Shown here one piece after another: positions 1 to 64,000 of a stretch of DNA of 64,000 bases. Numbering within the stretch: position 1 is the stretch's first letter; each line of letters begins with the position of its first letter. Location of the stretch: assembly GCA_017654855.1 (NCBI GenBank), contig CM030336.1:310001-374000 (forward strand), read 5' to 3'. A program made the translations under genes and the position numbers. The stretch comes from Podospora anserina (Eukaryota). The notes beneath the pieces were generated by a model. It ran no database searches and was not told the DNA's origin. It was given only the letters and a program-made list of their open reading frames with translations.

Positions 1-76
1 CCTTAAACCCTGTGGCTTCTCCTCTTAACTCGAAAATATAAGGGTATCATATCTGATTCATTCTATATATTACATC

Positions 77-1450
77 TCACCACTTCACTCCCCAATCCCA
101 CCCTTTTACTCGAACTCGGACCCAAAAGAAACACCCAAATGCGCCAACATAACTGGCGATAGCAAACACAAGTGGTCTCCAATAAGCCCTTCTATCCGTC
201 TCTCCTCCCATGTCTACCAGGCCGCCGGCGATAGGTATTCCTGTCAAACATGCCAGGCTGGCAAAGGTGTAGGAAGTGGCGTAATACCGACCATAATCAT
301 GCGTCTCGCACAACTGGCCCAAACAGATGGGCACCAACGTGATGTTGGAGCCACTGACAAGACCAAACAAGACTGCAAACCCCGTTATCAGTCCAGCACC
401 ACCACCTCCATCTTGGCCGAGCGCATCGGGGAGCCAGAAGCAGGCGACAGACACGAGGCAGATAGCAATGGATACAACCATCGTGTTGTAGCGACCTGCT
501 TTGTCGGCGATGTACCCAGGCAGATATCGCCCAATACAAGACGCCCCATTGATGATGGCAAGAAGCTGGTACGCGAACGCTGCATCACCTCCAGCGTCAG
601 CATCCTCGGCCAGCCCCTGACGAGCGAGATAATAGCTTGGTATGTATGACACCGGGACAAAGTACGCCCACTCGATGAAGAAAACCCCAGCAGTCGTAAA
701 TGCCATCGCTCCTGTACCATCAAGAAACATGCGTGGGTTGGGCAGCATATCTCGCCACGTAGAGGATGCCTTGGCCTGTCTGATCTCAAGACGACTTCGA
801 CAAAGGAGCACACTGGCAACGCAAAGTACGAGCAGCACAAAACCGACGATTCTCATGGCCCATGCCCATCCGACCTTGGGCACCAGTGACTGCATCATCA
901 AGGGCCACATGACACCCCCCAGTGCGCTCCCCACAAAGGCAAACCCACTGGCTGTCCCTCGTCGCTTGTCAAACCAATGTGAAATGGCCCCGATAGCAGG
1001 TGTGAAGAGAAGGGAACACCCAGTGCCGGTGAGGATGGAGAAGGCAAGGATGAACTGGTAATACTCGGTGCACTGAGCGGTGGTAAAGATGCCGACAAGC
1101 AGACAGACAGTCCCGAGAGCCATCAGTCCCTGGGGACCGTGTCGATCGAAGACGGGGCCGATCTGCACGCCGCAGAAATAGGAGACAAAAACAAAGATGC
1201 CAAAGATCCACCCGATGGCTTGGTTGGAGTAAGTCGGCAGTACAGTCGTTGCGACGAGGGCCTGGAACATGCCGACTGAGTTGACGAGTCCCATGCCACA
1301 AGTCATGGCACACCATGAACCAAAGGCCACGCTCCAGGCTTTGAAGCCGCCTTCGGGGTAGGTGATTTTCTTGGGGTCGACATTTTGATCTTCCGAGTCT
1401 TCTGGTGTGTTGATGGGTTTCTCAGTCGCAGGAGGCCCTGAAGTGCTCAT
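77..1450 (-). CDS. MFS transporter, monocarboxylate permease (MCH/MCT-like) family
   Basis: Intronless 457 aa ORF with about 12 hydrophobic segments. It has the YPEGGFKAW N-terminal motif, GPVFDRHG, HWFDKRRGTASG and IADKAGRYN loop motifs. Confidence 0.9.
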   Translation of the reverse strand: MSTSGPPATEKPINTPEDSEDQNVDPKKITYPEGGFKAWSVAFGSWCAMTCGMGLVNSVGMFQALVATTVLPTYSNQAIGWIFGIFVFVSYFCGVQIGPVFDRHGPQGLMALGTVCLLVGIFTTAQCTEYYQFILAFSILTGTGCSLLFTPAIGAISHWFDKRRGTASGFAFVGSALGGVMWPLMMQSLVPKVGWAWAMRIVGFVLLVLCVASVLLCRSRLEIRQAKASSTWRDMLPNPRMFLDGTGAMAFTTAGVFFIEWAYFVPVSYIPSYYLARQGLAEDADAGGDAAFAYQLLAIINGASCIGRYLPGYIADKAGRYNTMVVSIAICLVSVACFWLPDALGQDGGGGAGLITGFAVLFGLVSGSNITLVPICLGQLCETHDYGRYYATSYTFASLACLTGIPIAGGLVDMGGETDRRAYWRPLVFAIASYVGAFGCFFWVRVRVKGWDWGVKW

Positions 1451-2119
1451 GGTGCTGGCCGCAGTCGGCGGGAGGGGGGATCAGGTCGGGTGCCTGATTG
1501 GTAATATTTCCGGAGAAGCAGTAGCTGTCAGGCTCAGATACTTTCCTGTTGAGCTTGATAGTCAATCCCATGTGAGGTAGGAAGGTGCGAACATTGAAGG
1601 TGCTCACTCACTTTGTTGACAAACACTCTCATGATCGATTGCGTCATTGGTCAAACCGATACCACATCGGCAGGAAAGAGCATCGACTGTCCAAACCAGT
1701 CGGCGGAATAGACTCAGTGATTATTGAGAGGATGAGCAGAAGTTCGCGCGGCTATGGTGTTTAATAACTGCCATTTTCAGGGAATCCCGAAAGCTCGCAT
1801 GTTCTCAAGGTAACAGTAGGTCAGGTTCACCGCACTCGATGATTTAGGCCGCGGCCTTTGACCATGTCGATCATGACGATCCACCGCATCCCATCGAGAT
1901 CTCTTTCTGTAAGTAAGAAGATGGAAATAGCACCAATCAGAGACACAACTACGCGATCAGTTACAGGTCTATACTGACTGGTATCGAGTATTTAAGGTCG
2001 ACTGTACCGCGATGACAATGCCTCTCTATCTTGCCATCAGGCAGGCAGACATCTTCAAGAATCACTTGTTCCATTTTTTTACGACTTAAGAGATTTCATT
2101 CTCTCGCAAATTCAACACC

Positions 2120-3280
2120 ATGACAGCTACCACTCTTCCTGCATTCAACACGCTCGTTGCTGAGTCTATCTCGCAACACAGTCAGATTCCACCTGAGCAA
2201 ATCATCGTCCTCGACAACTCAGACAAATACTGCCCGGACGGTATCAAGACCGACCAATCTCAAGACGAAGAAGGCGAAAGCCTAGCCGCCATTTTCGGCA
2301 CCATGGCCAGTCTCAACAAGGGTGCTCTCCTGGACAAGAACCTCTGCACTGGCAACGGCGGCCACTCCTTCCGCTCCGCCCTCCTGAGCGCAACAGACGA
2401 GCTCGCCAACCTCGCCCAAGGCCGCAAAGTTCGTTATGTCGAGCTCGGCCCAGAGCCATTCAAATCAAGCGTCATCATCACCCACCTCATCAGCTCGGGC
2501 GTTCAACTCTCCCAGTACGTCGGCATCGACATCAACCCCGAGTCCGAACTCACCATGCGTGCTGCCCTCGAGCCCATCATCTGCCCCGATCGGTTTGCCT
2601 ACCTCGTGGCCGACTTTTACAAGACCTCGGCCGACGACCTCCCACCTCTCCCCGGCTCTGACAAGGAAGGCGAGACCATCACAGTCATGACCAACCTCGG
2701 CTTTCAAGAAGGCAACGACCTACCCTCCCGTCTCGGGCCCATGCTCTCCCGCCTGACGCGTCCAGGCGACCTCTTGCTGTCAGAAATGCAAGTCTTGCCA
2801 TCCTCCGCCCCATCATCAGACGCCTCCGACAGCGAAAGCGACAGCGACGTCAGCACCACCAGCATAACCGACTCCAAGCTAGTCGAGGAATTCTACCACC
2901 ATCCCGAGATGCTCAAGTTTTCCTCCCTTGTCGGCAAGAAATTTGATCGGAACTTTGATCTCTCCCCCCAATCAAGTCCCAACTCCAGCTCGGAGGATGT
3001 TGGTGGTGGTGGGGCAAGCAGCAATGATTACGAGTACATTTTCCGGCTCGTCCCGCTTCAACTCTCGAATGTGGGAGAGGTGGCTGTTGCGACAACGTTG
3101 GTGTCGCTGCCGATTCCGGGGGGGAAGGGGAAGAATTATGTGCTGACGAATAGCTGCATCAAGTACACGAGGGAGCAGTTTGCCAGGGCGAGGGAGACGC
3201 AGGGGAAGTTTGGAGTCAAGGGGTGGAGGGAGACGGGTGACGGGTCGGTTGTTTTTCAGATTGCGGAGAGACGTTATTGA
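2120..3280 (+). CDS. SAM-dependent methyltransferase, EgtD/EasF-like (histidine-specific methyltransferase fold)
   Basis: Intronless 386 aa ORF with motif I-like YVELGPEP, YVGIDIN, LGFQEGN, PGDLLL and C-terminal TNSCIKYT. These resemble the ELG/DIS/IGN/SxKY pattern of the EgtD family. Confidence 0.7.
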   Translation: MTATTLPAFNTLVAESISQHSQIPPEQIIVLDNSDKYCPDGIKTDQSQDEEGESLAAIFGTMASLNKGALLDKNLCTGNGGHSFRSALLSATDELANLAQGRKVRYVELGPEPFKSSVIITHLISSGVQLSQYVGIDINPESELTMRAALEPIICPDRFAYLVADFYKTSADDLPPLPGSDKEGETITVMTNLGFQEGNDLPSRLGPMLSRLTRPGDLLLSEMQVLPSSAPSSDASDSESDSDVSTTSITDSKLVEEFYHHPEMLKFSSLVGKKFDRNFDLSPQSSPNSSSEDVGGGGASSNDYEYIFRLVPLQLSNVGEVAVATTLVSLPIPGGKGKNYVLTNSCIKYTREQFARARETQGKFGVKGWRETGDGSVVFQIAERRY

Positions 3281-4424
3281 TTTTTTTTCTGTGTTTTTTG
3301 GTGGTGTTCCTTTCTTCAGATCCTGTTTGGGATGGTTGAATATCTCGCTGGAAGAGATGGTTTGGTGTATATGCATCAAAATCTGTAATTCAGGGGTAGA
3401 TCTAGAAATGCAGCTCTTTTTTCATGCCAGTCAGAACTTTAGCATGCCGTGTAAGGTGCTCATGTCAACATTGTCTGAGTCTTCATAAAGGGGGGAGGGA
3501 CAGGTAGGGTACCATCCGTCGTCATGACTTGCATACGCGGAGTTAGGACATACGCTATGGACAAGCAAAATAGAGCCTGCGATAAAATGTCAAGGCCTAA
3601 AAGATAGTCACCATGCGTCCCGAGTATCTTTCAAGGCGTGTTCGCTATCTTTTCAGGCCTCTTGACTATCTTAAAAAGACATATTAATATGTATCTCACA
3701 GGCCTAATACCTATCTTTCAACGCCTATTAATTTCTTTTGAAGGGCATGTAAACCACTCTTAAAGCCCCTTATTCCCAGAGGTAGTCTCTACTTTTATGC
3801 CCATGACGTCCCACCCCATGCCGATCTCTCCGCTATCTGCATCGGTAAGGCCCGCTGCCGCCCTCCCGCACCTTATACGGAAGGTAAAGCCGTTGGTGAC
3901 CAACACCCTCCTCAATCTCAGTGCAACCCGAGCATAAATCAAGCTTAGATCTCAATCAAAGGTTCTGTCACGCCCTGGGCCGAGATAATCTCGAACACAA
4001 TATCCCGGAAAGTCAATGCTGTCATCCCGTCGATCACCTTCACGTGGTGAGTTGGAATACGAACTGCACCGCCAGCAGACATGGAAAAAATATCGTTACT
4101 TTTGTTACAAATCACCACACCTAGCCGAATAAATACACTAATCAAACACATATAGAAGCAAAGCAGCCAAAAATGAACCACTCCCCCCCTCCCTACCAAC
4201 CACCCAGCCAATCTCATCTCATGGTATCACATCACTTTTTCATCCCCACATTCATCTCCCGTCCCCATCCCCAACCAATATCCTAAATATACCAACCAAA
4301 GCCATCCTTCCAACCCCCCCCCCCCCTTCCCAGTTCCCAGTCACCCAATGCCATATCCCTCCCCCATATTCCATATCATCCCACATTACATCCCTGCACC
4401 CACCCACCTCACCATTACACAAAA

Positions 4425-7400
4425 TTAAAAGTTATAGTACCTCGGCTCATCAAACACATGATACCGGTGCCCCCTAACTCCCTCTCCTCTAAACATCCTC
4501 GGGAACCTCCACCCCTCTGGCACCTCATGCTCCTCCACCCGTCTATCCCTTACATCCTCCGGCACACCCCAAGCAAACTTGCTGTCCTCCTCCGAGTTGG
4601 GAACCACAAACTTGGCCACCTGCAACTCGGTATCGGTGATGGTGCTCCTGCTCACACGGGCATAACCCGTCCTCCGGAGACCCTTGAACAAGATGTACTC
4701 GCACCAGCGGTCCCAGTCCGTCTTGTCCACGTCGTGCATGCCGCTCACGTCGGAGACATACGTGTTGTAATTGCCCTTGAGGGGCTCCGTGACGAGGTAA
4801 GACAACAAAACGCTGGGGCGGTTGGTGCTGCCCATGAGCTTGGAGAGATATTCTGACTGGAGACGACGGTCCTCGGGGTCCTCTTCCTGGCCAGAGTGGA
4901 AGACAAAGACGTCGACGAGGGTTCCGTAGACGTCAAGAGTGGCGTGAATGGCAGGAGCCAGCTCGCCGACCGGGCTGGGAAGGAGGTGATGGGTTGAGTT
5001 GACGATGGGGAACTTGGACAACAGAGCCGCGCCCCAGGTGTGCTTGTTGGGACCCGGACCATAGTCGACGTACATTCCAAGGTCTTCAGCAAGGAACTGA
5101 GTGGTGTCACGGTTGCCCATGATGACGCGCTGCAGATCAGACTCCAACAAACCAATCACATCAACCTCCATCTCCTTGATAAGATCGCGCATGCGATACT
5201 CGGAAGACCACATGTCGTTGTCGAGAGAGAAGTGAATCGTCCAGATGCCAGCCGTGAAAAGGCGGTCCTTGGCGTGGTAAGGCTTGTAGTCGTTGGTAGG
5301 GAAGCGCAGGAAGTTGGCGGAGAGGAACAAGAGGTTGAGAACACCAAGAACGCCAAAATGATACTTCCTGTGGTGAGTGTTGACAGGACGGATGACACCA
5401 ACCTTTTTCTTGCTGCTGCTGTTGTTTTTGGCCTGGTGGGAAATGAGATCAAAGAGCCCAATGCCGAGTGCCAGCATCATGGTGATCATGATCCAGTCAG
5501 TATGCTCCCGAACCAGCGGGCCACCAGGCACAAAGGCATAGGCGACAACCCAGACGTGGAAGAGAACCAAGAAATTGTAAATGAGGAAGCCGAGACCAAA
5601 AGTGGCCGCAGGGCTCTTCTTGGCAGCGTTGCCAATCATGGGAACAGCGATGGCCATGAGGTAGGCAGCCAAAGTCAAGCCACCGTAGTAACCACGCCAT
5701 TGCTCATAGAGAGTAAGGTAGGCAGCACCAATGCAGCCCAGACCGTATGCAGTCCAGCTCGTGGCAAAACCAGGTCGGAGGACGCCGATGAGAATACCAG
5801 CAGTCATGGCAGCGATTGTGTACCAGCCATGGACATTGGAAACAGGTCCTCGGATCGGATAACCATCCCAAACCCAGAGGATCATGGTGCTGGTGTCAGA
5901 GAGAAGGGAATGCAGACCGAAGAACAGACCGCCAATTCCGATAGCAGACAGAACAGACGATCCACTCTTCTTCCCGGTCGTGTTGCCACCCTGGTGAGGG
6001 CCACGGCGAGTGAACCTCAGGGCGGCAAGAATAGCAAGGAAGAGACCAGTGGCGTTCCAGCCACCGTTCTCAGCATGCATGATGGGCCAGATGGGATTGT
6101 TTGTGTACCAAGCAAACTTGGCAACAGACGACATGAGCAGACCAATGGTCCACGCAAGGATGCGAGCCTCAAGTCTGGTGGGCTGCACAGAGTCCGAATA
6201 CCAGGTAGCAGCCCAGCTGAGACAACCCATGGAGACGCCAAAGCCAACAGTAAAGAGCCGGTAAACAGGGTCCTTGACCAGATAGGCGAGAAGGCCAGCG
6301 AGTGACAGAAGGTGAGTAATGCGCTGGTTGCTAACGATGAAAGAGCGCAACGGCCTGATGGCAAGCAGGAAAGGCGAAATAGTGGTCATGACGAGGGCCT
6401 CATAGCCGGAGATGCCCATGTGCCACAAGGGAAAGTCTATCGACGTGTCAGCTACATGGTTAGTACCAAAATCTTCCAAAAGTACTTACACCAGATGACC
6501 ACACCCAAGCTGGTCAAGATGGACCAGAACACAAACTGTCATTGGTTAGATGGGCACTCATAAGCGCATTGTGGACACCACTTACGCCATGGTAAACATC
6601 AGCCGCAATGTCGAGGAACTCGCCAAAGCGGAATCCGGCAGAATAGACACCACCAGTGGCCTGTTCCTTCCTAGGCGCATTGTTAGCTTACGGTGGGGGC
6701 TGACCGGTACATAAGACAGGCTTACTCCTTTTCAAGCACAGCAGTGGGCACAGAAGAGTGGTTGACTCTGCTAACTGTTTTAGAACCAGCCTTTTGACAT
6801 AACATTTGGTCTTGGATATTGTACAAGCCCATTGCACAAATGGGTTGAGGCTATCTTGGGAGCCATTGGACGTACCCCTTGCTCGCGCCCTTCACATCCC
6901 GGATTGTGATCTCGAGCGAGTCAAAGTCCAGAGCAGTCACGGCGTCAAAGGACACATCGAGGACAATCAAGGCCCATTCGAAGAAAGCGTAGATGGTGTA
7001 CGCTACACGTGTTAGTGTCAGACATTTCCGTTCCGATTGGACATGACCTACCTCCCGCAACACGGTGAACCTTGTGTTGGATGAAAAAGTACACCAACGG
7101 CACCAGAGTACCGAAGAAAGCGCCCGCAATGTATTTCCTGTACTTGATCGCTTTTGTATTCGGGGGACTGAGCGCAATGCAGCCGGTTGTCCACGGAATC
7201 GTAAAGACAATGTACGAGATCATAAGAATATCGTGCCAGTCATGGTCGTCGGTAGACGTGATGTAGGTCCACCCGCCGCATGTGAGAGTTCGGATGATGC
7301 CGGACCATCCGATCAGCTTCGGTAGCGTTCGGCCGGGCTTCGCGGTCAACAGATACCATAACCCGACGAGAGCAAATCGAGGACCTGATGGTGGTAGGCT

Positions 7401-7802
7401 CGGTGTCAGTGCCGAGCCGGACTGACCAGCCAAGGGAGAGAGACCGTGGGCACATACCGGAGGTAATGGCAATGAACAGCATGAAGATGGACCGTTCAGG
7501 ATAACGGTCACCAATGGTGGCCGACACAGAAGGGAACCATTCTTGCGGATAGCCGTACCACTCGTTCTGGACAATCTTGTGGTAGTGAAGAGCAGACCCA
7601 ATGACGAGGGCGCTCAAGAAAGCCACTGGGATCCGGAGGAGCCGGGAATGGTCAGCAAAAACAAATGCTCCGTCCGATAAGGTGAATCAGGTTACACACA
7701 GGAGGCAGCGACAGTGTGCGACCAGCTCACCCACTGGCCATTAAAAGAGAGGACGACGCCTGCGTCCTTGTCCTTGTAGGAGCGGGACGACGACGACACC
7801 AT
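4425..7802 (-). CDS. CWH43: CWH43/PGAP2IP GPI-anchor lipid remodelling protein (Frag1 domain plus C-terminal endo/exonuclease-phosphatase domain), multi-exon
   Basis: Exon ORFs encode [90 protein letters not shown] and ITDTELQ. ATG at 7802-7800; several GT-AG introns lie between 6440 and 7700. Confidence 0.95.
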
Positions 7803-8387
7803 TGTGGCCGTGTCCGTGTCGACGCGGCGCGGGGTTCCGGACGAGGGTTCAAGCTCAGGCCAGGCCAAGGGCAGGGCAAGGGCAGAGGATCCGATAAGAC
7901 GTGTGTTTGGTTGGGAGATTGGGATCAAGCGCTGGGATACATCGCCGTGGGGAGTAGCAGTCAGTGTCTGCAGAAAAGAACAGATGGAGGAGAAGCGAAG
8001 AAAAGTCACAGCTTGGTCTTGGCCCAACAGTTGCTGTGCATCGAGAGACGAAGGGAAGGATCGAATTGGACGGGATGGCGAGACAACACCAAGAGCGCCA
8101 GAAACCTCGGCGCGATCCGCATTCAGAGAAATCCACAGGCGCCAAGCCGTTGACCCGACTGCATGGCCCCTGCAGCCTCGGTGAGCCTCGGTGAGCCACA
8201 GGCAGAGCCCAGGTGAACAGGGCCCCACTAAAAAGTTCAACACCAGCCCACGGCAACAAGCTTCCACCATTCCATTTCTCAGAACATCTCCAAGCTTTGC
8301 GTAATCCACCCAGCACTGCAACTGCACCGTCGTTTCCTTATCGCAACCAACCCAGCGCATTTCAGACCTGTTTTATAATCCATAACC

Positions 8388-9698
8388 ATGGGTGGCGCCG
8401 CAGAAAAGGCCCGCTTCTACCTCGAGCGAGCAGCTCCCGAGCTCCGCGAGTTTGAAGAAAAAGAGATCTTCACCAAGGTACATCCCCCCGTCGCCTCTAG
8501 CTCTGTCGCTCTCTTTTCAATGCGCTGACCTCCCAAACTCCAGGAGGAAATCCGCTCCCTCGTCGTCAAACGCTCCGACTACGAGCACCTCATCCTCTCC
8601 CCTGGTACCAAACCAACCGACTTCCTCTCCTACATCTCCTGGGAAACCTCCCTCGACCGCCTCCGCGCCAAACGCTGCGCCCGCCTCAAAATCCGCAACT
8701 CCTCCTCCCACGCCTCCCAGGCACGCACCTTCAACATTTTCGAGCGCGCCGTCAACAAGCACCCGGGCTCCCTGCAGCTCTGGTTCGCCTACCTCGACTT
8801 CGCCGCCAGCGTCAAGGCCACAAAACGATGGAACCGCATCGCTACCCGTGCCATCCGCCTTCACCCGTCCGAGTCATCTCTTTGGGCTCTGGCTGGCCGT
8901 AGAGCCGCTAAGGCGGGGGATATGGAAAAAGCCCGGGCGCATTACTTGAGAGGGTGCCGGTTTTGCACCACGGAGCCAGACCTTTGGGTGGAGTACGCCA
9001 GGTGTGAGATGGAGTGGCTGCAGAAGATTGAGGCGAAGAAGGCTGGGAAGGGGGTTAGAAAGGGGGTTAATCCTGTCGAGGCGATCAAGGACACGGAAAC
9101 GCTGCAAGAGGGGGATGTTATCGAATTTGACGAGGAGGATAGCGAGGATGAGGACATGGACGGCGAGTTGATGCTTCCTGATCCGGATGCCGAGGGTGCG
9201 GATGGGAAGCCAAAGAAGAAGAAGGTCATGACAGAGGAGGAGACCAGGAAGATTGAGCAGAGCCCTGCGCTGAGTGGAGCGATACCAATGGCCATCTTCG
9301 ACATAGCACGGAAGCAACAGTTCTTCGGGGCGAGGGCGGCCGAGATGTTTTTCGACATGTTTGCGCAGTTTGGCGGGGTGTCATCGCAGGAGAGGATTGT
9401 GGGGCATGTGCTGGGTGCGATGCAGGAGCTGTATCCTGGCCATGCTTGCACTGTCAGCTGCTGGATTAGACAGCCGGTTGTGGGTGTGAACGCGTTGAGT
9501 GTGGAGTTCCCCAAGGCGCTCAGGGAAGTGCTGGCGAGGCTGAAGAAGGGTCTGGAAGAGACAAACGACAAGAAGGCATTGGTAGATAAGATGGTGAGCT
9601 GGTTCGACGGGGTTTTGGCCGTCGACGGATTGGACGAGGGGATTAAGATGGTGTTGCAGCACACAAAGGGGTCGTTGGAACAGCAGGTTGCGAATTGA
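8388..9698 (+). CDS. UTP6: U3 snoRNA-associated protein 6 (HAT repeats)
   Basis: ATG at 8388 gives MGGAAEKARFYLERAAPELREFEEKEIFTK. An intron at about 8478-8543 is followed by EEIRSLVVKRSDYEH and HAT-type segments (FERAVNKHPGSLQLW, LWVEYARCEMEWL). Confidence 0.9.
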
Positions 9699-10027
9699 TA
9701 CCCAGATAACATGATTAATGGAATTACAACTAGAGGTCGATGTCTTTACCGGGGTAAGGGTCATAATTTTCGCGCTCAAACTGTTCTGCCTCGTACCCCG
9801 CAAGCAACTTTCGGTCGATGACTATGTCAGGGTCTGGAAGCTGGGGGTCATTATCGTCAGCATGATTCCACCCGTAATCATTACAGTAATCTGGTTCCGC
9901 CTCCCACAGCACGACTGACTATCCGCCAACAGCCATATCCGATGGTGTGAACCGAGGGGTGGCCCATCCGCCGAATCATGGGTCCGAAGATCGACTGGTG
10001 TTTCACCATGCAAGAGAAGCTACGGCC

Positions 10028-11028
10028 TCACCTTCTCTCGGCAACCGCCATAAGAAACTTCCACTCGGAAGCCGAGACCTTGCTGACGCTCAGCCTCGAC
10101 TGCTTGATCATTTGCATCTTGTCCAACGGCCCCCCGGGCGCGCCCAGTTCTTTGAGTTCTTTCAGCGTAATCGGCTTGTTGAACTTTTCGTGGAATTTGA
10201 CGTGAACAACGCTCCATTTGGGGTCGGAGGGCTTGGACTTTGGGTCGTAGTATGGCGCTTTGGGGTCGTGAGCAGACACTATCCAACACGTTAGTAAAGA
10301 GACCCTCGATAGAACACATTTGCCGTGAGCAACCTACGATCAGGCGAGTGCTCCTTTACAATCTCCATCGTCCCCACGATCCCGGGCTCCTTGCAGTTGG
10401 AGTGGTAAAAGAAGGCCAAGTCACCCTTCTTCATGGCTCGAAGGTTGTTGCGGGCGGCGTAATTGCGGATACCTGGTGAGATGTTAGAAGGAGAATAAGT
10501 GGGAGACAACGGGAAGAGACCAGCATACCATCCCACGGCTCCGGCTCTGTCTTGGCCGCCAGGTCGTCAATCGAAAATTTGACATCAACACCGTTCTCAT
10601 ACCGAGACTCGGGCTCGGCTTTGAGAAGCCAATAGTTCTTTTCTTCGGACTCATCCGGGGCAGGAGAGGGTGAAGCTTCTTCAACCTCCTCCCTTTTGAC
10701 GGCCTTTTTGGTTGCTTTTTTGGCTGGTGGTGAGGACTTATTAACCACAGGCTCTGTTTCCTGTTTTGAGGTCCTTGATTTCTTGGTGGATGGCTCGTCC
10801 TGAGCAGGATGTGAGCACGTTTGTGGTCCACTGATGATCAGATAATCTCAAGCCGAGAAGGAAACCACGTACCTCTTCAGTTTTGATATCTGCCTTTGAG
10901 GCCTTCTCATTCTTCACAGCTTTGGGCTCAGTCTCATCCTCCGTCCTTTGCAGACGCATTGAACGCCGGCGCGGCTCAGGAGCTGCCACGGCTGGCTTTT
11001 CGGCATGGGTAGACTTTCTCTTCGGCAT
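10028..11028 (-). CDS. EVE-domain (THYN1/Thy28-like) nuclear protein, multi-exon
   Basis: Exons encode YWLLKAEPE...KFSIDDL, WDG-IRNYAARNNLRAMKKGDLAFFYHSNCKEPGIVG, AHDPKAPYYDPKS and RLSVSKVSASEW. The N-terminus is basic and low-complexity. The exact 3' end is uncertain because of a possible donor near 10030. Confidence 0.88.
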
Positions 11029-14000
11029 TTTGGATGCTGCTGACGCAAACCGGACGGCTGAAAAACCTGAAATATTCACTTTGGTTGTATGTGATGAAGG
11101 GGGACGGTCAGATCTGATTGCAAATTTACATGGTCGTTGAGAGAGACTAGGCCCCTGCCAAGCCAAGGATAGCCACCAGGGAGCGCACGCGACACGCGAC
11201 GTTGCCCAGCCCTTTGGAACCATGGACTTTTGCTCCACGAACTTACCGATCTCTTAGTTTATGCTTGATTTATATTCTGAAAGTCATTTGGTATTGAGAA
11301 CTCATAACCAAATGACATGGCCACTCAATATTCTAGGTAATGGTGGGTGCGAATTGATCTGGCTGGTTTTGATGATGAAGGGTTGCCCTCCACAGAGCGG
11401 GTCTTGACGCCCGGATGGGACTCCCGAAGAGGATCCCCGACACCATCGGCCCGGGCCGAATTCAATCCCCGGGCATTGGGAGTCCGCGATATCTTGAGGA
11501 AGAGGAGAATTTTCTCCGGCAAGGTACATGCCTCAAATACTTTTATGAAATACCTGACATTTTCCTCGCTGGAAATGATCGTGTTCCCAATGACAACAGG
11601 TACCCGCCGCTGCCCATGCCCAAGGCAAAGTGACAATGATATTGTGAATCTGGGGTTGTTCTGCAGTGGGTAATCACGTCCCCTGGGCCACAAGTCCACA
11701 GAGCAAGCAAGGCAGGCAATCACGTCCTCTGAGGGGTTCCAGGAACGAAGTGCCGACGTGGGATCTGACGTGTCGTCAAAGAGGCGGATGTCACCAATGG
11801 AATGCATTCCCCCACGGATGGGAACAGCTGGTAAAGCGAGCCCATCGTTGCTTTTCGCTAGGTGCCCCCGGGCACTCCGGTTATTTGGACAGAATCAACA
11901 GTCGTCGAGATGAAATATCAGGATGGTCGATATACTGTTTGTATCATCACCACGACTTTGTTTCATCCAAGTTCTTCCGCTTGGGTCGACTTTTTCCCTG
12001 TTTCCCTGATGAGCACAAATCATTGCTTGAGCATTAGTTCACAAGCCCTGCGATATTGACTTGGTGAGTTGGTGAGTTGGTGACTTGACAGGTGTGGCTG
12101 CCCGAAGGCTTGGTTGTGGCCCTTGACGGCAGATAAGAATGAGCACCTCGCGGACAAAGCAGATCTTCCAGATTCGATATTCGACGAGTGCCTTGCGTGC
12201 GTAGAGAGCCCTGGTCTTCCTACATCGCCGCGCTGTGGTTGTTTGGATGGCACGATGGCTGGACACAGCGGCCGGAGAGCAGGGGTCCGTGGAGGATTGA
12301 CTTAACAAGCGGCCGGGGTTGATTGATCACCATTGCTGCCGAGCACACCAGGCCCTACCATTACCATACAACAGTGATTTCGGGCCACAAATCTTTGATG
12401 GAAATCAAGGACAAATAGAAGTGGTGAATAAGGCCACGAAACATAGCAGGTCGGCCAGTGGGTATAAATGTGGTGGTAAGCGTGCCATGACCCAAGAAGC
12501 ACCTCAACCAAACCGGATGTGGGGGAGGGGGCGAGGAGGGGGGAAAAGCCACGGGGGACTACGAAGAGCCAAAAAAAAGAGCACTTTGACGAGTCAACAA
12601 CATATGTAGTGTACCACCTCGCTGGAAAGAGAAACAATACAAGGCACGGGAGCGCAATCTTTGTGACTGTGGACATGCAATCAAGACGCAGTAAGGAAAA
12701 AGTTCGGAGTGGATGGGGACAGGCTGCCCGGATCTACCGTCAAGGAGAAGAGGGGAGGGGGAACTTGGAATGGGAAAGGGGGGGTCAGGTAGGTAGGTGG
12801 TGACGACCAAGAATCACATCAACGCTATGGACACCCACGCCCGGCCACAATCTGTGTCTTGCTCTTGTGCCTCGTGGGAAACACAAAAAAAAGACGGAAG
12901 AACGGAGGACGAGGACGGGGACGAGGACTGGGACAGAGGTACCAAAAGCATTTGAGTTTGGCTGGGCTGGGGTGGTGGAGGTGTTCGATGCCCTGTCAAA
13001 TGGTCTGCTGGTCGGAGAATTTTTAGTGCCTGGCTGTAAAAGTGACTTTGGTGCTGAAGGTCAACCGACAATAAAATGGCCAACTGCCCACCTCCCCCCT
13101 TCGTTTCCTTTCCTGCTTCATTTCCTGTCTCATTTTTGCCCTTTTTTTCTTCCCCTTCCCACCGTCTGGATTGTTTTACAGCGTTGTTGCTGATTCTGCT
13201 GCCATATGAACAAGGCGTTGCTATCATTCTTCAAGTCCCTTTGCCCCAGAACGGACCCAGCGCTGTTAGTGCAAACGGCCAGTGGGAGCAGCACAAGAAT
13301 AACAAGATGACAACGACAACATTTCCAGCGACACGTGGGGGATTTGGGAAACTGAGGGAGAGGGAATGAGAAACAATTTCATCATCACCAGATTCTCGAC
13401 TACGACCAGCACTGGATGGATTGACGAGGATGGGCTCATTAGGGGTGGGAGGACCACCCAGGGCGCGCAGGCCAGGATCACCTCCACGACCCCAATCCAC
13501 TTCGCTCAAAGCCGGGGCCCTGGGAAACGGCCTGAATGAGACGGGACTGGCCATCAACATGCGACAATCTCCTCTGCTGGCAGTTCGACAACTGCAAGAG
13601 AGAAAGGGAATGAGCATGGCTGTTGTCATTTTCAGGCTGGAATGTGCGACAAAAACAGGCACCAGACGACTGCTGGGCCAAGTCCAAGTCATGCGGTGAT
13701 TATCGGCGGGGCAGCAATGCGGGAGGTGCGGCGGTCTGTCGGCGGTCAAGCGAGTCGCCAAATCTAGGCGCCGGTACATCTTGGGCGTCGGCAATGAGGA
13801 CTCTTTCAATTCTGGCGACACTCTTCATACGGATTTCTCCTCACTTGTGTGACTTTTTTTCCGTCACCGAGTGCTGCTCTTTGAGTTTGACTGTGGAGCG
13901 ATTGGCTGCTGGTCGGGTCAAAGCCCATCCACCCATTATCAGCATCTCTGTCCCATCATTATCAAGACTTCAACGCCACCCATCCACCACTCTGTCACCG

Positions 14001-15536
14001 GGTCGGCTACCCCTGAGTATAAAGGGACATGGCTGCCCATCGGAAAACATGCCCATTCATTTCTACTTCATCTTCCTCGAGCTCGCTCCCGCAACAACCA
14101 TGGCACGAGCATCGTGAGACCCTTCCCAGGATGTCAAGATCACCATGAGCACACAGCAAGAACACCCTCACCTCCTATTCTGGCTTTCGAAAAGTGTGAC
14201 GCTTTGTTGGATATCGGACGGCCAGAATTTCCCTGGTTTCTGAAGCCAAGGATTATCACTTTCGATGCATAAGGCGTCTCTGTTCATGACCTTGTCAGAA
14301 CCGCTGACAGGACTGTGGGGTGCCATTGGAAAACGCTGGCCATGTTGGTGAACGGCCAGAGCGTCAGAGGCTCAGACAGAGCCTTTGGTGGAAACACACG
14401 GTGCACGGGCCACTGTTTTGGATGTCGCGCCTTATCTGTGGCTCTGATTGGTCATAGAGAGCGGGAGGGACCCGCAAGACTAGGCCGTTTCAGGAGGGCC
14501 CCAAGGTTTGTCCGGCTGAAAAGCAACCAGCGTTCCTTTTCGCGGCGTGCGCTCTGTCACAGCACAGCACCACTGGACAGTGGACATCCGACAAGCACGC
14601 GCGACCTGGGTACTGAGGTAAGACCTGCCCTTTTGTTTCCCTCATCCACCCTATCCACCCCCGGCCTGCCGATTCGTTTCCGAACCTTATAGCAGAAGCC
14701 CGACGAGTGCCTTTTCCACGCCTCGAGCTGCAGGTCTGGCAAAAGCCGGGACTTCGTGGTGGTGACTGTGGAAGTCTCGAGGTTTGGGTGACCACCCGAG
14801 AGGCGCTGACGGCGAAAAATTCTCGCGGCTCCAGCATCAACCTCCGGACTCCTAGTTTCGAGTACGTCAAACCTTGGCCGTATGGCCTCCACTTTCTCAT
14901 TCCTTCCCCGTGTCCCGGTGTCCGCCTGGCGGTTGCTGCTCGGGCAGGTGGTCCTGCTTGGAGCCGGCGGTTGTTTGGCTTTCCGGAGCCCGGTTGCTGG
15001 CTCCCGGCGGTGCTCCCGAATCGGCATCCATCCATCGCATTTGCGACAGCGGCAGCTCAGGCCGTCGCAAGAAGTTTGCGACTCCGGGCAGGCTCTGTCC
15101 TGGGGTTTTTTTTTTCTGCTGCTGCCACCCTCTGCTGTTCCCTCTGTGGCCCTGTTGCTGCTCGCTTGGGTGGACCCAGCACCACTTCCCCCCGGGCTGC
15201 CGCACCACACGCAAGCAGCAGAGCCCTGCACCCAGCGCCAGCCAGAATCCGGTGTCCCTGCCCCGTTTTAACCCACTGCACACACACACTCCTCTGCCAT
15301 ACCCGACCACCCACCGCGACGCGACTGATACTTGCTCCATCGCGACAAGTCTCTGCCGTGCGACTCTGCATCTTTATTCCATCGTTTCCCTTTGACTGGC
15401 ACGTGCTTTTATCGAATTACGTCGTCGCTAACCGCCGGTCGCAAAGGGTTTTCATTGAAGCTGATGGGTGCGACTCTCCCGTCCTCGTTGCCGTAACCAC
15501 CTTCCCCCCGAGCCCCCATCACACATCGCGACCGCC

Positions 15537-18500
15537 ATGAGTTGGATAAACGACGGCGCTGTTCCCTCTCACAATGGCAACGGCTTTGCGATCGCCGACC
15601 CGGCTGCTGTTGCCGGCGTCATGATGGACCCTTCGGCCTTTATGGGAAATCCCGCCCAATTCAACCCGCAGTTCGCGAACCCCCAGCAACTCGCCATGCA
15701 GAATACCCCGATGCGCAATGCCTCGCCGTCCTTTCCGAACGCGATGTATCAGACCAACTCAGTCATCCCATCGAAACGGGCTCGTCCCAGAGAAGATAGC
15801 ATCGGACAGTCACCGCGACAGGCACCCGGCATGCTGCCAACCTCACGCGCCGAGACACCCCAGCAGTCGCCGTTCCCGGGCTATCAACCACCAGGCATGG
15901 CGCAACAACAAGGTGGCCAGCCGTCCCCATACCCTCATCTTCAGCAAAACGGCTCGGCCAATGCTACTCCGTCTCCCATAATGAGCAACCAGATGCGGCC
16001 AGGCAGTGTGCCACAGAGGGTGTCGACCGCATCTCCCCATCCATTCTCGCCTGCCGCGCAACAATTCCCACAGACGTCGCCGGTTCCATCTGAGCACGGA
16101 GGAAACCCACAGGCTTTTATGCAACAGAATGCTTTTCCACAAGGCTTTAATCCTCAATTCACGGCCCAATCTCCTGCGAGGCCGTCGCCGTCGCCCAATC
16201 CCATGGGAAACCCCATGATGGCTCAGCACATGACCCAGATGCAAGGTCAGCTTCCCCAGCAAATACAACAGATGCCTCAGCAAATGCAAAATCCAATGGC
16301 GGGTCAGATGCAAAACATGATGCTGCAGCAACAGATGGGCCAAGGGCGCGGCGCAATGGATCCCCAAAAACAGCAGCAACTTCTGTATCAAATGCAGATG
16401 CAGCAGCAGCGGTCACTACAACAGCAAATCAATGCTCAGAACATGATGCAAATTGCTCCAAACGCAAACTTGACACCGGCTCAAATCCAAGCCCAAGCTC
16501 ACGTCCAGGCTCAAGTTCAGCACCAAGCTCAGCAGAGGAATATGATGGCCGGCAGACCAGGTGTTCCGAACGGACAAATGCCACCAGGAGGAATGAGGCC
16601 CCAACAAGGCATACCGGCACAACAGTTTTTGAGGCAGGTTCCTCCAGCCCAGTTTCTAAATCAACTCCGCGCCTTTTTTGCCTCGAGCGGTCAGGTGATG
16701 GACCAAACGCTTCCCACCATTGGGAACCAGCCTATCGATCTACAAGCTTTGTTCCACGCAGTCATGAAATTTGGAGGATACCGCGCCGTCACACAATCAA
16801 ATGGTTGGGTCCAGGTATCCATGGCCCTGAATATACACCCGCAGCAAGTACCGGCGGCACCCTCCCACTTCAAAGCAATCTACGAGCGGTGGCTGTTCAA
16901 GTATGAGGAAATGGTCAAGATGCGCATGCAGCAGGGAGGGATGCAGAAGGCTCCGCAGATGGCCCCAGGAACGCCTACTAAGATTATGCCTCCTGGCCAG
17001 ATGCCGGGGCAGATGATGCAGCCCGGTCAGCCATCACCACTCCAGCAAGGTCCGATGCCGTCGCCAGCCAAGCCTCCGGGTGGACAGCAAGCCGGCATGA
17101 ACGGTTTCCCGGTTCACGGTCAACAGCCCATGATGCCCAGCCAGACCCACCAACAGCGCCACAGCTTGTCCAGAAGCATACAGGCCACGCCCACGAATGA
17201 GGACTTTTCTATGCAGTCTCCTGCCCAAGGAAAACCTGGCAGCATGTCTGTCCCCGGCTCGGCGCAGGCAGAAAATCAGGGAATGGCTGAGGAATTGGCG
17301 GGCACCGCCAAGTTTGCCGCCCCCTTTGCCACGAATCCCGAGGAGTACATGCCGTCTTCTCGGGAACACATATCATATGGAGGAGTTGACGGTAGCCTGA
17401 TGAAGGTTGGCGAGCAGCTCCAAAACGCCAGGATCGACCTGCCAGCTGCCTATGAACTCGGGAATGTCGATCTCCATGCCATCACCAAGAGTCTCCAAAG
17501 CGGCATTCATGGCGAAGTTCGGCTTGCCCTCGATGTCCTTGCAAGGATTACGGCCAGTGACTTCCACTCTTTCGCGCCGACCAACACTATCCCGATCCCT
17601 CAAATTGAACTCAAGTTCTGCCCCGAGCTGGTAGAGGCGCTGGTGGACTGCGCAGAAGAGCAGATCGAGCTACTCGCCGAAAGTTCGGAGGAGGCGTCCA
17701 ACGAGATTGTTATTTCGCCCTATGAGGATATTGTCCGGGCTTGTCGCATCGATAGGCTTGCCGTCAAGAGCATCCCGGTCCATGGTTCCTCGGAGTATGA
17801 CCTTGAGCGTGCGGCTGACAGGCTCATATGCATCACAACTATCTTCCGCAACATGTCCTGGCGCGATGATAACCATCCGGCTCTCGCCGATGAAGCCGTC
17901 ATCAAGTTGTTGTGCGTGGTCATTAGATACATGGGAACACGCGAAATGCTGCTTCGGAGCAACACAAACACATTGGATATCATGAAGGATCTGGTCACAC
18001 TACTCAGCAACATTGCTGGTGCGATTGAAATACCAGGGCGAGAACAGGCCTTTTGCTTGTTGCAATTTCTGCTCGCCTTTGCACCCAATCCACCCCCGAC
18101 GATGGTGAACGGCAAGCTGTACTTTTCAGTCTACGACCCTCGGTCGCACCCCTATCTCCCACACGCCGTTGATTCGCTGACCAAACTACTCGCGCGGGAC
18201 GAACCGAATCGGACACACTACACGGCCATCTTCACGAATGAGTCTATGCTCAACACGTCTCCGCCCTGCGAACTGCTCACCAGAGCCTTTGCGCTTGCTA
18301 TCGCCCCTATTCCCGACTGCACCAAGGAACCTCGCCACCCGTTGCCCCCGCTCGTCGAGGTTCGGAAACCCATCATCATGCAAGGTCTCCTCGCTGCCGA
18401 CATTATGGCAGGGCTGGCGCCGGAGTTTGACAGCGGAGTGGCGCGATCATGGCTGGCCTCGGGCAATGGGTTTGCGCAGAACTTGTATGCGCTCGTCCGG

Positions 18501-18782
18501 CAAATCAGCAGTCTGTACGAAAGCCAGGTTATGAGGCCAGGGCGTGGCCCGCCAAAGCGAGATGCCGAGCTCGTCTACATCTCGTCGGTCGGCATCAACT
18601 TGATCAGGAGGTTGTGCGAGAAGGCTAGGGACCCCCACCGCCCAGCAGGTGAGAGCGGTATTCCGCCCGAGATCCTGCCGGCGAGGGAAAGTGTCTTGCA
18701 GGCTCTGCAGATGCATGCCAGGGAATGGACCGTGGAAGGGATGTTGACTGACTTGGTCGCGTATGCCCGCCTGGTCCGCTGA
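15537..18782 (+). CDS. SWI1: SWI/SNF chromatin remodelling ARID subunit (Swi1/Sol1/ARID1-like)
   Basis: Q/M/P-rich N-terminus, ARID domain (PIDLQALFHAVMKFGGYRAVT...W...YERWLFKYE) and LQSGIHGEVRLALDVL at the start of the C-terminal helical domain. The first in-frame ATG is at 15537. Confidence 0.88.
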   Translation: MSWINDGAVPSHNGNGFAIADPAAVAGVMMDPSAFMGNPAQFNPQFANPQQLAMQNTPMRNASPSFPNAMYQTNSVIPSKRARPREDSIGQSPRQAPGMLPTSRAETPQQSPFPGYQPPGMAQQQGGQPSPYPHLQQNGSANATPSPIMSNQMRPGSVPQRVSTASPHPFSPAAQQFPQTSPVPSEHGGNPQAFMQQNAFPQGFNPQFTAQSPARPSPSPNPMGNPMMAQHMTQMQGQLPQQIQQMPQQMQNPMAGQMQNMMLQQQMGQGRGAMDPQKQQQLLYQMQMQQQRSLQQQINAQNMMQIAPNANLTPAQIQAQAHVQAQVQHQAQQRNMMAGRPGVPNGQMPPGGMRPQQGIPAQQFLRQVPPAQFLNQLRAFFASSGQVMDQTLPTIGNQPIDLQALFHAVMKFGGYRAVTQSNGWVQVSMALNIHPQQVPAAPSHFKAIYERWLFKYEEMVKMRMQQGGMQKAPQMAPGTPTKIMPPGQMPGQMMQPGQPSPLQQGPMPSPAKPPGGQQAGMNGFPVHGQQPMMPSQTHQQRHSLSRSIQATPTNEDFSMQSPAQGKPGSMSVPGSAQAENQGMAEELAGTAKFAAPFATNPEEYMPSSREHISYGGVDGSLMKVGEQLQNARIDLPAAYELGNVDLHAITKSLQSGIHGEVRLALDVLARITASDFHSFAPTNTIPIPQIELKFCPELVEALVDCAEEQIELLAESSEEASNEIVISPYEDIVRACRIDRLAVKSIPVHGSSEYDLERAADRLICITTIFRNMSWRDDNHPALADEAVIKLLCVVIRYMGTREMLLRSNTNTLDIMKDLVTLLSNIAGAIEIPGREQAFCLLQFLLAFAPNPPPTMVNGKLYFSVYDPRSHPYLPHAVDSLTKLLARDEPNRTHYTAIFTNESMLNTSPPCELLTRAFALAIAPIPDCTKEPRHPLPPLVEVRKPIIMQGLLAADIMAGLAPEFDSGVARSWLASGNGFAQNLYALVRQISSLYESQVMRPGRGPPKRDAELVYISSVGINLIRRLCEKARDPHRPAGESGIPPEILPARESVLQALQMHAREWTVEGMLTDLVAYARLVR

Positions 18783-19378
18783 AGCATCCTCATTGGGTAG
18801 TTTTCTGTATATGTTGTTGTAACCTATCAACCCTTTCTTGAAAAGTATGTTGTTCATGGCGGTACTCTTTTTTTGGCGTTAGTTTAGCGAGCGAGCGTGG
18901 TTTTGGGCGCTTGGGTCATGGTTGAGTGGCTCATCTGGATAGAAAGAGAGATCTTGTTTTGCGTCTATATGTGAGGGGGGTCTTGGACAGCGACTTTTCG
19001 ACAGGGGCAGCCAACGATTGGTATGATATGTGTTGTATGGATCTTTATTTCGGTGTGATTTGGAAAAAAAGGATAGGTGTGGTAGGACTGGTTAAGGGGC
19101 GGTTTACATAGGTAGTCACAGTATTGAAACTGTGAGGCGTATTGAACATTTTGTCGCTTTGTTTGCATGTCGTACTACTATCGTCCCGTCGATCGATGTT
19201 CGGCAGTGTGTTGCAGCAAAATTCGGTCACTGACCGATCTTGAGGTTCAATGGACCCTAGATTGTATCATACAACTACCGTCGTCCTCCAGCGTGGGGGT
19301 ATATCATTTTCCATCTCCAGAACTGCATCTTGGCCTCCTGATATCATACACGGCCTCCCGTCTCCCGGCATTCACCCA

Positions 19379-19843
19379 TTACAACCCCCTCTCCTCCAGG
19401 AAAGCAACAATCTCTGACCTATGGTGCCCCTATTTCCCTCAGCATCAGCGTTCCCATACTCGTCTTCTTGTCGGATGCAAACTCACCCGAACTTCCACAT
19501 GCCCCGTCAAACTGTTGACTTTGATGTCGTTTGGCGACAGATTCAGCGCCTTGGCAAGCTCCTGCTTGAAGGCTATCCTGTTCCCCTCGATCTTTTTGAT
19601 GATTGTGAGCTTGAAATTGCCGCCGCGCTTGGCGTCCTGGTAGACGGAGTAGTTGTTTGTGCGGGAGCGGCCGAGGGCGAAGGGGAAGTATGTCTTTTGG
19701 CTTTGTCTTGGGAGGGATTGTGGTGGGGATGGGGAGGGTTTTTGGGGTTGGTTGGGAGCTGTGGAAAGGAACTGTCTGAGGAGGGGCGTGAGGGTTGGTT
19801 GTTGCCGGAGGAGGCGGGAGGGGAGGAGGGTTGGTCGAAGCAT
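19379..19843 (-). CDS. IMG2: Mitochondrial large ribosomal subunit protein mL49 (Img2)
   Basis: Arg/Leu-rich presequence MLRPTLLPSRLLR, then RSRTNNYSVYQDAKRGGNFKLTIIKKIEG. An intron follows GHVEVR, and the final exon is GHHRSEIVAFLEERGL*. Confidence 0.88.
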
Positions 19844-20415
19844 TGTGATGTTGTGGTGTTGTTGTTTCTGGTGAGGCACACTCGGGGAGGTGATTCGGGT
19901 GGGCGGGTTAAGCAAGGTCAACGGACCGGATTGTGGTGGTGGTGGTCGTCGCAAGTGGCTGTCGTACTGATGCTATCTCGAAGCTCTCTTCGCGACTGCT
20001 GCATCGAAAAATGGTCGGTGCTCGGCGGAACAAATGGCCGGCGGCCGCCAGCAACAGTTTGGAGGGAACACAGACATGGCGGGGGCATGTCAAAGCAAAA
20101 GCTTGAGGCGCACAGACCACATCTCTTCCCAATGCGGGTTGCCCACTGGAGGAGCATCGCACTTTGCAATTTTTGACCCCACCAAAGAGAGCGAAAGATA
20201 CCCTCACTGAAAATTGGTCGGCTTTGTCAATTCGGCTCTTCTTTTCGCTCCCCCTGCCAGTACCCGACCACGTCCTCGTAGCCCCTCGATCGACCGACCG
20301 ACCGAGACCTGCGATACGCCCCCCACCGACGGAATCGATTATTTTTCACGACTTCGTCACTCTCAACTCGGAGGATCTCATCACAATAACAACGACACCA
20401 CAGCCCATCACCATC

Positions 20416-21817
20416 ATGGCTTCCACCACCGCCAGCGGCGGGTCCGAGTACGACCTGCTCAACAAGCTCGCCCCCAACCTCGACCGCCACATGATCTTTC
20501 CCCTTCTCGAGTTCAGCGCCAGCCAGCTTGTTGACGAGGATGGACAGGTCAGGGATGAAGCCAAGGCGCGCCAGATCACACAGGCCAAGTTTGCGCTCAC
20601 GAAGCGCACCAACATGACCGACTACGTCGCCAACCTGTACTGCGAGCTCGAAGGCCTCGACGAAGCCCCCGCCGAGTACACCGAGAGGAAAAAGCAGGTC
20701 TTCAGCCAGCTGGAGAAATACGAGCAACAGACCGCAAAGATCACAGAGCTCCTCGAGCGCGACGACGTTGTTAATGCCCTCCGAAGCGACAAGGTGGCCA
20801 ACTTGGAGTTCTTGAAGCGGGAGCACGATGTAAGACTTGGTACTGTGCATATTGGAAAGGAAAGTTGTGGTGCTGACTAGAGTGGTTGGACAACAGGTCA
20901 CCATCGACATGGTCAACGCCCTCTTCGACCTGGGCAACCTTCAGTATAGCTGCGGTAACTACGGTGATGCCACTGAGACCCTCTACCGCTTCCGCGTCCT
21001 TTCCACAGACAACGACAAGGTCGCCTACGCCACATGGGGTAGACTGGCTTGCGAGATCCTCACCATGAGCTGGGAGTCGGCGTTGGAGGAGGTTCAAAAG
21101 GTCCGCGAAGTTATCGACTCGAAGCTGTCGCAAAACCCCCTCGCCCAACTGCAACACCGGACTTCCCTCATCCACTGGGCTCTCTTCCCCCTCTTCAACT
21201 ACGACAAGGCCCGTGAGCCCATCCTCGACCTCTTCTTCAACGCCGGATACATCAACACCATCCAGGCCAACTGCCCTTGGATCCTGCGCTACCTTGCCGT
21301 CGCTGTTATCACCAACCGCACCAAGGCTAAGAACATGGGGGTCCAGCAGAAGCAGATGAAGGACATTGTCCGCATCGTCAAGCAGGAGGCCTACGAGTAC
21401 CAGGACCCCATTACCCGCTTTGTACACGCCCTGTGCATCGACTTCGATTTCGAGGAGGCCCAGCAACAGCTCGTCCTTGCTGAGGAGGTCCTCCGCGGCG
21501 ACTTCTTCCTTCTTAACCATGCTGATGAGTTCGTCGACTCGGCCAGACATCTCATCTTTGAGAGCTACTGCAAGATCCACGCCCGTATTTCCCTTACCGA
21601 CCTCAGCGCACGGTTGGGCCTCAACGCCGAGGCTGCCGAGAAGTGGATTGTCAACCTGATCCGCGACACCAGGTTGGACGCCAAGATTGACTACAAGGAG
21701 GGCACAGTCGTCATGAACCACCCACCGACCTCTGTCTACCAGCAGGTGATTGAGAAGACAAAGGGCGGTTTCTTCCGGACACAGGTTTTGACTTCCGCGG
21801 TTGGTGGCAGGTCATAA
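20416..21817 (+). CDS. INT6: Translation initiation factor eIF3 subunit E (Int6)
   Basis: [42 protein letters not shown] and a PCI domain ([19 protein letters not shown]). One intron at about 20830-20896. Confidence 0.97.
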
Positions 21818-22415
21818 GGGAGAGGAGATGGTTGAGGATGTGCTTGCTGTAGAAGGAGATGCCGGGACCATGACATTTGCTATTGTTACCCCTTCACAAG
21901 AGAGAGAGAATGGGGGAACTTCTCTCATCATCCATCCGGAAAGCCGGAGAGAGAAGATGGGAGCTCCACGGGTTTGGCGGGTGCCGAGGCGGCGCGGCGT
22001 CAATCTAGACATTTCTGGGTGAGGAATAGGAGGAGACAAAGCAAAAATGGTTGATGTCTTTGCATTGCTCTCACGGTTTACCACAGTGGAATTGGAAGCG
22101 ATGTAATATACCTCATTATCAGGCGTATTGACAAAAATGGCTTAATGGACTGTTTTGAATGAAGCTCTTCTGGTGTGTGGCCCTGTAACAAAAGCTCAAG
22201 GCTTGATGAGCAGCCCAGAAACGGTGTCATCTTTCTCATAGGAGCGAGCAAATGTCCAGGAGACAGACTTTCATGCCATCTCTGGGATATTTCGCTTCAC
22301 TCCATCTGCCTCAGCCTTCCGTCAAGAAGAAGTGACATGACACCATTTCCCAGCGTCTCATTTCAGCACTTTCAACCGCCATAAAAACTGGCAGACCACC
22401 ACTCGCCGGAGCCGG

Positions 22416-22860
22416 TCACATGAAGAGCGTTTGCCGCACTTGCTCACGCAGACCTGCATTTTCTTCTCGGCTCACTGTGCCAAGGCAGAGCCTGGTCTTC
22501 TCTACCGTACTTAGAAGAGTCTCGTGCCACGACGTGCTTCCCCTCTCTTCCTCTTCCTCCACCTTCATTGCCGGTTTCTCGGCGTCCTTGACTCTAGTCT
22601 TCCCAAGAGGCAAAAGGACTTCTAGAACATCATCGTCCCTTCAGACATCACAATGCCCCCTGAACGGCATTTCCGGGTTCAACTTTGGTACTGCGTAAGA
22701 CCTTTTCCGTTCCAACCCTGCCCGTCGGGCGAATCTGCGGGTTTGACTTGGGGGTGATGCTAAAATAACCATAGCACCGATGCGGCGGAGGTCCTTATAA
22801 CGAGCAAACACCTGTTTGTTTGGATCTTCACTGCCAGCATGTGGGGCCTTGCGAGCTGTG
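22416..22860 (-). pseudogene. Possible relic of a hypothetical protein gene
   Basis: About 150 codons in a single frame (...FARYKDLRRIGAMVIL...HCDV*RDDDVLEVLLPLGKTRVKDAEK...) interrupted by one TGA at 22643-22641. No family recognised. Confidence 0.3.
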
Positions 22861-24111
22861 TATTGTTCAAAATGAATGGGTCCCTCGTTCCTGATCGTGA
22901 GGACTTGATGAAGGGCTTGTTTTGAGGAGGGCGTGTTGCTGGATTGTGTAGAGTGTTTGGAAAGATGTTTGTTGTGGTGTGAACGTGCGGGGACAGATCT
23001 CAGCTTTATGCATCACTGCATATTATTTGATGAGATGACCCTGTGAGATGTAGTCAGAAACTTGCGGATAGTTCCTCACTTGAAGAAATACACGATGATA
23101 GGCATCCAAGCATGCCACGTTTGGCTCTTCATGACAGTGGCTGCTGCTGCACAGCCATGCTTACCTACCTGCCTCACCGAATTGAGGCAAGCAGCGATCT
23201 TTCCGTGCAGCTTCCTGTTTCCATCCTTCTGCTCTGCTTTCCCCAACTTTCGGAAGGCACACTTTTCTCAACACTTGATCGATTCAAAAGCATTCTGCCT
23301 TCTGTCTTGCAGCCCAACCAGCCCTGTTTTGTCATGCCTCGCTCACAGATACGGAACGCGGTCAGGAGGTCAGTGAGAAAGGCCAAACCGGTACCTTCCG
23401 GTCGTCAAGGGGAGGGTGGTACGCCACCTGAGGAGGATAAGGGCGATGAAAACTACCAGTGTGGGGAGTATTGGTTTTGCGTACGTTTGTTTGTACAGGT
23501 TTTGCTGAGTGTATGCTAAGTTTGACTGGGGGTTTAGCACCGCTGTGGTGAGGGGCCGTATACGTTGTTTGAACGCGATTGTGAGAGCGGGGAGTGTGGG
23601 CATCATGCTCGGTGTTCGAAATGTCACGTTGAGTGGGGGTGTGCGTGAGTGTGGTGGGTGGTGGCTAATATGTGTGCCGTCGAGGTTGAAGAATTATCCC
23701 AAGTCTCAGTTTGCCGAAAACATAACATGTCGATTGAATGCAGGTACCAACTACAACTGGCCAAAGATCATATACTCTTCTCAAGTAAATATCTACCATG
23801 ACGAATGGAAATCGCCCAAGGCAAATACTGAAACTTTGAGATGTGTTCTGCTGTTCTGAGGCAGAATTGGTAAACGGTATCTAGCAGTTTGGGGTGATCA
23901 GCTGATACTGAGCAAGTGGCTGTGGAAGACGCAGCTCTCGTGCCGCCCAACTCACTTCTCTTCCAATGGGAGTGCAAGAGATGCGATAGCAAATGGTGCG
24001 GAGATTCTCTGACCATCTCTTTTCGCGCTCAGGCTCTACTTTTTCATCCACATCACCGACGTCCAAAGTTCAACCTTTTCTCTCATTAGGAAGCCACGAC
24101 AACGACCAGCG

Positions 24112-24474
24112 ATGGCCGAAAGCCGACCTGTCACCCGGGATGAGTTCGAGATCGCGATTATGTGCGCCCTCCCGCTCGAAGCTGAAGCAGTGCTGTACCT
24201 TTTCGACGAGTTTTGGGATCGAGAGGGCGACCCCTACGGAAGATCACAACAAGACTCGAATGAATACAGGACAGGGAGAATTGGCCAAGATGATGTTTTC
24301 CTCGTTATTCTCGCTGGGATGGGCACTATAAACGCTGCCAATGCTGCCCGCGACCTCCTATCCAGCTATGTCAAAATCCGATTATGTCTTGTTGTGGGTA
24401 TTTGCGGAGGTGTGCCATCACCCGAAGTTTCCGGACATGACGACGATATTCGATTGGGCGATGTTGTTATCTGA
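24112..24474 (+). pseudogene. Truncated nucleoside phosphorylase (PNP_UDP/Pfs) domain of the kind found N-terminal in fungal NLR proteins
   Basis: FEIAIMCALPLE, NEYRTGRIG, GMG, CLVVGICGGVP and DIRLGDVVI, followed immediately by TGA. The rest of the domain and any NACHT/NB-ARC region are not detectable downstream. Confidence 0.8.
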
Positions 24475-24978
24475 TCATCAATAAATTTGTCTGAGCATCT
24501 AAAAAACAGCACGGTAAGCATGGAAGCGAAGTTGAGAAAACCATAATCGCCAGCAAGCGAATGTGACGATATGTATTCGCCAGCAGGCGAAGCCATAAAA
24601 TACGTCATCACAAGCAGGCGAAGACATGATAAAAAGGGATCGTTAGCCAGCGAACCTAGCATAGTATCTCCATCCAAGCTTTGGTCTGGCAAATCTTTTA
24701 ACTAGTGGCCCTCTTTGATCGAAAGATCTCCGACAGTAATTTCGTATCGATAGACTAGCGGATGATTTGGGGCTGGATAGAACATCCGTAATAGATAATC
24801 ACGAGACTTTGATTCTTTCTAATCCGGAAGACGGTTTTCAGACGGTGGGGGACTATAGGTAAGCTTTCTAGGTAATTGTTAGGGTCTTGTTTTCTATCGA
24901 GCCCCCTCTTATCAACGGCAGACTGATAGCTGTCGGATTCAAAGCCACCCAAGCATATTAATTCTCTAATGCGCTGTC

Positions 24979-26467
24979 TCAATATTGCCAGTCAGTTCCA
25001 ATCTCCCTCAAGTCCTCTATCAAAGCCGGCGGGTTATCCAGCCCGGCAAAGGTACCTCCAAAATCATGATCTGCCACGCTGTCAACATCTGATCTAGCAT
25101 CAGCAGAACGGTTCCAGACACAAAGACTTACTTCGATACTCGGTAAGATTCCCAACCATTGCAATCACCTCCCGAGGCCAAAAAGCAGTGTTGTACTTGA
25201 AGAAGCTCACAAGAAGCGGCGCATCCGTCCTCGCCCGTCTCGGCACTCTTTCAAAGGCACCCGGATCTTGAGCGTAGATGTATATCGATGATCGAAATGT
25301 CCCCGTGAGGTAGTAGAGTGAAACACAACGCAACAATTCGTTTGTCGTTAATATGGATGGGGCTGTACCGGCTCTTGGGTCCGACCCTGTGAAGAATGTC
25401 AGTGATGTGCCAGCGGCCTGTGTCAGGGCTACCCTACAGTCAATGTACTTGTCGCCTATCCAGGCTAGTTGTCCTACAGGGTTGTCGTGTAGGGCCAAGC
25501 CAACTGTGTTGGGCTGTATGGCAGACGTGAGTTAGTTGTTGTAGAAGTCATCCAATAATGCAAGTTACCTTACTAACCTTGGTTGTCTGCATAACAAAAT
25601 ATCCCATACCATTGACACCCCATTCCACCGACCTTTGCAATTCGAATTGCTCCAGCGGCGAAAGAGAAATATTCCTCGCTGAAATCTCCTCAGGGGTAGT
25701 AGGATGAAAGAACATAAACACAAGATGGGCAGCTCTTGCTGTGGTGTTGAACTCATCGTACAAAGTAAACGAGATAGCCACGCCATGAGCAGTTCCGTGG
25801 ACAGCGTAGGTTTCATAGCCAAGGACCTTCGTCATGAGCGTGTTGTACACACGTGCTGTGTCATCCAGTGTCCAATTTTGTGGCGGGGATGATGAGAATG
25901 CAAACCCGGGCAGTGAAGGGATGATGATGTCAAATGAGACATTTCTGCCGGTGGACGTTCTTGCTTGTTGGGTCAGATCTTTGATGATGGGTAGAAACTC
26001 TAGAAACGAGCCGGGCCAGCCATGGCATAGAAGCAATGGTATTGCGGTTGGGTCTTTGGACTTTTCGTGGATGAAGTGGATTTGGAGACCCTCAATTGTC
26101 ACTGCGTAATGATGGAATCTTAAAAAAAAATAATGTGTCAGTCCATTGGGCTAGCTAGTTCTAGGAGACAGACATACTTGTTGATAGACGCTTGTTCTCG
26201 TTCCCAGTCAAAATCATGAAGCCATTCTTGCTTCAGTGCTTTGAGAGCGTCGAGATCAATCCCGAAGGAAGACCCAATCCCTGGATACTGCGGTTTCGCC
26301 GGAAGCTGTGTTGACCGGATGAGATCCAGCATGTGAGGAACATTCTTCGAAAGGTTTACCCGAAATGGTTTAACCTTGAAGGGAGCCGCAGGTGATGGGA
26401 TCGTCAATGCCGGTGTAACAAGACCAAGCAGCGATGTCGTGAGGGTTACCAGTCTGAGCAGCATCAT
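24979..26467 (-). CDS. Secreted epoxide hydrolase-family alpha/beta hydrolase homologue (EHN domain), catalytic residues substituted; about 5 exons
   Basis: Signal peptide MMLLRLVTLTTSLLGLVTPALT, FDWEREQASIN, IEGLQIHFIH, LLLCHGWPGSFLEF, PSLPGFAFS and ALHDNPVGQLAWIGDKY. The last exon is HDFGGTFAGLDNP. Confidence 0.88.
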
Positions 26468-26646
26468 CTTGACGCTGTGGAACTTGTCTTTGCGCAAGCT
26501 GCATGAGAAAATGTCTTAGCTAAAGCAATGCAGCATTCTAATGTGACCCTTCTACCGTCTATCGCGTCTACCTATATCTCGGTGATTTCCAATTTTGGCC
26601 GTTTCCGCTGGTTGCCTGTGGTGTGTAACCAGCGGCTTATACGTCC

Positions 26647-28891
26647 TTATGCGGAGCCATTCACCTTTGATCGTCCGACCGCGAATTTCTCGCCCAACGT
26701 TACCCATGCGGCCACATAACTCAGAGTACGGAACGCTTTCGGATCAGCATGGTCGCCGAATCCCTTTTGCAGTGCATGCTCAACTGCGGCCCAGTTCACA
26801 AAGCCGAGGCCCTCAACTGCCTGTCTGGTCAGGAGGGTCTCAAACATGCGGTGCAAAGGACCCCCTTTAGGCCATTTGGTTGGTGCCAGGAAAGGGTGTT
26901 TTCTCCGTCGGTAAAGCTCATCAGTAATGAATGGCCTTACCGCCTCACGTAGAATCCATTTTTCAGTAAGACTGTGAAGACCAGAGCCGGCTGTCTTCCA
27001 AAGGGGACCCTGATTTTCTCCTTGCTTTGGCGTGGCTGTTTCGGCGGGATTGTACGATAGCTTAAGGCTGGGAGGAAGTCGGTTCACGTACTCGGCCAAG
27101 TGATGATCCAGGAAAGGGGTACGTGCCTCAACACTGTGTGCCATCTCTGTCCGGTCGCCCAGACACGACAAAAGGACATTGGCAAGACAGCTCTTATTCC
27201 ACATGTACAGGGCAGTGTGCAGTGGGTGCCAGCGCCCTCGCATCTTGGCGCGAACAGAAGCTGGGTGTGATGTAATAAGCGTGGCCCGGCAGTCGAGGTC
27301 TTGGAACTTGGATTGGACCCAGGGTGCAAAGAGGCCCTGGGTGGGATGCCACGCCAGGATACTCTCAGCCATACCCCGGGCGTTCGCGTCGGAAAGCGAG
27401 GGGTGGTCGAGCCGGCCGTCGTACTGGTTAGCACCGATATTGCGCCAGATGGCTCTCATCTCGGCATCCGTGGTCTGTCTCATGGCCTCGCGAAGCTCGT
27501 TGTCAGAGCTGAGTGTCGTATCTGGCAGCGCGAGGTCTGGCTCGCAGAGAAACTCGGCAGGGAAGTAGGGATATCCAGCAAAATGCTCGTCGGCTCCTTC
27601 ACCCGTGAGAACGACCTTGACACCATGATCTCGAGGTAGCGTAGACAAAGCAAACTTGGCCACAGTGTTGAGGTCGAAGTGGTGATGCTCGCAATGCCAC
27701 ACGGTGTCGGAAAAGTCGCTTGCCAGACGTGCCTCGTTGACATCGACTTTGATGGTTTCAACCCCAAGCCATTTTGCTGTTCTTTCTGCGATACTGGACT
27801 CGTCATAACCGGATTCTTCTGGGAATCGAACACTGAAGCAGGTGACTGGAGTGGTTGGTTCACGGTCTCCAATTTTTACATGCTCCGTCTTTGCCAGGTG
27901 GGTAACGATACCAGCGACAGCTGACGAGTCGATGCCACCAGACAGGTAAATGCCAACTGGGACATCAGCGCGCAGCCTAAGACGAATCGAATCGACCAGC
28001 CTTTCACGAACACCTTCGACCATCTCTTCAAGCGGCCTTGTCTCAACTTTGGTCTACCATGTGTTAGCACTATTCCCGCAAGAATGGCCAAGCGGCGATA
28101 TCCTTGTTACTGACCTTATCTTCATACTCAGCGTCCCAGTATACTTGATCTTCGATCCCCTTCTCCTCTGTCACCTGAAGCCAATGCCCAGGAAGGACCT
28201 TGTGGACTCCCTTGAAGAGGGTCCTGTCGTCAAGCATCCACCCACCGCTGACGATAGCATCAACGTCCCACTCGGCCTTCCATCCCAGAGGCAAAAAAGC
28301 CTTGGCCTCTGAGGCGATCAAGAGTCGATCGTTCGACACAGTCCACACCAACGGCTTGATACCGAACCGATCGCGAGCAGCGATCACTCTTCTTTTCCCC
28401 TCACGACGATCATACAAGACGAATGCAAATTCTCCCCGCAAGTACTTGAAGAAATGAGGAGCGCCGTGGATCTTGTACAAGGCTACCACGAGTTCACTGT
28501 CGCTTTCTCCTCGAAATTGGTAGCCATGCTGCTCGCGACACTCCTCCCACAGTCTATCTTGGTCGTAGATCTCCCCGTTTACGACAGCATGGATGCTTCC
28601 ATCATCACTGACAAGGGGTTGGGAGCCGCTGGGAGAAAGGTCGTTGATGGATAAGCGGCAGTGACCAAGGGCAATGCTGCTGTCTTGGCTGATCCAGACT
28701 CCGGCTTCATCTGGGCCACGATGATTCAGGATATCGATGGAGGACCGAAGTTGCTTTTCAATGGGACCAGCCGAGAACGTTGAGCCATTTGTCTGAGCTG
28801 AATTGTTTGCTGGAGGAGTTTGTTTGGCGACGGCAGGCTCTGAATCAAGCCTGCCTCGCGGGAGGGCAATGCTGGCTGTGATGCCGCACAT
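26647..28891 (-). CDS. Asparagine synthetase-like glutamine-dependent amidotransferase (cluster-type)
   Basis: N-terminal MCGI (Ntn Cys), HRGPD, NGEIY, ARDRFGIKPL, PP-loop LSGGIDSS, TGEGADE and EARTPFLD. Intron 28054-28114 joins the two ORFs in frame. Confidence 0.93.
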
Positions 28892-29351
28892 CTTCAGACA
28901 AGGATGGTGGAAATCGTCAGGTATGATACCCTAGTTGGCTTTCGTGATGTATCAGTGTTTATGCTTTGTCGAAGTGTTGACTTTGGACAGCGAGAATGGC
29001 TTCTACAGCACCAGTGCATCAATCTAATCTGACCCAAAGATAACCTGGGCCTCTATTGATAACTTACATGGCTGTCGACTTACTAGTCGATGGTTAGTTT
29101 CCAGGTTCCTCATTTTAACTATCTCCGAATCAGTCAAGTTCGGCCCGGTGCCGTTTTTGGCCATGTAGCTGCTTCGCCCGCCGTTTTGATTCGCCACCAC
29201 GTCAGTTTCACTACATCTGCCGCTGATCAACGGTAGACTGCATGCAGAAGAACTGTTTCACTCGACATCACCTTAGCAAAGTGACGATCACTAATTCTCT
29301 CTGCATCGCGAAAACACCACCACGATAGAGGCTACCGCCAAAGCTCCAGTC

Positions 29352-31092
29352 ATGCAGCAGCAATTTCACCTCGGGACGCTCATTCAGGGGCATTGCCACG
29401 AGGTCGACATGTCCACGATGGAGACACTCGACGAGCTCAAAAGTGAATTGGGGAGGACTTTTGGATTTGTCGATGCAACGTGTGAGTCTTGCGGAATTAC
29501 AGCAAGGGATAATGAGATGACTGCATGCTAATTAATGTTTCATTGCAGCGATCACCTTCTATAGCCCCACAATAGGAACGCTGACTTCTCTTGAAGAAGT
29601 CAAGTCTTGTGATGGCCCGGTGGAGCTACGAGGCTCCCAAGATTCATCGGTCCGCATTCCGCCCGGACCAAAGACGCTTCCCGTCGTCGGTAACCACTAT
29701 GAGCTGTATCCCGACCCCCTTGGAAATTTCGACAGACTCTTTTCACGATATGGGCCCATGATCAAGACTGTAAACATGGGAACAACAACTTACCACACCA
29801 ATGACCCAGAAATATCACGACACATTTTGCTCGAGGGAGAATTCTTCACCAAAGCAACATCCAACCCCTCGCACCCGTTGTACTACCTCAGCGAGCAGAA
29901 TGCACTCTTCACCTGTGACACAGCATCCCCTGCCTTTGCCATCAGCCACAAATTTGTTCCACCCGCACTGTCACCCCGCGCCATAGCTCACCATGCACCA
30001 CTCATCAGAGCAGCAGCGCGGGATATTTTCCCCGTCCTCGATGAGCTCTCCACCAAAGACCTTGCATTCAACGTCTATCAATACATGTTCAAAATGGGCG
30101 GCCAGGTTATTTGGCGTGTAGTAGCCGGGCAGGACCTGCAGCATTTCAAAGCGGTCAACACACCGCCGGCGTTACCAATCAGGCTGTTTGGGCAATATCT
30201 GCACCTCATGAAGAAAGTCTCGCTACGCCCCGCTTGGTACGGACGACTGCCGTTTGGGGATGCAGCCCGACTTCGTGCAGTGCGCGATGAACTTTGGGCG
30301 GAGATTGCCAGAGCCCTGAGGGAATGTGCTTCACCTGACGGGGAGACGCTGTCGCTATCAGATCCGACTGCGTCGTTGAAAGCGACATGTATTGCTGATT
30401 ATCTCAGCCTGGTTAGAGACGACAAGGGCCAGGGACTACCTGAGGAGGTGCTTTTGGCCAACACTGTGGCGGTGCTGGGTGCTGGTTTCACTACCAGTGC
30501 CTCGCTACTGTCATGGAGTCTCTATGCGCTAGTAAAATATCCAGGCAATCAAGAGAGGCTCCTGCAAGAGCTAGTCGACCATGGGGCAGACAGCGAGAAG
30601 GACTGGACTTACGACCAGTTGCATGCCATGAAGTTTCTCGACTCCTTCATCAAAGAAACGCAACGGCTCCACAGTCCAAGTTTCCAGACAACGAGAAACG
30701 CAAAGAAGGATCTCATCTTGCCTGGTGGTTACTTCATCCCGGAGGGCTCCGTCGTCACGACGTGCTTTCCAAGCCTGCACAAGAATCCAGCTCACTGGGA
30801 CAATCCATTGAAATTTGACCCAGACAGGTGGCTCGAGCAGGGGTTTGCTGCCCAGGCAGCTCGCAAGGGGCTTTACACACCCTTTGCTGCGGGTAAGAGA
30901 GGATGTGTGGGGTTTAATCTGGCACTGGCCGAGGTCAAGATGGTGTTGGCTGAATTGGTATACAACTACAAGTTTGAGGATGCGTCGCCGGAAGCTGTTG
31001 TTTATGACCCAGAGTTTCTGGTCACTCGGCCACTCAACTTCTATGCGAGTGCCACGAGGAGGACGGAATGGCCATCGAAGAGAGCTGAGTAA
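29352..31092 (+). CDS. Cytochrome P450 monooxygenase without N-terminal membrane anchor (CYP540/CYP505-clan-like, tentative)
   Basis: Exon 1 starts at ATG 29352, and intron 29482-29548 splices in frame. Motifs: PPGPKTLP, I-helix AGFTTS, ETQR, PDRW and heme signature FAAGKRGCVG. Confidence 0.93.
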
Positions 31093-31762
31093 TGAGGGTT
31101 TTATTTTTCTATCTTTCGAAGGGGCGTGTTTGCTTTCGTTGACTTCATGTTCATACTTGGTTTCTTTGTAATCATTGACATATTCGTCACACGAAGAGGG
31201 GCAGCCGCTACACTTGGGAAATATCATAGGTTAGCGAAGGCGTCAGAAAATGGAAGCTATTGTTTTTGAGTTCAAACAAATTATCTTGGAGATTTGCGTG
31301 TTGCTCTTCTCACCCACCAGCTCACCATTGTCCTTGGCACTGACCCCTGAGCTAGTTGAGGGGTTTGTTTACTTTCCCCCCTATCCACACCGACCCCTGA
31401 ATGACTGCCCCACTTTTCCTCACACTCTTTTTCCTTGCCGGCGACGGCCGAATTCATCGGAATGTGGTGTGAAACTTTGGATCTGCTCGGGGAAGTGACA
31501 AATACAGATTCGGACCTTCGTTTCTTGTCCGCTTTTGGCACGCTCCGAGTGTGCAGGTGTTGCAATGCTGTGCGACAACCCAGCGTGGCTCAGAGCGACA
31601 TCGCCGTACCTGTCAATAACCGCCTCAAGCAGTCCATTGCCCCGTGGATTCAGACCGCAAATGCCGTTGATACCTATGTAGTAAGCAAGCATATCATTTC
31701 CCTATTCTACCCTTCCAAGCCTAGGCGCTGCACAGCATATCGTCGATCCCCGCATTGCCAAC

Positions 31763-32453
31763 ATGGCACAAATCACCAGCGCACACCTCCAGACGCACAA
31801 CACAGCCAAAGACCTCTGGGTGGCAGTTCATGGATACGGCAAGTCAAAATATCTCTTCTTTTTTCACCCTTACCTACCTACGGCTAACAAGAAGTGCAGT
31901 CTACGACCTGACCTCATTCGCAGCCGACCACCCTGGCGGCATTGACGTCCTTCTCGAATGCGCCGGCACTGACGCAAGCGAGCCGTACGACTACGCTGGG
32001 CATGGTGATGATGCGACAACGACGATGCAAAAGTTTAGGGTTGGGGAGCTCGCTGGGTATCGCCATGCCAAGAGCAAGACGAACACGGGTGGGGGGAGGC
32101 CTGTTGCAGAGTCTGCTGGTGGTAAGGGGTCGTCGTCGTGGATTGTGAAGGCCGCATCGGTGCTCAATTCCAGGATGATTTTGTCCTGTCTGATCGGTGG
32201 TGCTGCGTTGCTTGGGTTGAAATTACTTCAGCGAGCGCCTGTTGAAGGGGTGGATGGGCGATCGTTCAGTGGGGTGGAACCAGTGTATTCGTTCTTGGGG
32301 GGGTTGCTTGTCGCGACGGTGGTCTGTCTTGTTGGTGCTGGGTATGTCTACAATGAGTTTAATCGGACGCTGAAGCCGGAGAAGGAGGTGTTCGATTATC
32401 CAGCGCTCATTCCAAGGAGAAGAGACAAAAAGCTTGAAACATTGAGCACTTAG
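31763..32453 (+). CDS. Cytochrome b5 heme-binding protein with two C-terminal hydrophobic segments
   Basis: HNTAKDLWVAVHGY|VYDLT..ADHPGG..AGTDAS..YAGH, with both heme His ligands present. The reading requires GC-AG intron 31839-31899. Confidence 0.9.
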
Positions 32454-32916
32454 GCCAGCTTTGAGGTAAGGCTGTTTTAGATAGACATATACTGTACATA
32501 GAAATCATCAATTCTTCCTACAGCACTCCAATTTCTGTTTGTCACAAGTACCAAGCTGCACCACCTGCCACTCTGTCCAAGACATAACTATAACGCTGAA
32601 CTTGGTCAACATCATCCCGATCAAATTTCCCATGCTGATGTGCATATGCCAACAATTACTAAACATCACTCGGACAATGACGTTTGCGCTTGGGTTATCT
32701 GCCATTCCAACTGAATCCGACCCGGCCCGTGCCAAAAGCGGCCAGCTTCCGAGCTCGAGTTACACCACCCGCTTGTCACTCTGAGACACACAACCCCTCC
32801 GTCATTTCTGCTGGAAAGAATAATAACAAGATCCTGATCTTACTTACGGCTGAGGTTTGCATCCCTCCAAATCCTCCTCACACACCACTCCGTCTTCCAC
32901 CCAAAATTCCCACAAA

Positions 32917-33422
32917 ATGTCCCACCTTCCGTGTTTTTGCTACAAAGGATTTGGCGAAGAGAAGCGCCAGGAGCTTTGGTACAGCCAGGCTGTGCGTATC
33001 GGAGACAAAATTGAGTGCTCTGGTCAAGGTACGATTGCTCAGATCTGGTCTACCCTCTTCACCAACTAATCAGCGACAAAACAGGCGGCTGGAACCCCGA
33101 AACAAGCGAAGTCCACAAAAGCTTGTCCGACGAGTTCGACCAGGCGTTCAAGAATGTCGATCTAGCCCTTCGCACCGCTGGCGGAAAAGGGTGGTGTCAG
33201 GTGTACAAAATCCGTGTGTATCTTACCATCATTGACGACGAAGCGGTTGAGGCGTTGGTTCGCAACTTGAGGACGTGGATGCCGGATCATCAGCCTATTA
33301 TGACGGCGATTGGGGTGAATAAGTTGGGCTTGGAAGGGATGAGGATCGAGGTGGAGGCTGTTGCTCATGATCCCGAGGGGGCTGCGAAGCATGCTGCGGA
33401 GGAGGCAGCTGGTTCGCATTAG
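32917..33422 (+). CDS. Rid (YjgF/YER057c/UK114) family protein
   Basis: WYSQAVRIGDKIECSGQG|GW, QAFKNVDLAL and MRIEVEAVA. One intron at about 33029-33084. Confidence 0.9.
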
Positions 33423-33896
33423 GAAAGGGACACGCAGGATGTGCCATCGATAGCATCAATTTACCTTGCATTGCATGTGGTATGTTGGTTGGTTTAGTCA
33501 TAGCAGTGATCTCGGGCGGTGAGATTTTGGACCGAGATTTATTCCAATCAGGCGAATGGGGAGAAAGCCGTGGGACATGCGAGATCTCATCTTCCCGACG
33601 TCTTTGTGATCCATACGACGAGGGACGTCCCGTTAAGATTTTGCACAGCCACCTTGGGGTTCCCCCTTTTAGGCAAGTTTCATGTGCTTGGCCGACGCTT
33701 CACGGCTTGGACACTCCACCATGTGTACCAGTTGGTCATAGGTAGCATCAACAAAATAGATGGTTCCAAATTTGTCAGCCCATGATAATGCCATCTTTGA
33801 CATCTCCCATTTAATAAGCCGCCCCGATCTCCCTTGTTTCACAATTAACTTACTCAACCATCCACCTTCGACGCACCAACACCAAAATTCGGCGTC

Positions 33897-35051
33897 ATGA
33901 CCAACCCGTCAGCAGCACCAGTTTCAACCAAGTTCCTAAACGTCCTTGTCATCGGCGCAAATGGCTACCTTGGAACTGCCATTTGCAGCGCCTTTCTACG
34001 AACCAACGCTCCACCAACCTCCTTTCGAGTCCACGGCCTCATCCGCCGCGAATCAGCCGCCCACCAACTGGCAATGAACGAAGTCATCCCCATCATTGGC
34101 TCTCTCTCCGAACCCGACATGGTCCGCACGGCTGTCTTGTCCCACAGCCCTGTCTGGGACATAATCGTCACCTGCACCGAACCCTCCAGAGCCACCGAAG
34201 CAGCCCACTGGTCTGACCTCTTGGCGTTTATCCAGGACTTGGCCTCGGAGTCCGCCTCCCACGGGGTTCGCCCCTTCGTCCTCTGGTCGTCCGGCTGTAA
34301 AGACTACGGCACGACAGGATTACACGGTGAAAAGAGCCTCACGCCGCATTCGGAGGACTCACCGCTTCAGTCTCACCCCATCATCCGCGGCCGGATGGAC
34401 GCCGCGTTGCGCGTTCTTGAGGTGGCCGGTGCCGAAGGATCCGACTTTACGGCTGCCGTGGTGAGGGCTACACCTGTCTTTGGATACAGCGGGAGCTACT
34501 ACGGCGCTGCGTTCGATTATGCCGCGGCATTTGCTGGTGTCTTCGGGAAAGATGATATCAGGAGTCGAACCCTGGACTTCACGTCAGATGAGGGGACGAT
34601 CATGCATGGAGTTCACGTTGATGACTGCGGTGAAGGGTACGTGGCCCTGGCGACGGCGGCTCTACCGGACGATGATCGTAGACGGAGAATCGCTGGCAAA
34701 GTCTTCAACATTTCTGGGAGGAGATATGAGACATTGCGCGAAGTAGGCGTCGCCTTAGCGCAGGAGTATGGATTCGGACACGGAGCGAGGTTCGGTCTAG
34801 CTCAAGACGAGCTGCCAGAAGCGGTTTCTGGGCATAATTGTGGACTCGTCTTTGGATGGAGCCAATGGGTGAGCAGTGAAAGGATTCGGAACCTGACCCA
34901 TTGGTGTGACAAACGGTCGCTCTTCTCAGAGAATATCGGTGTCTATAGGCTGGCCTATGAAGCTGCTATTGAGGCTGGATTGGATGACGTGGAAAAAGTG
35001 AGAAGACGAATGGCTGGGAACTGGGGGGATGATCACAAGGCTGCGGAGTAG
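33897..35051 (+). CDS. Atypical/extended SDR, NAD(P)-dependent epimerase/dehydratase-like oxidoreductase
   Basis: Rossmann motif VLVIGANGYLG, WSSGCKDYG, VVRATPVFG, VHVDDCGEGY and VFNIS. Intronless 384 aa ORF. Confidence 0.85.
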   Translation: MTNPSAAPVSTKFLNVLVIGANGYLGTAICSAFLRTNAPPTSFRVHGLIRRESAAHQLAMNEVIPIIGSLSEPDMVRTAVLSHSPVWDIIVTCTEPSRATEAAHWSDLLAFIQDLASESASHGVRPFVLWSSGCKDYGTTGLHGEKSLTPHSEDSPLQSHPIIRGRMDAALRVLEVAGAEGSDFTAAVVRATPVFGYSGSYYGAAFDYAAAFAGVFGKDDIRSRTLDFTSDEGTIMHGVHVDDCGEGYVALATAALPDDDRRRRIAGKVFNISGRRYETLREVGVALAQEYGFGHGARFGLAQDELPEAVSGHNCGLVFGWSQWVSSERIRNLTHWCDKRSLFSENIGVYRLAYEAAIEAGLDDVEKVRRRMAGNWGDDHKAAE

Positions 35052-35514
35052 ACCCTTGATCGTCAGACTGCATGTACACAGAGGCTTGACCTTTCATAGC
35101 TGGGTAGCCAGTCAGAGTGTATCGCTGAAATCTGTATTCAGTGCCGGGAACGGACGTACGCCGCTGCTGTACAAACCGCTGACTTTCGGCGGTATTATGG
35201 ATCCAGGAATCTGGCACAGCTCAACCCGAAACAGACTATGCCATATCATAGTGAAGTTGCGAATAGCCTCGTGGTCGTGTGGCCGCTTGTGATGGTTGTG
35301 ATGGGTTATCTGTGAGCCCAGAGACCGGGTGCTGCAGCATATCCGTATGGATAACCCAGTAAAATCCACATGCTCCGACTTAGAACAACCTTTGTGTGTT
35401 TTGGTTGTTCGAGGTCAACATATGCATCATGACTCTCTGACCGTGCCATATGCCTCCTTCAAAGAATGTAAGCCTCAAACTAGCGGTGACAAAGCTTCCG
35501 GGCGGTGTGCCATA

Positions 35515-35560
35515 ACGTGTATGATAAGCGAGCGCCGCAGATAAGCGAGCGCCGCACTTT
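35515..35560 (+). repeat. Left terminal inverted repeat of the DNA transposon
   Basis: acgtgtatgataagcgagcgccgcagataagcgagcgccgcacttt, containing the internal direct repeat GATAAGCGAGCGCCGCA twice. Confidence 0.95.
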
Positions 35561-36237
35561 TCGACGCGACTTAACCCTCCACCTTTAACATTCCATTTCT
35601 GAACCAAAAACCATGTCTTCTACCTCTAACGAAGCTAGAGTAATTCTGGCCGCTAAAGCTATAAAAAACAATAAAAACCTAAGTAAACGAACCGCAACGA
35701 AGATCTATAAAGTAAACGATAAAACTATTCGTTGTCGATTTACCGGTATACTTATACGATATAATACTTTAATTAATTCGCGTAAATTTATAGATCTAAA
35801 AGAAAAAATAATTATTTAATATATAATTAAATTATCTATATATATATTTTATTCCCGGCTTTCGTATATAAAAAATATAATTAATCGATTATTATATAAA
35901 TATAACACGCCTTCTATTAACGTACGATAGGTTTATAACTTTATTAAACGTTAGTTAGAACTTCGGACACGTTTTACGCGTAAATATAATTATTAAAAGG
36001 TTAAATATAAGGATTTAAAAGTTATTAGTAAGTAATTTATTTTTATATAAAATATTAAAATTAAATATAGTATTATAAATAATAATATTTATAATTTTAA
36101 TAAAATTAAATCTATAATAAATATTATTATTATTATTATAATTATTATAATTTTTAATAACCGTAATAAAATTAAATAAGTTTAATTTAATAATCGTAAA
36201 TAAATTATAATTATTTAAAGTATAAATATTTTAAATT

Positions 36238-36870
36238 TGTTAATGTGTGGGTACTACTAAGTGCCCTACTTACTGCCTTACAGATTGATATTACAGTGGG
36301 CAGTACTGCTATAAGCAGTAATGGAACTTCCCGGCTTGGATCCCTTTAGAATGTTCTTTACAAGGGACCCTTGAAGGCTTACAGGGCTACTGTGGCCTAA
36401 GGCTTAGTCAACAGGATACTGGAACCTTCTAAAGTGGCTACAGGCTTACGTAGTAAGTCGCTACAATGGCATGATTTACAGGGCACCTCTGCTGCCGAAG
36501 GTTCTATGGATTTCCGTGAGTCTACACTAGACCCACCTAAGCCCACCAAATACCCCAAAGTGGTATAGGGGCTTCCAGGGCCTACAGGACCCACAGTAGG
36601 CTTACGAAGGCCTATATATAGACCTCTCCTCTCTCCTGTAGAATAGTTTTCTTTCTTTCCTTAAGGGTAAAAGCTTAAGGCTAAGGCCAAAGGCCAAGGC
36701 CAAGGGTAATAAAGGTAATTCTTATTCCTTATACCTTACTGTATTATAGTGCTTTACTTTCCTTCGGCACTGCCGTCGTATCCTCCAGCTTCCGCTTGCG
36801 TACTGCTGTATTTTACAGTAACCCTGTATAGGTTCTATATTATAGGCCTATCAGGGCTTACTAGCTAATA
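36238..36870 (+). repeat. 5' LTR of the copia element (633 bp)
   Basis: TGTTAA...CTAATA with the terminal CA mutated to TA; direct repeat of 42066-42698. Confidence 0.95.
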
Positions 36871-36939
36871 GGTTATGAGCCCGGGCAACTACCTAGCCCG
36901 GAATCTAGCTTACTTGTGCGCTTCCAGTCGACGTACCTA

Positions 36940-37232
36940 CAGCACTGTACTATAGGCTGTACGGCTTCTTACTAAGAAGCCTTTTCCAGTGGAATTAGCG
37001 CTGTACTATAGGCTTTACTACTGCTGTGATTATAACTCTGGCCAATACTTTTAGGCCAATTTACAGCACTGTACTATAGGCTGTATAGCTTCTTACTAAG
37101 AAGCTTCTTTAGTGGAATTAGTGCTGTACTATAGACTTTCTACTGTTGTGACTATAACCTTAGGCCAATACCTTTAGGCTAATCGTCGACTTATAGCACT
37201 GTACTACAGGCTGTACGGCTTCCGAGAAGCCT
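36940..37232 (+). repeat. ~123 bp tandem repeat (about 2.3 copies) in the retrotransposon 5' leader
   Basis: A unit beginning acagcactgtactataggctgtacggcttc recurs at about 36940, 37063 and 37192. Confidence 0.8.
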
Positions 37233-39026
37233 ACTTATTAACCTATACGGTTATTTTTACTAAGTCCTCGCCTTTACTATGGCTAACTAGCCTATGGATT
37301 AAGACTAGTTAGGTGTTATAGAGGCTACTAGCCCTATGGTACAGGCCTTATAGGCCCGTATCGACACCATTGAGGATAGGCTTCGGCAGGTTATATTATT
37401 GCTTGAAGCTTAGGCTATTAAATAGCTAGTAGCTGTACCGGCTACCTACATTACCGAGCCTCCCGTGGCTCTAGCTGCTTTAGTACCTTTAGTACTTATT
37501 ACAGAGCCTTTTATAGCGACCTTTAGCACACTTATTACAAAAGAGCTCGCTAAATAGTCTTTAAACCTCGCTAAATAACAGCGCTTTTCAGGACCCGATA
37601 ACTACTAATAGTGGTACTAAGCTATTTCTATATAATTTAGGGCCTTTAGAATACTTAAATTTCTAGAAAATCCTAATTCGGTAAACGCCCGGCTTTCCGA
37701 CCTACAGAAGGCAGCCCTGCTATTGACCCTCAGAAATACACTAAAGGAAGGCCCGTTATCCACTATAGCCTTCGAAACCGACTCCGTTGTGGCCTATAAG
37801 CGCCTTCGCTTACAGTACGCTCCGGCGCAGCTTACCCTCCGAGACGAGCTATATAAGGCCTACCACTACTTGCAGTTCGATAGGTTTATACCTATCGTGG
37901 ATTTTAACGCCTAATTTAATACTTACGTAAGTAGGCTCGGGGCTTTAGGCGTTAAAATAGCCTAAATCGATTAACTAAACCACTATTTTAACGTACTGGA
38001 AAACTATTTTCCATAGTGGGCCGAGCGCTGTAAAGGCCTACTTCGGTAGGAGTAATGGCTCTACTATATAGAAGGCAAGCCTACTAGGCTAAGCCTTTTA
38101 TATTTCTAGGAAAACCTTTTAGCCGAAACCCGTAATTCGGTTACTTTCACTGCTTACTAATTATAGGCCCTACAGGCTACCTATAAGCCTGTTAGTAGCG
38201 AAAAGAAGCCTAACTTTTAGGCTTCTTAAGCTTACCGGTCCTTACTAAATAAGGACCAAAAGCCCTATAAAAAATAGGGCAATAAGCAGTGGAAGAAAGG
38301 CTTGAAAAAGGACGACCGCTGTAACGACCGCTATAACGGCCGCAAAGACGGCCGTAAGGATAGTCGTAAAGACGACCGTAAGGACTAAAAGGACCTACCC
38401 GCTACCGAGGCCTTTACTATAGGCTACGACCTTAACTCAGGCACTGTATTTGGAAGTAATATAACTGAGGAATATAGCGACCTAGGGCCTGATCCTCCCG
38501 AAGAACTGGCTAAATTTAGCTACTTAACCGCTATACTACGTACTTAGTGGCTCTTCGATATAGGCTCTATAGTGCATATCTATAATAATAAAGCTTTATT
38601 TACTAACCTACAGTTCTCTTTTTCCCTAGGCTATATTGATATAGGCGGTGGCCCAGTTAAGCTATAAGGTAAAGGCACTATAGAAGTTGAATTTTTTAGT
38701 GGTTTTGAGGGTAAAAAAGCGGTATATACTACTATAGCCTTTAAGGAAACCTTTTATATTCCAGACTTTCTACTAAATATAGTTAGTAGTTACAGGCTCT
38801 ACGCCTCCGGTGGGACCCTTCTTAAGGACCGCCTATATTCGGCTTCCAGGAAGCTACTGGCCCTCCTTAACTTTAAGAAAAATGGGTTCTTTTTTACTAC
38901 TAAAACCACGGTTCCAGCTAAAATAGAGCATTTAACGCTATAAGTATACGGCTCTATTTGGTGCTACAGCACTGAAGATAGCGATTTAGACCCTAAATTA
39001 ACTACTATTACGCTTGAATTTCTAGC

Positions 39027-39125
39027 TATTATAGCGCTTACTATAGCGCTTACTACAGTGCTTACTATAGCGCTTACTACAGTGCTTACCACAGCGCCTA
39101 TTACAGCGCCTATTACAGCGCCTAA
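39027..39125 (+). repeat. 12 bp tandem minisatellite inside copia pol, between protease and integrase
   Basis: (tactatagcgct/tactacagtgct/attacagcgcct)n, about 8 degenerate copies. Confidence 0.75.
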
Positions 39126-42065
39126 ACCAATTACCACTACGGCGCCTACCCCTCGCCGTATAGGGCATTCGCCCTACTAACGTAACCAAGCGTTGATTTA
39201 GGCTGCAAGACTCTGGCACGTTCGATTAGGTTATATAGGCCTAGACCTTCTGAAGAAAACTGCCCTAATTACTAAGGGCATACCTAATTTATAGAAGGTA
39301 CAGCCTATAGATCTGACCTGTAAGAGCTGTGACGCAGCTAAATTACTGCGTAAACCTTTTAAAAGGCCTGTAACGGACCCACCGTATGCGCTAAGTTAAA
39401 TAGAAGGGGATATGTTTATGATTCGACCTACCCCACTAAACAGCAGGCCTTACGGGCTTATTTTAGTGGACCGTAAGACCCGGTATAGGCTTGTTAGGCT
39501 CCTAAAAACTAAGGACGAAGTCGCTATAGAGGCTCGCTCCGCTATAAAGAGCCTATATAATACTTATAAGCGGTACCCGGCATAATTCTACTACGACGGG
39601 GGCAAGGAAATTCGAAGGCTATTGCCTTACCTTACTGAAAAAGGTATAACCTTTAGTAAGTTTAGCCTATACGCCCACTACTAAAACAGCTTAACCGAGC
39701 GCTTTATTCGGGTAATTTTAGAGCGTTTACGGGCTACTATAGTAGCCTCTGGCCTACCACTTACCCTTTGGTGCTACGTAATTAGCTCTATTGTAGATAT
39801 TATTAACCGTATAGCTACTTCCACTAAGGAATTTACGCCCCACTAATTATTTCTTAACGAATTGGTGCCCTTATAGGCCCCTTACGTCCCTGACCTCGGA
39901 CCTTACAGGGCTATAGGCGCTGAAGTTCTAGTATTTATACCGCCTGAAAAACGTATTACCGTAAGGAAGCTAGAACCTAAAGCTATTAAAGGTAAGCTTC
40001 TAGCCGTACTAGGCAATAATACTTATTTGGTGTGGCTAAGCCACCGGTAAGTAATTTAAATGCTATTCGTTAAACTGTACGAAGATTATAGGCCTTATTT
40101 AGAAGGACCTATAGCCTCTATATCGCAACTAAGGCTTCCAGAACTGGAAGATATCGAGCCTTTAAAAGGGGAACCCCCTATAATTATAGAAGGGGCACTT
40201 ACTATAATAGTACTTCCTAGGCCTATACTTACGGCAATAGTACCTCTAAAGCCTACCAATATCGAAGTACTACTTCCGTAGGCTACTAAGCTACAAAAAG
40301 AGGAATTCGAAGTAATAAATAACGATACTATAGATACTATTGCTCTAGTGAATTATTTTATTAACCAGGCTGCTACGGCTATCACTTACAGCACTGCTTT
40401 TATTGGCATAGAACCTAGGACCTTTAAATAGGCCCTAAAGCACCCACTAAAGGACCAGTGGCTACAGGCCTCCTTTAGTGAGCTACAGTAGTTACTTAAT
40501 TCCAAAACCTTTTACTTTATTAACCGCTTATAGGCTCCAAAAAGGCCTATTACTAGCCGATGGGTCTATAAGGCCAAAAAGGACTTATAGGGCCAAATTA
40601 TTAAATTTAAGGCCCGGCTAGTAGTTAGAGGCTTCTAATAGGTGCCCGGAACCGACTTTACCGAGACCTTTATAGCCACTATAGTACTACCTCCTACTTA
40701 GCGGGTTTTACTGGCTATTGCAGCCGAAGAAGACCTAGAAATTAAGTAAATAGATTTCGTTGGGGCTTTTCTTAACGCTGGTGTGGACTCCGATATATAT
40801 ATAGAAGTCCCTAAAAGCCTATACGAATATAGCTTTAGTAGCTAAACCGCTATAGACCTTCTGAAACAACATTGCTGGGACCCTTCGAAGGACCAAGTCA
40901 TAGTACTAAAAAGGTCCCTATACGGCCTAAAATAGGCCCCCCACCTATAGCAATAAAAGGTTACGGCACTAGCTAAAACCCTAGGCTATAGTCCACTAGT
41001 TTCAGACTCGGCTACCTACTATAACCCTTACAAAGGTATCTTTATAGTGAGCCACGTCGACGACTGCCTACTGATTGGACCTTTTATTATAGATATTTAG
41101 GCCCTGAAGCTATAGTTAGCTTAGGCTTACGATATAGAGGACTTAGGCCCTGCTAAGTTCTTTCTCGGGGTTTAAATTGAAAGAAATAGGCGTAAAAGGC
41201 TACTTTGGCTCTACTAAAAGGCCTATATCCAAGAGGCTGTTAAGCACTTCGAAGTTAGCACTTACGCACCTACCTTACCGCTCTCTCCAGGCCTTATAGG
41301 CCCCGAAACTCCCTCTGATCCACTAAATAAGGCCGACACTAAGCTATACTAGAGCCTACTAGGCACCACTACCTACCCGATGACCTAAACCCGGGCCGAT
41401 ATTACCTACTCCGTTCAGTGGCTTTCACGGCACCTACAAGCACCTAAGGTAGCCCACCTAAAAGCAGCTAAAAAGCTGCTAAGCTACCTATATGGCACGA
41501 TGGACCTAGCTATACAGTTAGGAGGTACGGGTAGTATTAAGCCTATAGGCTATACCGATAGCGATTTCGCTAGCTGTAAAACTACTGCTCGGTCTATTTA
41601 CAGCTACTTATTTTTAGTAGGAGGTGGCTTTGTAAGCTGGAAATCTAAATGAGCGCCTACGGTTGCTTACAGCACCCTCGAGGCCGAATATACGGCCTTA
41701 ATCGAAGGTAACCGGGAAGCCCTGTGGCTTAGAGGGCTATACAGTGAAATTTAGCGCTCTCTAAAGAGCCCTACCCCCCTAAAGTACGATAACCAAAGTG
41801 CTATAAAGACAGCCCATAACCCGAAGCACTATAACCGTACTAAGCATACGCTCCTTAAATTCCAGGGCGTTAGGGAGAGCGTTACAGAAAGAAATATCAC
41901 TATATCCTTTATACCTATAAAGGATATGGCAGCCGACGGCCTAATAAAGGCCCTACTAGTACCTAAGTTCCAGCGCTTTTTAGAGCTAATGAACTACCGG
42001 AAGCCTAATACTTATAAGGGCCCTACGGCCTAGTAAGTAGGCACCCAGCACTCCCATAGAAGGGG

Positions 42066-42698
42066 TGTTAATATGTGGGTATTACTAAGTGCCTTACTTA
42101 CTGCCCTACAGATTGATATTATAGTGGGCAGTACTGCTATAAGTAGTAATGGAATTTCCCGGCTTGGATCCCTTTAGAATGTTCTTTACAAGGGACCCTT
42201 AAAGGCTTACAGGGCTACTGTGGCCTAAGGCTTAGTTAATAAGATACTAGAACTTTCTAAAGTGGCTATAGGCTTACGTAGTAAGTCGCTATAATAGCAT
42301 GATTTATAGGGCACCTCTGCTGCCGAAGGTTCTATGGATTTCCGTGAGTCTACACTAGACCCACCTAAGCCCACTAAATACCTTAAAGTGGTATAGGGGC
42401 TTCCAGGGCCTACAGGACCCACAGTAGGCTTACGAAGGCCTATATATAGACCTCTCCTCTCTCCTGTAGAATAGATTTCTTTCTTTCCTTAAGGGTAAAA
42501 GCTTAAGGCTAAGGCCAAAGGCTAAGGCCAAGGGTAATAAAGGCAATTCTTATTCCTTATACCTTACTGTATTACAGTGCTTTACCTTCTTTCGGCACTG
42601 CCGTCGTATCCTCTAGCTTCCGCTTGCGCACTGCTGTATTTTATAGTAACCCTGTATAGGTTCTATATTATAGGCCTATCAGGGCTTACTAGCTAACA
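42066..42698 (+). repeat. 3' LTR of the copia element (633 bp)
   Basis: TGTTAA...CTAACA, followed by TSD AAATT. Confidence 0.95.
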
Positions 42699-42992
42699 AA
42701 ATTAAATTATTTTATTATTTATTATTTTAATTAAATAATATTATTTTATTAATTAATATTAAAAATATATTTTTTTAGCTATTTAACGTATTATAATAAT
42801 TAATAATAATTAAATTATTAATAAAAAATATATAAATTAAATTTAATACTTTAATTTTTATATAGTATTTCGTACGAAAAATAAATATTAATTATTAATT
42901 TTTAACGGCTACGAGAGCTATTACTCCGAAGAATTCGAAACTTATTATTAGAAATATAATATTATTATATTATATATATTTCCGTACTTCTC

Positions 42993-43412
42993 TGTGACGA
43001 ACCCCTGTACAGAACCTCTGAAAGGGATACGGGTTGAAGGTAACTTCTGACAATTAGTTCGGTGTAGCTAAATAGTGCACAACAAGATGTCTCGATGTAA
43101 ACACAAGATGCCGTGAATACAAGCTTGAATTGCATACTGCGGAACTGTCTATCTACACCAGCCAGTTCCTCCGTATATATAGACCTCGTGCCAAGCCCTG
43201 ATCATAGTGATCATTCCGCTCGTTCCCAATGATCACAATGATCGCTATGATCCTCCGTGGCTCCCTATTGGTTGTGTTGCCGCGATCACTTTGTCTTCCC
43301 AGTCTGCTGTCCATGATCGCGTATCCTTGTCCTGATTGGTCCTGCTAGCGATTGGCTGTGCGTCTTGTGCCCCGCACACGGTCCGTCCTGCCTGTTTGGC
43401 TTAACTGTGACA
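42993..43412 (-). mobile_element. Solo LTR (420 bp) of a second retrotransposon family, not visibly RIPed
   Basis: TGT...ACA termini with 5 bp TSD TTCTC (42988-42992 and 43413-43417). Balanced GC and abundant CA/TG dinucleotides inside an AT-rich host. The minus strand reads CCAAT three times and then TATATA, which suggests orientation. Confidence 0.88.
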
Positions 43413-44220
43413 TTCTCCTATATATTTTAATTATTAAATATTAATTATTTTATATTATTAAAAAGGATATATAGTTATTAAACTAAATAATTAATATAAA
43501 TAAATATTATATATATTAATAAATTAAAGTTTTTTTATATATTTAAAGAAATATTTTTTATTTCGATTATAAAAAAAAATATTTAAAGAGATTTTATTAA
43601 AGCTAGCTTTATATTATATAATTTAAAAAAAATAATATTTAAATTAAATATATATATTCGGACCCTAATACCCTTAACCTTAAACCTAATTACGGTACTA
43701 CCTTAAATCTCTTAAACGTTATATAACCTTTAAAAGGTTACTTTATAATTAACGTTTATTAAAACTCGAATTTTTAATTATTAAAATAGCTTTCTAACCT
43801 TAATACTAACCGCTATAAACTAATTTACTAAAGGAATAATAAATATAATATACGAGGTGGCTCTTCTCCGTATAAAGGTCTTTTCGCTACGCAAGGCTAA
43901 TAAGGAGCTTAGTAAGAGACGGAGAGCTAAAAAAACATGTGTGCGGCTTAGAGGGTCACTTACTATATAAGAGGTATAGGATCTACTAGATCAAAAGGCT
44001 ATAGGTGAGCAGGTAGCCCAGGAAATACGATAAAGTGGTGGTGGTGCAGGGGGGTCTCGTACGAAGATTCGGTGCTGTAGCGTGTGCGGTAAGCCTGGCC
44101 ATAATGCACGTATATGCCAGGAGGCTACAGAATCATCTGATTCATCTATTTCTAGTTCAGTTATCGTTGTTTCCTAGTGTTATGGTTATGTAATTGAGGA
44201 TAGCTGTGGTAGGGTGGTAG

Positions 44221-44266
44221 AAAGTGCGGCGCTCGCTTGTCTGCGGCGCTCGCTTATCATGCACGT
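44221..44266 (-). repeat. Right terminal inverted repeat of the DNA transposon
   Basis: The reverse complement matches the left TIR with two C/T differences; followed by TA at 44267-44268. Confidence 0.95.
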
Positions 44267-45514
44267 TATGCTAAACAATAAAATAGGCAAGCATGCTAGT
44301 CGTCGGTTGTACGTTTGACTTGGCTGCATCTTGAGAGCCTCGACTGGTTGAGGCGTTCCCAAAGTCTAAATCAACTAAACTCCGCCCAAGTTTCGTAATG
44401 ACTCGGGGTTCCGGCAAGGGGTGTTCGGTGTGCAGATTGAGTCAAGAGCCCACCGAGGTTACCAAAAACGGTATGTAGATAGTGCGAGTGGGACAACACC
44501 TGCTGCTTCTAATTTCTGGGTTGACAGATGTCAGGCACGCAACACCTCGTACTTCTCGCATTTCAGGTTGCTTGCACCTCCTCGCACTGCTGCACGTCTT
44601 GAACATCTCCCTGTGATGAGCGGTAAGTTTTGCTCCTGAATCAGCTTCCACCTCGGTCTTAAACTGCAGATCCAAGCTCATTTCTCCGCCGGCACATGGA
44701 AAAGCGTTTCTTGGTATCTGGTCAGCGGCTGTAGATGAATCTTTCAAACTCCGGGTAGCGGTGGTGTAACCTTCCCAGTGGTGGGCCGTATGTCTCAAAT
44801 CAACGGTAACAACGCAGTCGTAATTGCTGCATTTGATCTGCTCAGCCTCCTTGGTCCGGGTCCGGATAACACCGTCCACTTCCACACTTGGTGCTGACCA
44901 CCTCACCCAAACTCGGAAGCTGATATTTGGTGTATAGACTGCAGTGCGACCGAGAATTTGTTTCCCCGGCTGTTTGTGGGCTCATTCGCGCGTTCGTACT
45001 GTGGGACCTAATGAAGCCATTGTGTTTCAAATACCCAGATCCCGGCCCCCCGAGTATAACTGTCCTACGTGGATGCATAGCTAGGTAGGCAGGCATGCAT
45101 GCTGGTACTTTAAGGCACATAGGATTGACCCTTGCAGGCTGGTACCCAACGATCGACAAAATCGAATGCTGGATTCTCAATGTACAGTACGATTCCCAGG
45201 GCTGAGGTGGTGACAGGCCGTTCCCGTCCCTCGTGGCGACAGCTCAAGGTAGGGATGCAAAAAGCCGGGAGGTGTGCGACCGACTTAGACCCGCGATGAT
45301 GGCTGTGGGGGTCCTGGACCTGGGACAACGTACATGCGGGCAGGCCCCGTATGCCTGCAGTATTGTTGATCATCATGTTGTATGGTATAATAGCTTGAGA
45401 GTCTCCCATCCACATGCATTGCTGTTGCTGGGTGTTGTTAATTCCTGCGAAGTGATCAGCGTGCCAGCCTACTAAATTTCCCGGTGCCAGACCTATACCT
45501 CAGCAAAGCAAACA

Positions 45515-47079
45515 ATGTTTGGTACATTAAACGTAGCGCATGATGTTCGGCAACAGACACCGTTAAAGTTTGTGGAGAACAGAGATCTATCATCGGCACT
45601 GAGCCGAAACAGTCGAGAGAAACCTCATGTCTCCTGTGAGTTTTGCAGATCGAGAAAAGTACGTGGAGCACCCCCCTTGTCGATCCCGATGAAGTATCGA
45701 GGCTCACAAAGTTATGCAGGTTCGATGCAGTGGTCAGCCCTCGGGTTGTAATCGATGCCAGGCTGTAGGAACCCAGTGCAGGTACCCTCCGCGTGAGCCA
45801 CGACGGAAGAACCGAGCCGGAACTGGTGGTGACAAGACTGGCACCGACACCCAGTCCCAAAAGCCAAAGTCAGATTCAAAGCCGTCGAATGAGCAGGATC
45901 AGGGTCTAAAGTTCAGCAAACGCGGAACATCTGAAGAGGGAGACGGGTCAGCGCCAGGAGTCGACCCGCAACTTTTGGATCAAGAGATGAAGAGTAATAG
46001 TTACTGGTACCAAGAGTTTGGCGGTCATGGTCTGGCTACTCCCATCTCACCGCACTCTGGTGAAGAGCAAGGCAGTAATGACAGACTGGACGACTGGTTG
46101 GACACCAACGGCATTTTGGAGTCAGAATTTCCCTCGATCCCGGGAAGGGTGGACGATTTCCACCATTTCAATACCGACATGCTGAACTTTGGCACTGTGG
46201 ATGGTGGGAATGACAATTATTTCAATGGTGAGTTGTTCCTTCGTTTTGTCTGCCATCGCCTCGTCGTTAGCATAAAAGTTCTGACCGATCTGTGCAGCCC
46301 TTAGACAATCAGCACCTACAACTCCGGCTCTTGTGAACTTCCCGGATCATATGGTCCTGTTCGAGGCCCCGGCCTCAATTCCTGAAAGAAATCCATCCAA
46401 CAAGAATGCTTCCAACCACCAGGAAACGCTCAGGCATCTATCACCATTGTCATCATGCCCATCGAGCCACAATCCTGCCACCCCATCGACTGCCGAAGAT
46501 ACACAGATGGCGAATATGGCCGAGTTATCCGTGACGAGCGGCTCCTGTGGTTGTCTCCAGCTCGCAGCATGTCTCCTTGAGGAGCTGGGTACAAAAGCGG
46601 CGGCAGGTGACCGTGACCGTGTTCGGATGGATGTCTTGTTGGGCGACTTCCGCGATGCACTCACACAATGCACTGACATTCTTGATTGTGAGCGCTGTGT
46701 TGAGGCACGGGAAATCAACATGCTCTTGGCCATGTCTGCAAAATACACGAGCACAATGTGCCAACGATTGGCAGTATGTTATGCAGAGCTCAAGCGAGCT
46801 CGGGGCTCGGAGAAAGATGGTGGGGGAGTGGGGGACTTGAGGTTCTCGACGTACCAGATCGAAAGTCTCAAGGAGCAAGTCGAGGTGCTTGGCTGTCTTG
46901 TGATGGTCCAGATAGACGACTTTGCGCAGATAATCGCGAGGTTGAAGACACGCCCGGGCATTCGGAAGGGACACTTGACGCTGCTGGCGGAGGCGAGGAA
47001 CAAGGTCAACGCCTTGCAAGTCTTGTTCCGTGGAAGACAGGATAGTTCGTTTGTGAACAGTGTAAATAATATGTATTAG
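45515..47079 (+). CDS. Zn(II)2Cys6 pathway-specific transcription factor
   Basis: SCEFCRSRK|VRCSGQPSGCNRCQAVGTQCRYP across intron 45659-45719; second intron 46228-46297. The C-terminal CGCLQ...CERC region resembles AflR-like cluster regulators. Confidence 0.9.
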
Positions 47080-47553
47080 AGCAGATACCTATCAACGACG
47101 TGGTCTTGCTGCGATGGAAATGTGTTGTTGTTGACCGGTAGCCGACCAGCATCTTTGTCCCGCTCTGCCTGGTGGGTGATTGGTTCTCTCCCAAAACACC
47201 GCACCTTTCGCTGAGTTTTCAGTTTGTTGCCTGAAAATTAATGAACAAATCACGTCATGTTCCTGTCAACTTCTTGCACGAGCTAAAATGCTGCGAATCA
47301 TGGAGAATTTCGACAGGATTGAGAAAGGCTCGGGTGTCAAAACAGCTTGAGGGAGCGTCACAACCGAGGTACGTTATATGTCAAGGTCATCCAAGGGCCC
47401 AAAGAATATCCAACATCTAAAACTAATTCTTGATCTTGTAACTCTATATCATCTACATGTCTAGGTTATATCTAACACAAAATCCACTAGCTTTCTGTCT
47501 ACTGTCCAAAGCTTTACATAAAAGAAGTGTTTATACAGGACCAACCCCCCCGA

Positions 47554-48448
47554 CTAAAGATTCCAGTGCGCAAAACGATCGCTCATCCCAATAGCCCAGT
47601 CCAAAGCCCTGATCACCTCCTTCACCTCGCTCGGCTTCTGTGGTGGCTGGTGGCCACCGCTGTGCACCATCTTCTTCGCCAACTTGGGCTCACAAACAGC
47701 ATACGCCACGTCCGACATGGCCCTCATGAAGCTGTAGTCCTTTTTTCCCGCGACATGAACAGTCGGGATCCAGATCTTCTGCTTGACGAACGAAGGGTGC
47801 ATAATCCTTGGCGCTAATGACGGATCACCCCCGGCCTCATAGATGCTAAGGTCAATATCCGGCAAGAGGGCATTGTTTTTTCTGGCCTCTCCCACAGTGC
47901 GATCGAGAAGCTCGACAAAGACACGCTGCTCCTGATCGACTGCTGAAGGATCCGTTTGATCGCAGAGACTTTGGATAACCTCCTCACAGACACCGACATC
48001 GGCGGAGCAGGGGATGACAGACGACATGATCAAGGCGAACTTGAAAGGGCGGAGTTCATTCTGCGTTTGCTTTCTGTGGAGGTAGGAGAGGGCGAGGGCA
48101 CCGCCTTGGCTGAAGCCGAGGATGCCATCAAAGGGACCGAGGTCGTCAATTGTCCTGTCGAGGTGCTCATGGGCTTCGATCATTTGTTCTGGTGAGTAGC
48201 CAGCCGTGTGGGAGAAGAAGGGACCATCGAAGGCGGCCATGCCTGTTGATTGCAATGTTAGTTTTCCGCTACTAAACTCAAGTACTTGTGGTTGATCTGA
48301 AGCACTTACCAGGACCTTGCTCGCAAGGGAAAGGCCCATCCACAAAGACAAAGTCAAAGCTTGGATCGACTGCCTTGAGAAATGGCCGGAGCTGGGCCTC
48401 CAACATCTTCCCCGAGCTGCCTACTCCGTGGAGACACAACACACGCAT
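47554..48448 (-). CDS. FSH1/LovG-type serine hydrolase (putative polyketide-releasing esterase)
   Basis: MRVLCLHGVGSS, GPFDGILGFSQGG, IPTVHVAGKKD and HSGGHQPP give an intact Ser-Asp-His triad. Intron 48243-48309; divergent from the PKS. Confidence 0.92.
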
Positions 48449-48919
48449 GGTAAAGGTTGGTAAGAATGATACACCAAGGAAATGCAACAAACCGTTCAAG
48501 TTGAACGTTGGAAAGTAAACAACAGAGACTGAAAAGAAATATGAACAGGGCTGACTGAATGGGGAACATGCATACAGATAGCCCGTCGAAGAATGCTCGC
48601 TTGAGGGCTCTGCGTACCTGCTGCCCATTACCCCATTTGGCCCTCTCCGTCACACAGCCACACGGACTTAATGTCGGACAGCCAAGCCTCACTCGCGATA
48701 ACACTGCATCAACTCGGTCCGTAACACTTACAGACGGATGGACTGACGATCACTTTTCACACAGAGTCGCACAGTACTGTCTGGATATGCCTTCGTGATG
48801 GGAGCAAGACTTTACAAAACGACTTCATTGTCTCCCCATGGTCCGTCTTGAATGACCAGGATCCTACAGAGTTAGAGCAGGTATCAGAAGACAAACAGAA
48901 AAAGCTTCAGCCCGCAGCA

Positions 48920-51900
48920 ATGGATAACAGTCAGCAAGAGCCCATCGCCATCATCGGCGCTGCATGCCGTCTCGCTGGAGAGGTCTCGTCCTTGGGGACC
49001 CTGTGGGACATGATCAGCAACCGCAAGACTGGTCATGGCAAGATACCTGCTGAGAGGTGGAATGCTGATGTCTGGCACCATCCTGACCCAGACAGGAAAG
49101 GAGGTGTAAGTTAATCCCTGAAGAAAAGTACGTTGGCGGTACGTGTTGACTGACTTGGTAACCAGATTGCCGTCAAACATGGGTACTTTCTCAAGCAAGA
49201 CGTAGCCCACTTTGATGCGCCCTTCTTTTCTACCACTGCCAAAGAAGCGGCAGCAATGGACCCCATGAAGAGACTGCTTCTTGAAGTCAGCTATGAGAGC
49301 ATCGAGAATGGTGAGTTTCCTTTGTGCCAAGGGGCCAACATGATGCTGACATCTACCCGCAGCTGGAATACCAGTGGAGAACCTCATGAACTCACGGACA
49401 GGCTGTTATGTGGGTTGCATGACAAACGACTACGAGATGCTCTCACTCCACGACATACATGACATTGGTCACAATGCTGCGTCAGCAACGAGCGAGGCTA
49501 TGACAGCCAATCGTGTATCGTGGTTCTTTGGGCTCAAAGGGCCTAGCCTTACCCTGGACACCGCTTGCTCGTCCAGTCTGTACGCGCTGCACCTCGCATG
49601 CCAGTCGCTGAGGACGAAGGAGACAGATTCGGTACGTTGAATCTCTGTCCAACTTCAGTCCCTCACCGTGGTATGATGTTCTGACCTTGCTGATAGGCAC
49701 TTGTTGCTGGGGTAAACCTTCTCCTTGTCCCCAACACCATGCATCAGCTCTCAGCGATGCACATGCTCAGCCCTGAAGGGATCTCACACACTTTCGATGA
49801 CCGAGCGAACGGTTATGGTCGTGGCGAGGGTATTGGCTCCCTCATCGTCAAGCGCCTCTCTGACGCTATTCGAGACGGTGACACCATCCGGGCTGTCATC
49901 CGCGGTACTGGTGCGAACGCCGACGGCAAGACACCAAGTATCACACAACCGAGCTCGGTCGCTCAAGCTGACTTGATCAGAGACACTTACGCTGCGGCCG
50001 GTCTCCCTCTCACAGACACCCAGTACTTTGAGTGCCACGGCACAGGCACACCAGTTGGCGACCCGATAGAGCTTGAAGCCTTAGCCACAACATTCGGCGT
50101 GGCTCGGAAGGAGGCTGGCCTTGGCCCTCTCTACATTGGTAGCATCAAGCCCAGCGTGGGCCACACCGAAGGCTGCTCTGGTCTGGCAGGCGTCTTCAAG
50201 GCTATTGCTTGCCTGGAAAATGGCATGCTCGTTCCGACATATGGCGTTGAGACCATCAACCCCAAGTTGAAACTCAAAGAGTGGAATTTGGCGTTGCCAC
50301 AGGAGACAGCACAGTGGCCTACCCCTGGGCAACGCCGGATCAGCGTGAATTCGTTCGGATTTGGCGGCGCCAATGCCCACGCCATTCTTGATGACGCTCA
50401 CCACTATCTTGCCGAGCGTGGGTTGGCAGGAAACCACAACACCATCGTCTGGGAACGTGATGGTGCTTATGCTAATGGACATCACCCAGTAGCCGACACG
50501 CCGCGGCTGTTCCTGCTTAGCTCCAAGGACCAGGCTGGCATCCCTCGCCTGGCTGATGTTTACGCAAAGGCACTTGACGCCGCTCATTCTGCCAAAGAGG
50601 ATTCCCACTATCTCAGCAACCTGTCGTACACTTTGGCTTCCCGAAGATCTCACCTCGACTTCAGGAGCTTTGCCGTTGCTTCAACTTTATCGGAGCTGAC
50701 AGAGAAGCTTTCTAAAGGGCTTCCAAAGATTAAGCGCTCAGCCCGACAGGACAACAACCTGGTCTGGGTGTTCACAGGACAAGGAGCCCAATGGTCAGCC
50801 ATGGGACGGGAACTCCTCGGCAACCCAGTCTTTGACAAGAGTGTCCAAGCCTCACAAGTCTATCTGGCCAATCTCGGCTGCGCCTGGGATGCGGTCGAGG
50901 AGCTCACCAAGACAGCTGGTTCCAAGATGCAGTTATCTGAGTACAGCCAGACGCTCTGTACTGTCCTCCAGGTCGCCCTCGTCGATTTGCTTCGGTCTTG
51001 GGGGATCAAGCCTCGGGCCACAGTCGGACATTCGAGTGGTGAAATCGGTGCTGCCTACGCCGCGGGTTACATCAACCGCGCTGATGCCGTCAAAATTGCC
51101 TACATCAGGGGTCTCAGCTCTGCAACGGTTACCAGACAAGGAGCAATGTTAGCCGCTGGCCTTTCCCGTGAAGAAGCTAACGAATATTTGACAAAGGTCC
51201 CAGCACAGTCTGCGGTCATTGCTTGCATCAACAGCCCGTCCAGTGTTACTCTGTCGGGTGATCTTAATGCCATCCATACCCTTGAGAAGCTGATTTCGGC
51301 TGATGGCAAATTTGCGCGGACACTGAAAGTGAAGACGGCATACCATTCGCCTCACATGCGCGCCGTTGCTCAAGGCTATCTCGAGCGTATTGGCCACATT
51401 GATACCACTGCCGAAGGGGCTAACGCCAACAAGACAGTCATGTACTCCTCGCTGACTGGAAAGATCGTTTCACCAAAAGAGCTCAGTGCTCAATACTGGG
51501 TTGCCAACTTGACCTCCCCTGTCGAGTTCTCGGCAGCGTTATCAGCCCTTCTCGCCCACACTGTGGCATCCACCACTGGCCGTGGAAGACCAGTCCCCGT
51601 TCGCTGGGGCGGCATCCTCGAGATCGGCCCTCACTCCGCACTGCAGGGGCCTATCGGTCAGATCATGGCAGCGAGCAACTCGGAAGCCATCAAAGAGACA
51701 CCCTACATGTCACTGCTCCTCCGTGGCAAAGACGCAAGAGAAACATCACTCTCTGCTGCTGCTCAGCTCTGGGCTCTCGGCCACACGGTTGAGCTCTCTG
51801 CAATGGTCGACTCCTTCGACCTTCCCGACACAAAACTCCAGCACAAAGCCTTGACTGACCTGCCCGCCTACCCTTGGAACCACTCCCGCCGCTTCTGGCA

Positions 51901-54900
51901 CGAGGCCTACATCACGAAGTCCAACCGCTCCCCCAAATTCCCCAGAACTGACTTTCTGGGCGTCCCGGTTGACATGCAAAACAGCATGGAGCCCAAATGG
52001 CGCAATCACCTCCGTATCACGGAGAACCCCTGGATAGAAGACCACAAGATCACCGGAACAGTCCTCTACCCCGGCGCAGGGATGCTTGTCATGGCGTTGG
52101 AAGGTGCCCTCCAAGTCTCCGACCCAACAAAAAATGTCCACGGCTTCCGCTACAGCAACATCCGCTTTGAGCGGGGCCTCGTCGTCACAGCAGCAGATGA
52201 ACCCGCAGTCGAAACATCTCTCAGCCTTCATCCTGACGCTAACATCCCCGGCAAGTTCGGCTTCACAATCTACTCCACCACCGGGGACTCTTGGACTTGT
52301 CACTGCCATGGTACAATCTCCCTCGAGTACGACGCCAACGGCTCAAGCGAGGTAGAAGACGCAGGTACGGCTGTTGACCCCTGGACCCTGTACACGGCCA
52401 GATACAAGCAGCTCTTCTCCGACTCTGGCGCCGAAGAAATCGACGTTGACGAGTTCTACGACCAGCTCGAGACAATCGGCATGGAATACGGGCCCCTATT
52501 CCGCAACGTCACTTCGCTGTTTGCAGTCCCAGCCCAACACGCCGCCCACGGCGAGGTCATCATCCCAGACACTGCCTCCGTCATGCCCATGAGCTTTGAG
52601 TACCCCCACGTCATGCACCCCGCGACAATGGACGCAATCTTCCATTTGTTGCTGGCAGGCTTCAACGACGGCCGTCCCATTGACGAGGCTGCAGTGCCGT
52701 ACAGCATAGACGACATGTTCGTTGCCAGCGAGCAACCCCACGGCGCCGGGTCAAAGTTCCTAGGGTACGGCCAGCTGACAAGAAAGAGCGGAGGTGGCCG
52801 CGAACTGGTGGGGGATCTGGTGATTTCGGACGAGAGGTGGTCTGGGCCAAAGATGGTCATCAACGGATTTGCTCTTCGCCAGGTCACATCTGCTGATGAT
52901 GCTGGAATTTCCGGCTCCCAGGAGGACACTTTGAAGAAAAAGTGCGCTCGTGTCACTTGGAGTCAGGATACCGACTTCATCAAGACAAGCGAACAGCTTG
53001 TGGGTGTGTCGACTGATGCGTCGTTACTAGCTCAGCTGTCTGCTTGGTTTGATCTCTTGCAGCGCAAGAAGGCTATTGGGGAGGTCTTGGTTGTTGCGAG
53101 GGGACAATGTCCCGGCACCTCGGAGATTGTGGGCGATGTGTGGCGTCGTGTCCGCAGCCGTGAGGGCTTCCAGAGTGTCAAAGCTGTGTCAACCTCTGCC
53201 TTTGGTGTGGAACAACTCCGTGCATTAGTTCCGAATGCTGAGCCTGTCGATCTGTGGGACATCTCTGGCGACGCCGAACCGCCCGCGTCAAGCAAAGGTT
53301 ACGACTTGGTCTTGGTGATTGGAACCGACAGCTACCCCGACTTCTCCACCGAGCTGCAGAAGCTGGCTCTCCTTCCGCAATCTCATATCGTTCTCATTGG
53401 CGAGAAAAATGTTGAGGCCTTTAGCTTAGAGGGGCACCAGTCGTCTCTCCACCTCCAAGGGAATGGCGATGCAGCGGTGGTGTTTGCATTTGCTGCTGAA
53501 GAAGCCACAGTTCCGCTGGAAGTCTGTCTTCTTCTTCCATCTCCCACTTCCAAGCAAACTTCAGCGTTGGCCTCCAATCTCACAACAGTGCTCTCTGCTA
53601 GTGGCATCAACGACATCAACACCATCACCTTGTCTGACCTCAGCACCCTCGACCTCACCAGCAAACACGTTATCTCCCTACTCGAGTCCGATAAACCCTT
53701 CATCTACTCATGGAACGAAAACGAGTTCACAAGCTTCAAGTCACTCATCTCCTCCGTGGACCATCTGTTCTGGCTGACCCATGGCGGTGTCCTACAATCA
53801 TGGGCAGGAGGCGTAGAGTTCGCCGCAGCTCAAGGCTTGCTTCGTGTCTTGCGCAATGAGTATACCCTCGCATCCTTGCCCCATCTCGATCTCTCCATTG
53901 GCTTTGACAGCACGACGCTCTCGAGTGCCGAGCTTATCGCCTTCGTGTGGCGGGCTTCACTTTTGGAGGGGGCCGAGATGGAATATGCCGAGTTCGAAGG
54001 CAAAGTTCACATCCCTCGTGCTGTGGCCGATGTCGGATTTGACGGGGATTTGCAGCTTGCTGATGGGACAAAGCAGCCTATCCTTGGACCTCTCAAGGGC
54101 GGTAAGCCGCTGAAGCCGATTGTCGTAGGGGCTGAGAAGAAGATTGTCTGGGTTGAGGACGAGGAGGCATCACTACCGCTTGGTATGACTGAGGTGGAGG
54201 TACAAGTCGAGTTCGTTGGGCTGAGCAGTGGCAACACCTTCTCGCTGACTGGCACTGTTGACGATGACTCCATTACTGTACTCGATAGGTGCGTGGATGC
54301 AGTTGGTGTGGTATCTCGTCTCGGAGGCGGAGTAAACTCGCTCGTTGTTGGCCAGCGTGTTGCTGTCTTGAAGGGACATGGGTGCAAAACTCACGTTCGT
54401 CAGGATGTCAGTTTGGTGGCCCCCGTTCCGGATAGCATTCCTTCAGAGAAGACCGCGGCATTGCCAAGCGCATTCATTACTGCTTTGTATGCCTTGTCTC
54501 ATGTCGCAAGATTGGACAAAGGTCAGACGGTGCTCATCCACTCTGCTGCCAGCGCTCCAGGACAAGCAGCCATTCAGATTGCTCAATACCTTGGAGCTGT
54601 CGTCTTTGCTTTGGTCAGCTCCAAAGGGGAGAAAGCCATCCTTGTGGAACAGCACGGCTTACCTGTGACGCGCATATTTGATGCTGGGTTGCTAAACTTT
54701 ATTCCCGCTATTGGCAACGAGACAGGGGGTCGTGGTGTCGATGTTGTGCTCGCGAACGAGGCAGATGCTGCTGTTTCGGCATCCCTGGCCACGCTTGGTG
54801 ATTTTGGGGTCTTAATCGATCTCAGAAGCAGCGAGTCTACCGGCAGCATCAGCCCTCCATCCGGCAAGAAGAATGTATCCATCGTTCGTGTCATCATGGA

Positions 54901-56335
54901 CAGCGTGGCTCAGGCAAAGCCTCACATCATCAAGAGCCTGTTCCAACAAACCTTTGACATCCTCTCAACCAACACCATCAGGCCCATCACACCTACCACC
55001 GTCTTCTCCGCCAGCGATGCTTCTCAAGCACTGCAAACCGCCACAACACAAGCTCACGGGAAAGTTGTACTATCCCTCCAAGGGAGCCCCTCAGTCCTCA
55101 TCCCTCCCGCCCCAGCCCCTGAACTCCAATTCGACCCCTCCGCAACCTACATCATCGCCGGCGGTCTCGGAGCTTTAGGTCTCAACATCGCCGACACGAT
55201 GATTGCGCAAGGAGCCAAGCACCTCATCTTCCTCTCCCGCTCGGGCGGTACGAAGAACCAATCCGACCTTGCCCGCCTCCGTTCCCACGGCATCACAGCC
55301 GAGGCCTTCCCTTGCGACGTCACCAACTCCACCTCTGTCTCCAAGGTCTTCTCCCACCTCCGAAGCGCCAAGCACAAAATCGCTGGTGTGATCCAATGCG
55401 CCATGGTTCTGGAAGATGGCATCTTCGATAACATGACCCATACCAAGTGGTCCCGCGCATTTGCTCCCAAGTCGGCCGGCTCCCGGAACCTCCTTGCTCA
55501 ACTCTGGCCAGATGAGCAGCCCTTCTTTATCTTGCTGTCGTCAATTACTGGTGTGATAGGCAACACCGCCCAAGCAAACTACGCCTCAGGCAACACGTTC
55601 GAGGATGCCCTAGCCCTCTGGGCTCGAACCCACCTTCGGATTGCCGCGACAAGTATTGACGTCGGGTTGGTAGCTGACTCCTCTCACTTCACCGAGGCAG
55701 GTGAATTCGGTGATTTGGAAGGCTACCTTCACCGCTACCAACACGGCTGGAACGGACTCCAGACCACACTCGACGAACTCCGCGTCGTGCTCAAGTCCAT
55801 CATGAGAGGGAGCACCGCCGACGGTGGCAACATCCCCGCACAGCTCGTCCTCGGACTAGGTGACTCCCTCATCCGGGATGAGAACGGTACTGGCTTCGCA
55901 AAAGACAAGAAGTTTGAGCTGCGGGTCGTGAAGTTGGACAAGAGCGGGGGTCAAGCAGGGGGGAAGACGGAGAAGATCGGGGAGGTGTTGAGTCGAGCGT
56001 CTAGTGTCAGTGAGGCGGCTGCTGCGGTGGAGGAGTACATCAAGTTGCAGATTGCTGTTGCGATTGGGGTTGAGGTGGGCGAGGTTGATGCGCAGAAGCC
56101 CTTGCCGGAATTTGGAGGTACGTGCCCCACGTCGACGTGTGAAATGTTTAATCGGGATACTGACATGGGCACAGTGGACTCGCTCAAAGCGGTTGAGATC
56201 AGGAACTTGTGTTTGAGGGAGATGCAGAGTGATATTTCTGTGTTTGAGTTGTTGAGTTCGACGCCCGTGGCCGAGCTTGCAGTCAAGATTGTGACGAAGA
56301 GTGGGCTGGTCAAGTTGGATGCTGAGGCTGTCTGA
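48920..56335 (+). CDS. Iterative reducing type I polyketide synthase, KS-AT-DH-(degenerate cMT)-(ER, probably inactive)-KR-ACP
   Basis: [54 protein letters not shown]-like [27 protein letters not shown] and ACP GVDSL after splicing 56118-56174. Three introns lie in the 5' region (49.1-49.7 kb). Confidence 0.96.
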
Positions 56336-56999
56336 TAGATTGTGGAGAGGTAGAGGAGATCACTTACAAAATTAGTTACCAGGGAAGTACCAGGGGGGAA
56401 ATAGGCGTTGGTGATAGACGATAATAGTTCATAGATAACGTTAGCGGATACACATCTTGAATTGTCCCAAACGCCACCCAACCTTTCGAGGTTCAACCAC
56501 CAGGCTCAGACATCCTATGATTTGAGAATCAACACGGAAGTGCCGAACTCACCTGCCTCATCACCTGCCTCTTTGGCCCAGAACAGCTTTACCCCTCCCA
56601 GCTCTTGAAGTCAGAATCAAGTGAGCCTGGCATTCTGAGATATGGATCCTCGGATATAATGAAGTTGTTGCCGGAAGCCATGTTGCTGACTGGCCAGCAT
56701 GATACGAGCTTCTTGCAATGGTACAAAAGAACTGATGATGTGGAGCAGTGTAATCTGTATTGCAGGAAACATGGTTAACTATTGAGTCAATATCGGTTCA
56801 GCATCCCATCGGGACCGAGTCCAAAGCAACTCCTAATTCTTATCAACTTTATTGCGCATTGTCCTTCTTACGGCGAGCACATATCAAGTAGAAATAGCCA
56901 TGTCTCCCCTCCGAGCAATCCCAATATTTCCTCATCCTCCTGTCATCTCCTACATTTGAGTCCTCACTACCCTAACATTATCACCAAAAAAGACCCAAC

Positions 57000-57850
57000 A
57001 TGATCCCCTCATTCATCTTCGCCCTCCTCTCACTCCCTTTCCTCCTCAGTCGGATCTCCCCTAAAGCCAGTCACAGCAGACCTCCACAGCGCAACCAGCA
57101 CCAGCAAACGCCAGGCAGTAGAAGGCTTCCACTTTGTCAGCTGCGGAATCAACTACTCAGTCCTGGTCGTGAGTCCTTCTCCCATCCCATCCATGTATAT
57201 CGCAAACACTAACCACCCAAACACGCACCAGTATTGCGCCAACGACGGGGACTGCAACCATAATCCCAGACCCGGCGCCGGCGGTGACTGCAACCCCACC
57301 CCCAACGGGGGCTTGACAACCTGGGAGATAACAGGAAACTAACTGCCTCTTCCCTGGGAAATATGGAGTTAAATGGAACTTTGGGAGCGATTGGCGGACC
57401 AAGCCTTTCAAATATCATGTTGGGTTAGTAATTAATTGCCCCTTTCCGTATTATCTTACACCGATACATTCTATTTTGCTAATGCGAATCGCTTCCTGCT
57501 AAACACGCCTATCTAGCAATCTGCAGCGACATTCAGATGGCCTCGTATTCATAATCTACAAGGACGATCAACACACCATGTACGTTGATGGGGTTGGAAA
57601 CCAGTGTCGTTCCATTTATTTTGCCCTACCCTCAACGGAAGGAGGTGCCGTACCCTTGAAGTACCTCGGCGGTAGGATGACGACAACACACACGTTGGGT
57701 ACGGGCGGGATTCAAGACCCAGGAAGAATGAGTCAAGTGTCCGGCCGAGAGGTACATCCTCCAGAGGCGTGCCTACCTGGGTCTTCTAGTGTTCACACAA
57801 TTCACCATCTTTCATCAATAGCAAGTGTAGAGTTGCTGTATTCTTTTTGA
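57000..57850 (+). pseudogene. Frameshifted gene for a small secreted cysteine-containing protein
   Basis: Signal peptide MIPSFIFALLSLPFLL, frameshift at about 57048, then KR|QAVEGFHFVSC. Intron 57169-57231, YCANDGDCN...TWE, second frameshift at about 57340, NCLFPG, intron 57424-57516, then IYKDDQHTMYVDGVGNQCRSIY. Confidence 0.7.
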
Positions 57851-57913
57851 AGCCCGAACACATACTTTGTCCATATCATAACATGAATATTGCTCTTTTT
57901 CCAGACAATACTC

Positions 57914-60900
57914 TCACGTATCCCTCCCCGCAAGCCACGCCCTCCCCTTCAACTCCCCAATTACACTATCCCTCATCCACCAAACCTCCCCCCTCTCCAC
58001 CGCATCCAACTCCCTCTCCCTCCCCCCAACCACCCCCTCACTCTTCCCCCCACCCTGTCCCTCGACCCCAACAGACATAGAAACCTTCTTTTTCCCGTTT
58101 TTGGCAGGCGTCTTCCCCTTCTTCCTCCCCTTCCCCTCCTCAGCCTCTGTCTTGTCCACCACCCTCCCAGCAAAAACCCCCCTCCTCTCGGCCCACTCAA
58201 ACAACAACCTCAACCCCAACAACCTATCCCTCGACCACCCCTCCGTATCCAACCCAGCCCTCAACACCAGCTTGGCATCCACAGCCGTGCTCGCCCCCTC
58301 CCCCTCGCCCACCCCCCCACCACTACTCCCCAACCGATCAAGCACCAACCCCCTCTCCGCGTGCGTCAAATCCCGCAGCGCCTGCAACTCGAAAACCCAC
58401 TCCATCGGATCCCTCCCACCCAACCCCTTGTCAACAACCTCGCTACTCCCCAGCGCGCGCAACGTCGCCGGGAAAGTCCCCTCATGCGCCGGTCTCCTCC
58501 GCAAATAAACACTCTGGTTGTTCCTAAACTCATCCGCCAGACTGGGCTGATTTTGAAAATCAATCGTCAAATCCCAACAACCCAGTCCACCAGCGTCCGT
58601 GGCAACACGTAGGACATCATCTAGCGGCGGAAGCAAGCAAGGAGTCTGCCGCCGGAGGATAACAACCTCCGGATCTGTCGCATCACTCCCCGTCTGCGAC
58701 GCCGCCGCCACAGCCGTCGCAGACCCCGGTTTCAAATGGATATTAATCGGCGTGTTCATCGGCTGACCGGTAGCCAAATCCTTCGCAACCAAACACCGGG
58801 GTTCCGTAGCCAGAACCCAAAAGTGACGAAACGCCTGCAGATGCGCCCGATTGTCTTGGACGTTGGCAGGAAACAGCGGGTAAAAAGCGACCAGGAGAGC
58901 AGCAGTGGCAAGGTTACTCGTCCCAAACGTGGCGGTTCCGCACCCCAAAAACAGAGCGCCAATCGCCAGGTGAGCAGCCATGTGGCTTCCGTACGTGGTG
59001 CTCTTGTCGTCTCGACCGTGCAGACCTCTCAAACGACGGAGCACAGTGATGTCCCCCGTCCCGGCCATCACCGTGGCGCAAGACAGCGCCACCAGATCCA
59101 TACACATCCTCGCGTTGCTGCGAGCTAGCTCCGCGTCAAAGTTCGTCACCGGGCTTCTAACGATCCGTACAAACTCGTCGAGGTAGTGAACAAGCAGATC
59201 CCGAACTTGGATATTCGCCGAGCCGGCGAACCGAAGGCCCAGCGAAAAGCAAATGCCAGCCAAGATGGAGAAAAAAGACATGTCCCTGCTTTGAAGCTTC
59301 CGAGTGCTGCTCAGACGTGCCCGTGAATGATAAATAGAAGGCAAACTGCTCTTGATCCAGTCAAAGGTAGGTTTGATCTCCTTCCAAAGAATAACATTCT
59401 TCGCCACCGTCCTCAAAAGCAAAACATCAGGCCGGACATAGTCAAACTGCAACGTTGTGTCAGGAACATCAATCTTGCGTGCAACAATATGATCCTCCGA
59501 CTTCATGAAAATGAGGGCAATAGCCATCACAGCGCCAGCAGCGGCACGGTCCAAGACATGAGCCAGCTCCACGCGCTTGGTGGACGTGGCGATTGTCAGG
59601 AGCTTTTCCGTCAAGCGCATATCTCTCAGCCCCTTCAGGTCGCCTCCTTTGCCGAGGTTGATGAAGCCCAAAGCAAAGCCGGCAGCCAGACGATAGCCTT
59701 CGTCGCGAAGTGGGTTCTCCTCCTCTCCATCCTCGAGATACTCGATTTCCGACATCATGATCTCGCTCATGCGGCGGTGTTGGCTGTTGCAGTAAAGAAG
59801 CCCAATGCCCATGATGCCAGTGGTTTGGGTGTGTTGCGACAAGTTGAGCTCGGCAGCCCCTCTCGGCAGCATACGAGTGACGTGCACCGACAGAAGGCGC
59901 GTGATCAGCGAGTCCATGGTCCCCAGATACGAGGCTGCCAGGCCGAGAAGTAGGCCAATGGATGTCATAGTATGCTTGGGTGTGAGGTACTTGAACGCAA
60001 CCCACTTGGCGACCGACTTGAGATGACCGTTCAGGCCGAGGGCGAGCAGAAATCCGGCATGTCGATTGTTCAAATCTGACCCCGGCTTGTTGTACAGAAT
60101 CCACGATGTGTCAATGCCTTTTGCATGAGGTGAGATGGCAAGTCCACCCGAGACGCCCTGGTGGAAGAAGGCCCAGTTAATCTTTTCCTCAGTAAACATG
60201 GCCTTGTCCACGCCGACCGAGTTGTTAATCGGCTGGACGACACATGTGAGCTGAAATCCGTTGATCTGATATTTTTGAGTAAGAAGTGGAAAGCGAAGAG
60301 CAAAGTACAAGAGGCCCCTGCCTGCTGGTATGGCAAGGGTACTCGTCGCCACAGTAGCGACAAGCTGCTTTTGTTGCTCGAGATACTCTGGCTCCGTTGT
60401 GCCCGGCTTGGGGTTGAGGCGGACGACGCGGTGCTTGGATGTTGATAAGAGATTCTGAGCCTCATTGAGCCGTCTGTCTTCTCTAAACAAGGAGCGCACC
60501 ACGGCCTGGCGTTCTGTGGCCTCTGTCTCCTCTGCGCGGTCGTGGAAGTCGTCAAGGTGCTGACACAGCATTCGCACATCCCATTTCGCAGCGTGTGATG
60601 GGGCCTGGGGCATGTTAGTAGATAATAGCACAACTATGAACCGAACACTCACATTGATCTCAGCCCCAAGTGGTCGCCATGTCTTTGATGGCCGCAAGAC
60701 AGTGCTGATGTCAGTCCGACTCACTAGAGAGAGTAGCTCCTTGGACCAAGAAGGCGGTGGGTTTGGTTGACACATGAATATAATGTCCTGTAAAGGCGTG
60801 AGAACTGCCTCCGGTAATGTTTCGAGAATTTGTGATGTGAAACGAGCCTCATACATGGCCACAACCACTTCGTACCGGTTCGTTGTGGTGCCAAGAAGAC

Positions 60901-63900
60901 CAAAGAACTTGGCAAACATGAGCGATCGAGGTGTTAAGGATGACCAGAGCTGCGATCTTGACTTTCCAGAAACTGCATCTGGACAGCCAGTGGAGTAGAC
61001 GAGAGGCAATGTCGGGAACTCGCCCCCCTTACCGTATGCAAGATGGTCCTGAATCCAGCTCAGCACGCAAAAGCAGGTCGGCGGTTCAACTACCTCGGCC
61101 GCGAGAGTAGGAACCAGATCATGTACTGATTCCAGATCCACGTCTATGCCCAGCGCATAAATGGCTTCGTGCCTCTGCCAGCCGAGCCACCTAGAGACCT
61201 GGCAGAGCGCTGTCCTCAAATCGACCTGGCCGTGTATCGTATCCTCGGGAGACAGAATGTTCAGTTTCTGTTCCTCGAGGAAAAGATGGAGCGCCATCAT
61301 CATACTCCATGCTGCATTACTGCGTCCAGGGCTACCTCTGCCGAGAGCCGTGGGAAGGTATCCATCAAAGCCAAAAGCCAGCACGCCGCCAGAAGACGCC
61401 ATCCATTTCTGCGCTAGTTCGATGTGAATAGCAAGGAAGCTCGGTGGACGAGGGCCTGATTCGGCAGTCACGGGGGCCGGTTCAAAGACTGGAGTATCAA
61501 GAAGCCACCGCCATGCTTTGGTGCGAGTCCAAGGCGGGCACGCTGATGAGCTGGGGTTTTCGTATACGCGCATCGTGTCCCAGCTCTTCGGGCATGGGGG
61601 TTGTGCTGCGCCCTCCCCATAGCTCCTGAGGGAAGTCTCACTGTTGTGCCGCAAGGCGAGGAAGCTGGAAAAGAGCAGTATAACGAGTGCTGTCCATTCC
61701 TTGTCCACTATGGGGCGGCTTAGACCCCGAACACGCCCGCTCTGAAGCCACTGCATGATGTGCCACCACCCTGCCAGTAGCTTGTCGGCATAAGAAGTAG
61801 GTAGGACACTCCGGCAAGTATCCAGGACGCGACGTATTTGAGGCGATGAAGGCTGCAACTGGATTCTCACTCGATGAAACCTGCCGTCCTTGTCTCGAAG
61901 GTCAACCACACCACGCGAGTTTGAGTGACAGACGGAATCTATCTGAGTGCAGGCCATGCCAATGCCCATCGACCGCCTGCCTCGAACCTCTTTGTTGACC
62001 TTGTGGCTGCCTGCGTAATCGAGGCTGTGCAGGTTGTCAGAAAATAACAATGGTAATGTTACAGTCGTTACTTTGCCCCAAGGGGACTGCAGGCTGAGCT
62101 CTCTTCCGCCGGAGGTGTCTTCAGACAAGATCATGATGGTCTCATGCCCGTCGGATAGTTTGCATGAATCGACCACGCTTTGAACCCTCCGGGGCTCACC
62201 GGGAACAATAGTGAGGCTGCTTGGGTTTGAGAAACTTTTCATGGCACTTTTTGCTGTGATCTTCTCGTCACGAATATCGACATGGAGGGTCAGAAGCTGG
62301 AGTCTCCTGTCGACAGGGTCCTGGATACCAACAAGAAGCATGGCGCGCCCTTGCTCATCCGTGGCAGTAGGAGGGCTAGCAAGTATAAAGACCTTGGAGT
62401 GTGTCCTGGCAGGCTTGTCCGATAGAGAGTATCGCAGGTTGGCGTTGTCCATGCTGAAGCTGTGGATCTTGGTAAGCATCATCTCCCGTGTCAGTCCATC
62501 AAAGTTGTGATCCTCCAGACCCATACTATGAAACCCCTCAAAATCACCACCAGCACGAAGCTCGTCCAGCAGGTTATCCACCGGCGCTTCATGGAGGCTG
62601 TTCAAGTCTCGATTGCCGCTGAAGCTGCCACTGAATATTGAACCGGCATATCCACTACTCATGCGAGCACGCTGGCTCCCCTGGGAGTCTAGCCTCCTGC
62701 TTGACTGTTCGGTGAAGGTTGCTCGATCTTGAGATGCAGACAGATCAGCACGAGCCAACAGAGAGCTTACTCGGCGTGACTGCCTCCGAGTAGCATCGTT
62801 GCGCTTGTCCGGATCCAAAGAGTTGAGAGCATTGTCCAAGGCCTTTTCGTTTTCCTCGATCCTAACGCTCTTCCTGGTTCTTTTGCCTGGAAGTGGTGCA
62901 CCAAAGCTCTCTCTCATGGACGGGTGAATCGGGGTGGCAGCTCCGCTTGGCAGGCCTGGAGCCATAGAACTCCGTCGCCGCGAAGATGATGTTCTCCTCT
63001 TTTTCTTTTTGCTCAGAAATGGGTCCTCATTCTCTAGATAGGTCAGTCGCCAAACTGTGTACATGCCGGCTTCGCGGTTAACGGTAACGGCAATATGCAA
63101 GCCCCCAGCTTCCGATGCCGGTAGATTCGGGAGCTTGACAGACTCTATGTGAAGCATTTCTTCGGCAGGACTGAGAAACAGGGGCCCGGTCGAACCCCTC
63201 CGACCCCTTGGAGGCTTCGTCCGATCTTGCTGTGTCACCACCAGTCCGATTTCCAACAACGGATCCGTCAGGCAAACAAGCCGAGGCCAATGACTTTCAC
63301 TTGTTTCCATAGGAGGTTGCCACATATTTTCCAGTGTCGAGCTGAGTCGGAGGGGCAGTACTTTCGGGTTGCCCAACCCCTCGGTCGAGAACTCGGGCCC
63401 TCGTTGGGTATTAGACGACGATGGCGGCGGCTGGAACGACACGAAGGAGTTGGGCGGTACTTTCGGGAGACGCAACGAAACCGGAGCTGTATTGTTCGCC
63501 CGTGGCTTGCGTTGAATGATGACACCACATGGTGCTGCGCAGGCAGACTCGACTTCGAAGGGCATGTGGACGACATGGCTGGCACCGGAGAGGAAGTAGA
63601 TGTGCGCCTGGGTCTTGAGGAAGACGACGAGAGCTTTCGAGAGGTTGGGCTTTTCGAGGGCCTTCTTCTTTTGCTTGTCGTTATCTCTAGACTGGTGTTC
63701 GGCCGAGGCAGGGAAGTTGGCTAGGAGGGCTTGGGCGATAGGTTCGTTTTCGAGGTCGAATTTGAAGCTCTTTCGAAAGACCCCGCCGCGGGACCAGAGC
63801 ACACAGTTCTTCGTCGTGAGCAATTCATCCTCATATTCGTTGTCACCCTCCTTGCTAAGGCTGATGTCCCACGTGTAGGTAGATGGAGGCGGGTCGGGGT

Positions 63901-63973
63901 CGAGTATCCCTTCTTGAATGGCGTGTCGCAAGCCGGTGGGCTGATGCACCCCGAGTGAAGCAATCGAGGCCAT
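57914..63973 (-). CDS. APC1: Anaphase-promoting complex subunit 1 (BimE/Cut4)
   Basis: About 2000 aa with EDRRLNEA, PC repeats (HAGFLLALGLNGHL, TSIGLLLGLAAS, AAGFALGFINLG, MAGTGD) and DNRAHLQAFRHFWVLA. A likely 48 nt in-frame intron lies at 60605-60652. Confidence 0.96.
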   Translation of the reverse strand: MASIASLGVHQPTGLRHAIQEGILDPDPPPSTYTWDISLSKEGDNEYEDELLTTKNCVLWSRGGVFRKSFKFDLENEPIAQALLANFPASAEHQSRDNDKQKKKALEKPNLSKALVVFLKTQAHIYFLSGASHVVHMPFEVESACAAPCGVIIQRKPRANNTAPVSLRLPKVPPNSFVSFQPPPSSSNTQRGPEFSTEGLGNPKVLPLRLSSTLENMWQPPMETSESHWPRLVCLTDPLLEIGLVVTQQDRTKPPRGRRGSTGPLFLSPAEEMLHIESVKLPNLPASEAGGLHIAVTVNREAGMYTVWRLTYLENEDPFLSKKKKRRTSSSRRRSSMAPGLPSGAATPIHPSMRESFGAPLPGKRTRKSVRIEENEKALDNALNSLDPDKRNDATRRQSRRVSSLLARADLSASQDRATFTEQSSRRLDSQGSQRARMSSGYAGSIFSGSFSGNRDLNSLHEAPVDNLLDELRAGGDFEGFHSMGLEDHNFDGLTREMMLTKIHSFSMDNANLRYSLSDKPARTHSKVFILASPPTATDEQGRAMLLVGIQDPVDRRLQLLTLHVDIRDEKITAKSAMKSFSNPSSLTIVPGEPRRVQSVVDSCKLSDGHETIMILSEDTSGGRELSLQSPWGKVTTVTLPLLFSDNLHSLDYAGSHKVNKEVRGRRSMGIGMACTQIDSVCHSNSRGVVDLRDKDGRFHRVRIQLQPSSPQIRRVLDTCRSVLPTSYADKLLAGWWHIMQWLQSGRVRGLSRPIVDKEWTALVILLFSSFLALRHNSETSLRSYGEGAAQPPCPKSWDTMRVYENPSSSACPPWTRTKAWRWLLDTPVFEPAPVTAESGPRPPSFLAIHIELAQKWMASSGGVLAFGFDGYLPTALGRGSPGRSNAAWSMMMALHLFLEEQKLNILSPEDTIHGQVDLRTALCQVSRWLGWQRHEAIYALGIDVDLESVHDLVPTLAAEVVEPPTCFCVLSWIQDHLAYGKGGEFPTLPLVYSTGCPDAVSGKSRSQLWSSLTPRSLMFAKFFGLLGTTTNRYEVVVAMYEARFTSQILETLPEAVLTPLQDIIFMCQPNPPPSWSKELLSLVSRTDISTVLRPSKTWRPLGAEINVSVRFIVVLLSTNMPQAPSHAAKWDVRMLCQHLDDFHDRAEETEATERQAVVRSLFREDRRLNEAQNLLSTSKHRVVRLNPKPGTTEPEYLEQQKQLVATVATSTLAIPAGRGLLYFALRFPLLTQKYQINGFQLTCVVQPINNSVGVDKAMFTEEKINWAFFHQGVSGGLAISPHAKGIDTSWILYNKPGSDLNNRHAGFLLALGLNGHLKSVAKWVAFKYLTPKHTMTSIGLLLGLAASYLGTMDSLITRLLSVHVTRMLPRGAAELNLSQHTQTTGIMGIGLLYCNSQHRRMSEIMMSEIEYLEDGEEENPLRDEGYRLAAGFALGFINLGKGGDLKGLRDMRLTEKLLTIATSTKRVELAHVLDRAAAGAVMAIALIFMKSEDHIVARKIDVPDTTLQFDYVRPDVLLLRTVAKNVILWKEIKPTFDWIKSSLPSIYHSRARLSSTRKLQSRDMSFFSILAGICFSLGLRFAGSANIQVRDLLVHYLDEFVRIVRSPVTNFDAELARSNARMCMDLVALSCATVMAGTGDITVLRRLRGLHGRDDKSTTYGSHMAAHLAIGALFLGCGTATFGTSNLATAALLVAFYPLFPANVQDNRAHLQAFRHFWVLATEPRCLVAKDLATGQPMNTPINIHLKPGSATAVAAASQTGSDATDPEVVILRRQTPCLLPPLDDVLRVATDAGGLGCWDLTIDFQNQPSLADEFRNNQSVYLRRRPAHEGTFPATLRALGSSEVVDKGLGGRDPMEWVFELQALRDLTHAERGLVLDRLGSSGGGVGEGEGASTAVDAKLVLRAGLDTEGWSRDRLLGLRLLFEWAERRGVFAGRVVDKTEAEEGKGRKKGKTPAKNGKKKVSMSVGVEGQGGGKSEGVVGGRERELDAVERGEVWWMRDSVIGELKGRAWLAGRDT

Positions 63974-64000
63974 AGTTTTGTTGTGTTTGGTGCTGTCCTG

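Follow-up and report, generated by a model that had tools for sequence, protein, structure and literature searches.

The genes between positions 24979 and 56335 of the 64-kb window, the whole stretch of DNA analysed here, probably constitute an intact, transcribed cluster of the Podospora anserina species complex, belonging to a widespread Pezizomycotina family that converts a polyenoic acid into a primary amide. Five components make up the conserved core of this family: an iterative polyketide synthase (PKS) that lacks a methyltransferase and has a non-canonical ER motif, a trans hydrolase of the FSH1 type, a glutamine amidotransferase of the AS-B type, a cytochrome P450 and a cytochrome b5. 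We propose that the PKS builds an unbranched conjugated polyenoyl-ACP, that the FSH1 hydrolase frees the polyenoic acid, and that the amidotransferase then adenylates the carboxylate and transfers glutamine-derived ammonia to give the primary amide. The P450, with cytochrome b5, would oxidise the acid or the amide, and the SDR, Rid and epoxide-hydrolase-like genes of Podospora may modify the product further, under a Zn2Cys6 regulator. The first three steps are modelled on experiments in the homologous soa cluster; how long the chain is, what the P450 does and how the accessory genes contribute are inferred.

All nine gene families of the original prediction were found in this interval by Pfam, translations and alignments, and the two divergent pairs that it described were likewise confirmed. 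The starts of the amidotransferase (ATG 28891, minus strand) and the P450 (ATG 29409, plus strand) face apart, as do those of the hydrolase (48628 or 48448, minus strand) and the PKS (ATG 48920, plus strand). Between the amidotransferase half and the PKS half sits a RIP-mutated transposon block (35500..44400, about 35.5-44.4 kb, unstranded), delimited by GC content, RIP indices, ORF remnants and direct repeats. Its GC content is 0.27-0.43, and its TpA/ApT ratio is 1.2-2.2, compared with 0.5-0.6 in the genes. Two 300-nt direct repeats, 94% identical and 5828 nt apart (36238-36537 and 42066-42365), surround the remains of a copia-like LTR element, and a pogo/Tc1-like remnant lies near 35.6 kb; both names are a reading of ORF remnants, with no database match behind them. 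Housekeeping genes flank the locus, with eIF3e at or below 21.8 kb and APC1 from 57.9 kb, and the only large ORFs in the window are those of the PKS, APC1 and an ARID protein. The cluster is kept in six named Podospora species, in P. comata with eight consecutive accessions. The available portion of a paper on P. anserina biosynthetic gene clusters (PMC9864250) does not mention these genes.

The highly reducing-type iterative PKS, Pa_5_2090 (48920..56335, plus strand), was delineated by Pfam, alignment with P0121, motifs, RNA joints and its locus tag. Its domain order is KS-AT-DH-(structural region)-ER-like-KR-ACP, with the KS, AT, DH, ER-like and KR domains recognised by Pfam. The KS active site, DTACSSS, is encoded in the upstream exons, and the GVDSL motif of the ACP is created by RNA-supported splicing. 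Introns lie at 49106-49165, about 49311-49362, about 49632-49696 (the third, placed solely from the P0121 alignment) and about 56118-56174. Pfam gave no match to a C-methyltransferase domain. In the ER region ADH_zinc_N scores below the Pfam cut-off and the cofactor motif (11 residues) is degenerate; GGVGQAA occurs in 0 of the 120 best PKS relatives. Comparison with the usual ER cofactor motif suggests that this domain may be inactive. Because the methyltransferase domain is absent and the ER cofactor motif is degenerate, the predicted product is expected to be an unbranched polyenoic acid, which agrees with the polyene originally proposed. Inactive ER domains permit polyenes, and the cerulenin precursor is an unmethylated polyene, according to the accessible text of PMC12828468.

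Pa_5_2100 (47554..48628, minus strand) encodes an FSH1/LovG-type serine hydrolase, identified by Pfam (FSH1, PF03959), alignment with P0241 and an RNA-supported intron at about 48242-48308 (contigs of runs X1 and X8); its nucleophile motif is GFSQGG. The start is more likely the methionine at 48448 than position 48628. LovG-type FSH1 hydrolases free products from fungal highly reducing PKSs, and Pa_5_2100 shares with them the PF03959 fold, the GxSxG nucleophile and a head-to-head arrangement with the PKS gene. The gene position and the analogy with SoaB of the soa cluster suggest that Pa_5_2100 may be the product-releasing hydrolase; the part of PMC13284220 available to us contains no statement that SoaB is an FSH1-type enzyme.

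The amidotransferase, Pa_5_2140 (26647..28891, minus strand), is an AS-B-type (AsnB-like) glutamine amidotransferase of 727 aa, assigned from Pfam (GATase_7, PF13537, and Asn_synthase, PF00733), the gene model and alignment with P0001. Exon 1 (28891-28115), an intron (28114-28054) and exon 2 (28053-26650, followed by the stop) give a two-exon model equal in length to P0001, an annotated relative that aligns to the two exons at 97% and 99%. The protein starts MCG, with the nucleophile Cys2 right after the methionine, and both the GATase and the PP-loop domains are present. Cys2, SGGIDS at 297-302, E411/D414/E415 and K644 are identical in all 21 aligned sequences (alignment A1), and every catalytic motif named for SoaC, namely the SGGIDS PP-loop, the E/D/E residues and the lysine, is kept. 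The best solved relatives, 1CT9 and 7YLZ (E 3e-38 and 2.5e-37), have in common with it an N-terminal Cys glutaminase domain and a PP-loop synthetase domain, the fungal enzyme being about 170 residues longer than AsnB; no SoaC structure was found in the PDB. By analogy with SoaC, the substrate would be a hydrophobic polyenoic acid rather than aspartate. SoaC was represented here by a stand-in, P0070 of Paramyrothecium, whose motif numbering is that of SoaC shifted by +2. P0070 is 60% identical to P0001, which is nearly identical to Pa_5_2140. P0070 and Pa_5_2140 fall in one 48-row clade, in different subclades, and PKS linkage is scattered across this clade.

The original prediction could not assign the gene set to a characterised cluster and proposed nitrogen incorporation without an NRPS; the set can now be assigned. 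The soa cluster of Myrothecium sp. FJNU6, which produces sorbic acid and sorbamide (Xiao et al., Nat Commun 2026, PMC13284220; GenBank PX619210), has the same five core families, a methyltransferase-free PKS, a trans-acting hydrolase, an amidotransferase of the AS-B type, a P450 and a b5 protein, and such nitrogen incorporation is already known from soa and from the published cer cluster. According to the accessible part of that article, SoaA (KS-AT-DH-ER-KR-ACP) and the hydrolase SoaB together yield sorbic acid, SoaC, of the AS-B type, forms sorbamide with ATP and either ammonium or Gln, and the P450 and b5 of the cluster yielded no new product in A. nidulans. The predicted route of release followed by amidation therefore has an experimental precedent, the order of release and then ATP-dependent amidation being shown for soa and proposed for the window. 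The Podospora locus differs from soa in its additional genes, for the Zn2Cys6 regulator, the SDR, the Rid protein and the epoxide-hydrolase-like protein, and in the transposon block that interrupts it. Pa_5_2140 and the SoaC stand-in share only about 60% identity, and the two PKSs have the same domain order. The Podospora cluster adds a member to the soa-type family rather than new chemistry, and the genes published in 2026 for sorbic acid and sorbamide are themselves one instance of a fungal cluster family that is widely conserved.

The P450 gene (29409..31092, plus strand; Pfam p450, E 1e-63) has a short first exon and an intron near 29.48-29.55 kb, as judged from the sequence. P450 genes 73-78% identical to it adjoin the amidotransferase in L001, L002, L005 and L012. 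In L001, L002 and L005 the PKS is 55-56% and the amidotransferase 63-67% identical to its counterpart, which leaves the P450, at 73-78%, as the best-conserved core gene. The cytochrome b5 gene (31763..32453, plus strand; Pfam Cyt-b5, start from the translation) has two exons and encodes hydrophobic C-terminal stretches; a homologue is placed between the PKS and the P450 in L001, L002 and L005. The P450 is thus the most conserved core gene, yet without a detected role in the sole characterised member of the family. The soa pair gave no new product, and oxidation of the amide by P450 and b5 is a prediction.

Besides the regulator, three further genes accompany the core in Podospora. A two-exon gene (32917..33422, plus strand) encodes a Rid/YjgF (L-PSP) family protein (Pfam PF01042, E 3e-10), and a single-exon gene (33897..35051, plus strand) encodes an atypical SDR of 384 aa (NAD-dependent epimerase/dehydratase-like, Pfam PF01370), whose exact sequence clusters with five named Podospora proteins tagged _502110. 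The epoxide-hydrolase homologue (24979..26467, minus strand) has several exons, laid out from the six-frame translation, with EHN and the alpha/beta-hydrolase fold (Pfam EHN and Abhydrolase_1) spread over three ORFs; its last exon has no PDB match. The family assignment made in the original prediction stands, but the nucleophile Asp is replaced: the alignment places HGTAHG of the window against QGGDLG and QGGDIG of 5f4z and 8xiz, so that GTAHG is found instead of GGD(L/I)G. The HGWPGS oxyanion loop is kept, and the GGDxG nucleophile motif of microsomal-type enzymes is missing; the C-terminal catalytic His may be replaced as well.

We consider it a tentative possibility that the true end product of the five-gene family is an undescribed oxidised polyenamide, reactive and cerulenin-like, made by the P450/b5 pair and tailored in Podospora by the SDR, the Rid protein and the nucleophile-less epoxide-hydrolase fold. 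In such a pathway the latter may serve for binding or isomerisation. The P450/b5 pair would then have stayed silent in the soa study.

It is rather unlikely that the cluster is a direct soa orthologue, which would stop at the triketide and make sorbic acid and sorbamide while the P450/b5 and the other neighbours are idle. The five gene families and the PKS domain order are as reported for soa in the available text of PMC13284220, where the P450/b5 pair is also idle, and Pa_5_2140 keeps all of the SoaC catalytic motifs. However, the high conservation of the P450 in distant fungi argues for a working enzyme, the SoaC stand-in belongs to another subclade, and the 120 best PKS relatives include none from Paramyrothecium, Myrothecium or any other Stachybotryaceae. 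Chain length, moreover, is not readable from sequence.

The cer cluster of Sarocladium spp., reportedly described for cerulenin by Shang et al. in Angew Chem in 2025, is the other relevant system. There, an iterative PKS is said to supply an unmethylated polyene acid that is converted to the primary amide and oxidised. The window has matching PKS logic and oxidoreductases, a likeness drawn from general descriptions of the pathway. A cerulenin-type pathway in Podospora would amidate a longer (e.g. C12) polyenoic acid, after which the P450/b5, the SDR and the epoxide-hydrolase-like protein would carry out epoxidation, reduction and oxidation to an epoxy-oxo amide. The presence of a P450, an SDR and an epoxide-hydrolase fold at the locus is consistent with such a pathway, as is the domain logic of Pa_5_2090, which matches the unmethylated polyene precursor described in the accessible part of PMC12828468. 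The cerulenin cluster is cited as published in the available portions of PMC13515044 and PMC12828468, the former stating that it was discovered via a self-resistance gene aimed at fatty acid synthase (FAS). Such a gene would be expected here, but among the Pfam-scanned ORFs of the 64-kb window there is no FAS-like ORF, and ketoacyl-synthase occurs only in the PKS. The lost nucleophile of the epoxide-hydrolase homologue also argues against this pathway; overall we regard it as improbable.

The distribution of these genes across fungi indicates that the amidotransferase/P450/b5 side and the PKS/hydrolase side are one system, as originally predicted, since the two sides are linked across many Pezizomycotina. 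In at least 29 species the amidotransferase is paired with the PKS (of the 120 amidotransferase relatives listed, 29 have a partner among the listed PKS relatives), pairing meaning the same named species and contigs of equal size among the listed relatives. Five of these 29 pairs have locus tags three apart (diail_6961/6958, PWT90_01624/01621, TRUGW13939_09151/09154, ASPCAL13427/13430 and VTL71DRAFT_15564/15567), and seven are on contigs below 90 kb. The hydrolase and the PKS are paired, on the same contig or as adjoining genes, in 18 species among 57 hydrolase relatives. Metagenome contigs L001, L002 and L005 have the compact order PKS-b5-P450-amidotransferase, and in L012 the P450 is divergent from the amidotransferase, the same as in the window. 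Linkage of both sides recurs in five classes of fungi, including compact loci free of transposons. In the metagenome loci, no SDR, Rid, regulator or epoxide-hydrolase-like gene was found beside the core. Other amidotransferase-like metagenome loci, such as L004, L006-L009, L011, L034, L035 and L072 (44-52% identity), contain no relatives of the other window genes and were treated as paralogues from different settings.

The genes are also transcribed. The Zn2Cys6 transcription factor (45515..47079, plus strand; 477 aa) was defined by spliced RNA contigs, found in three of four runs (X1, X6 and X8), and by its Cys motif. Its introns lie at about 45659-45719 and 46227-46296, and the CX2CX6CX6CX2CX6C motif is complete only once the RNA-supported 61-nt intron is spliced out, the unspliced ORF giving a weak Pfam Zn_clus match. 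Four runs from four studies contain 0.55-0.78 of the amidotransferase-side words, and in the same set of runs spliced contigs were recovered from three genes, namely those of the regulator, hydrolase and PKS; because the contigs are spliced, the runs are RNA. The PKS contigs are short, with a depth of 1-6 compared with 28-33 for the neighbouring APC1 (X1 and X5), depth being an unreliable guide to expression. Transcription is seen for the regulator and the hydrolase, and weakly for the PKS; the RNA contigs leave uncovered parts of the PKS interior and 56.8-58.1 kb.

These observations leave very little room for two unrelated neighbouring gene groups, in which the PKS and hydrolase would make a free acid and the amidotransferase, P450 and b5 would act elsewhere. 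About 9 kb of transposon DNA between the groups would suit such an origin. Conversely, the amidotransferase, P450 and b5 are repeatedly linked to the PKS and hydrolase across the five fungal classes, and transcripts of both groups occur in the same four runs.

A literature search on fungal HRPKSs combined with amidotransferases and primary amides found no match. Orthology of Pa_5_2090 with Neurospora crassa pks-6 (NCU02918), with neurosporin A or a relative as the product and an unrelated amidotransferase side, is hardly credible: the available text of preprint 10.1101/2024.12.09.627484 writes "Pa_5_2090/pks-6" and the N. crassa cluster also has an epoxide hydrolase, eph-1 (PMC9239088, in part), but 0 of the 120 best PKS relatives come from Neurospora or Sordaria while other Sordariales reach 68-82% identity, the terms "asparagine synth" and "amidotransferase" are absent from the accessible portion of PMC9239088, and the amidotransferase travels with the Pa_5_2090 PKS family in at least 29 species. 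This casts doubt on treating Pa_5_2090 as the counterpart of Neurospora pks-6, and the model fungus gains a concrete, testable prediction for the uncharacterised genes Pa_5_2090 to Pa_5_2140.

The cluster at 24979–56335 is a further member of a kind already represented by the sorbic acid/sorbamide (soa) cluster of Myrothecium sp. FJNU6, described in April 2026 (PMC13284220). The observation behind the original prediction is confirmed, while its claim of novelty was wrong. The gene set was held to be unassignable to any characterized cluster, whereas its five core families match those of soa one for one, and nitrogen entry without an NRPS, put forward as new chemistry, has been demonstrated in that system. 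In the soa system, SoaA is a highly reducing PKS (KS-AT-DH-ER-KR-ACP), the SoaB hydrolase releases sorbic acid, and the AS-B-type amidotransferase SoaC uses ATP with either ammonium or glutamine to form sorbamide, making no asparagine; the cluster's P450 and cytochrome b5 are reported to have produced nothing new in A. nidulans (PMC13284220). The SoaC residues shown there to matter are 350SGGIDS355, E463/D466/E467 and K695. All of these motifs (SGGIDS, E/D/E and K) are kept in the window amidotransferase and show no variation across the relatives aligned (21 of 21). The Paramyrothecium amidotransferase P0070, whose motif spacing is that of SoaC with a two-residue offset, was used as the SoaC stand-in. 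Its identity to P0001, an annotated near-identical relative of the window enzyme, is 60%. P0070 and the window enzyme share a well-supported 48-row clade in the tree but lie in different subclades.

The window PKS carries no methyltransferase domain. The canonical ER cofactor motif, against which its ER motif was judged, is GGVGQAA; it occurs in none of the 120 PKS relatives listed, and close relatives carry HSAASALGQAA or similar. Inactive ER domains permit polyene formation, and cerulenin derives from an unmethylated polyene made by an iterative PKS, as stated in PMC12828468. We propose that the PKS would assemble an unbranched polyenoyl-ACP, that the hydrolase would release the polyenoic acid hydrolytically, and that the amidotransferase would amidate it via an acyl-adenylate. 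Given the soa precedent, the kept motifs and a PKS devoid of both a methyltransferase and the canonical ER motif, this order of events appears to be the best-supported mechanism. Release followed by amidation, the pathway logic originally suggested, was therefore right, as it matches the soa experiments (PMC13284220). An oxidation step by the P450/b5 pair is plausible in the Podospora cluster, since no other core gene is as well conserved as the P450 (73–78% identity in the metagenome loci). The epoxide-hydrolase homologue (25548–26150, minus strand) retains the HGWPGS loop but has GTAHG in place of the GGDLG or GGDIG of solved enzymes, so that, judging from its sequence, the nucleophile Asp is missing. 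In its C-terminal DFGGTFAGLD, which we take to be the motif of the catalytic His, a Thr possibly replaces that residue.

Nitrogen entry without an NRPS was reportedly also demonstrated for the cerulenin pathway, by Shang et al. in 2025. A FAS-like resistance gene was not found among the ORFs scanned in the 64-kb window, a difference that speaks against cerulenin itself. A preprint equates Pa_5_2090 with pks-6 of N. crassa, the neurosporin A gene (10.1101/2024.12.09.627484). This orthology is not supported by the relatives recovered, since no Neurospora or Sordaria sequence is among the 120 best PKS relatives.

Absence of co-conservation had been named as evidence against a single system; the opposite was found, with co-conservation extending across the transposon block. 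Linkage was counted by eye from two match lists, as listed relatives of both proteins from the same named species on a contig of equal size. Among the matches listed, 29 of 120 amidotransferase relatives were linked to a PKS relative, five of these pairs having locus tags three apart and seven lying on contigs below 90 kb. At least 14 more species appear in both lists with contigs of differing size, which may reflect fragmented or different assemblies, or paralogues. Likewise, in 18 species among 57 hydrolase relatives, the hydrolase shares a contig with the PKS relative or the two bear neighbouring locus tags (e.g., ASPCAL13429/13430, with the amidotransferase at 13427). Histoplasma and Paracoccidioides members fall in the amidotransferase clade of the PKS-linked Helicocarpus enzyme, and Blastomyces and Emergomyces members are among the amidotransferase matches listed.

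Metagenomes were scanned with the amidotransferase alignment, and 80 loci were kept. Three of them (L001, L002 and L005), so alike that they are probably one lineage, hold PKS, b5, P450 and amidotransferase in that order inside 12.5 kb, with a GH47 gene coming next. A fourth (L012) has its P450 and amidotransferase oriented divergently, the arrangement also seen in the window. Where the other amidotransferase-like loci extended far enough to reveal neighbours, partner genes were absent, and these loci are taken as paralogues. None of the SDR, Rid, regulator and epoxide-hydrolase-like genes turned up in the metagenome loci; they are treated as Podospora-lineage additions of uncertain role.

The block separating the cluster halves bears a clear RIP signature. 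It contains a pogo/Tc1-like DNA-binding remnant (35589–35819) and the remains of a copia-like LTR element (36238–42365) flanked by a 300-nt direct repeat pair (36238–36537 and 42066–42365, 94% identical), all of them heavily RIP-mutated. Both halves are transcribed in the same samples, a joint presence distinct from co-regulation. Putative RNA runs contained 0.24–0.78 of sampled words from 26600–35100, and four runs from four studies (X1, X5, X6 and X8), assembled against 44400–64000, all yielded contigs spliced at GT..AG joints and are thereby identified as RNA. Splicing was seen for the regulator introns (X1, X6, X8), the hydrolase intron (X1, X8), the PKS introns at 49106–49165 (X1, X5) and about 49311–49362 (X5), and, in all four runs, the PKS 3′ intron and the APC1 intron. 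PKS transcripts were represented by short, low-depth contigs only. Upstream of the regulator, at 44600–45140 (plus strand), X1 alone has spliced contigs of low depth. Of their four GT..AG joints, two are alternative donors sharing one acceptor; the contigs may belong to a long 5′ leader or form a non-coding transcript of their own.

When stop-to-stop ORFs were scanned with Pfam, every gene family originally listed was recovered: the PKS (KS, AT, DH and KR, with a weak ER-type match under its cut-off), the FSH1 hydrolase, the two-domain AsnB-like amidotransferase, one gene each for P450, cytochrome b5 and epimerase-type SDR, the EHN/alpha-beta-hydrolase protein with an additional EHN piece, the Rid (L-PSP) protein and a weak Zn_clus match. 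Housekeeping genes flank the cluster, with an MFS transporter, PGAP2IP, UTP6, an ARID protein and eIF3e to about 21.8 kb on the left and APC1 from 57.9 kb on the right. Immediately left of the cluster lies a PNP_UDP_1 (phosphorylase superfamily) fragment (24013–24474, plus strand); such domains occur N-terminally in fungal NLR-type proteins. The window is fungal in character (GC about 0.52–0.57), with an AT-rich block at 36–44 kb, and its best relatives are Podospora proteins (98–99% identity). Exact look-up identified the PKS as PODANS_5_2090, the hydrolase as _502100, the SDR as _502110 and the amidotransferase as _502140, and found copies in six named species belonging to the P. anserina complex; the eight genes from amidotransferase through PKS have consecutive accessions in P. 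comata.

The amidotransferase model comprises 727 aa in two exons, with an MCG start and SGGIDS at 297. The PKS starts at 48920, and its KS region has three short introns and the active site DTACSSS. Its 57-nt, in-frame 3′ intron, at about 56116–56174, interrupts the ACP motif; removal, as seen in all four RNA runs, yields GVDSL (...PEFGVDSL). Compared with the 2393-aa models of sibling species, that of P. anserina S mat+ (2412 aa) has 19 extra residues and thus probably retains this intron. The regulator has 477 aa after splicing, with a complete Zn2Cys6 motif. The hydrolase has one intron and the nucleophile motif GFSQGG. Annotated 335-aa models (47554–48628, minus strand) begin 60 residues ahead of the typical FSH1 start MRVLCLHG and are probably over-extended N-terminally; a 261-aa variant was also among the collected sequences. 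Both divergent pairs (amidotransferase/P450 and hydrolase/PKS) proved real, each sharing a promoter region of about 0.3–0.5 kb. As inferred, exon 1 of the P450 (29409–29560, plus strand; MSTMETLDELKSELGRTFGFVDAT...) lacks hydrophobic character, and the enzyme may therefore be devoid of the membrane anchor usual at the N-terminus. Hydrophobic stretches are present at the C-terminus of the neighbouring b5.

Follow-up and report, generated by a model that had tools for sequence, protein, structure and literature searches.

An epoxide hydrolase homolog lacking the catalytic Asp and His, and its clade in soa-type fungal gene clusters

A 64,000-nucleotide stretch of the Podospora anserina genome (GCA_017654855.1, CM030336.1:310001-374000; hereafter the window, with positions counted from its first nucleotide) carries a gene for an epoxide hydrolase homolog in which both the nucleophile Asp and the catalytic His are replaced. 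The gene is an intact member of the microsomal-type (EHN plus alpha/beta-hydrolase) epoxide hydrolase family, and the same loss of the triad is found in relatives elsewhere, suggesting that the homolog has been repurposed rather than broken, a conclusion we regard as well supported by the comparisons below. Our preferred reading, to which we assign a probability of about 0.4, is that the triad-less protein would open or rearrange an epoxide by a non-covalent route in a soa-type pathway. A cluster-linked clade that has dropped three triad positions and kept its epoxide-holding residues represents a natural experiment in the re-use of a protein fold.

The gene and its active-site positions

The homolog is encoded on the minus strand at 24979..26467, as defined by a splice model and its translation, Pfam matches on the exons, and collinearity with 120 homologs. 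The reading frame begins with the ATG at 26467 and ends with a TGA at 24981-24979, and its five exons (26467-26178, 26118-25578, 25513-25438, 25386-25132, and 25070-24979, the last including the TGA) are separated by four introns of 59, 64, 51, and 61 nt, all of which are of the GT..AG type. The frame is open and yields a product of 417 aa, in agreement with the original prediction that the spliced reading frame is intact. Pfam detects the EHN domain in exon 1 (E = 8e-08) and exon 2 (E = 1.4e-15), together with Abhydrolase_1 (E = 2.6e-12). The top database matches to the homolog, and to the amidotransferase and cytochrome P450 encoded nearby, are Podospora proteins, each with 99% identity.

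A hydrophobic segment at the N-terminus (residues 1-22; 26402..26467, minus strand) was found in a Kyte-Doolittle scan and is followed by small residues; it may serve as a signal peptide or as a signal anchor. A hydrophobic N-terminal 12-mer is present in 60 of 77 full-length relatives, and three N-x-S/T sequons are kept in 80/121, 88/119, and 86/120 aligned proteins. Location of the homolog in the secretory pathway, which the original prediction of a secreted protein implied, is plausible; it is also possible that the leader is a signal anchor, such as the one carried at the N-terminus of mammalian microsomal epoxide hydrolase. If secreted or lumenal, the homolog would be set apart from the cytosolic domains of the polyketide synthase, amidotransferase, and P450, and could work only on a compound after its export.

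Epoxide hydrolases of the alpha/beta-hydrolase fold use covalent Asp-His catalysis, in which an epoxide is converted to a vicinal diol through an alkyl-enzyme intermediate. In the homolog the nucleophile elbow reads HGTAHG (25782..25799, minus strand), with Ala207 (GCT, 25790-25788) at the position of the nucleophile Asp and His208 where relatives usually have Trp, and the C-terminal motif reads GGTFA (25045..25059, minus strand), with Thr394 (ACC, 25053-25051) at the position of the catalytic His. Both motifs lie where they were originally predicted. HMMER pairs the elbow “vhGTAHG” with “vqGGDLG” of 5f4z and with “aqGGDIG” / “iqGGDIG” of 6ix2/6ix4/8xiz and 1qo7, and Ala207 aligns with the elbow Asp of 5f4z, 6ix2/6ix4/8xiz, and 1qo7/3g02. 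Likewise, Thr394 aligns in HMMER with the His of GGHFA in 1qo7, 3g02, 8xiz, 6ix2, and 6ix4, and family alignments and column counts give the same placement. Alignment to solved epoxide hydrolases, including that of Aspergillus niger, thus confirms the Ala207 and Thr394 columns and with them the predicted absence of both the nucleophile Asp and the catalytic His. Judging by its sequence, the homolog should be unable to follow the covalent Asp-His route.

Two details of the original prediction require adjustment. It gave the family elbow as GxDWG; the nearest relatives do read GTDWG, but GxDWG does not hold for the family in general. It also proposed that each triad residue was lost by a multi-base codon change, which stands for the His (ACC is two bases from CAC) and does not stand for the Asp (Ala GCT is one base from GAT). 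Given the Ser and Asn found at these positions in relatives, stepwise paths to the loss of the triad are suggested.

Other parts of the active site are preserved. The HGWP oxyanion-hole motif (H129-P132; 26013..26024, minus strand) is intact, as had been noted at the outset, and is found in 121/121 aligned proteins. The two lid tyrosines, which in microsomal-type epoxide hydrolases polarize the epoxide, are present as Tyr270 (25599..25601, minus strand) and Tyr340 (25274..25276, minus strand), aligning with a Tyr at 1qo7 chain position 249 and with chain position 312, respectively. The charge-relay acid position is occupied by Asn368 (25190..25192, minus strand), which aligns with an Asp at 1qo7 chain position 346. 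In A. niger numbering Tyr270, Tyr340, and Asn368 presumably correspond to Tyr251, Tyr314, and Asp348; here we take A. niger epoxide hydrolase residues 192, 251, 314, 348, and 374 to match the 1qo7 chain positions with an offset of two. An acidic residue specific to the clade, Asp343 (25265..25267, minus strand), was recognized from column counts three positions past Tyr340. The homolog therefore has the EHN and alpha/beta core, the HGWP motif, and the two lid tyrosines of a microsomal-type epoxide hydrolase, and lacks the nucleophile Asp of G-x-D-x-G, the catalytic His of the C-terminal GGHF, and the charge-relay Asp or Glu, a position at which canonical relatives likewise have Asn in 91/96 cases. 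The Ser-His-acid triad of serine hydrolases is also missing, its first two positions being filled by Ala207 and Thr394.

A structural model was obtained with AlphaFold2 for the ortholog P0002, which is 87% identical to the window protein and is missing its N-terminal 45 residues in the gene model. The model (pLDDT 96.6, pTM 0.94) has as its best Foldseek matches the epoxide hydrolases 6ix4, 5f4z, and 1qo7, with query-normalized TM scores of 0.83-0.87; it was built from an 85-sequence alignment consisting mostly of canonical enzymes, and because of this dominance it speaks to fold compatibility only. The model is compatible with retention of the epoxide-hydrolase fold, and it places position 343 just past the helix bearing Tyr340.

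Relatives and constraint in the triad-less clade

The window protein and the best 120 relatives of its exon 2 were aligned with MAFFT (121 rows). The nucleophile column contains D in 107 rows, S in 8, A in 3, P in 1, Y in 1, and a gap in 1, and the His column contains H in 99, gaps in 8, N in 5, F in 4, T in 3, A in 1, and R in 1. Asp and His are both kept in 96 of the 120 relatives, which we refer to as canonical. In 10/120 relatives the Asp is replaced by Ser or Ala, and wherever the His column can be read, as it can in nine of these, the His is missing as well, with Asn, Thr, or Phe in its place; the tenth, P0004, has a gene model with a gap at this column and an unaligned C-terminus. The other 14 relatives lack Asp or His singly, and eight of them are gapped at the His column in what look like truncated gene models.

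The ten variant relatives come from Sordariales, Colletotrichum, Clonostachys, Beauveria, Monosporascus, and a lichen fungus. By motif, P0001 (Podospora bellae-mahoneyi) and P0002 (Triangularia setosa) share the GTAHG/GGTFA combination of the window protein; P0003 (Cladorrhinum), P0038 (Podospora fimiseda), P0005 (Colletotrichum karsti), and P0074 (Clonostachys solani) have GTSHG with GGNF[AP]; and P0007 (Monosporascus), P0015 (Beauveria thailandica), and P0017 (the lichen fungus Pyrenodesmia) have GTSNG with GGFFA. P0004 (Colletotrichum spaethianum) has a GTSHG elbow. The original prediction had named orthologs in sister clusters that keep D and H as evidence that would count against it; the orthologue-like relatives identified here are without them.

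A tree was inferred from 55 rows comprising the window protein, nine variants, and the first 45 canonical matches of at least 395 aa; the near-duplicate P0001 and the other 65 matches were omitted. All ten variant rows (window plus nine) fall on one side of a branch with an SH-aLRT value of 99. When the elbow, His, and position-343 columns were removed and a site-mixture model was used, nine of the ten variant rows still formed a clade with a support of 99, and the long-branched P0074 fell outside it on a branch without support. Grouping of all ten variant rows was not rejected by the AU test (p = 0.34). A single ancient loss of the triad is the simplest reading of these trees, and a second, separate loss in Clonostachys is possible.

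To assess sequence constraint across the clade, we took the 71 positions whose conservation among the 96 canonical proteins reaches 95% or more. The window protein retains 66 of the 71, departing from the consensus at D207A, P233F, N343D, Y351P, and H394T, and the other clade members retain between 58/63 and 68/71; canonical proteins show a mean of 1.1 departures and a maximum of 7. Within the clade, position 207 is S or A and position 394 is N, T, or F. Position 368 is similarly mixed in the ten variants (N 5, M 2, S 2, V 1), compared with N 91, D 4, and one gap in the 96 canonical proteins. The column of Tyr270 is Y in 10/10 variants and 94/96 canonical proteins, and that of Tyr340 is Y in 10/10 variants and 92/96 canonical proteins, the other four being gaps. 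Judged from these columns, none of the three triad positions is held constant inside the clade while HGWP and both tyrosines are fixed, and the parts of the pocket expected to hold a ligand, namely HGWP and the two lid tyrosines, are kept. Position 343 is D in 8, E in 1, and N in 1 of the ten variants and N in 91, D in 1, and gapped in 4 of the canonical proteins.

Terminal branches of the variants in the 55-row tree range from 0.09 to 0.63 against a median of 0.21 over all rows, indicating no decay-like acceleration. The window protein is 56-87% identical to other clade members and 57-65% identical to five canonical relatives. The gene lies outside a nearby block mutated by RIP, and its own stretch has normal RIP indices. 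The claim that the gene was repurposed and is not decaying is upheld by the double loss common to a multi-order clade, the normal branch lengths, the 66/71 retained positions, and the conserved cluster described below.

Gene neighborhood, proposed role, and alternatives

The gene upstream of the homolog on the same strand (26647..28930, minus) encodes an asparagine-synthase-type glutamine amidotransferase (Pfam GATase_7 and Asn_synthase), whose stop codon is 179 nt upstream of the homolog ATG and whose homologs include proteins named “amidase chyE”. Divergent from it is a gene for a cytochrome P450 identified by Pfam (29536..31092, plus strand), followed by one for a cytochrome b5-like protein (Pfam Cyt-b5; 31725..32453, plus strand). 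Two further ORFs assigned by Pfam, one RidA/YjgF-like (Ribonuc_L-PSP; 33015..33422, plus strand) and one of the NAD-dependent epimerase/dehydratase (SDR) family (33849..35051, plus strand), are of uncertain cluster membership. Beyond an AT-rich 9-kb block with strong RIP indices (35.2-44.2 kb) are an FSH1-family serine hydrolase (47554..48649, minus strand; Pfam on two ORFs), which is a candidate polyketide-releasing hydrolase, and a polyketide synthase of the highly reducing type (HR-PKS; 48725..56335, plus strand) with KS, AT, DH, ER, and KR domains detected by Pfam. The region is bounded on either side by housekeeping genes. No FAS-like resistance gene was found by Pfam among the window ORFs scanned; cerulenin itself was considered as the cluster product and was dropped on this ground, the nearest published match being the soa cluster.

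Homologs of the amidotransferase and P450 have neighboring locus tags in many fungi. Six of the ten variants (P0001, P0003, P0038, P0005, P0004, and P0015) are linked to a homolog of the amidotransferase, the P450, or both, through a common contig or locus-tag series. The linkage is seen in Podospora (QC761_502130 / 502150, with the amidotransferase as QC764_502140 in P. pseudoanserina), in Cladorrhinum (one contig of 252919 bases), in P. fimiseda (one contig of 12490 bases), in C. karsti (_00900 / _00906), in C. spaethianum (one contig of 981547 bases), and in B. thailandica (_007643 / _007653). For the remaining four variants, the matches listed contain homologs of the neighboring genes in congeners only, or none. 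No canonical relative was seen by eye on the same contig as an amidotransferase or P450 homolog among the matches listed. Taken together, the sequence comparison indicates that the triad-less clade travels with a soa-type polyketide-amide cluster. Among the best 120 relatives, a variant homolog is absent from most species with the amidotransferase-P450 pair, which suggests that the homolog is an accessory to a subset of these clusters and not a core step.

In the pathway we propose, the PKS and its hydrolase would produce a short unsaturated acid, which the amidotransferase would convert to the primary amide. The P450/b5 pair would then oxidize this amide, probably to an epoxide, the epoxide being assumed from the fold of the homolog only. 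The triad-less protein would hold the epoxide by its tyrosine pair and open or rearrange it without a covalent enzyme intermediate, the tyrosines acting in acid catalysis and Asp343 being the general base for either water or a nucleophilic group that the substrate itself supplies. Such a protein would count as a cyclase or an isomerase, or as a hydrolase working in one step. A non-hydrolytic cyclase or isomerase, and a self-protection protein that sequesters a ligand, were the roles suggested in the original prediction. We extend this scheme only tentatively to a more specific proposal, which we consider possible but less likely than not: that the clade is a new mechanistic class in the epoxide-hydrolase fold, in which the tyrosine pair and a relocated carboxylate (Asp343) act on an epoxide that the P450 has formed on a short polyketide amide, opening or rearranging it, maybe outside the cytosol, and that this is the missing step behind the silent soa-type P450 and b5, with an undescribed heterocyclic or rearranged amide as its product.

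The alternative that we consider possible, although it is not the one we expect, is that the protein performs no chemistry and its pocket only holds a reactive product or intermediate, either for sequestration and self-protection, as a secretory carrier, or as an accessory that steers the P450 and b5. Receptors of the alpha/beta-hydrolase fold such as GID1, in which the catalytic His has been lost and a ligand is bound, provide a precedent for this. Variation at all three triad positions is what would be expected if chemistry were dispensable in the clade, and the retained tyrosines and HGWP, the candidate signal peptide, and the conserved sequons would all suit a binding protein. The soa P450 and b5 are described as silent on their own in the portion of PMC13284220 available to us, which would also fit an accessory of this kind. 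However, the acidic residue gained and conserved at position 343 (9/10) is more easily read as new chemistry, stoichiometric binding would be an expensive means of dealing with a metabolite that is secreted, and toxicity of the product to its producer would have to be assumed. A switch from Asp to Ser, giving a serine-type hydrolase or acyltransferase acting on an ester or amide, appears improbable by comparison. Ser occupies the nucleophile position in 8 of 11 variants (ten from the database plus the window protein), and the elbow of most clade members, GTSHG (5/8, with GTSNG in 3/8), is a classical G-x-S-x-G motif; yet Ala stands here in the window protein as well as in P0001 and P0002, and 10/11 variants have no catalytic His (P0004 is gapped), with the chemically unrelated N, T, and F in its place. 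The sole alternative His conserved in the clade, His204, is shared with 52/96 canonical proteins and so is not specific to the clade.

Decay and misplacement of the triad both fare worse against the same data. That the gene is an inactivated epoxide hydrolase en route to loss, kept by linkage to the cluster only, might be argued from the disappearance of both key catalytic residues and from the further change of the relatives' Ser to Ala in the window lineage, but such a relic would hardly be expected to show an uninterrupted frame, four canonical introns, the family consensus at 66 of 71 conserved positions, a state shared across several orders on branches of ordinary length, an identity to clade members (56-87%) set against that to canonical relatives (57-65%), and a position outside the RIP-mutated block with normal RIP indices, and we judge it very unlikely. 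A conventional epoxide hydrolase with its catalytic residues elsewhere in the sequence is less credible still. Canonical relatives too have Asn at the charge-relay position of the A. niger enzyme, indicating that the subfamily is not fully textbook; nevertheless, the elbow and His columns are set by alignment to five solved structures, D and H stand at exactly those columns in 96/120 relatives, and the alignment revealed no other conserved Asp/His pair specific to the clade.

Comparison with known systems

The closest solved enzymes, A. niger epoxide hydrolase (1qo7, 3g02) and A. usamii AuEH2 (6ix2, 6ix4, 8xiz), have the EHN region, hydrolase core, and lid in common with the homolog, along with HGWP and both lid tyrosines, at about 32% identity and with query-normalized TM scores of 0.83-0.85 for the ortholog model. 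Unlike these enzymes, the homolog lacks the nucleophile Asp and catalytic His, has Asn at the charge-relay position, and possesses a hydrophobic leader, conserved glycosylation sequons, and a biosynthetic-cluster setting. Its nearest relatives in the tree belong to a fungal EHN subfamily of about 415 aa with the signature GTDWG ... GGHF[PA] (e.g., P0006, P0019, and P0036). Members of this subfamily share the leader, sequons, and length of the homolog and are 57-65% identical to it over the full length (five members), and differ from it in keeping Asp and His (96/120). No characterized member of the subfamily was apparent from the source names in the database. The literature searched yielded nothing relevant on epoxide hydrolases of fungal clusters that are atypical or lack the triad, and no published mention of the Podospora locus tags Pa_5_2120 to Pa_5_2160.

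For the proposed chemistry, the closest parallel lies in a different fold: the epoxide-opening cyclases of polyether pathways and aurovertin AurD are NTF2/limonene-epoxide-hydrolase-like proteins, their sequences are unrelated to that of the homolog, and the analogy is functional only. The Sarocladium cerulenin (cer) cluster, said to have been reported by Shang et al. (Angew. Chem. 2025), reportedly directs an HR-PKS pathway to an epoxy polyketide primary amide. Work on the cerulenin cluster is cited in the accessible parts of PMC13515044 and PMC12511407. The polyether “epoxide hydrolases” and AurD are treated as epoxide-opening cyclases of polyketide pathways in the available text of PMC4979870, and the likeness to the homolog is in the proposed principle, in which a partner oxygenase supplies the epoxide and its regioselective opening does not pass through a covalent enzyme intermediate.

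The soa cluster of Myrothecium sp. FJNU6 is the nearest described system as a whole. According to the sections of PMC13284220 at hand, which give the sequence deposit as GenBank PX619210, the HR-PKS SoaA and the hydrolase SoaB make sorbic acid and the amidotransferase SoaC converts this to sorbamide, and the soa P450 and b5 gave no new product in A. nidulans without further partners. An epoxide hydrolase gene is mentioned nowhere in those sections (0 occurrences), which marks the difference from the window, and the published reconstitution ended at sorbic acid and sorbamide (PMC13284220, as available). Compared by gene set with that same text, the window matches soa in co-locating an HR-PKS, a releasing hydrolase, an asparagine-synthase-type amidotransferase, a P450, and a b5, and in Paramyrothecium a single contig carries homologs of both the window amidotransferase (62% identity) and the window P450 (67% identity). 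Clusters of this HR-PKS/amidotransferase/P450/b5 type are newly described and widespread in fungi, and the triad-less homolog offers a concrete candidate for their unexplained tailoring genes.

Gene model of the epoxide-hydrolase homologue and its relatives

The third intron of the epoxide-hydrolase homologue gene (24979-26467, minus strand) spans 51 nt (25387-25437), is in frame and contains no stop codon. The database model of a 99%-identical protein from Podospora bellae-mahoneyi (P0001, 434 aa) translates through this intron and thereby carries a 17-residue insert. This insert is probably an annotation error in the P0001 model, as it is present in none of the other 119 aligned relatives. 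Among the variant-clade relatives, which lack the nucleophile Asp, the models of four others (P0002 from Triangularia setosa, P0003 from Cladorrhinum, P0038 from Podospora fimiseda, and P0017 from Pyrenodesmia) begin at the internal Met46, so that the leader is missing.

Departures from the catalytic residues are also seen outside the variant clade, where they are sporadic and single. The nucleophile column holds Tyr in Trichoderma harzianum P0120 and Pro in Roridomyces P0108, while four further relatives (P0025, P0067, P0085, and P0116) lack the catalytic His and have N, A, R or F in its place. Some of these sporadic departures may be gene-model errors in the last exon. The column of residue 368, the position of the charge-relay Asp in the Aspergillus niger epoxide hydrolase, is occupied by Asn in 91 of the 96 canonical relatives that retain both the Asp and the His.

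Surroundings of the homologue gene

The stop codon of the amidotransferase gene (26647-28930, minus strand) is separated from the ATG of the homologue gene, which lies on the same strand, by only 179 nt (26468-26646). This gap is very short for a terminator plus a promoter in a fungus, and read-through or tightly coupled transcription of the two genes is possible. A short way downstream of the homologue gene lies a 153-aa ORF on the plus strand (24013-24474) with a Pfam match to the PNP_UDP_1 phosphorylase family (E 3.1e-08), covering profile positions 1-93 of 233, which is the start of the family. This ORF could be a fragment or exon 1 of a larger gene; the remainder of the 22-24.9 kb interval gave no Pfam match.

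Cluster layout and additional ORFs

A 9-kb AT-rich block (about 35200-44200, GC 0.40) with strong RIP signatures and no ORF of at least 130 aa cuts the cluster in two, with the amidotransferase and P450 genes on one side and the PKS and hydrolase genes on the other. Within this block TpA/ApT is 1.73, compared with 0.51-0.59 elsewhere, and (CpA+TpG)/(ApC+GpT) is 0.63, compared with 1.28-1.33 elsewhere.

The P450 (29536-31092) and cytochrome b5 (31725-32453) genes adjoin each other in the window. According to its annotation, P0334, a homologue of this P450 from Beauveria asiatica, joins cytochrome b5 and P450 domains in a single 660-aa protein, which is consistent with the products of the two window genes acting together. 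The interval that separates the b5 gene from the RIP block contains a RidA/YjgF-like (Ribonuc_L-PSP) ORF (33015-33422) and an ORF of the NAD-dependent epimerase/dehydratase family (33849-35051), and these two ORFs may represent extra tailoring genes beyond those of the published five-gene soa cluster of Myrothecium sp. FJNU6.
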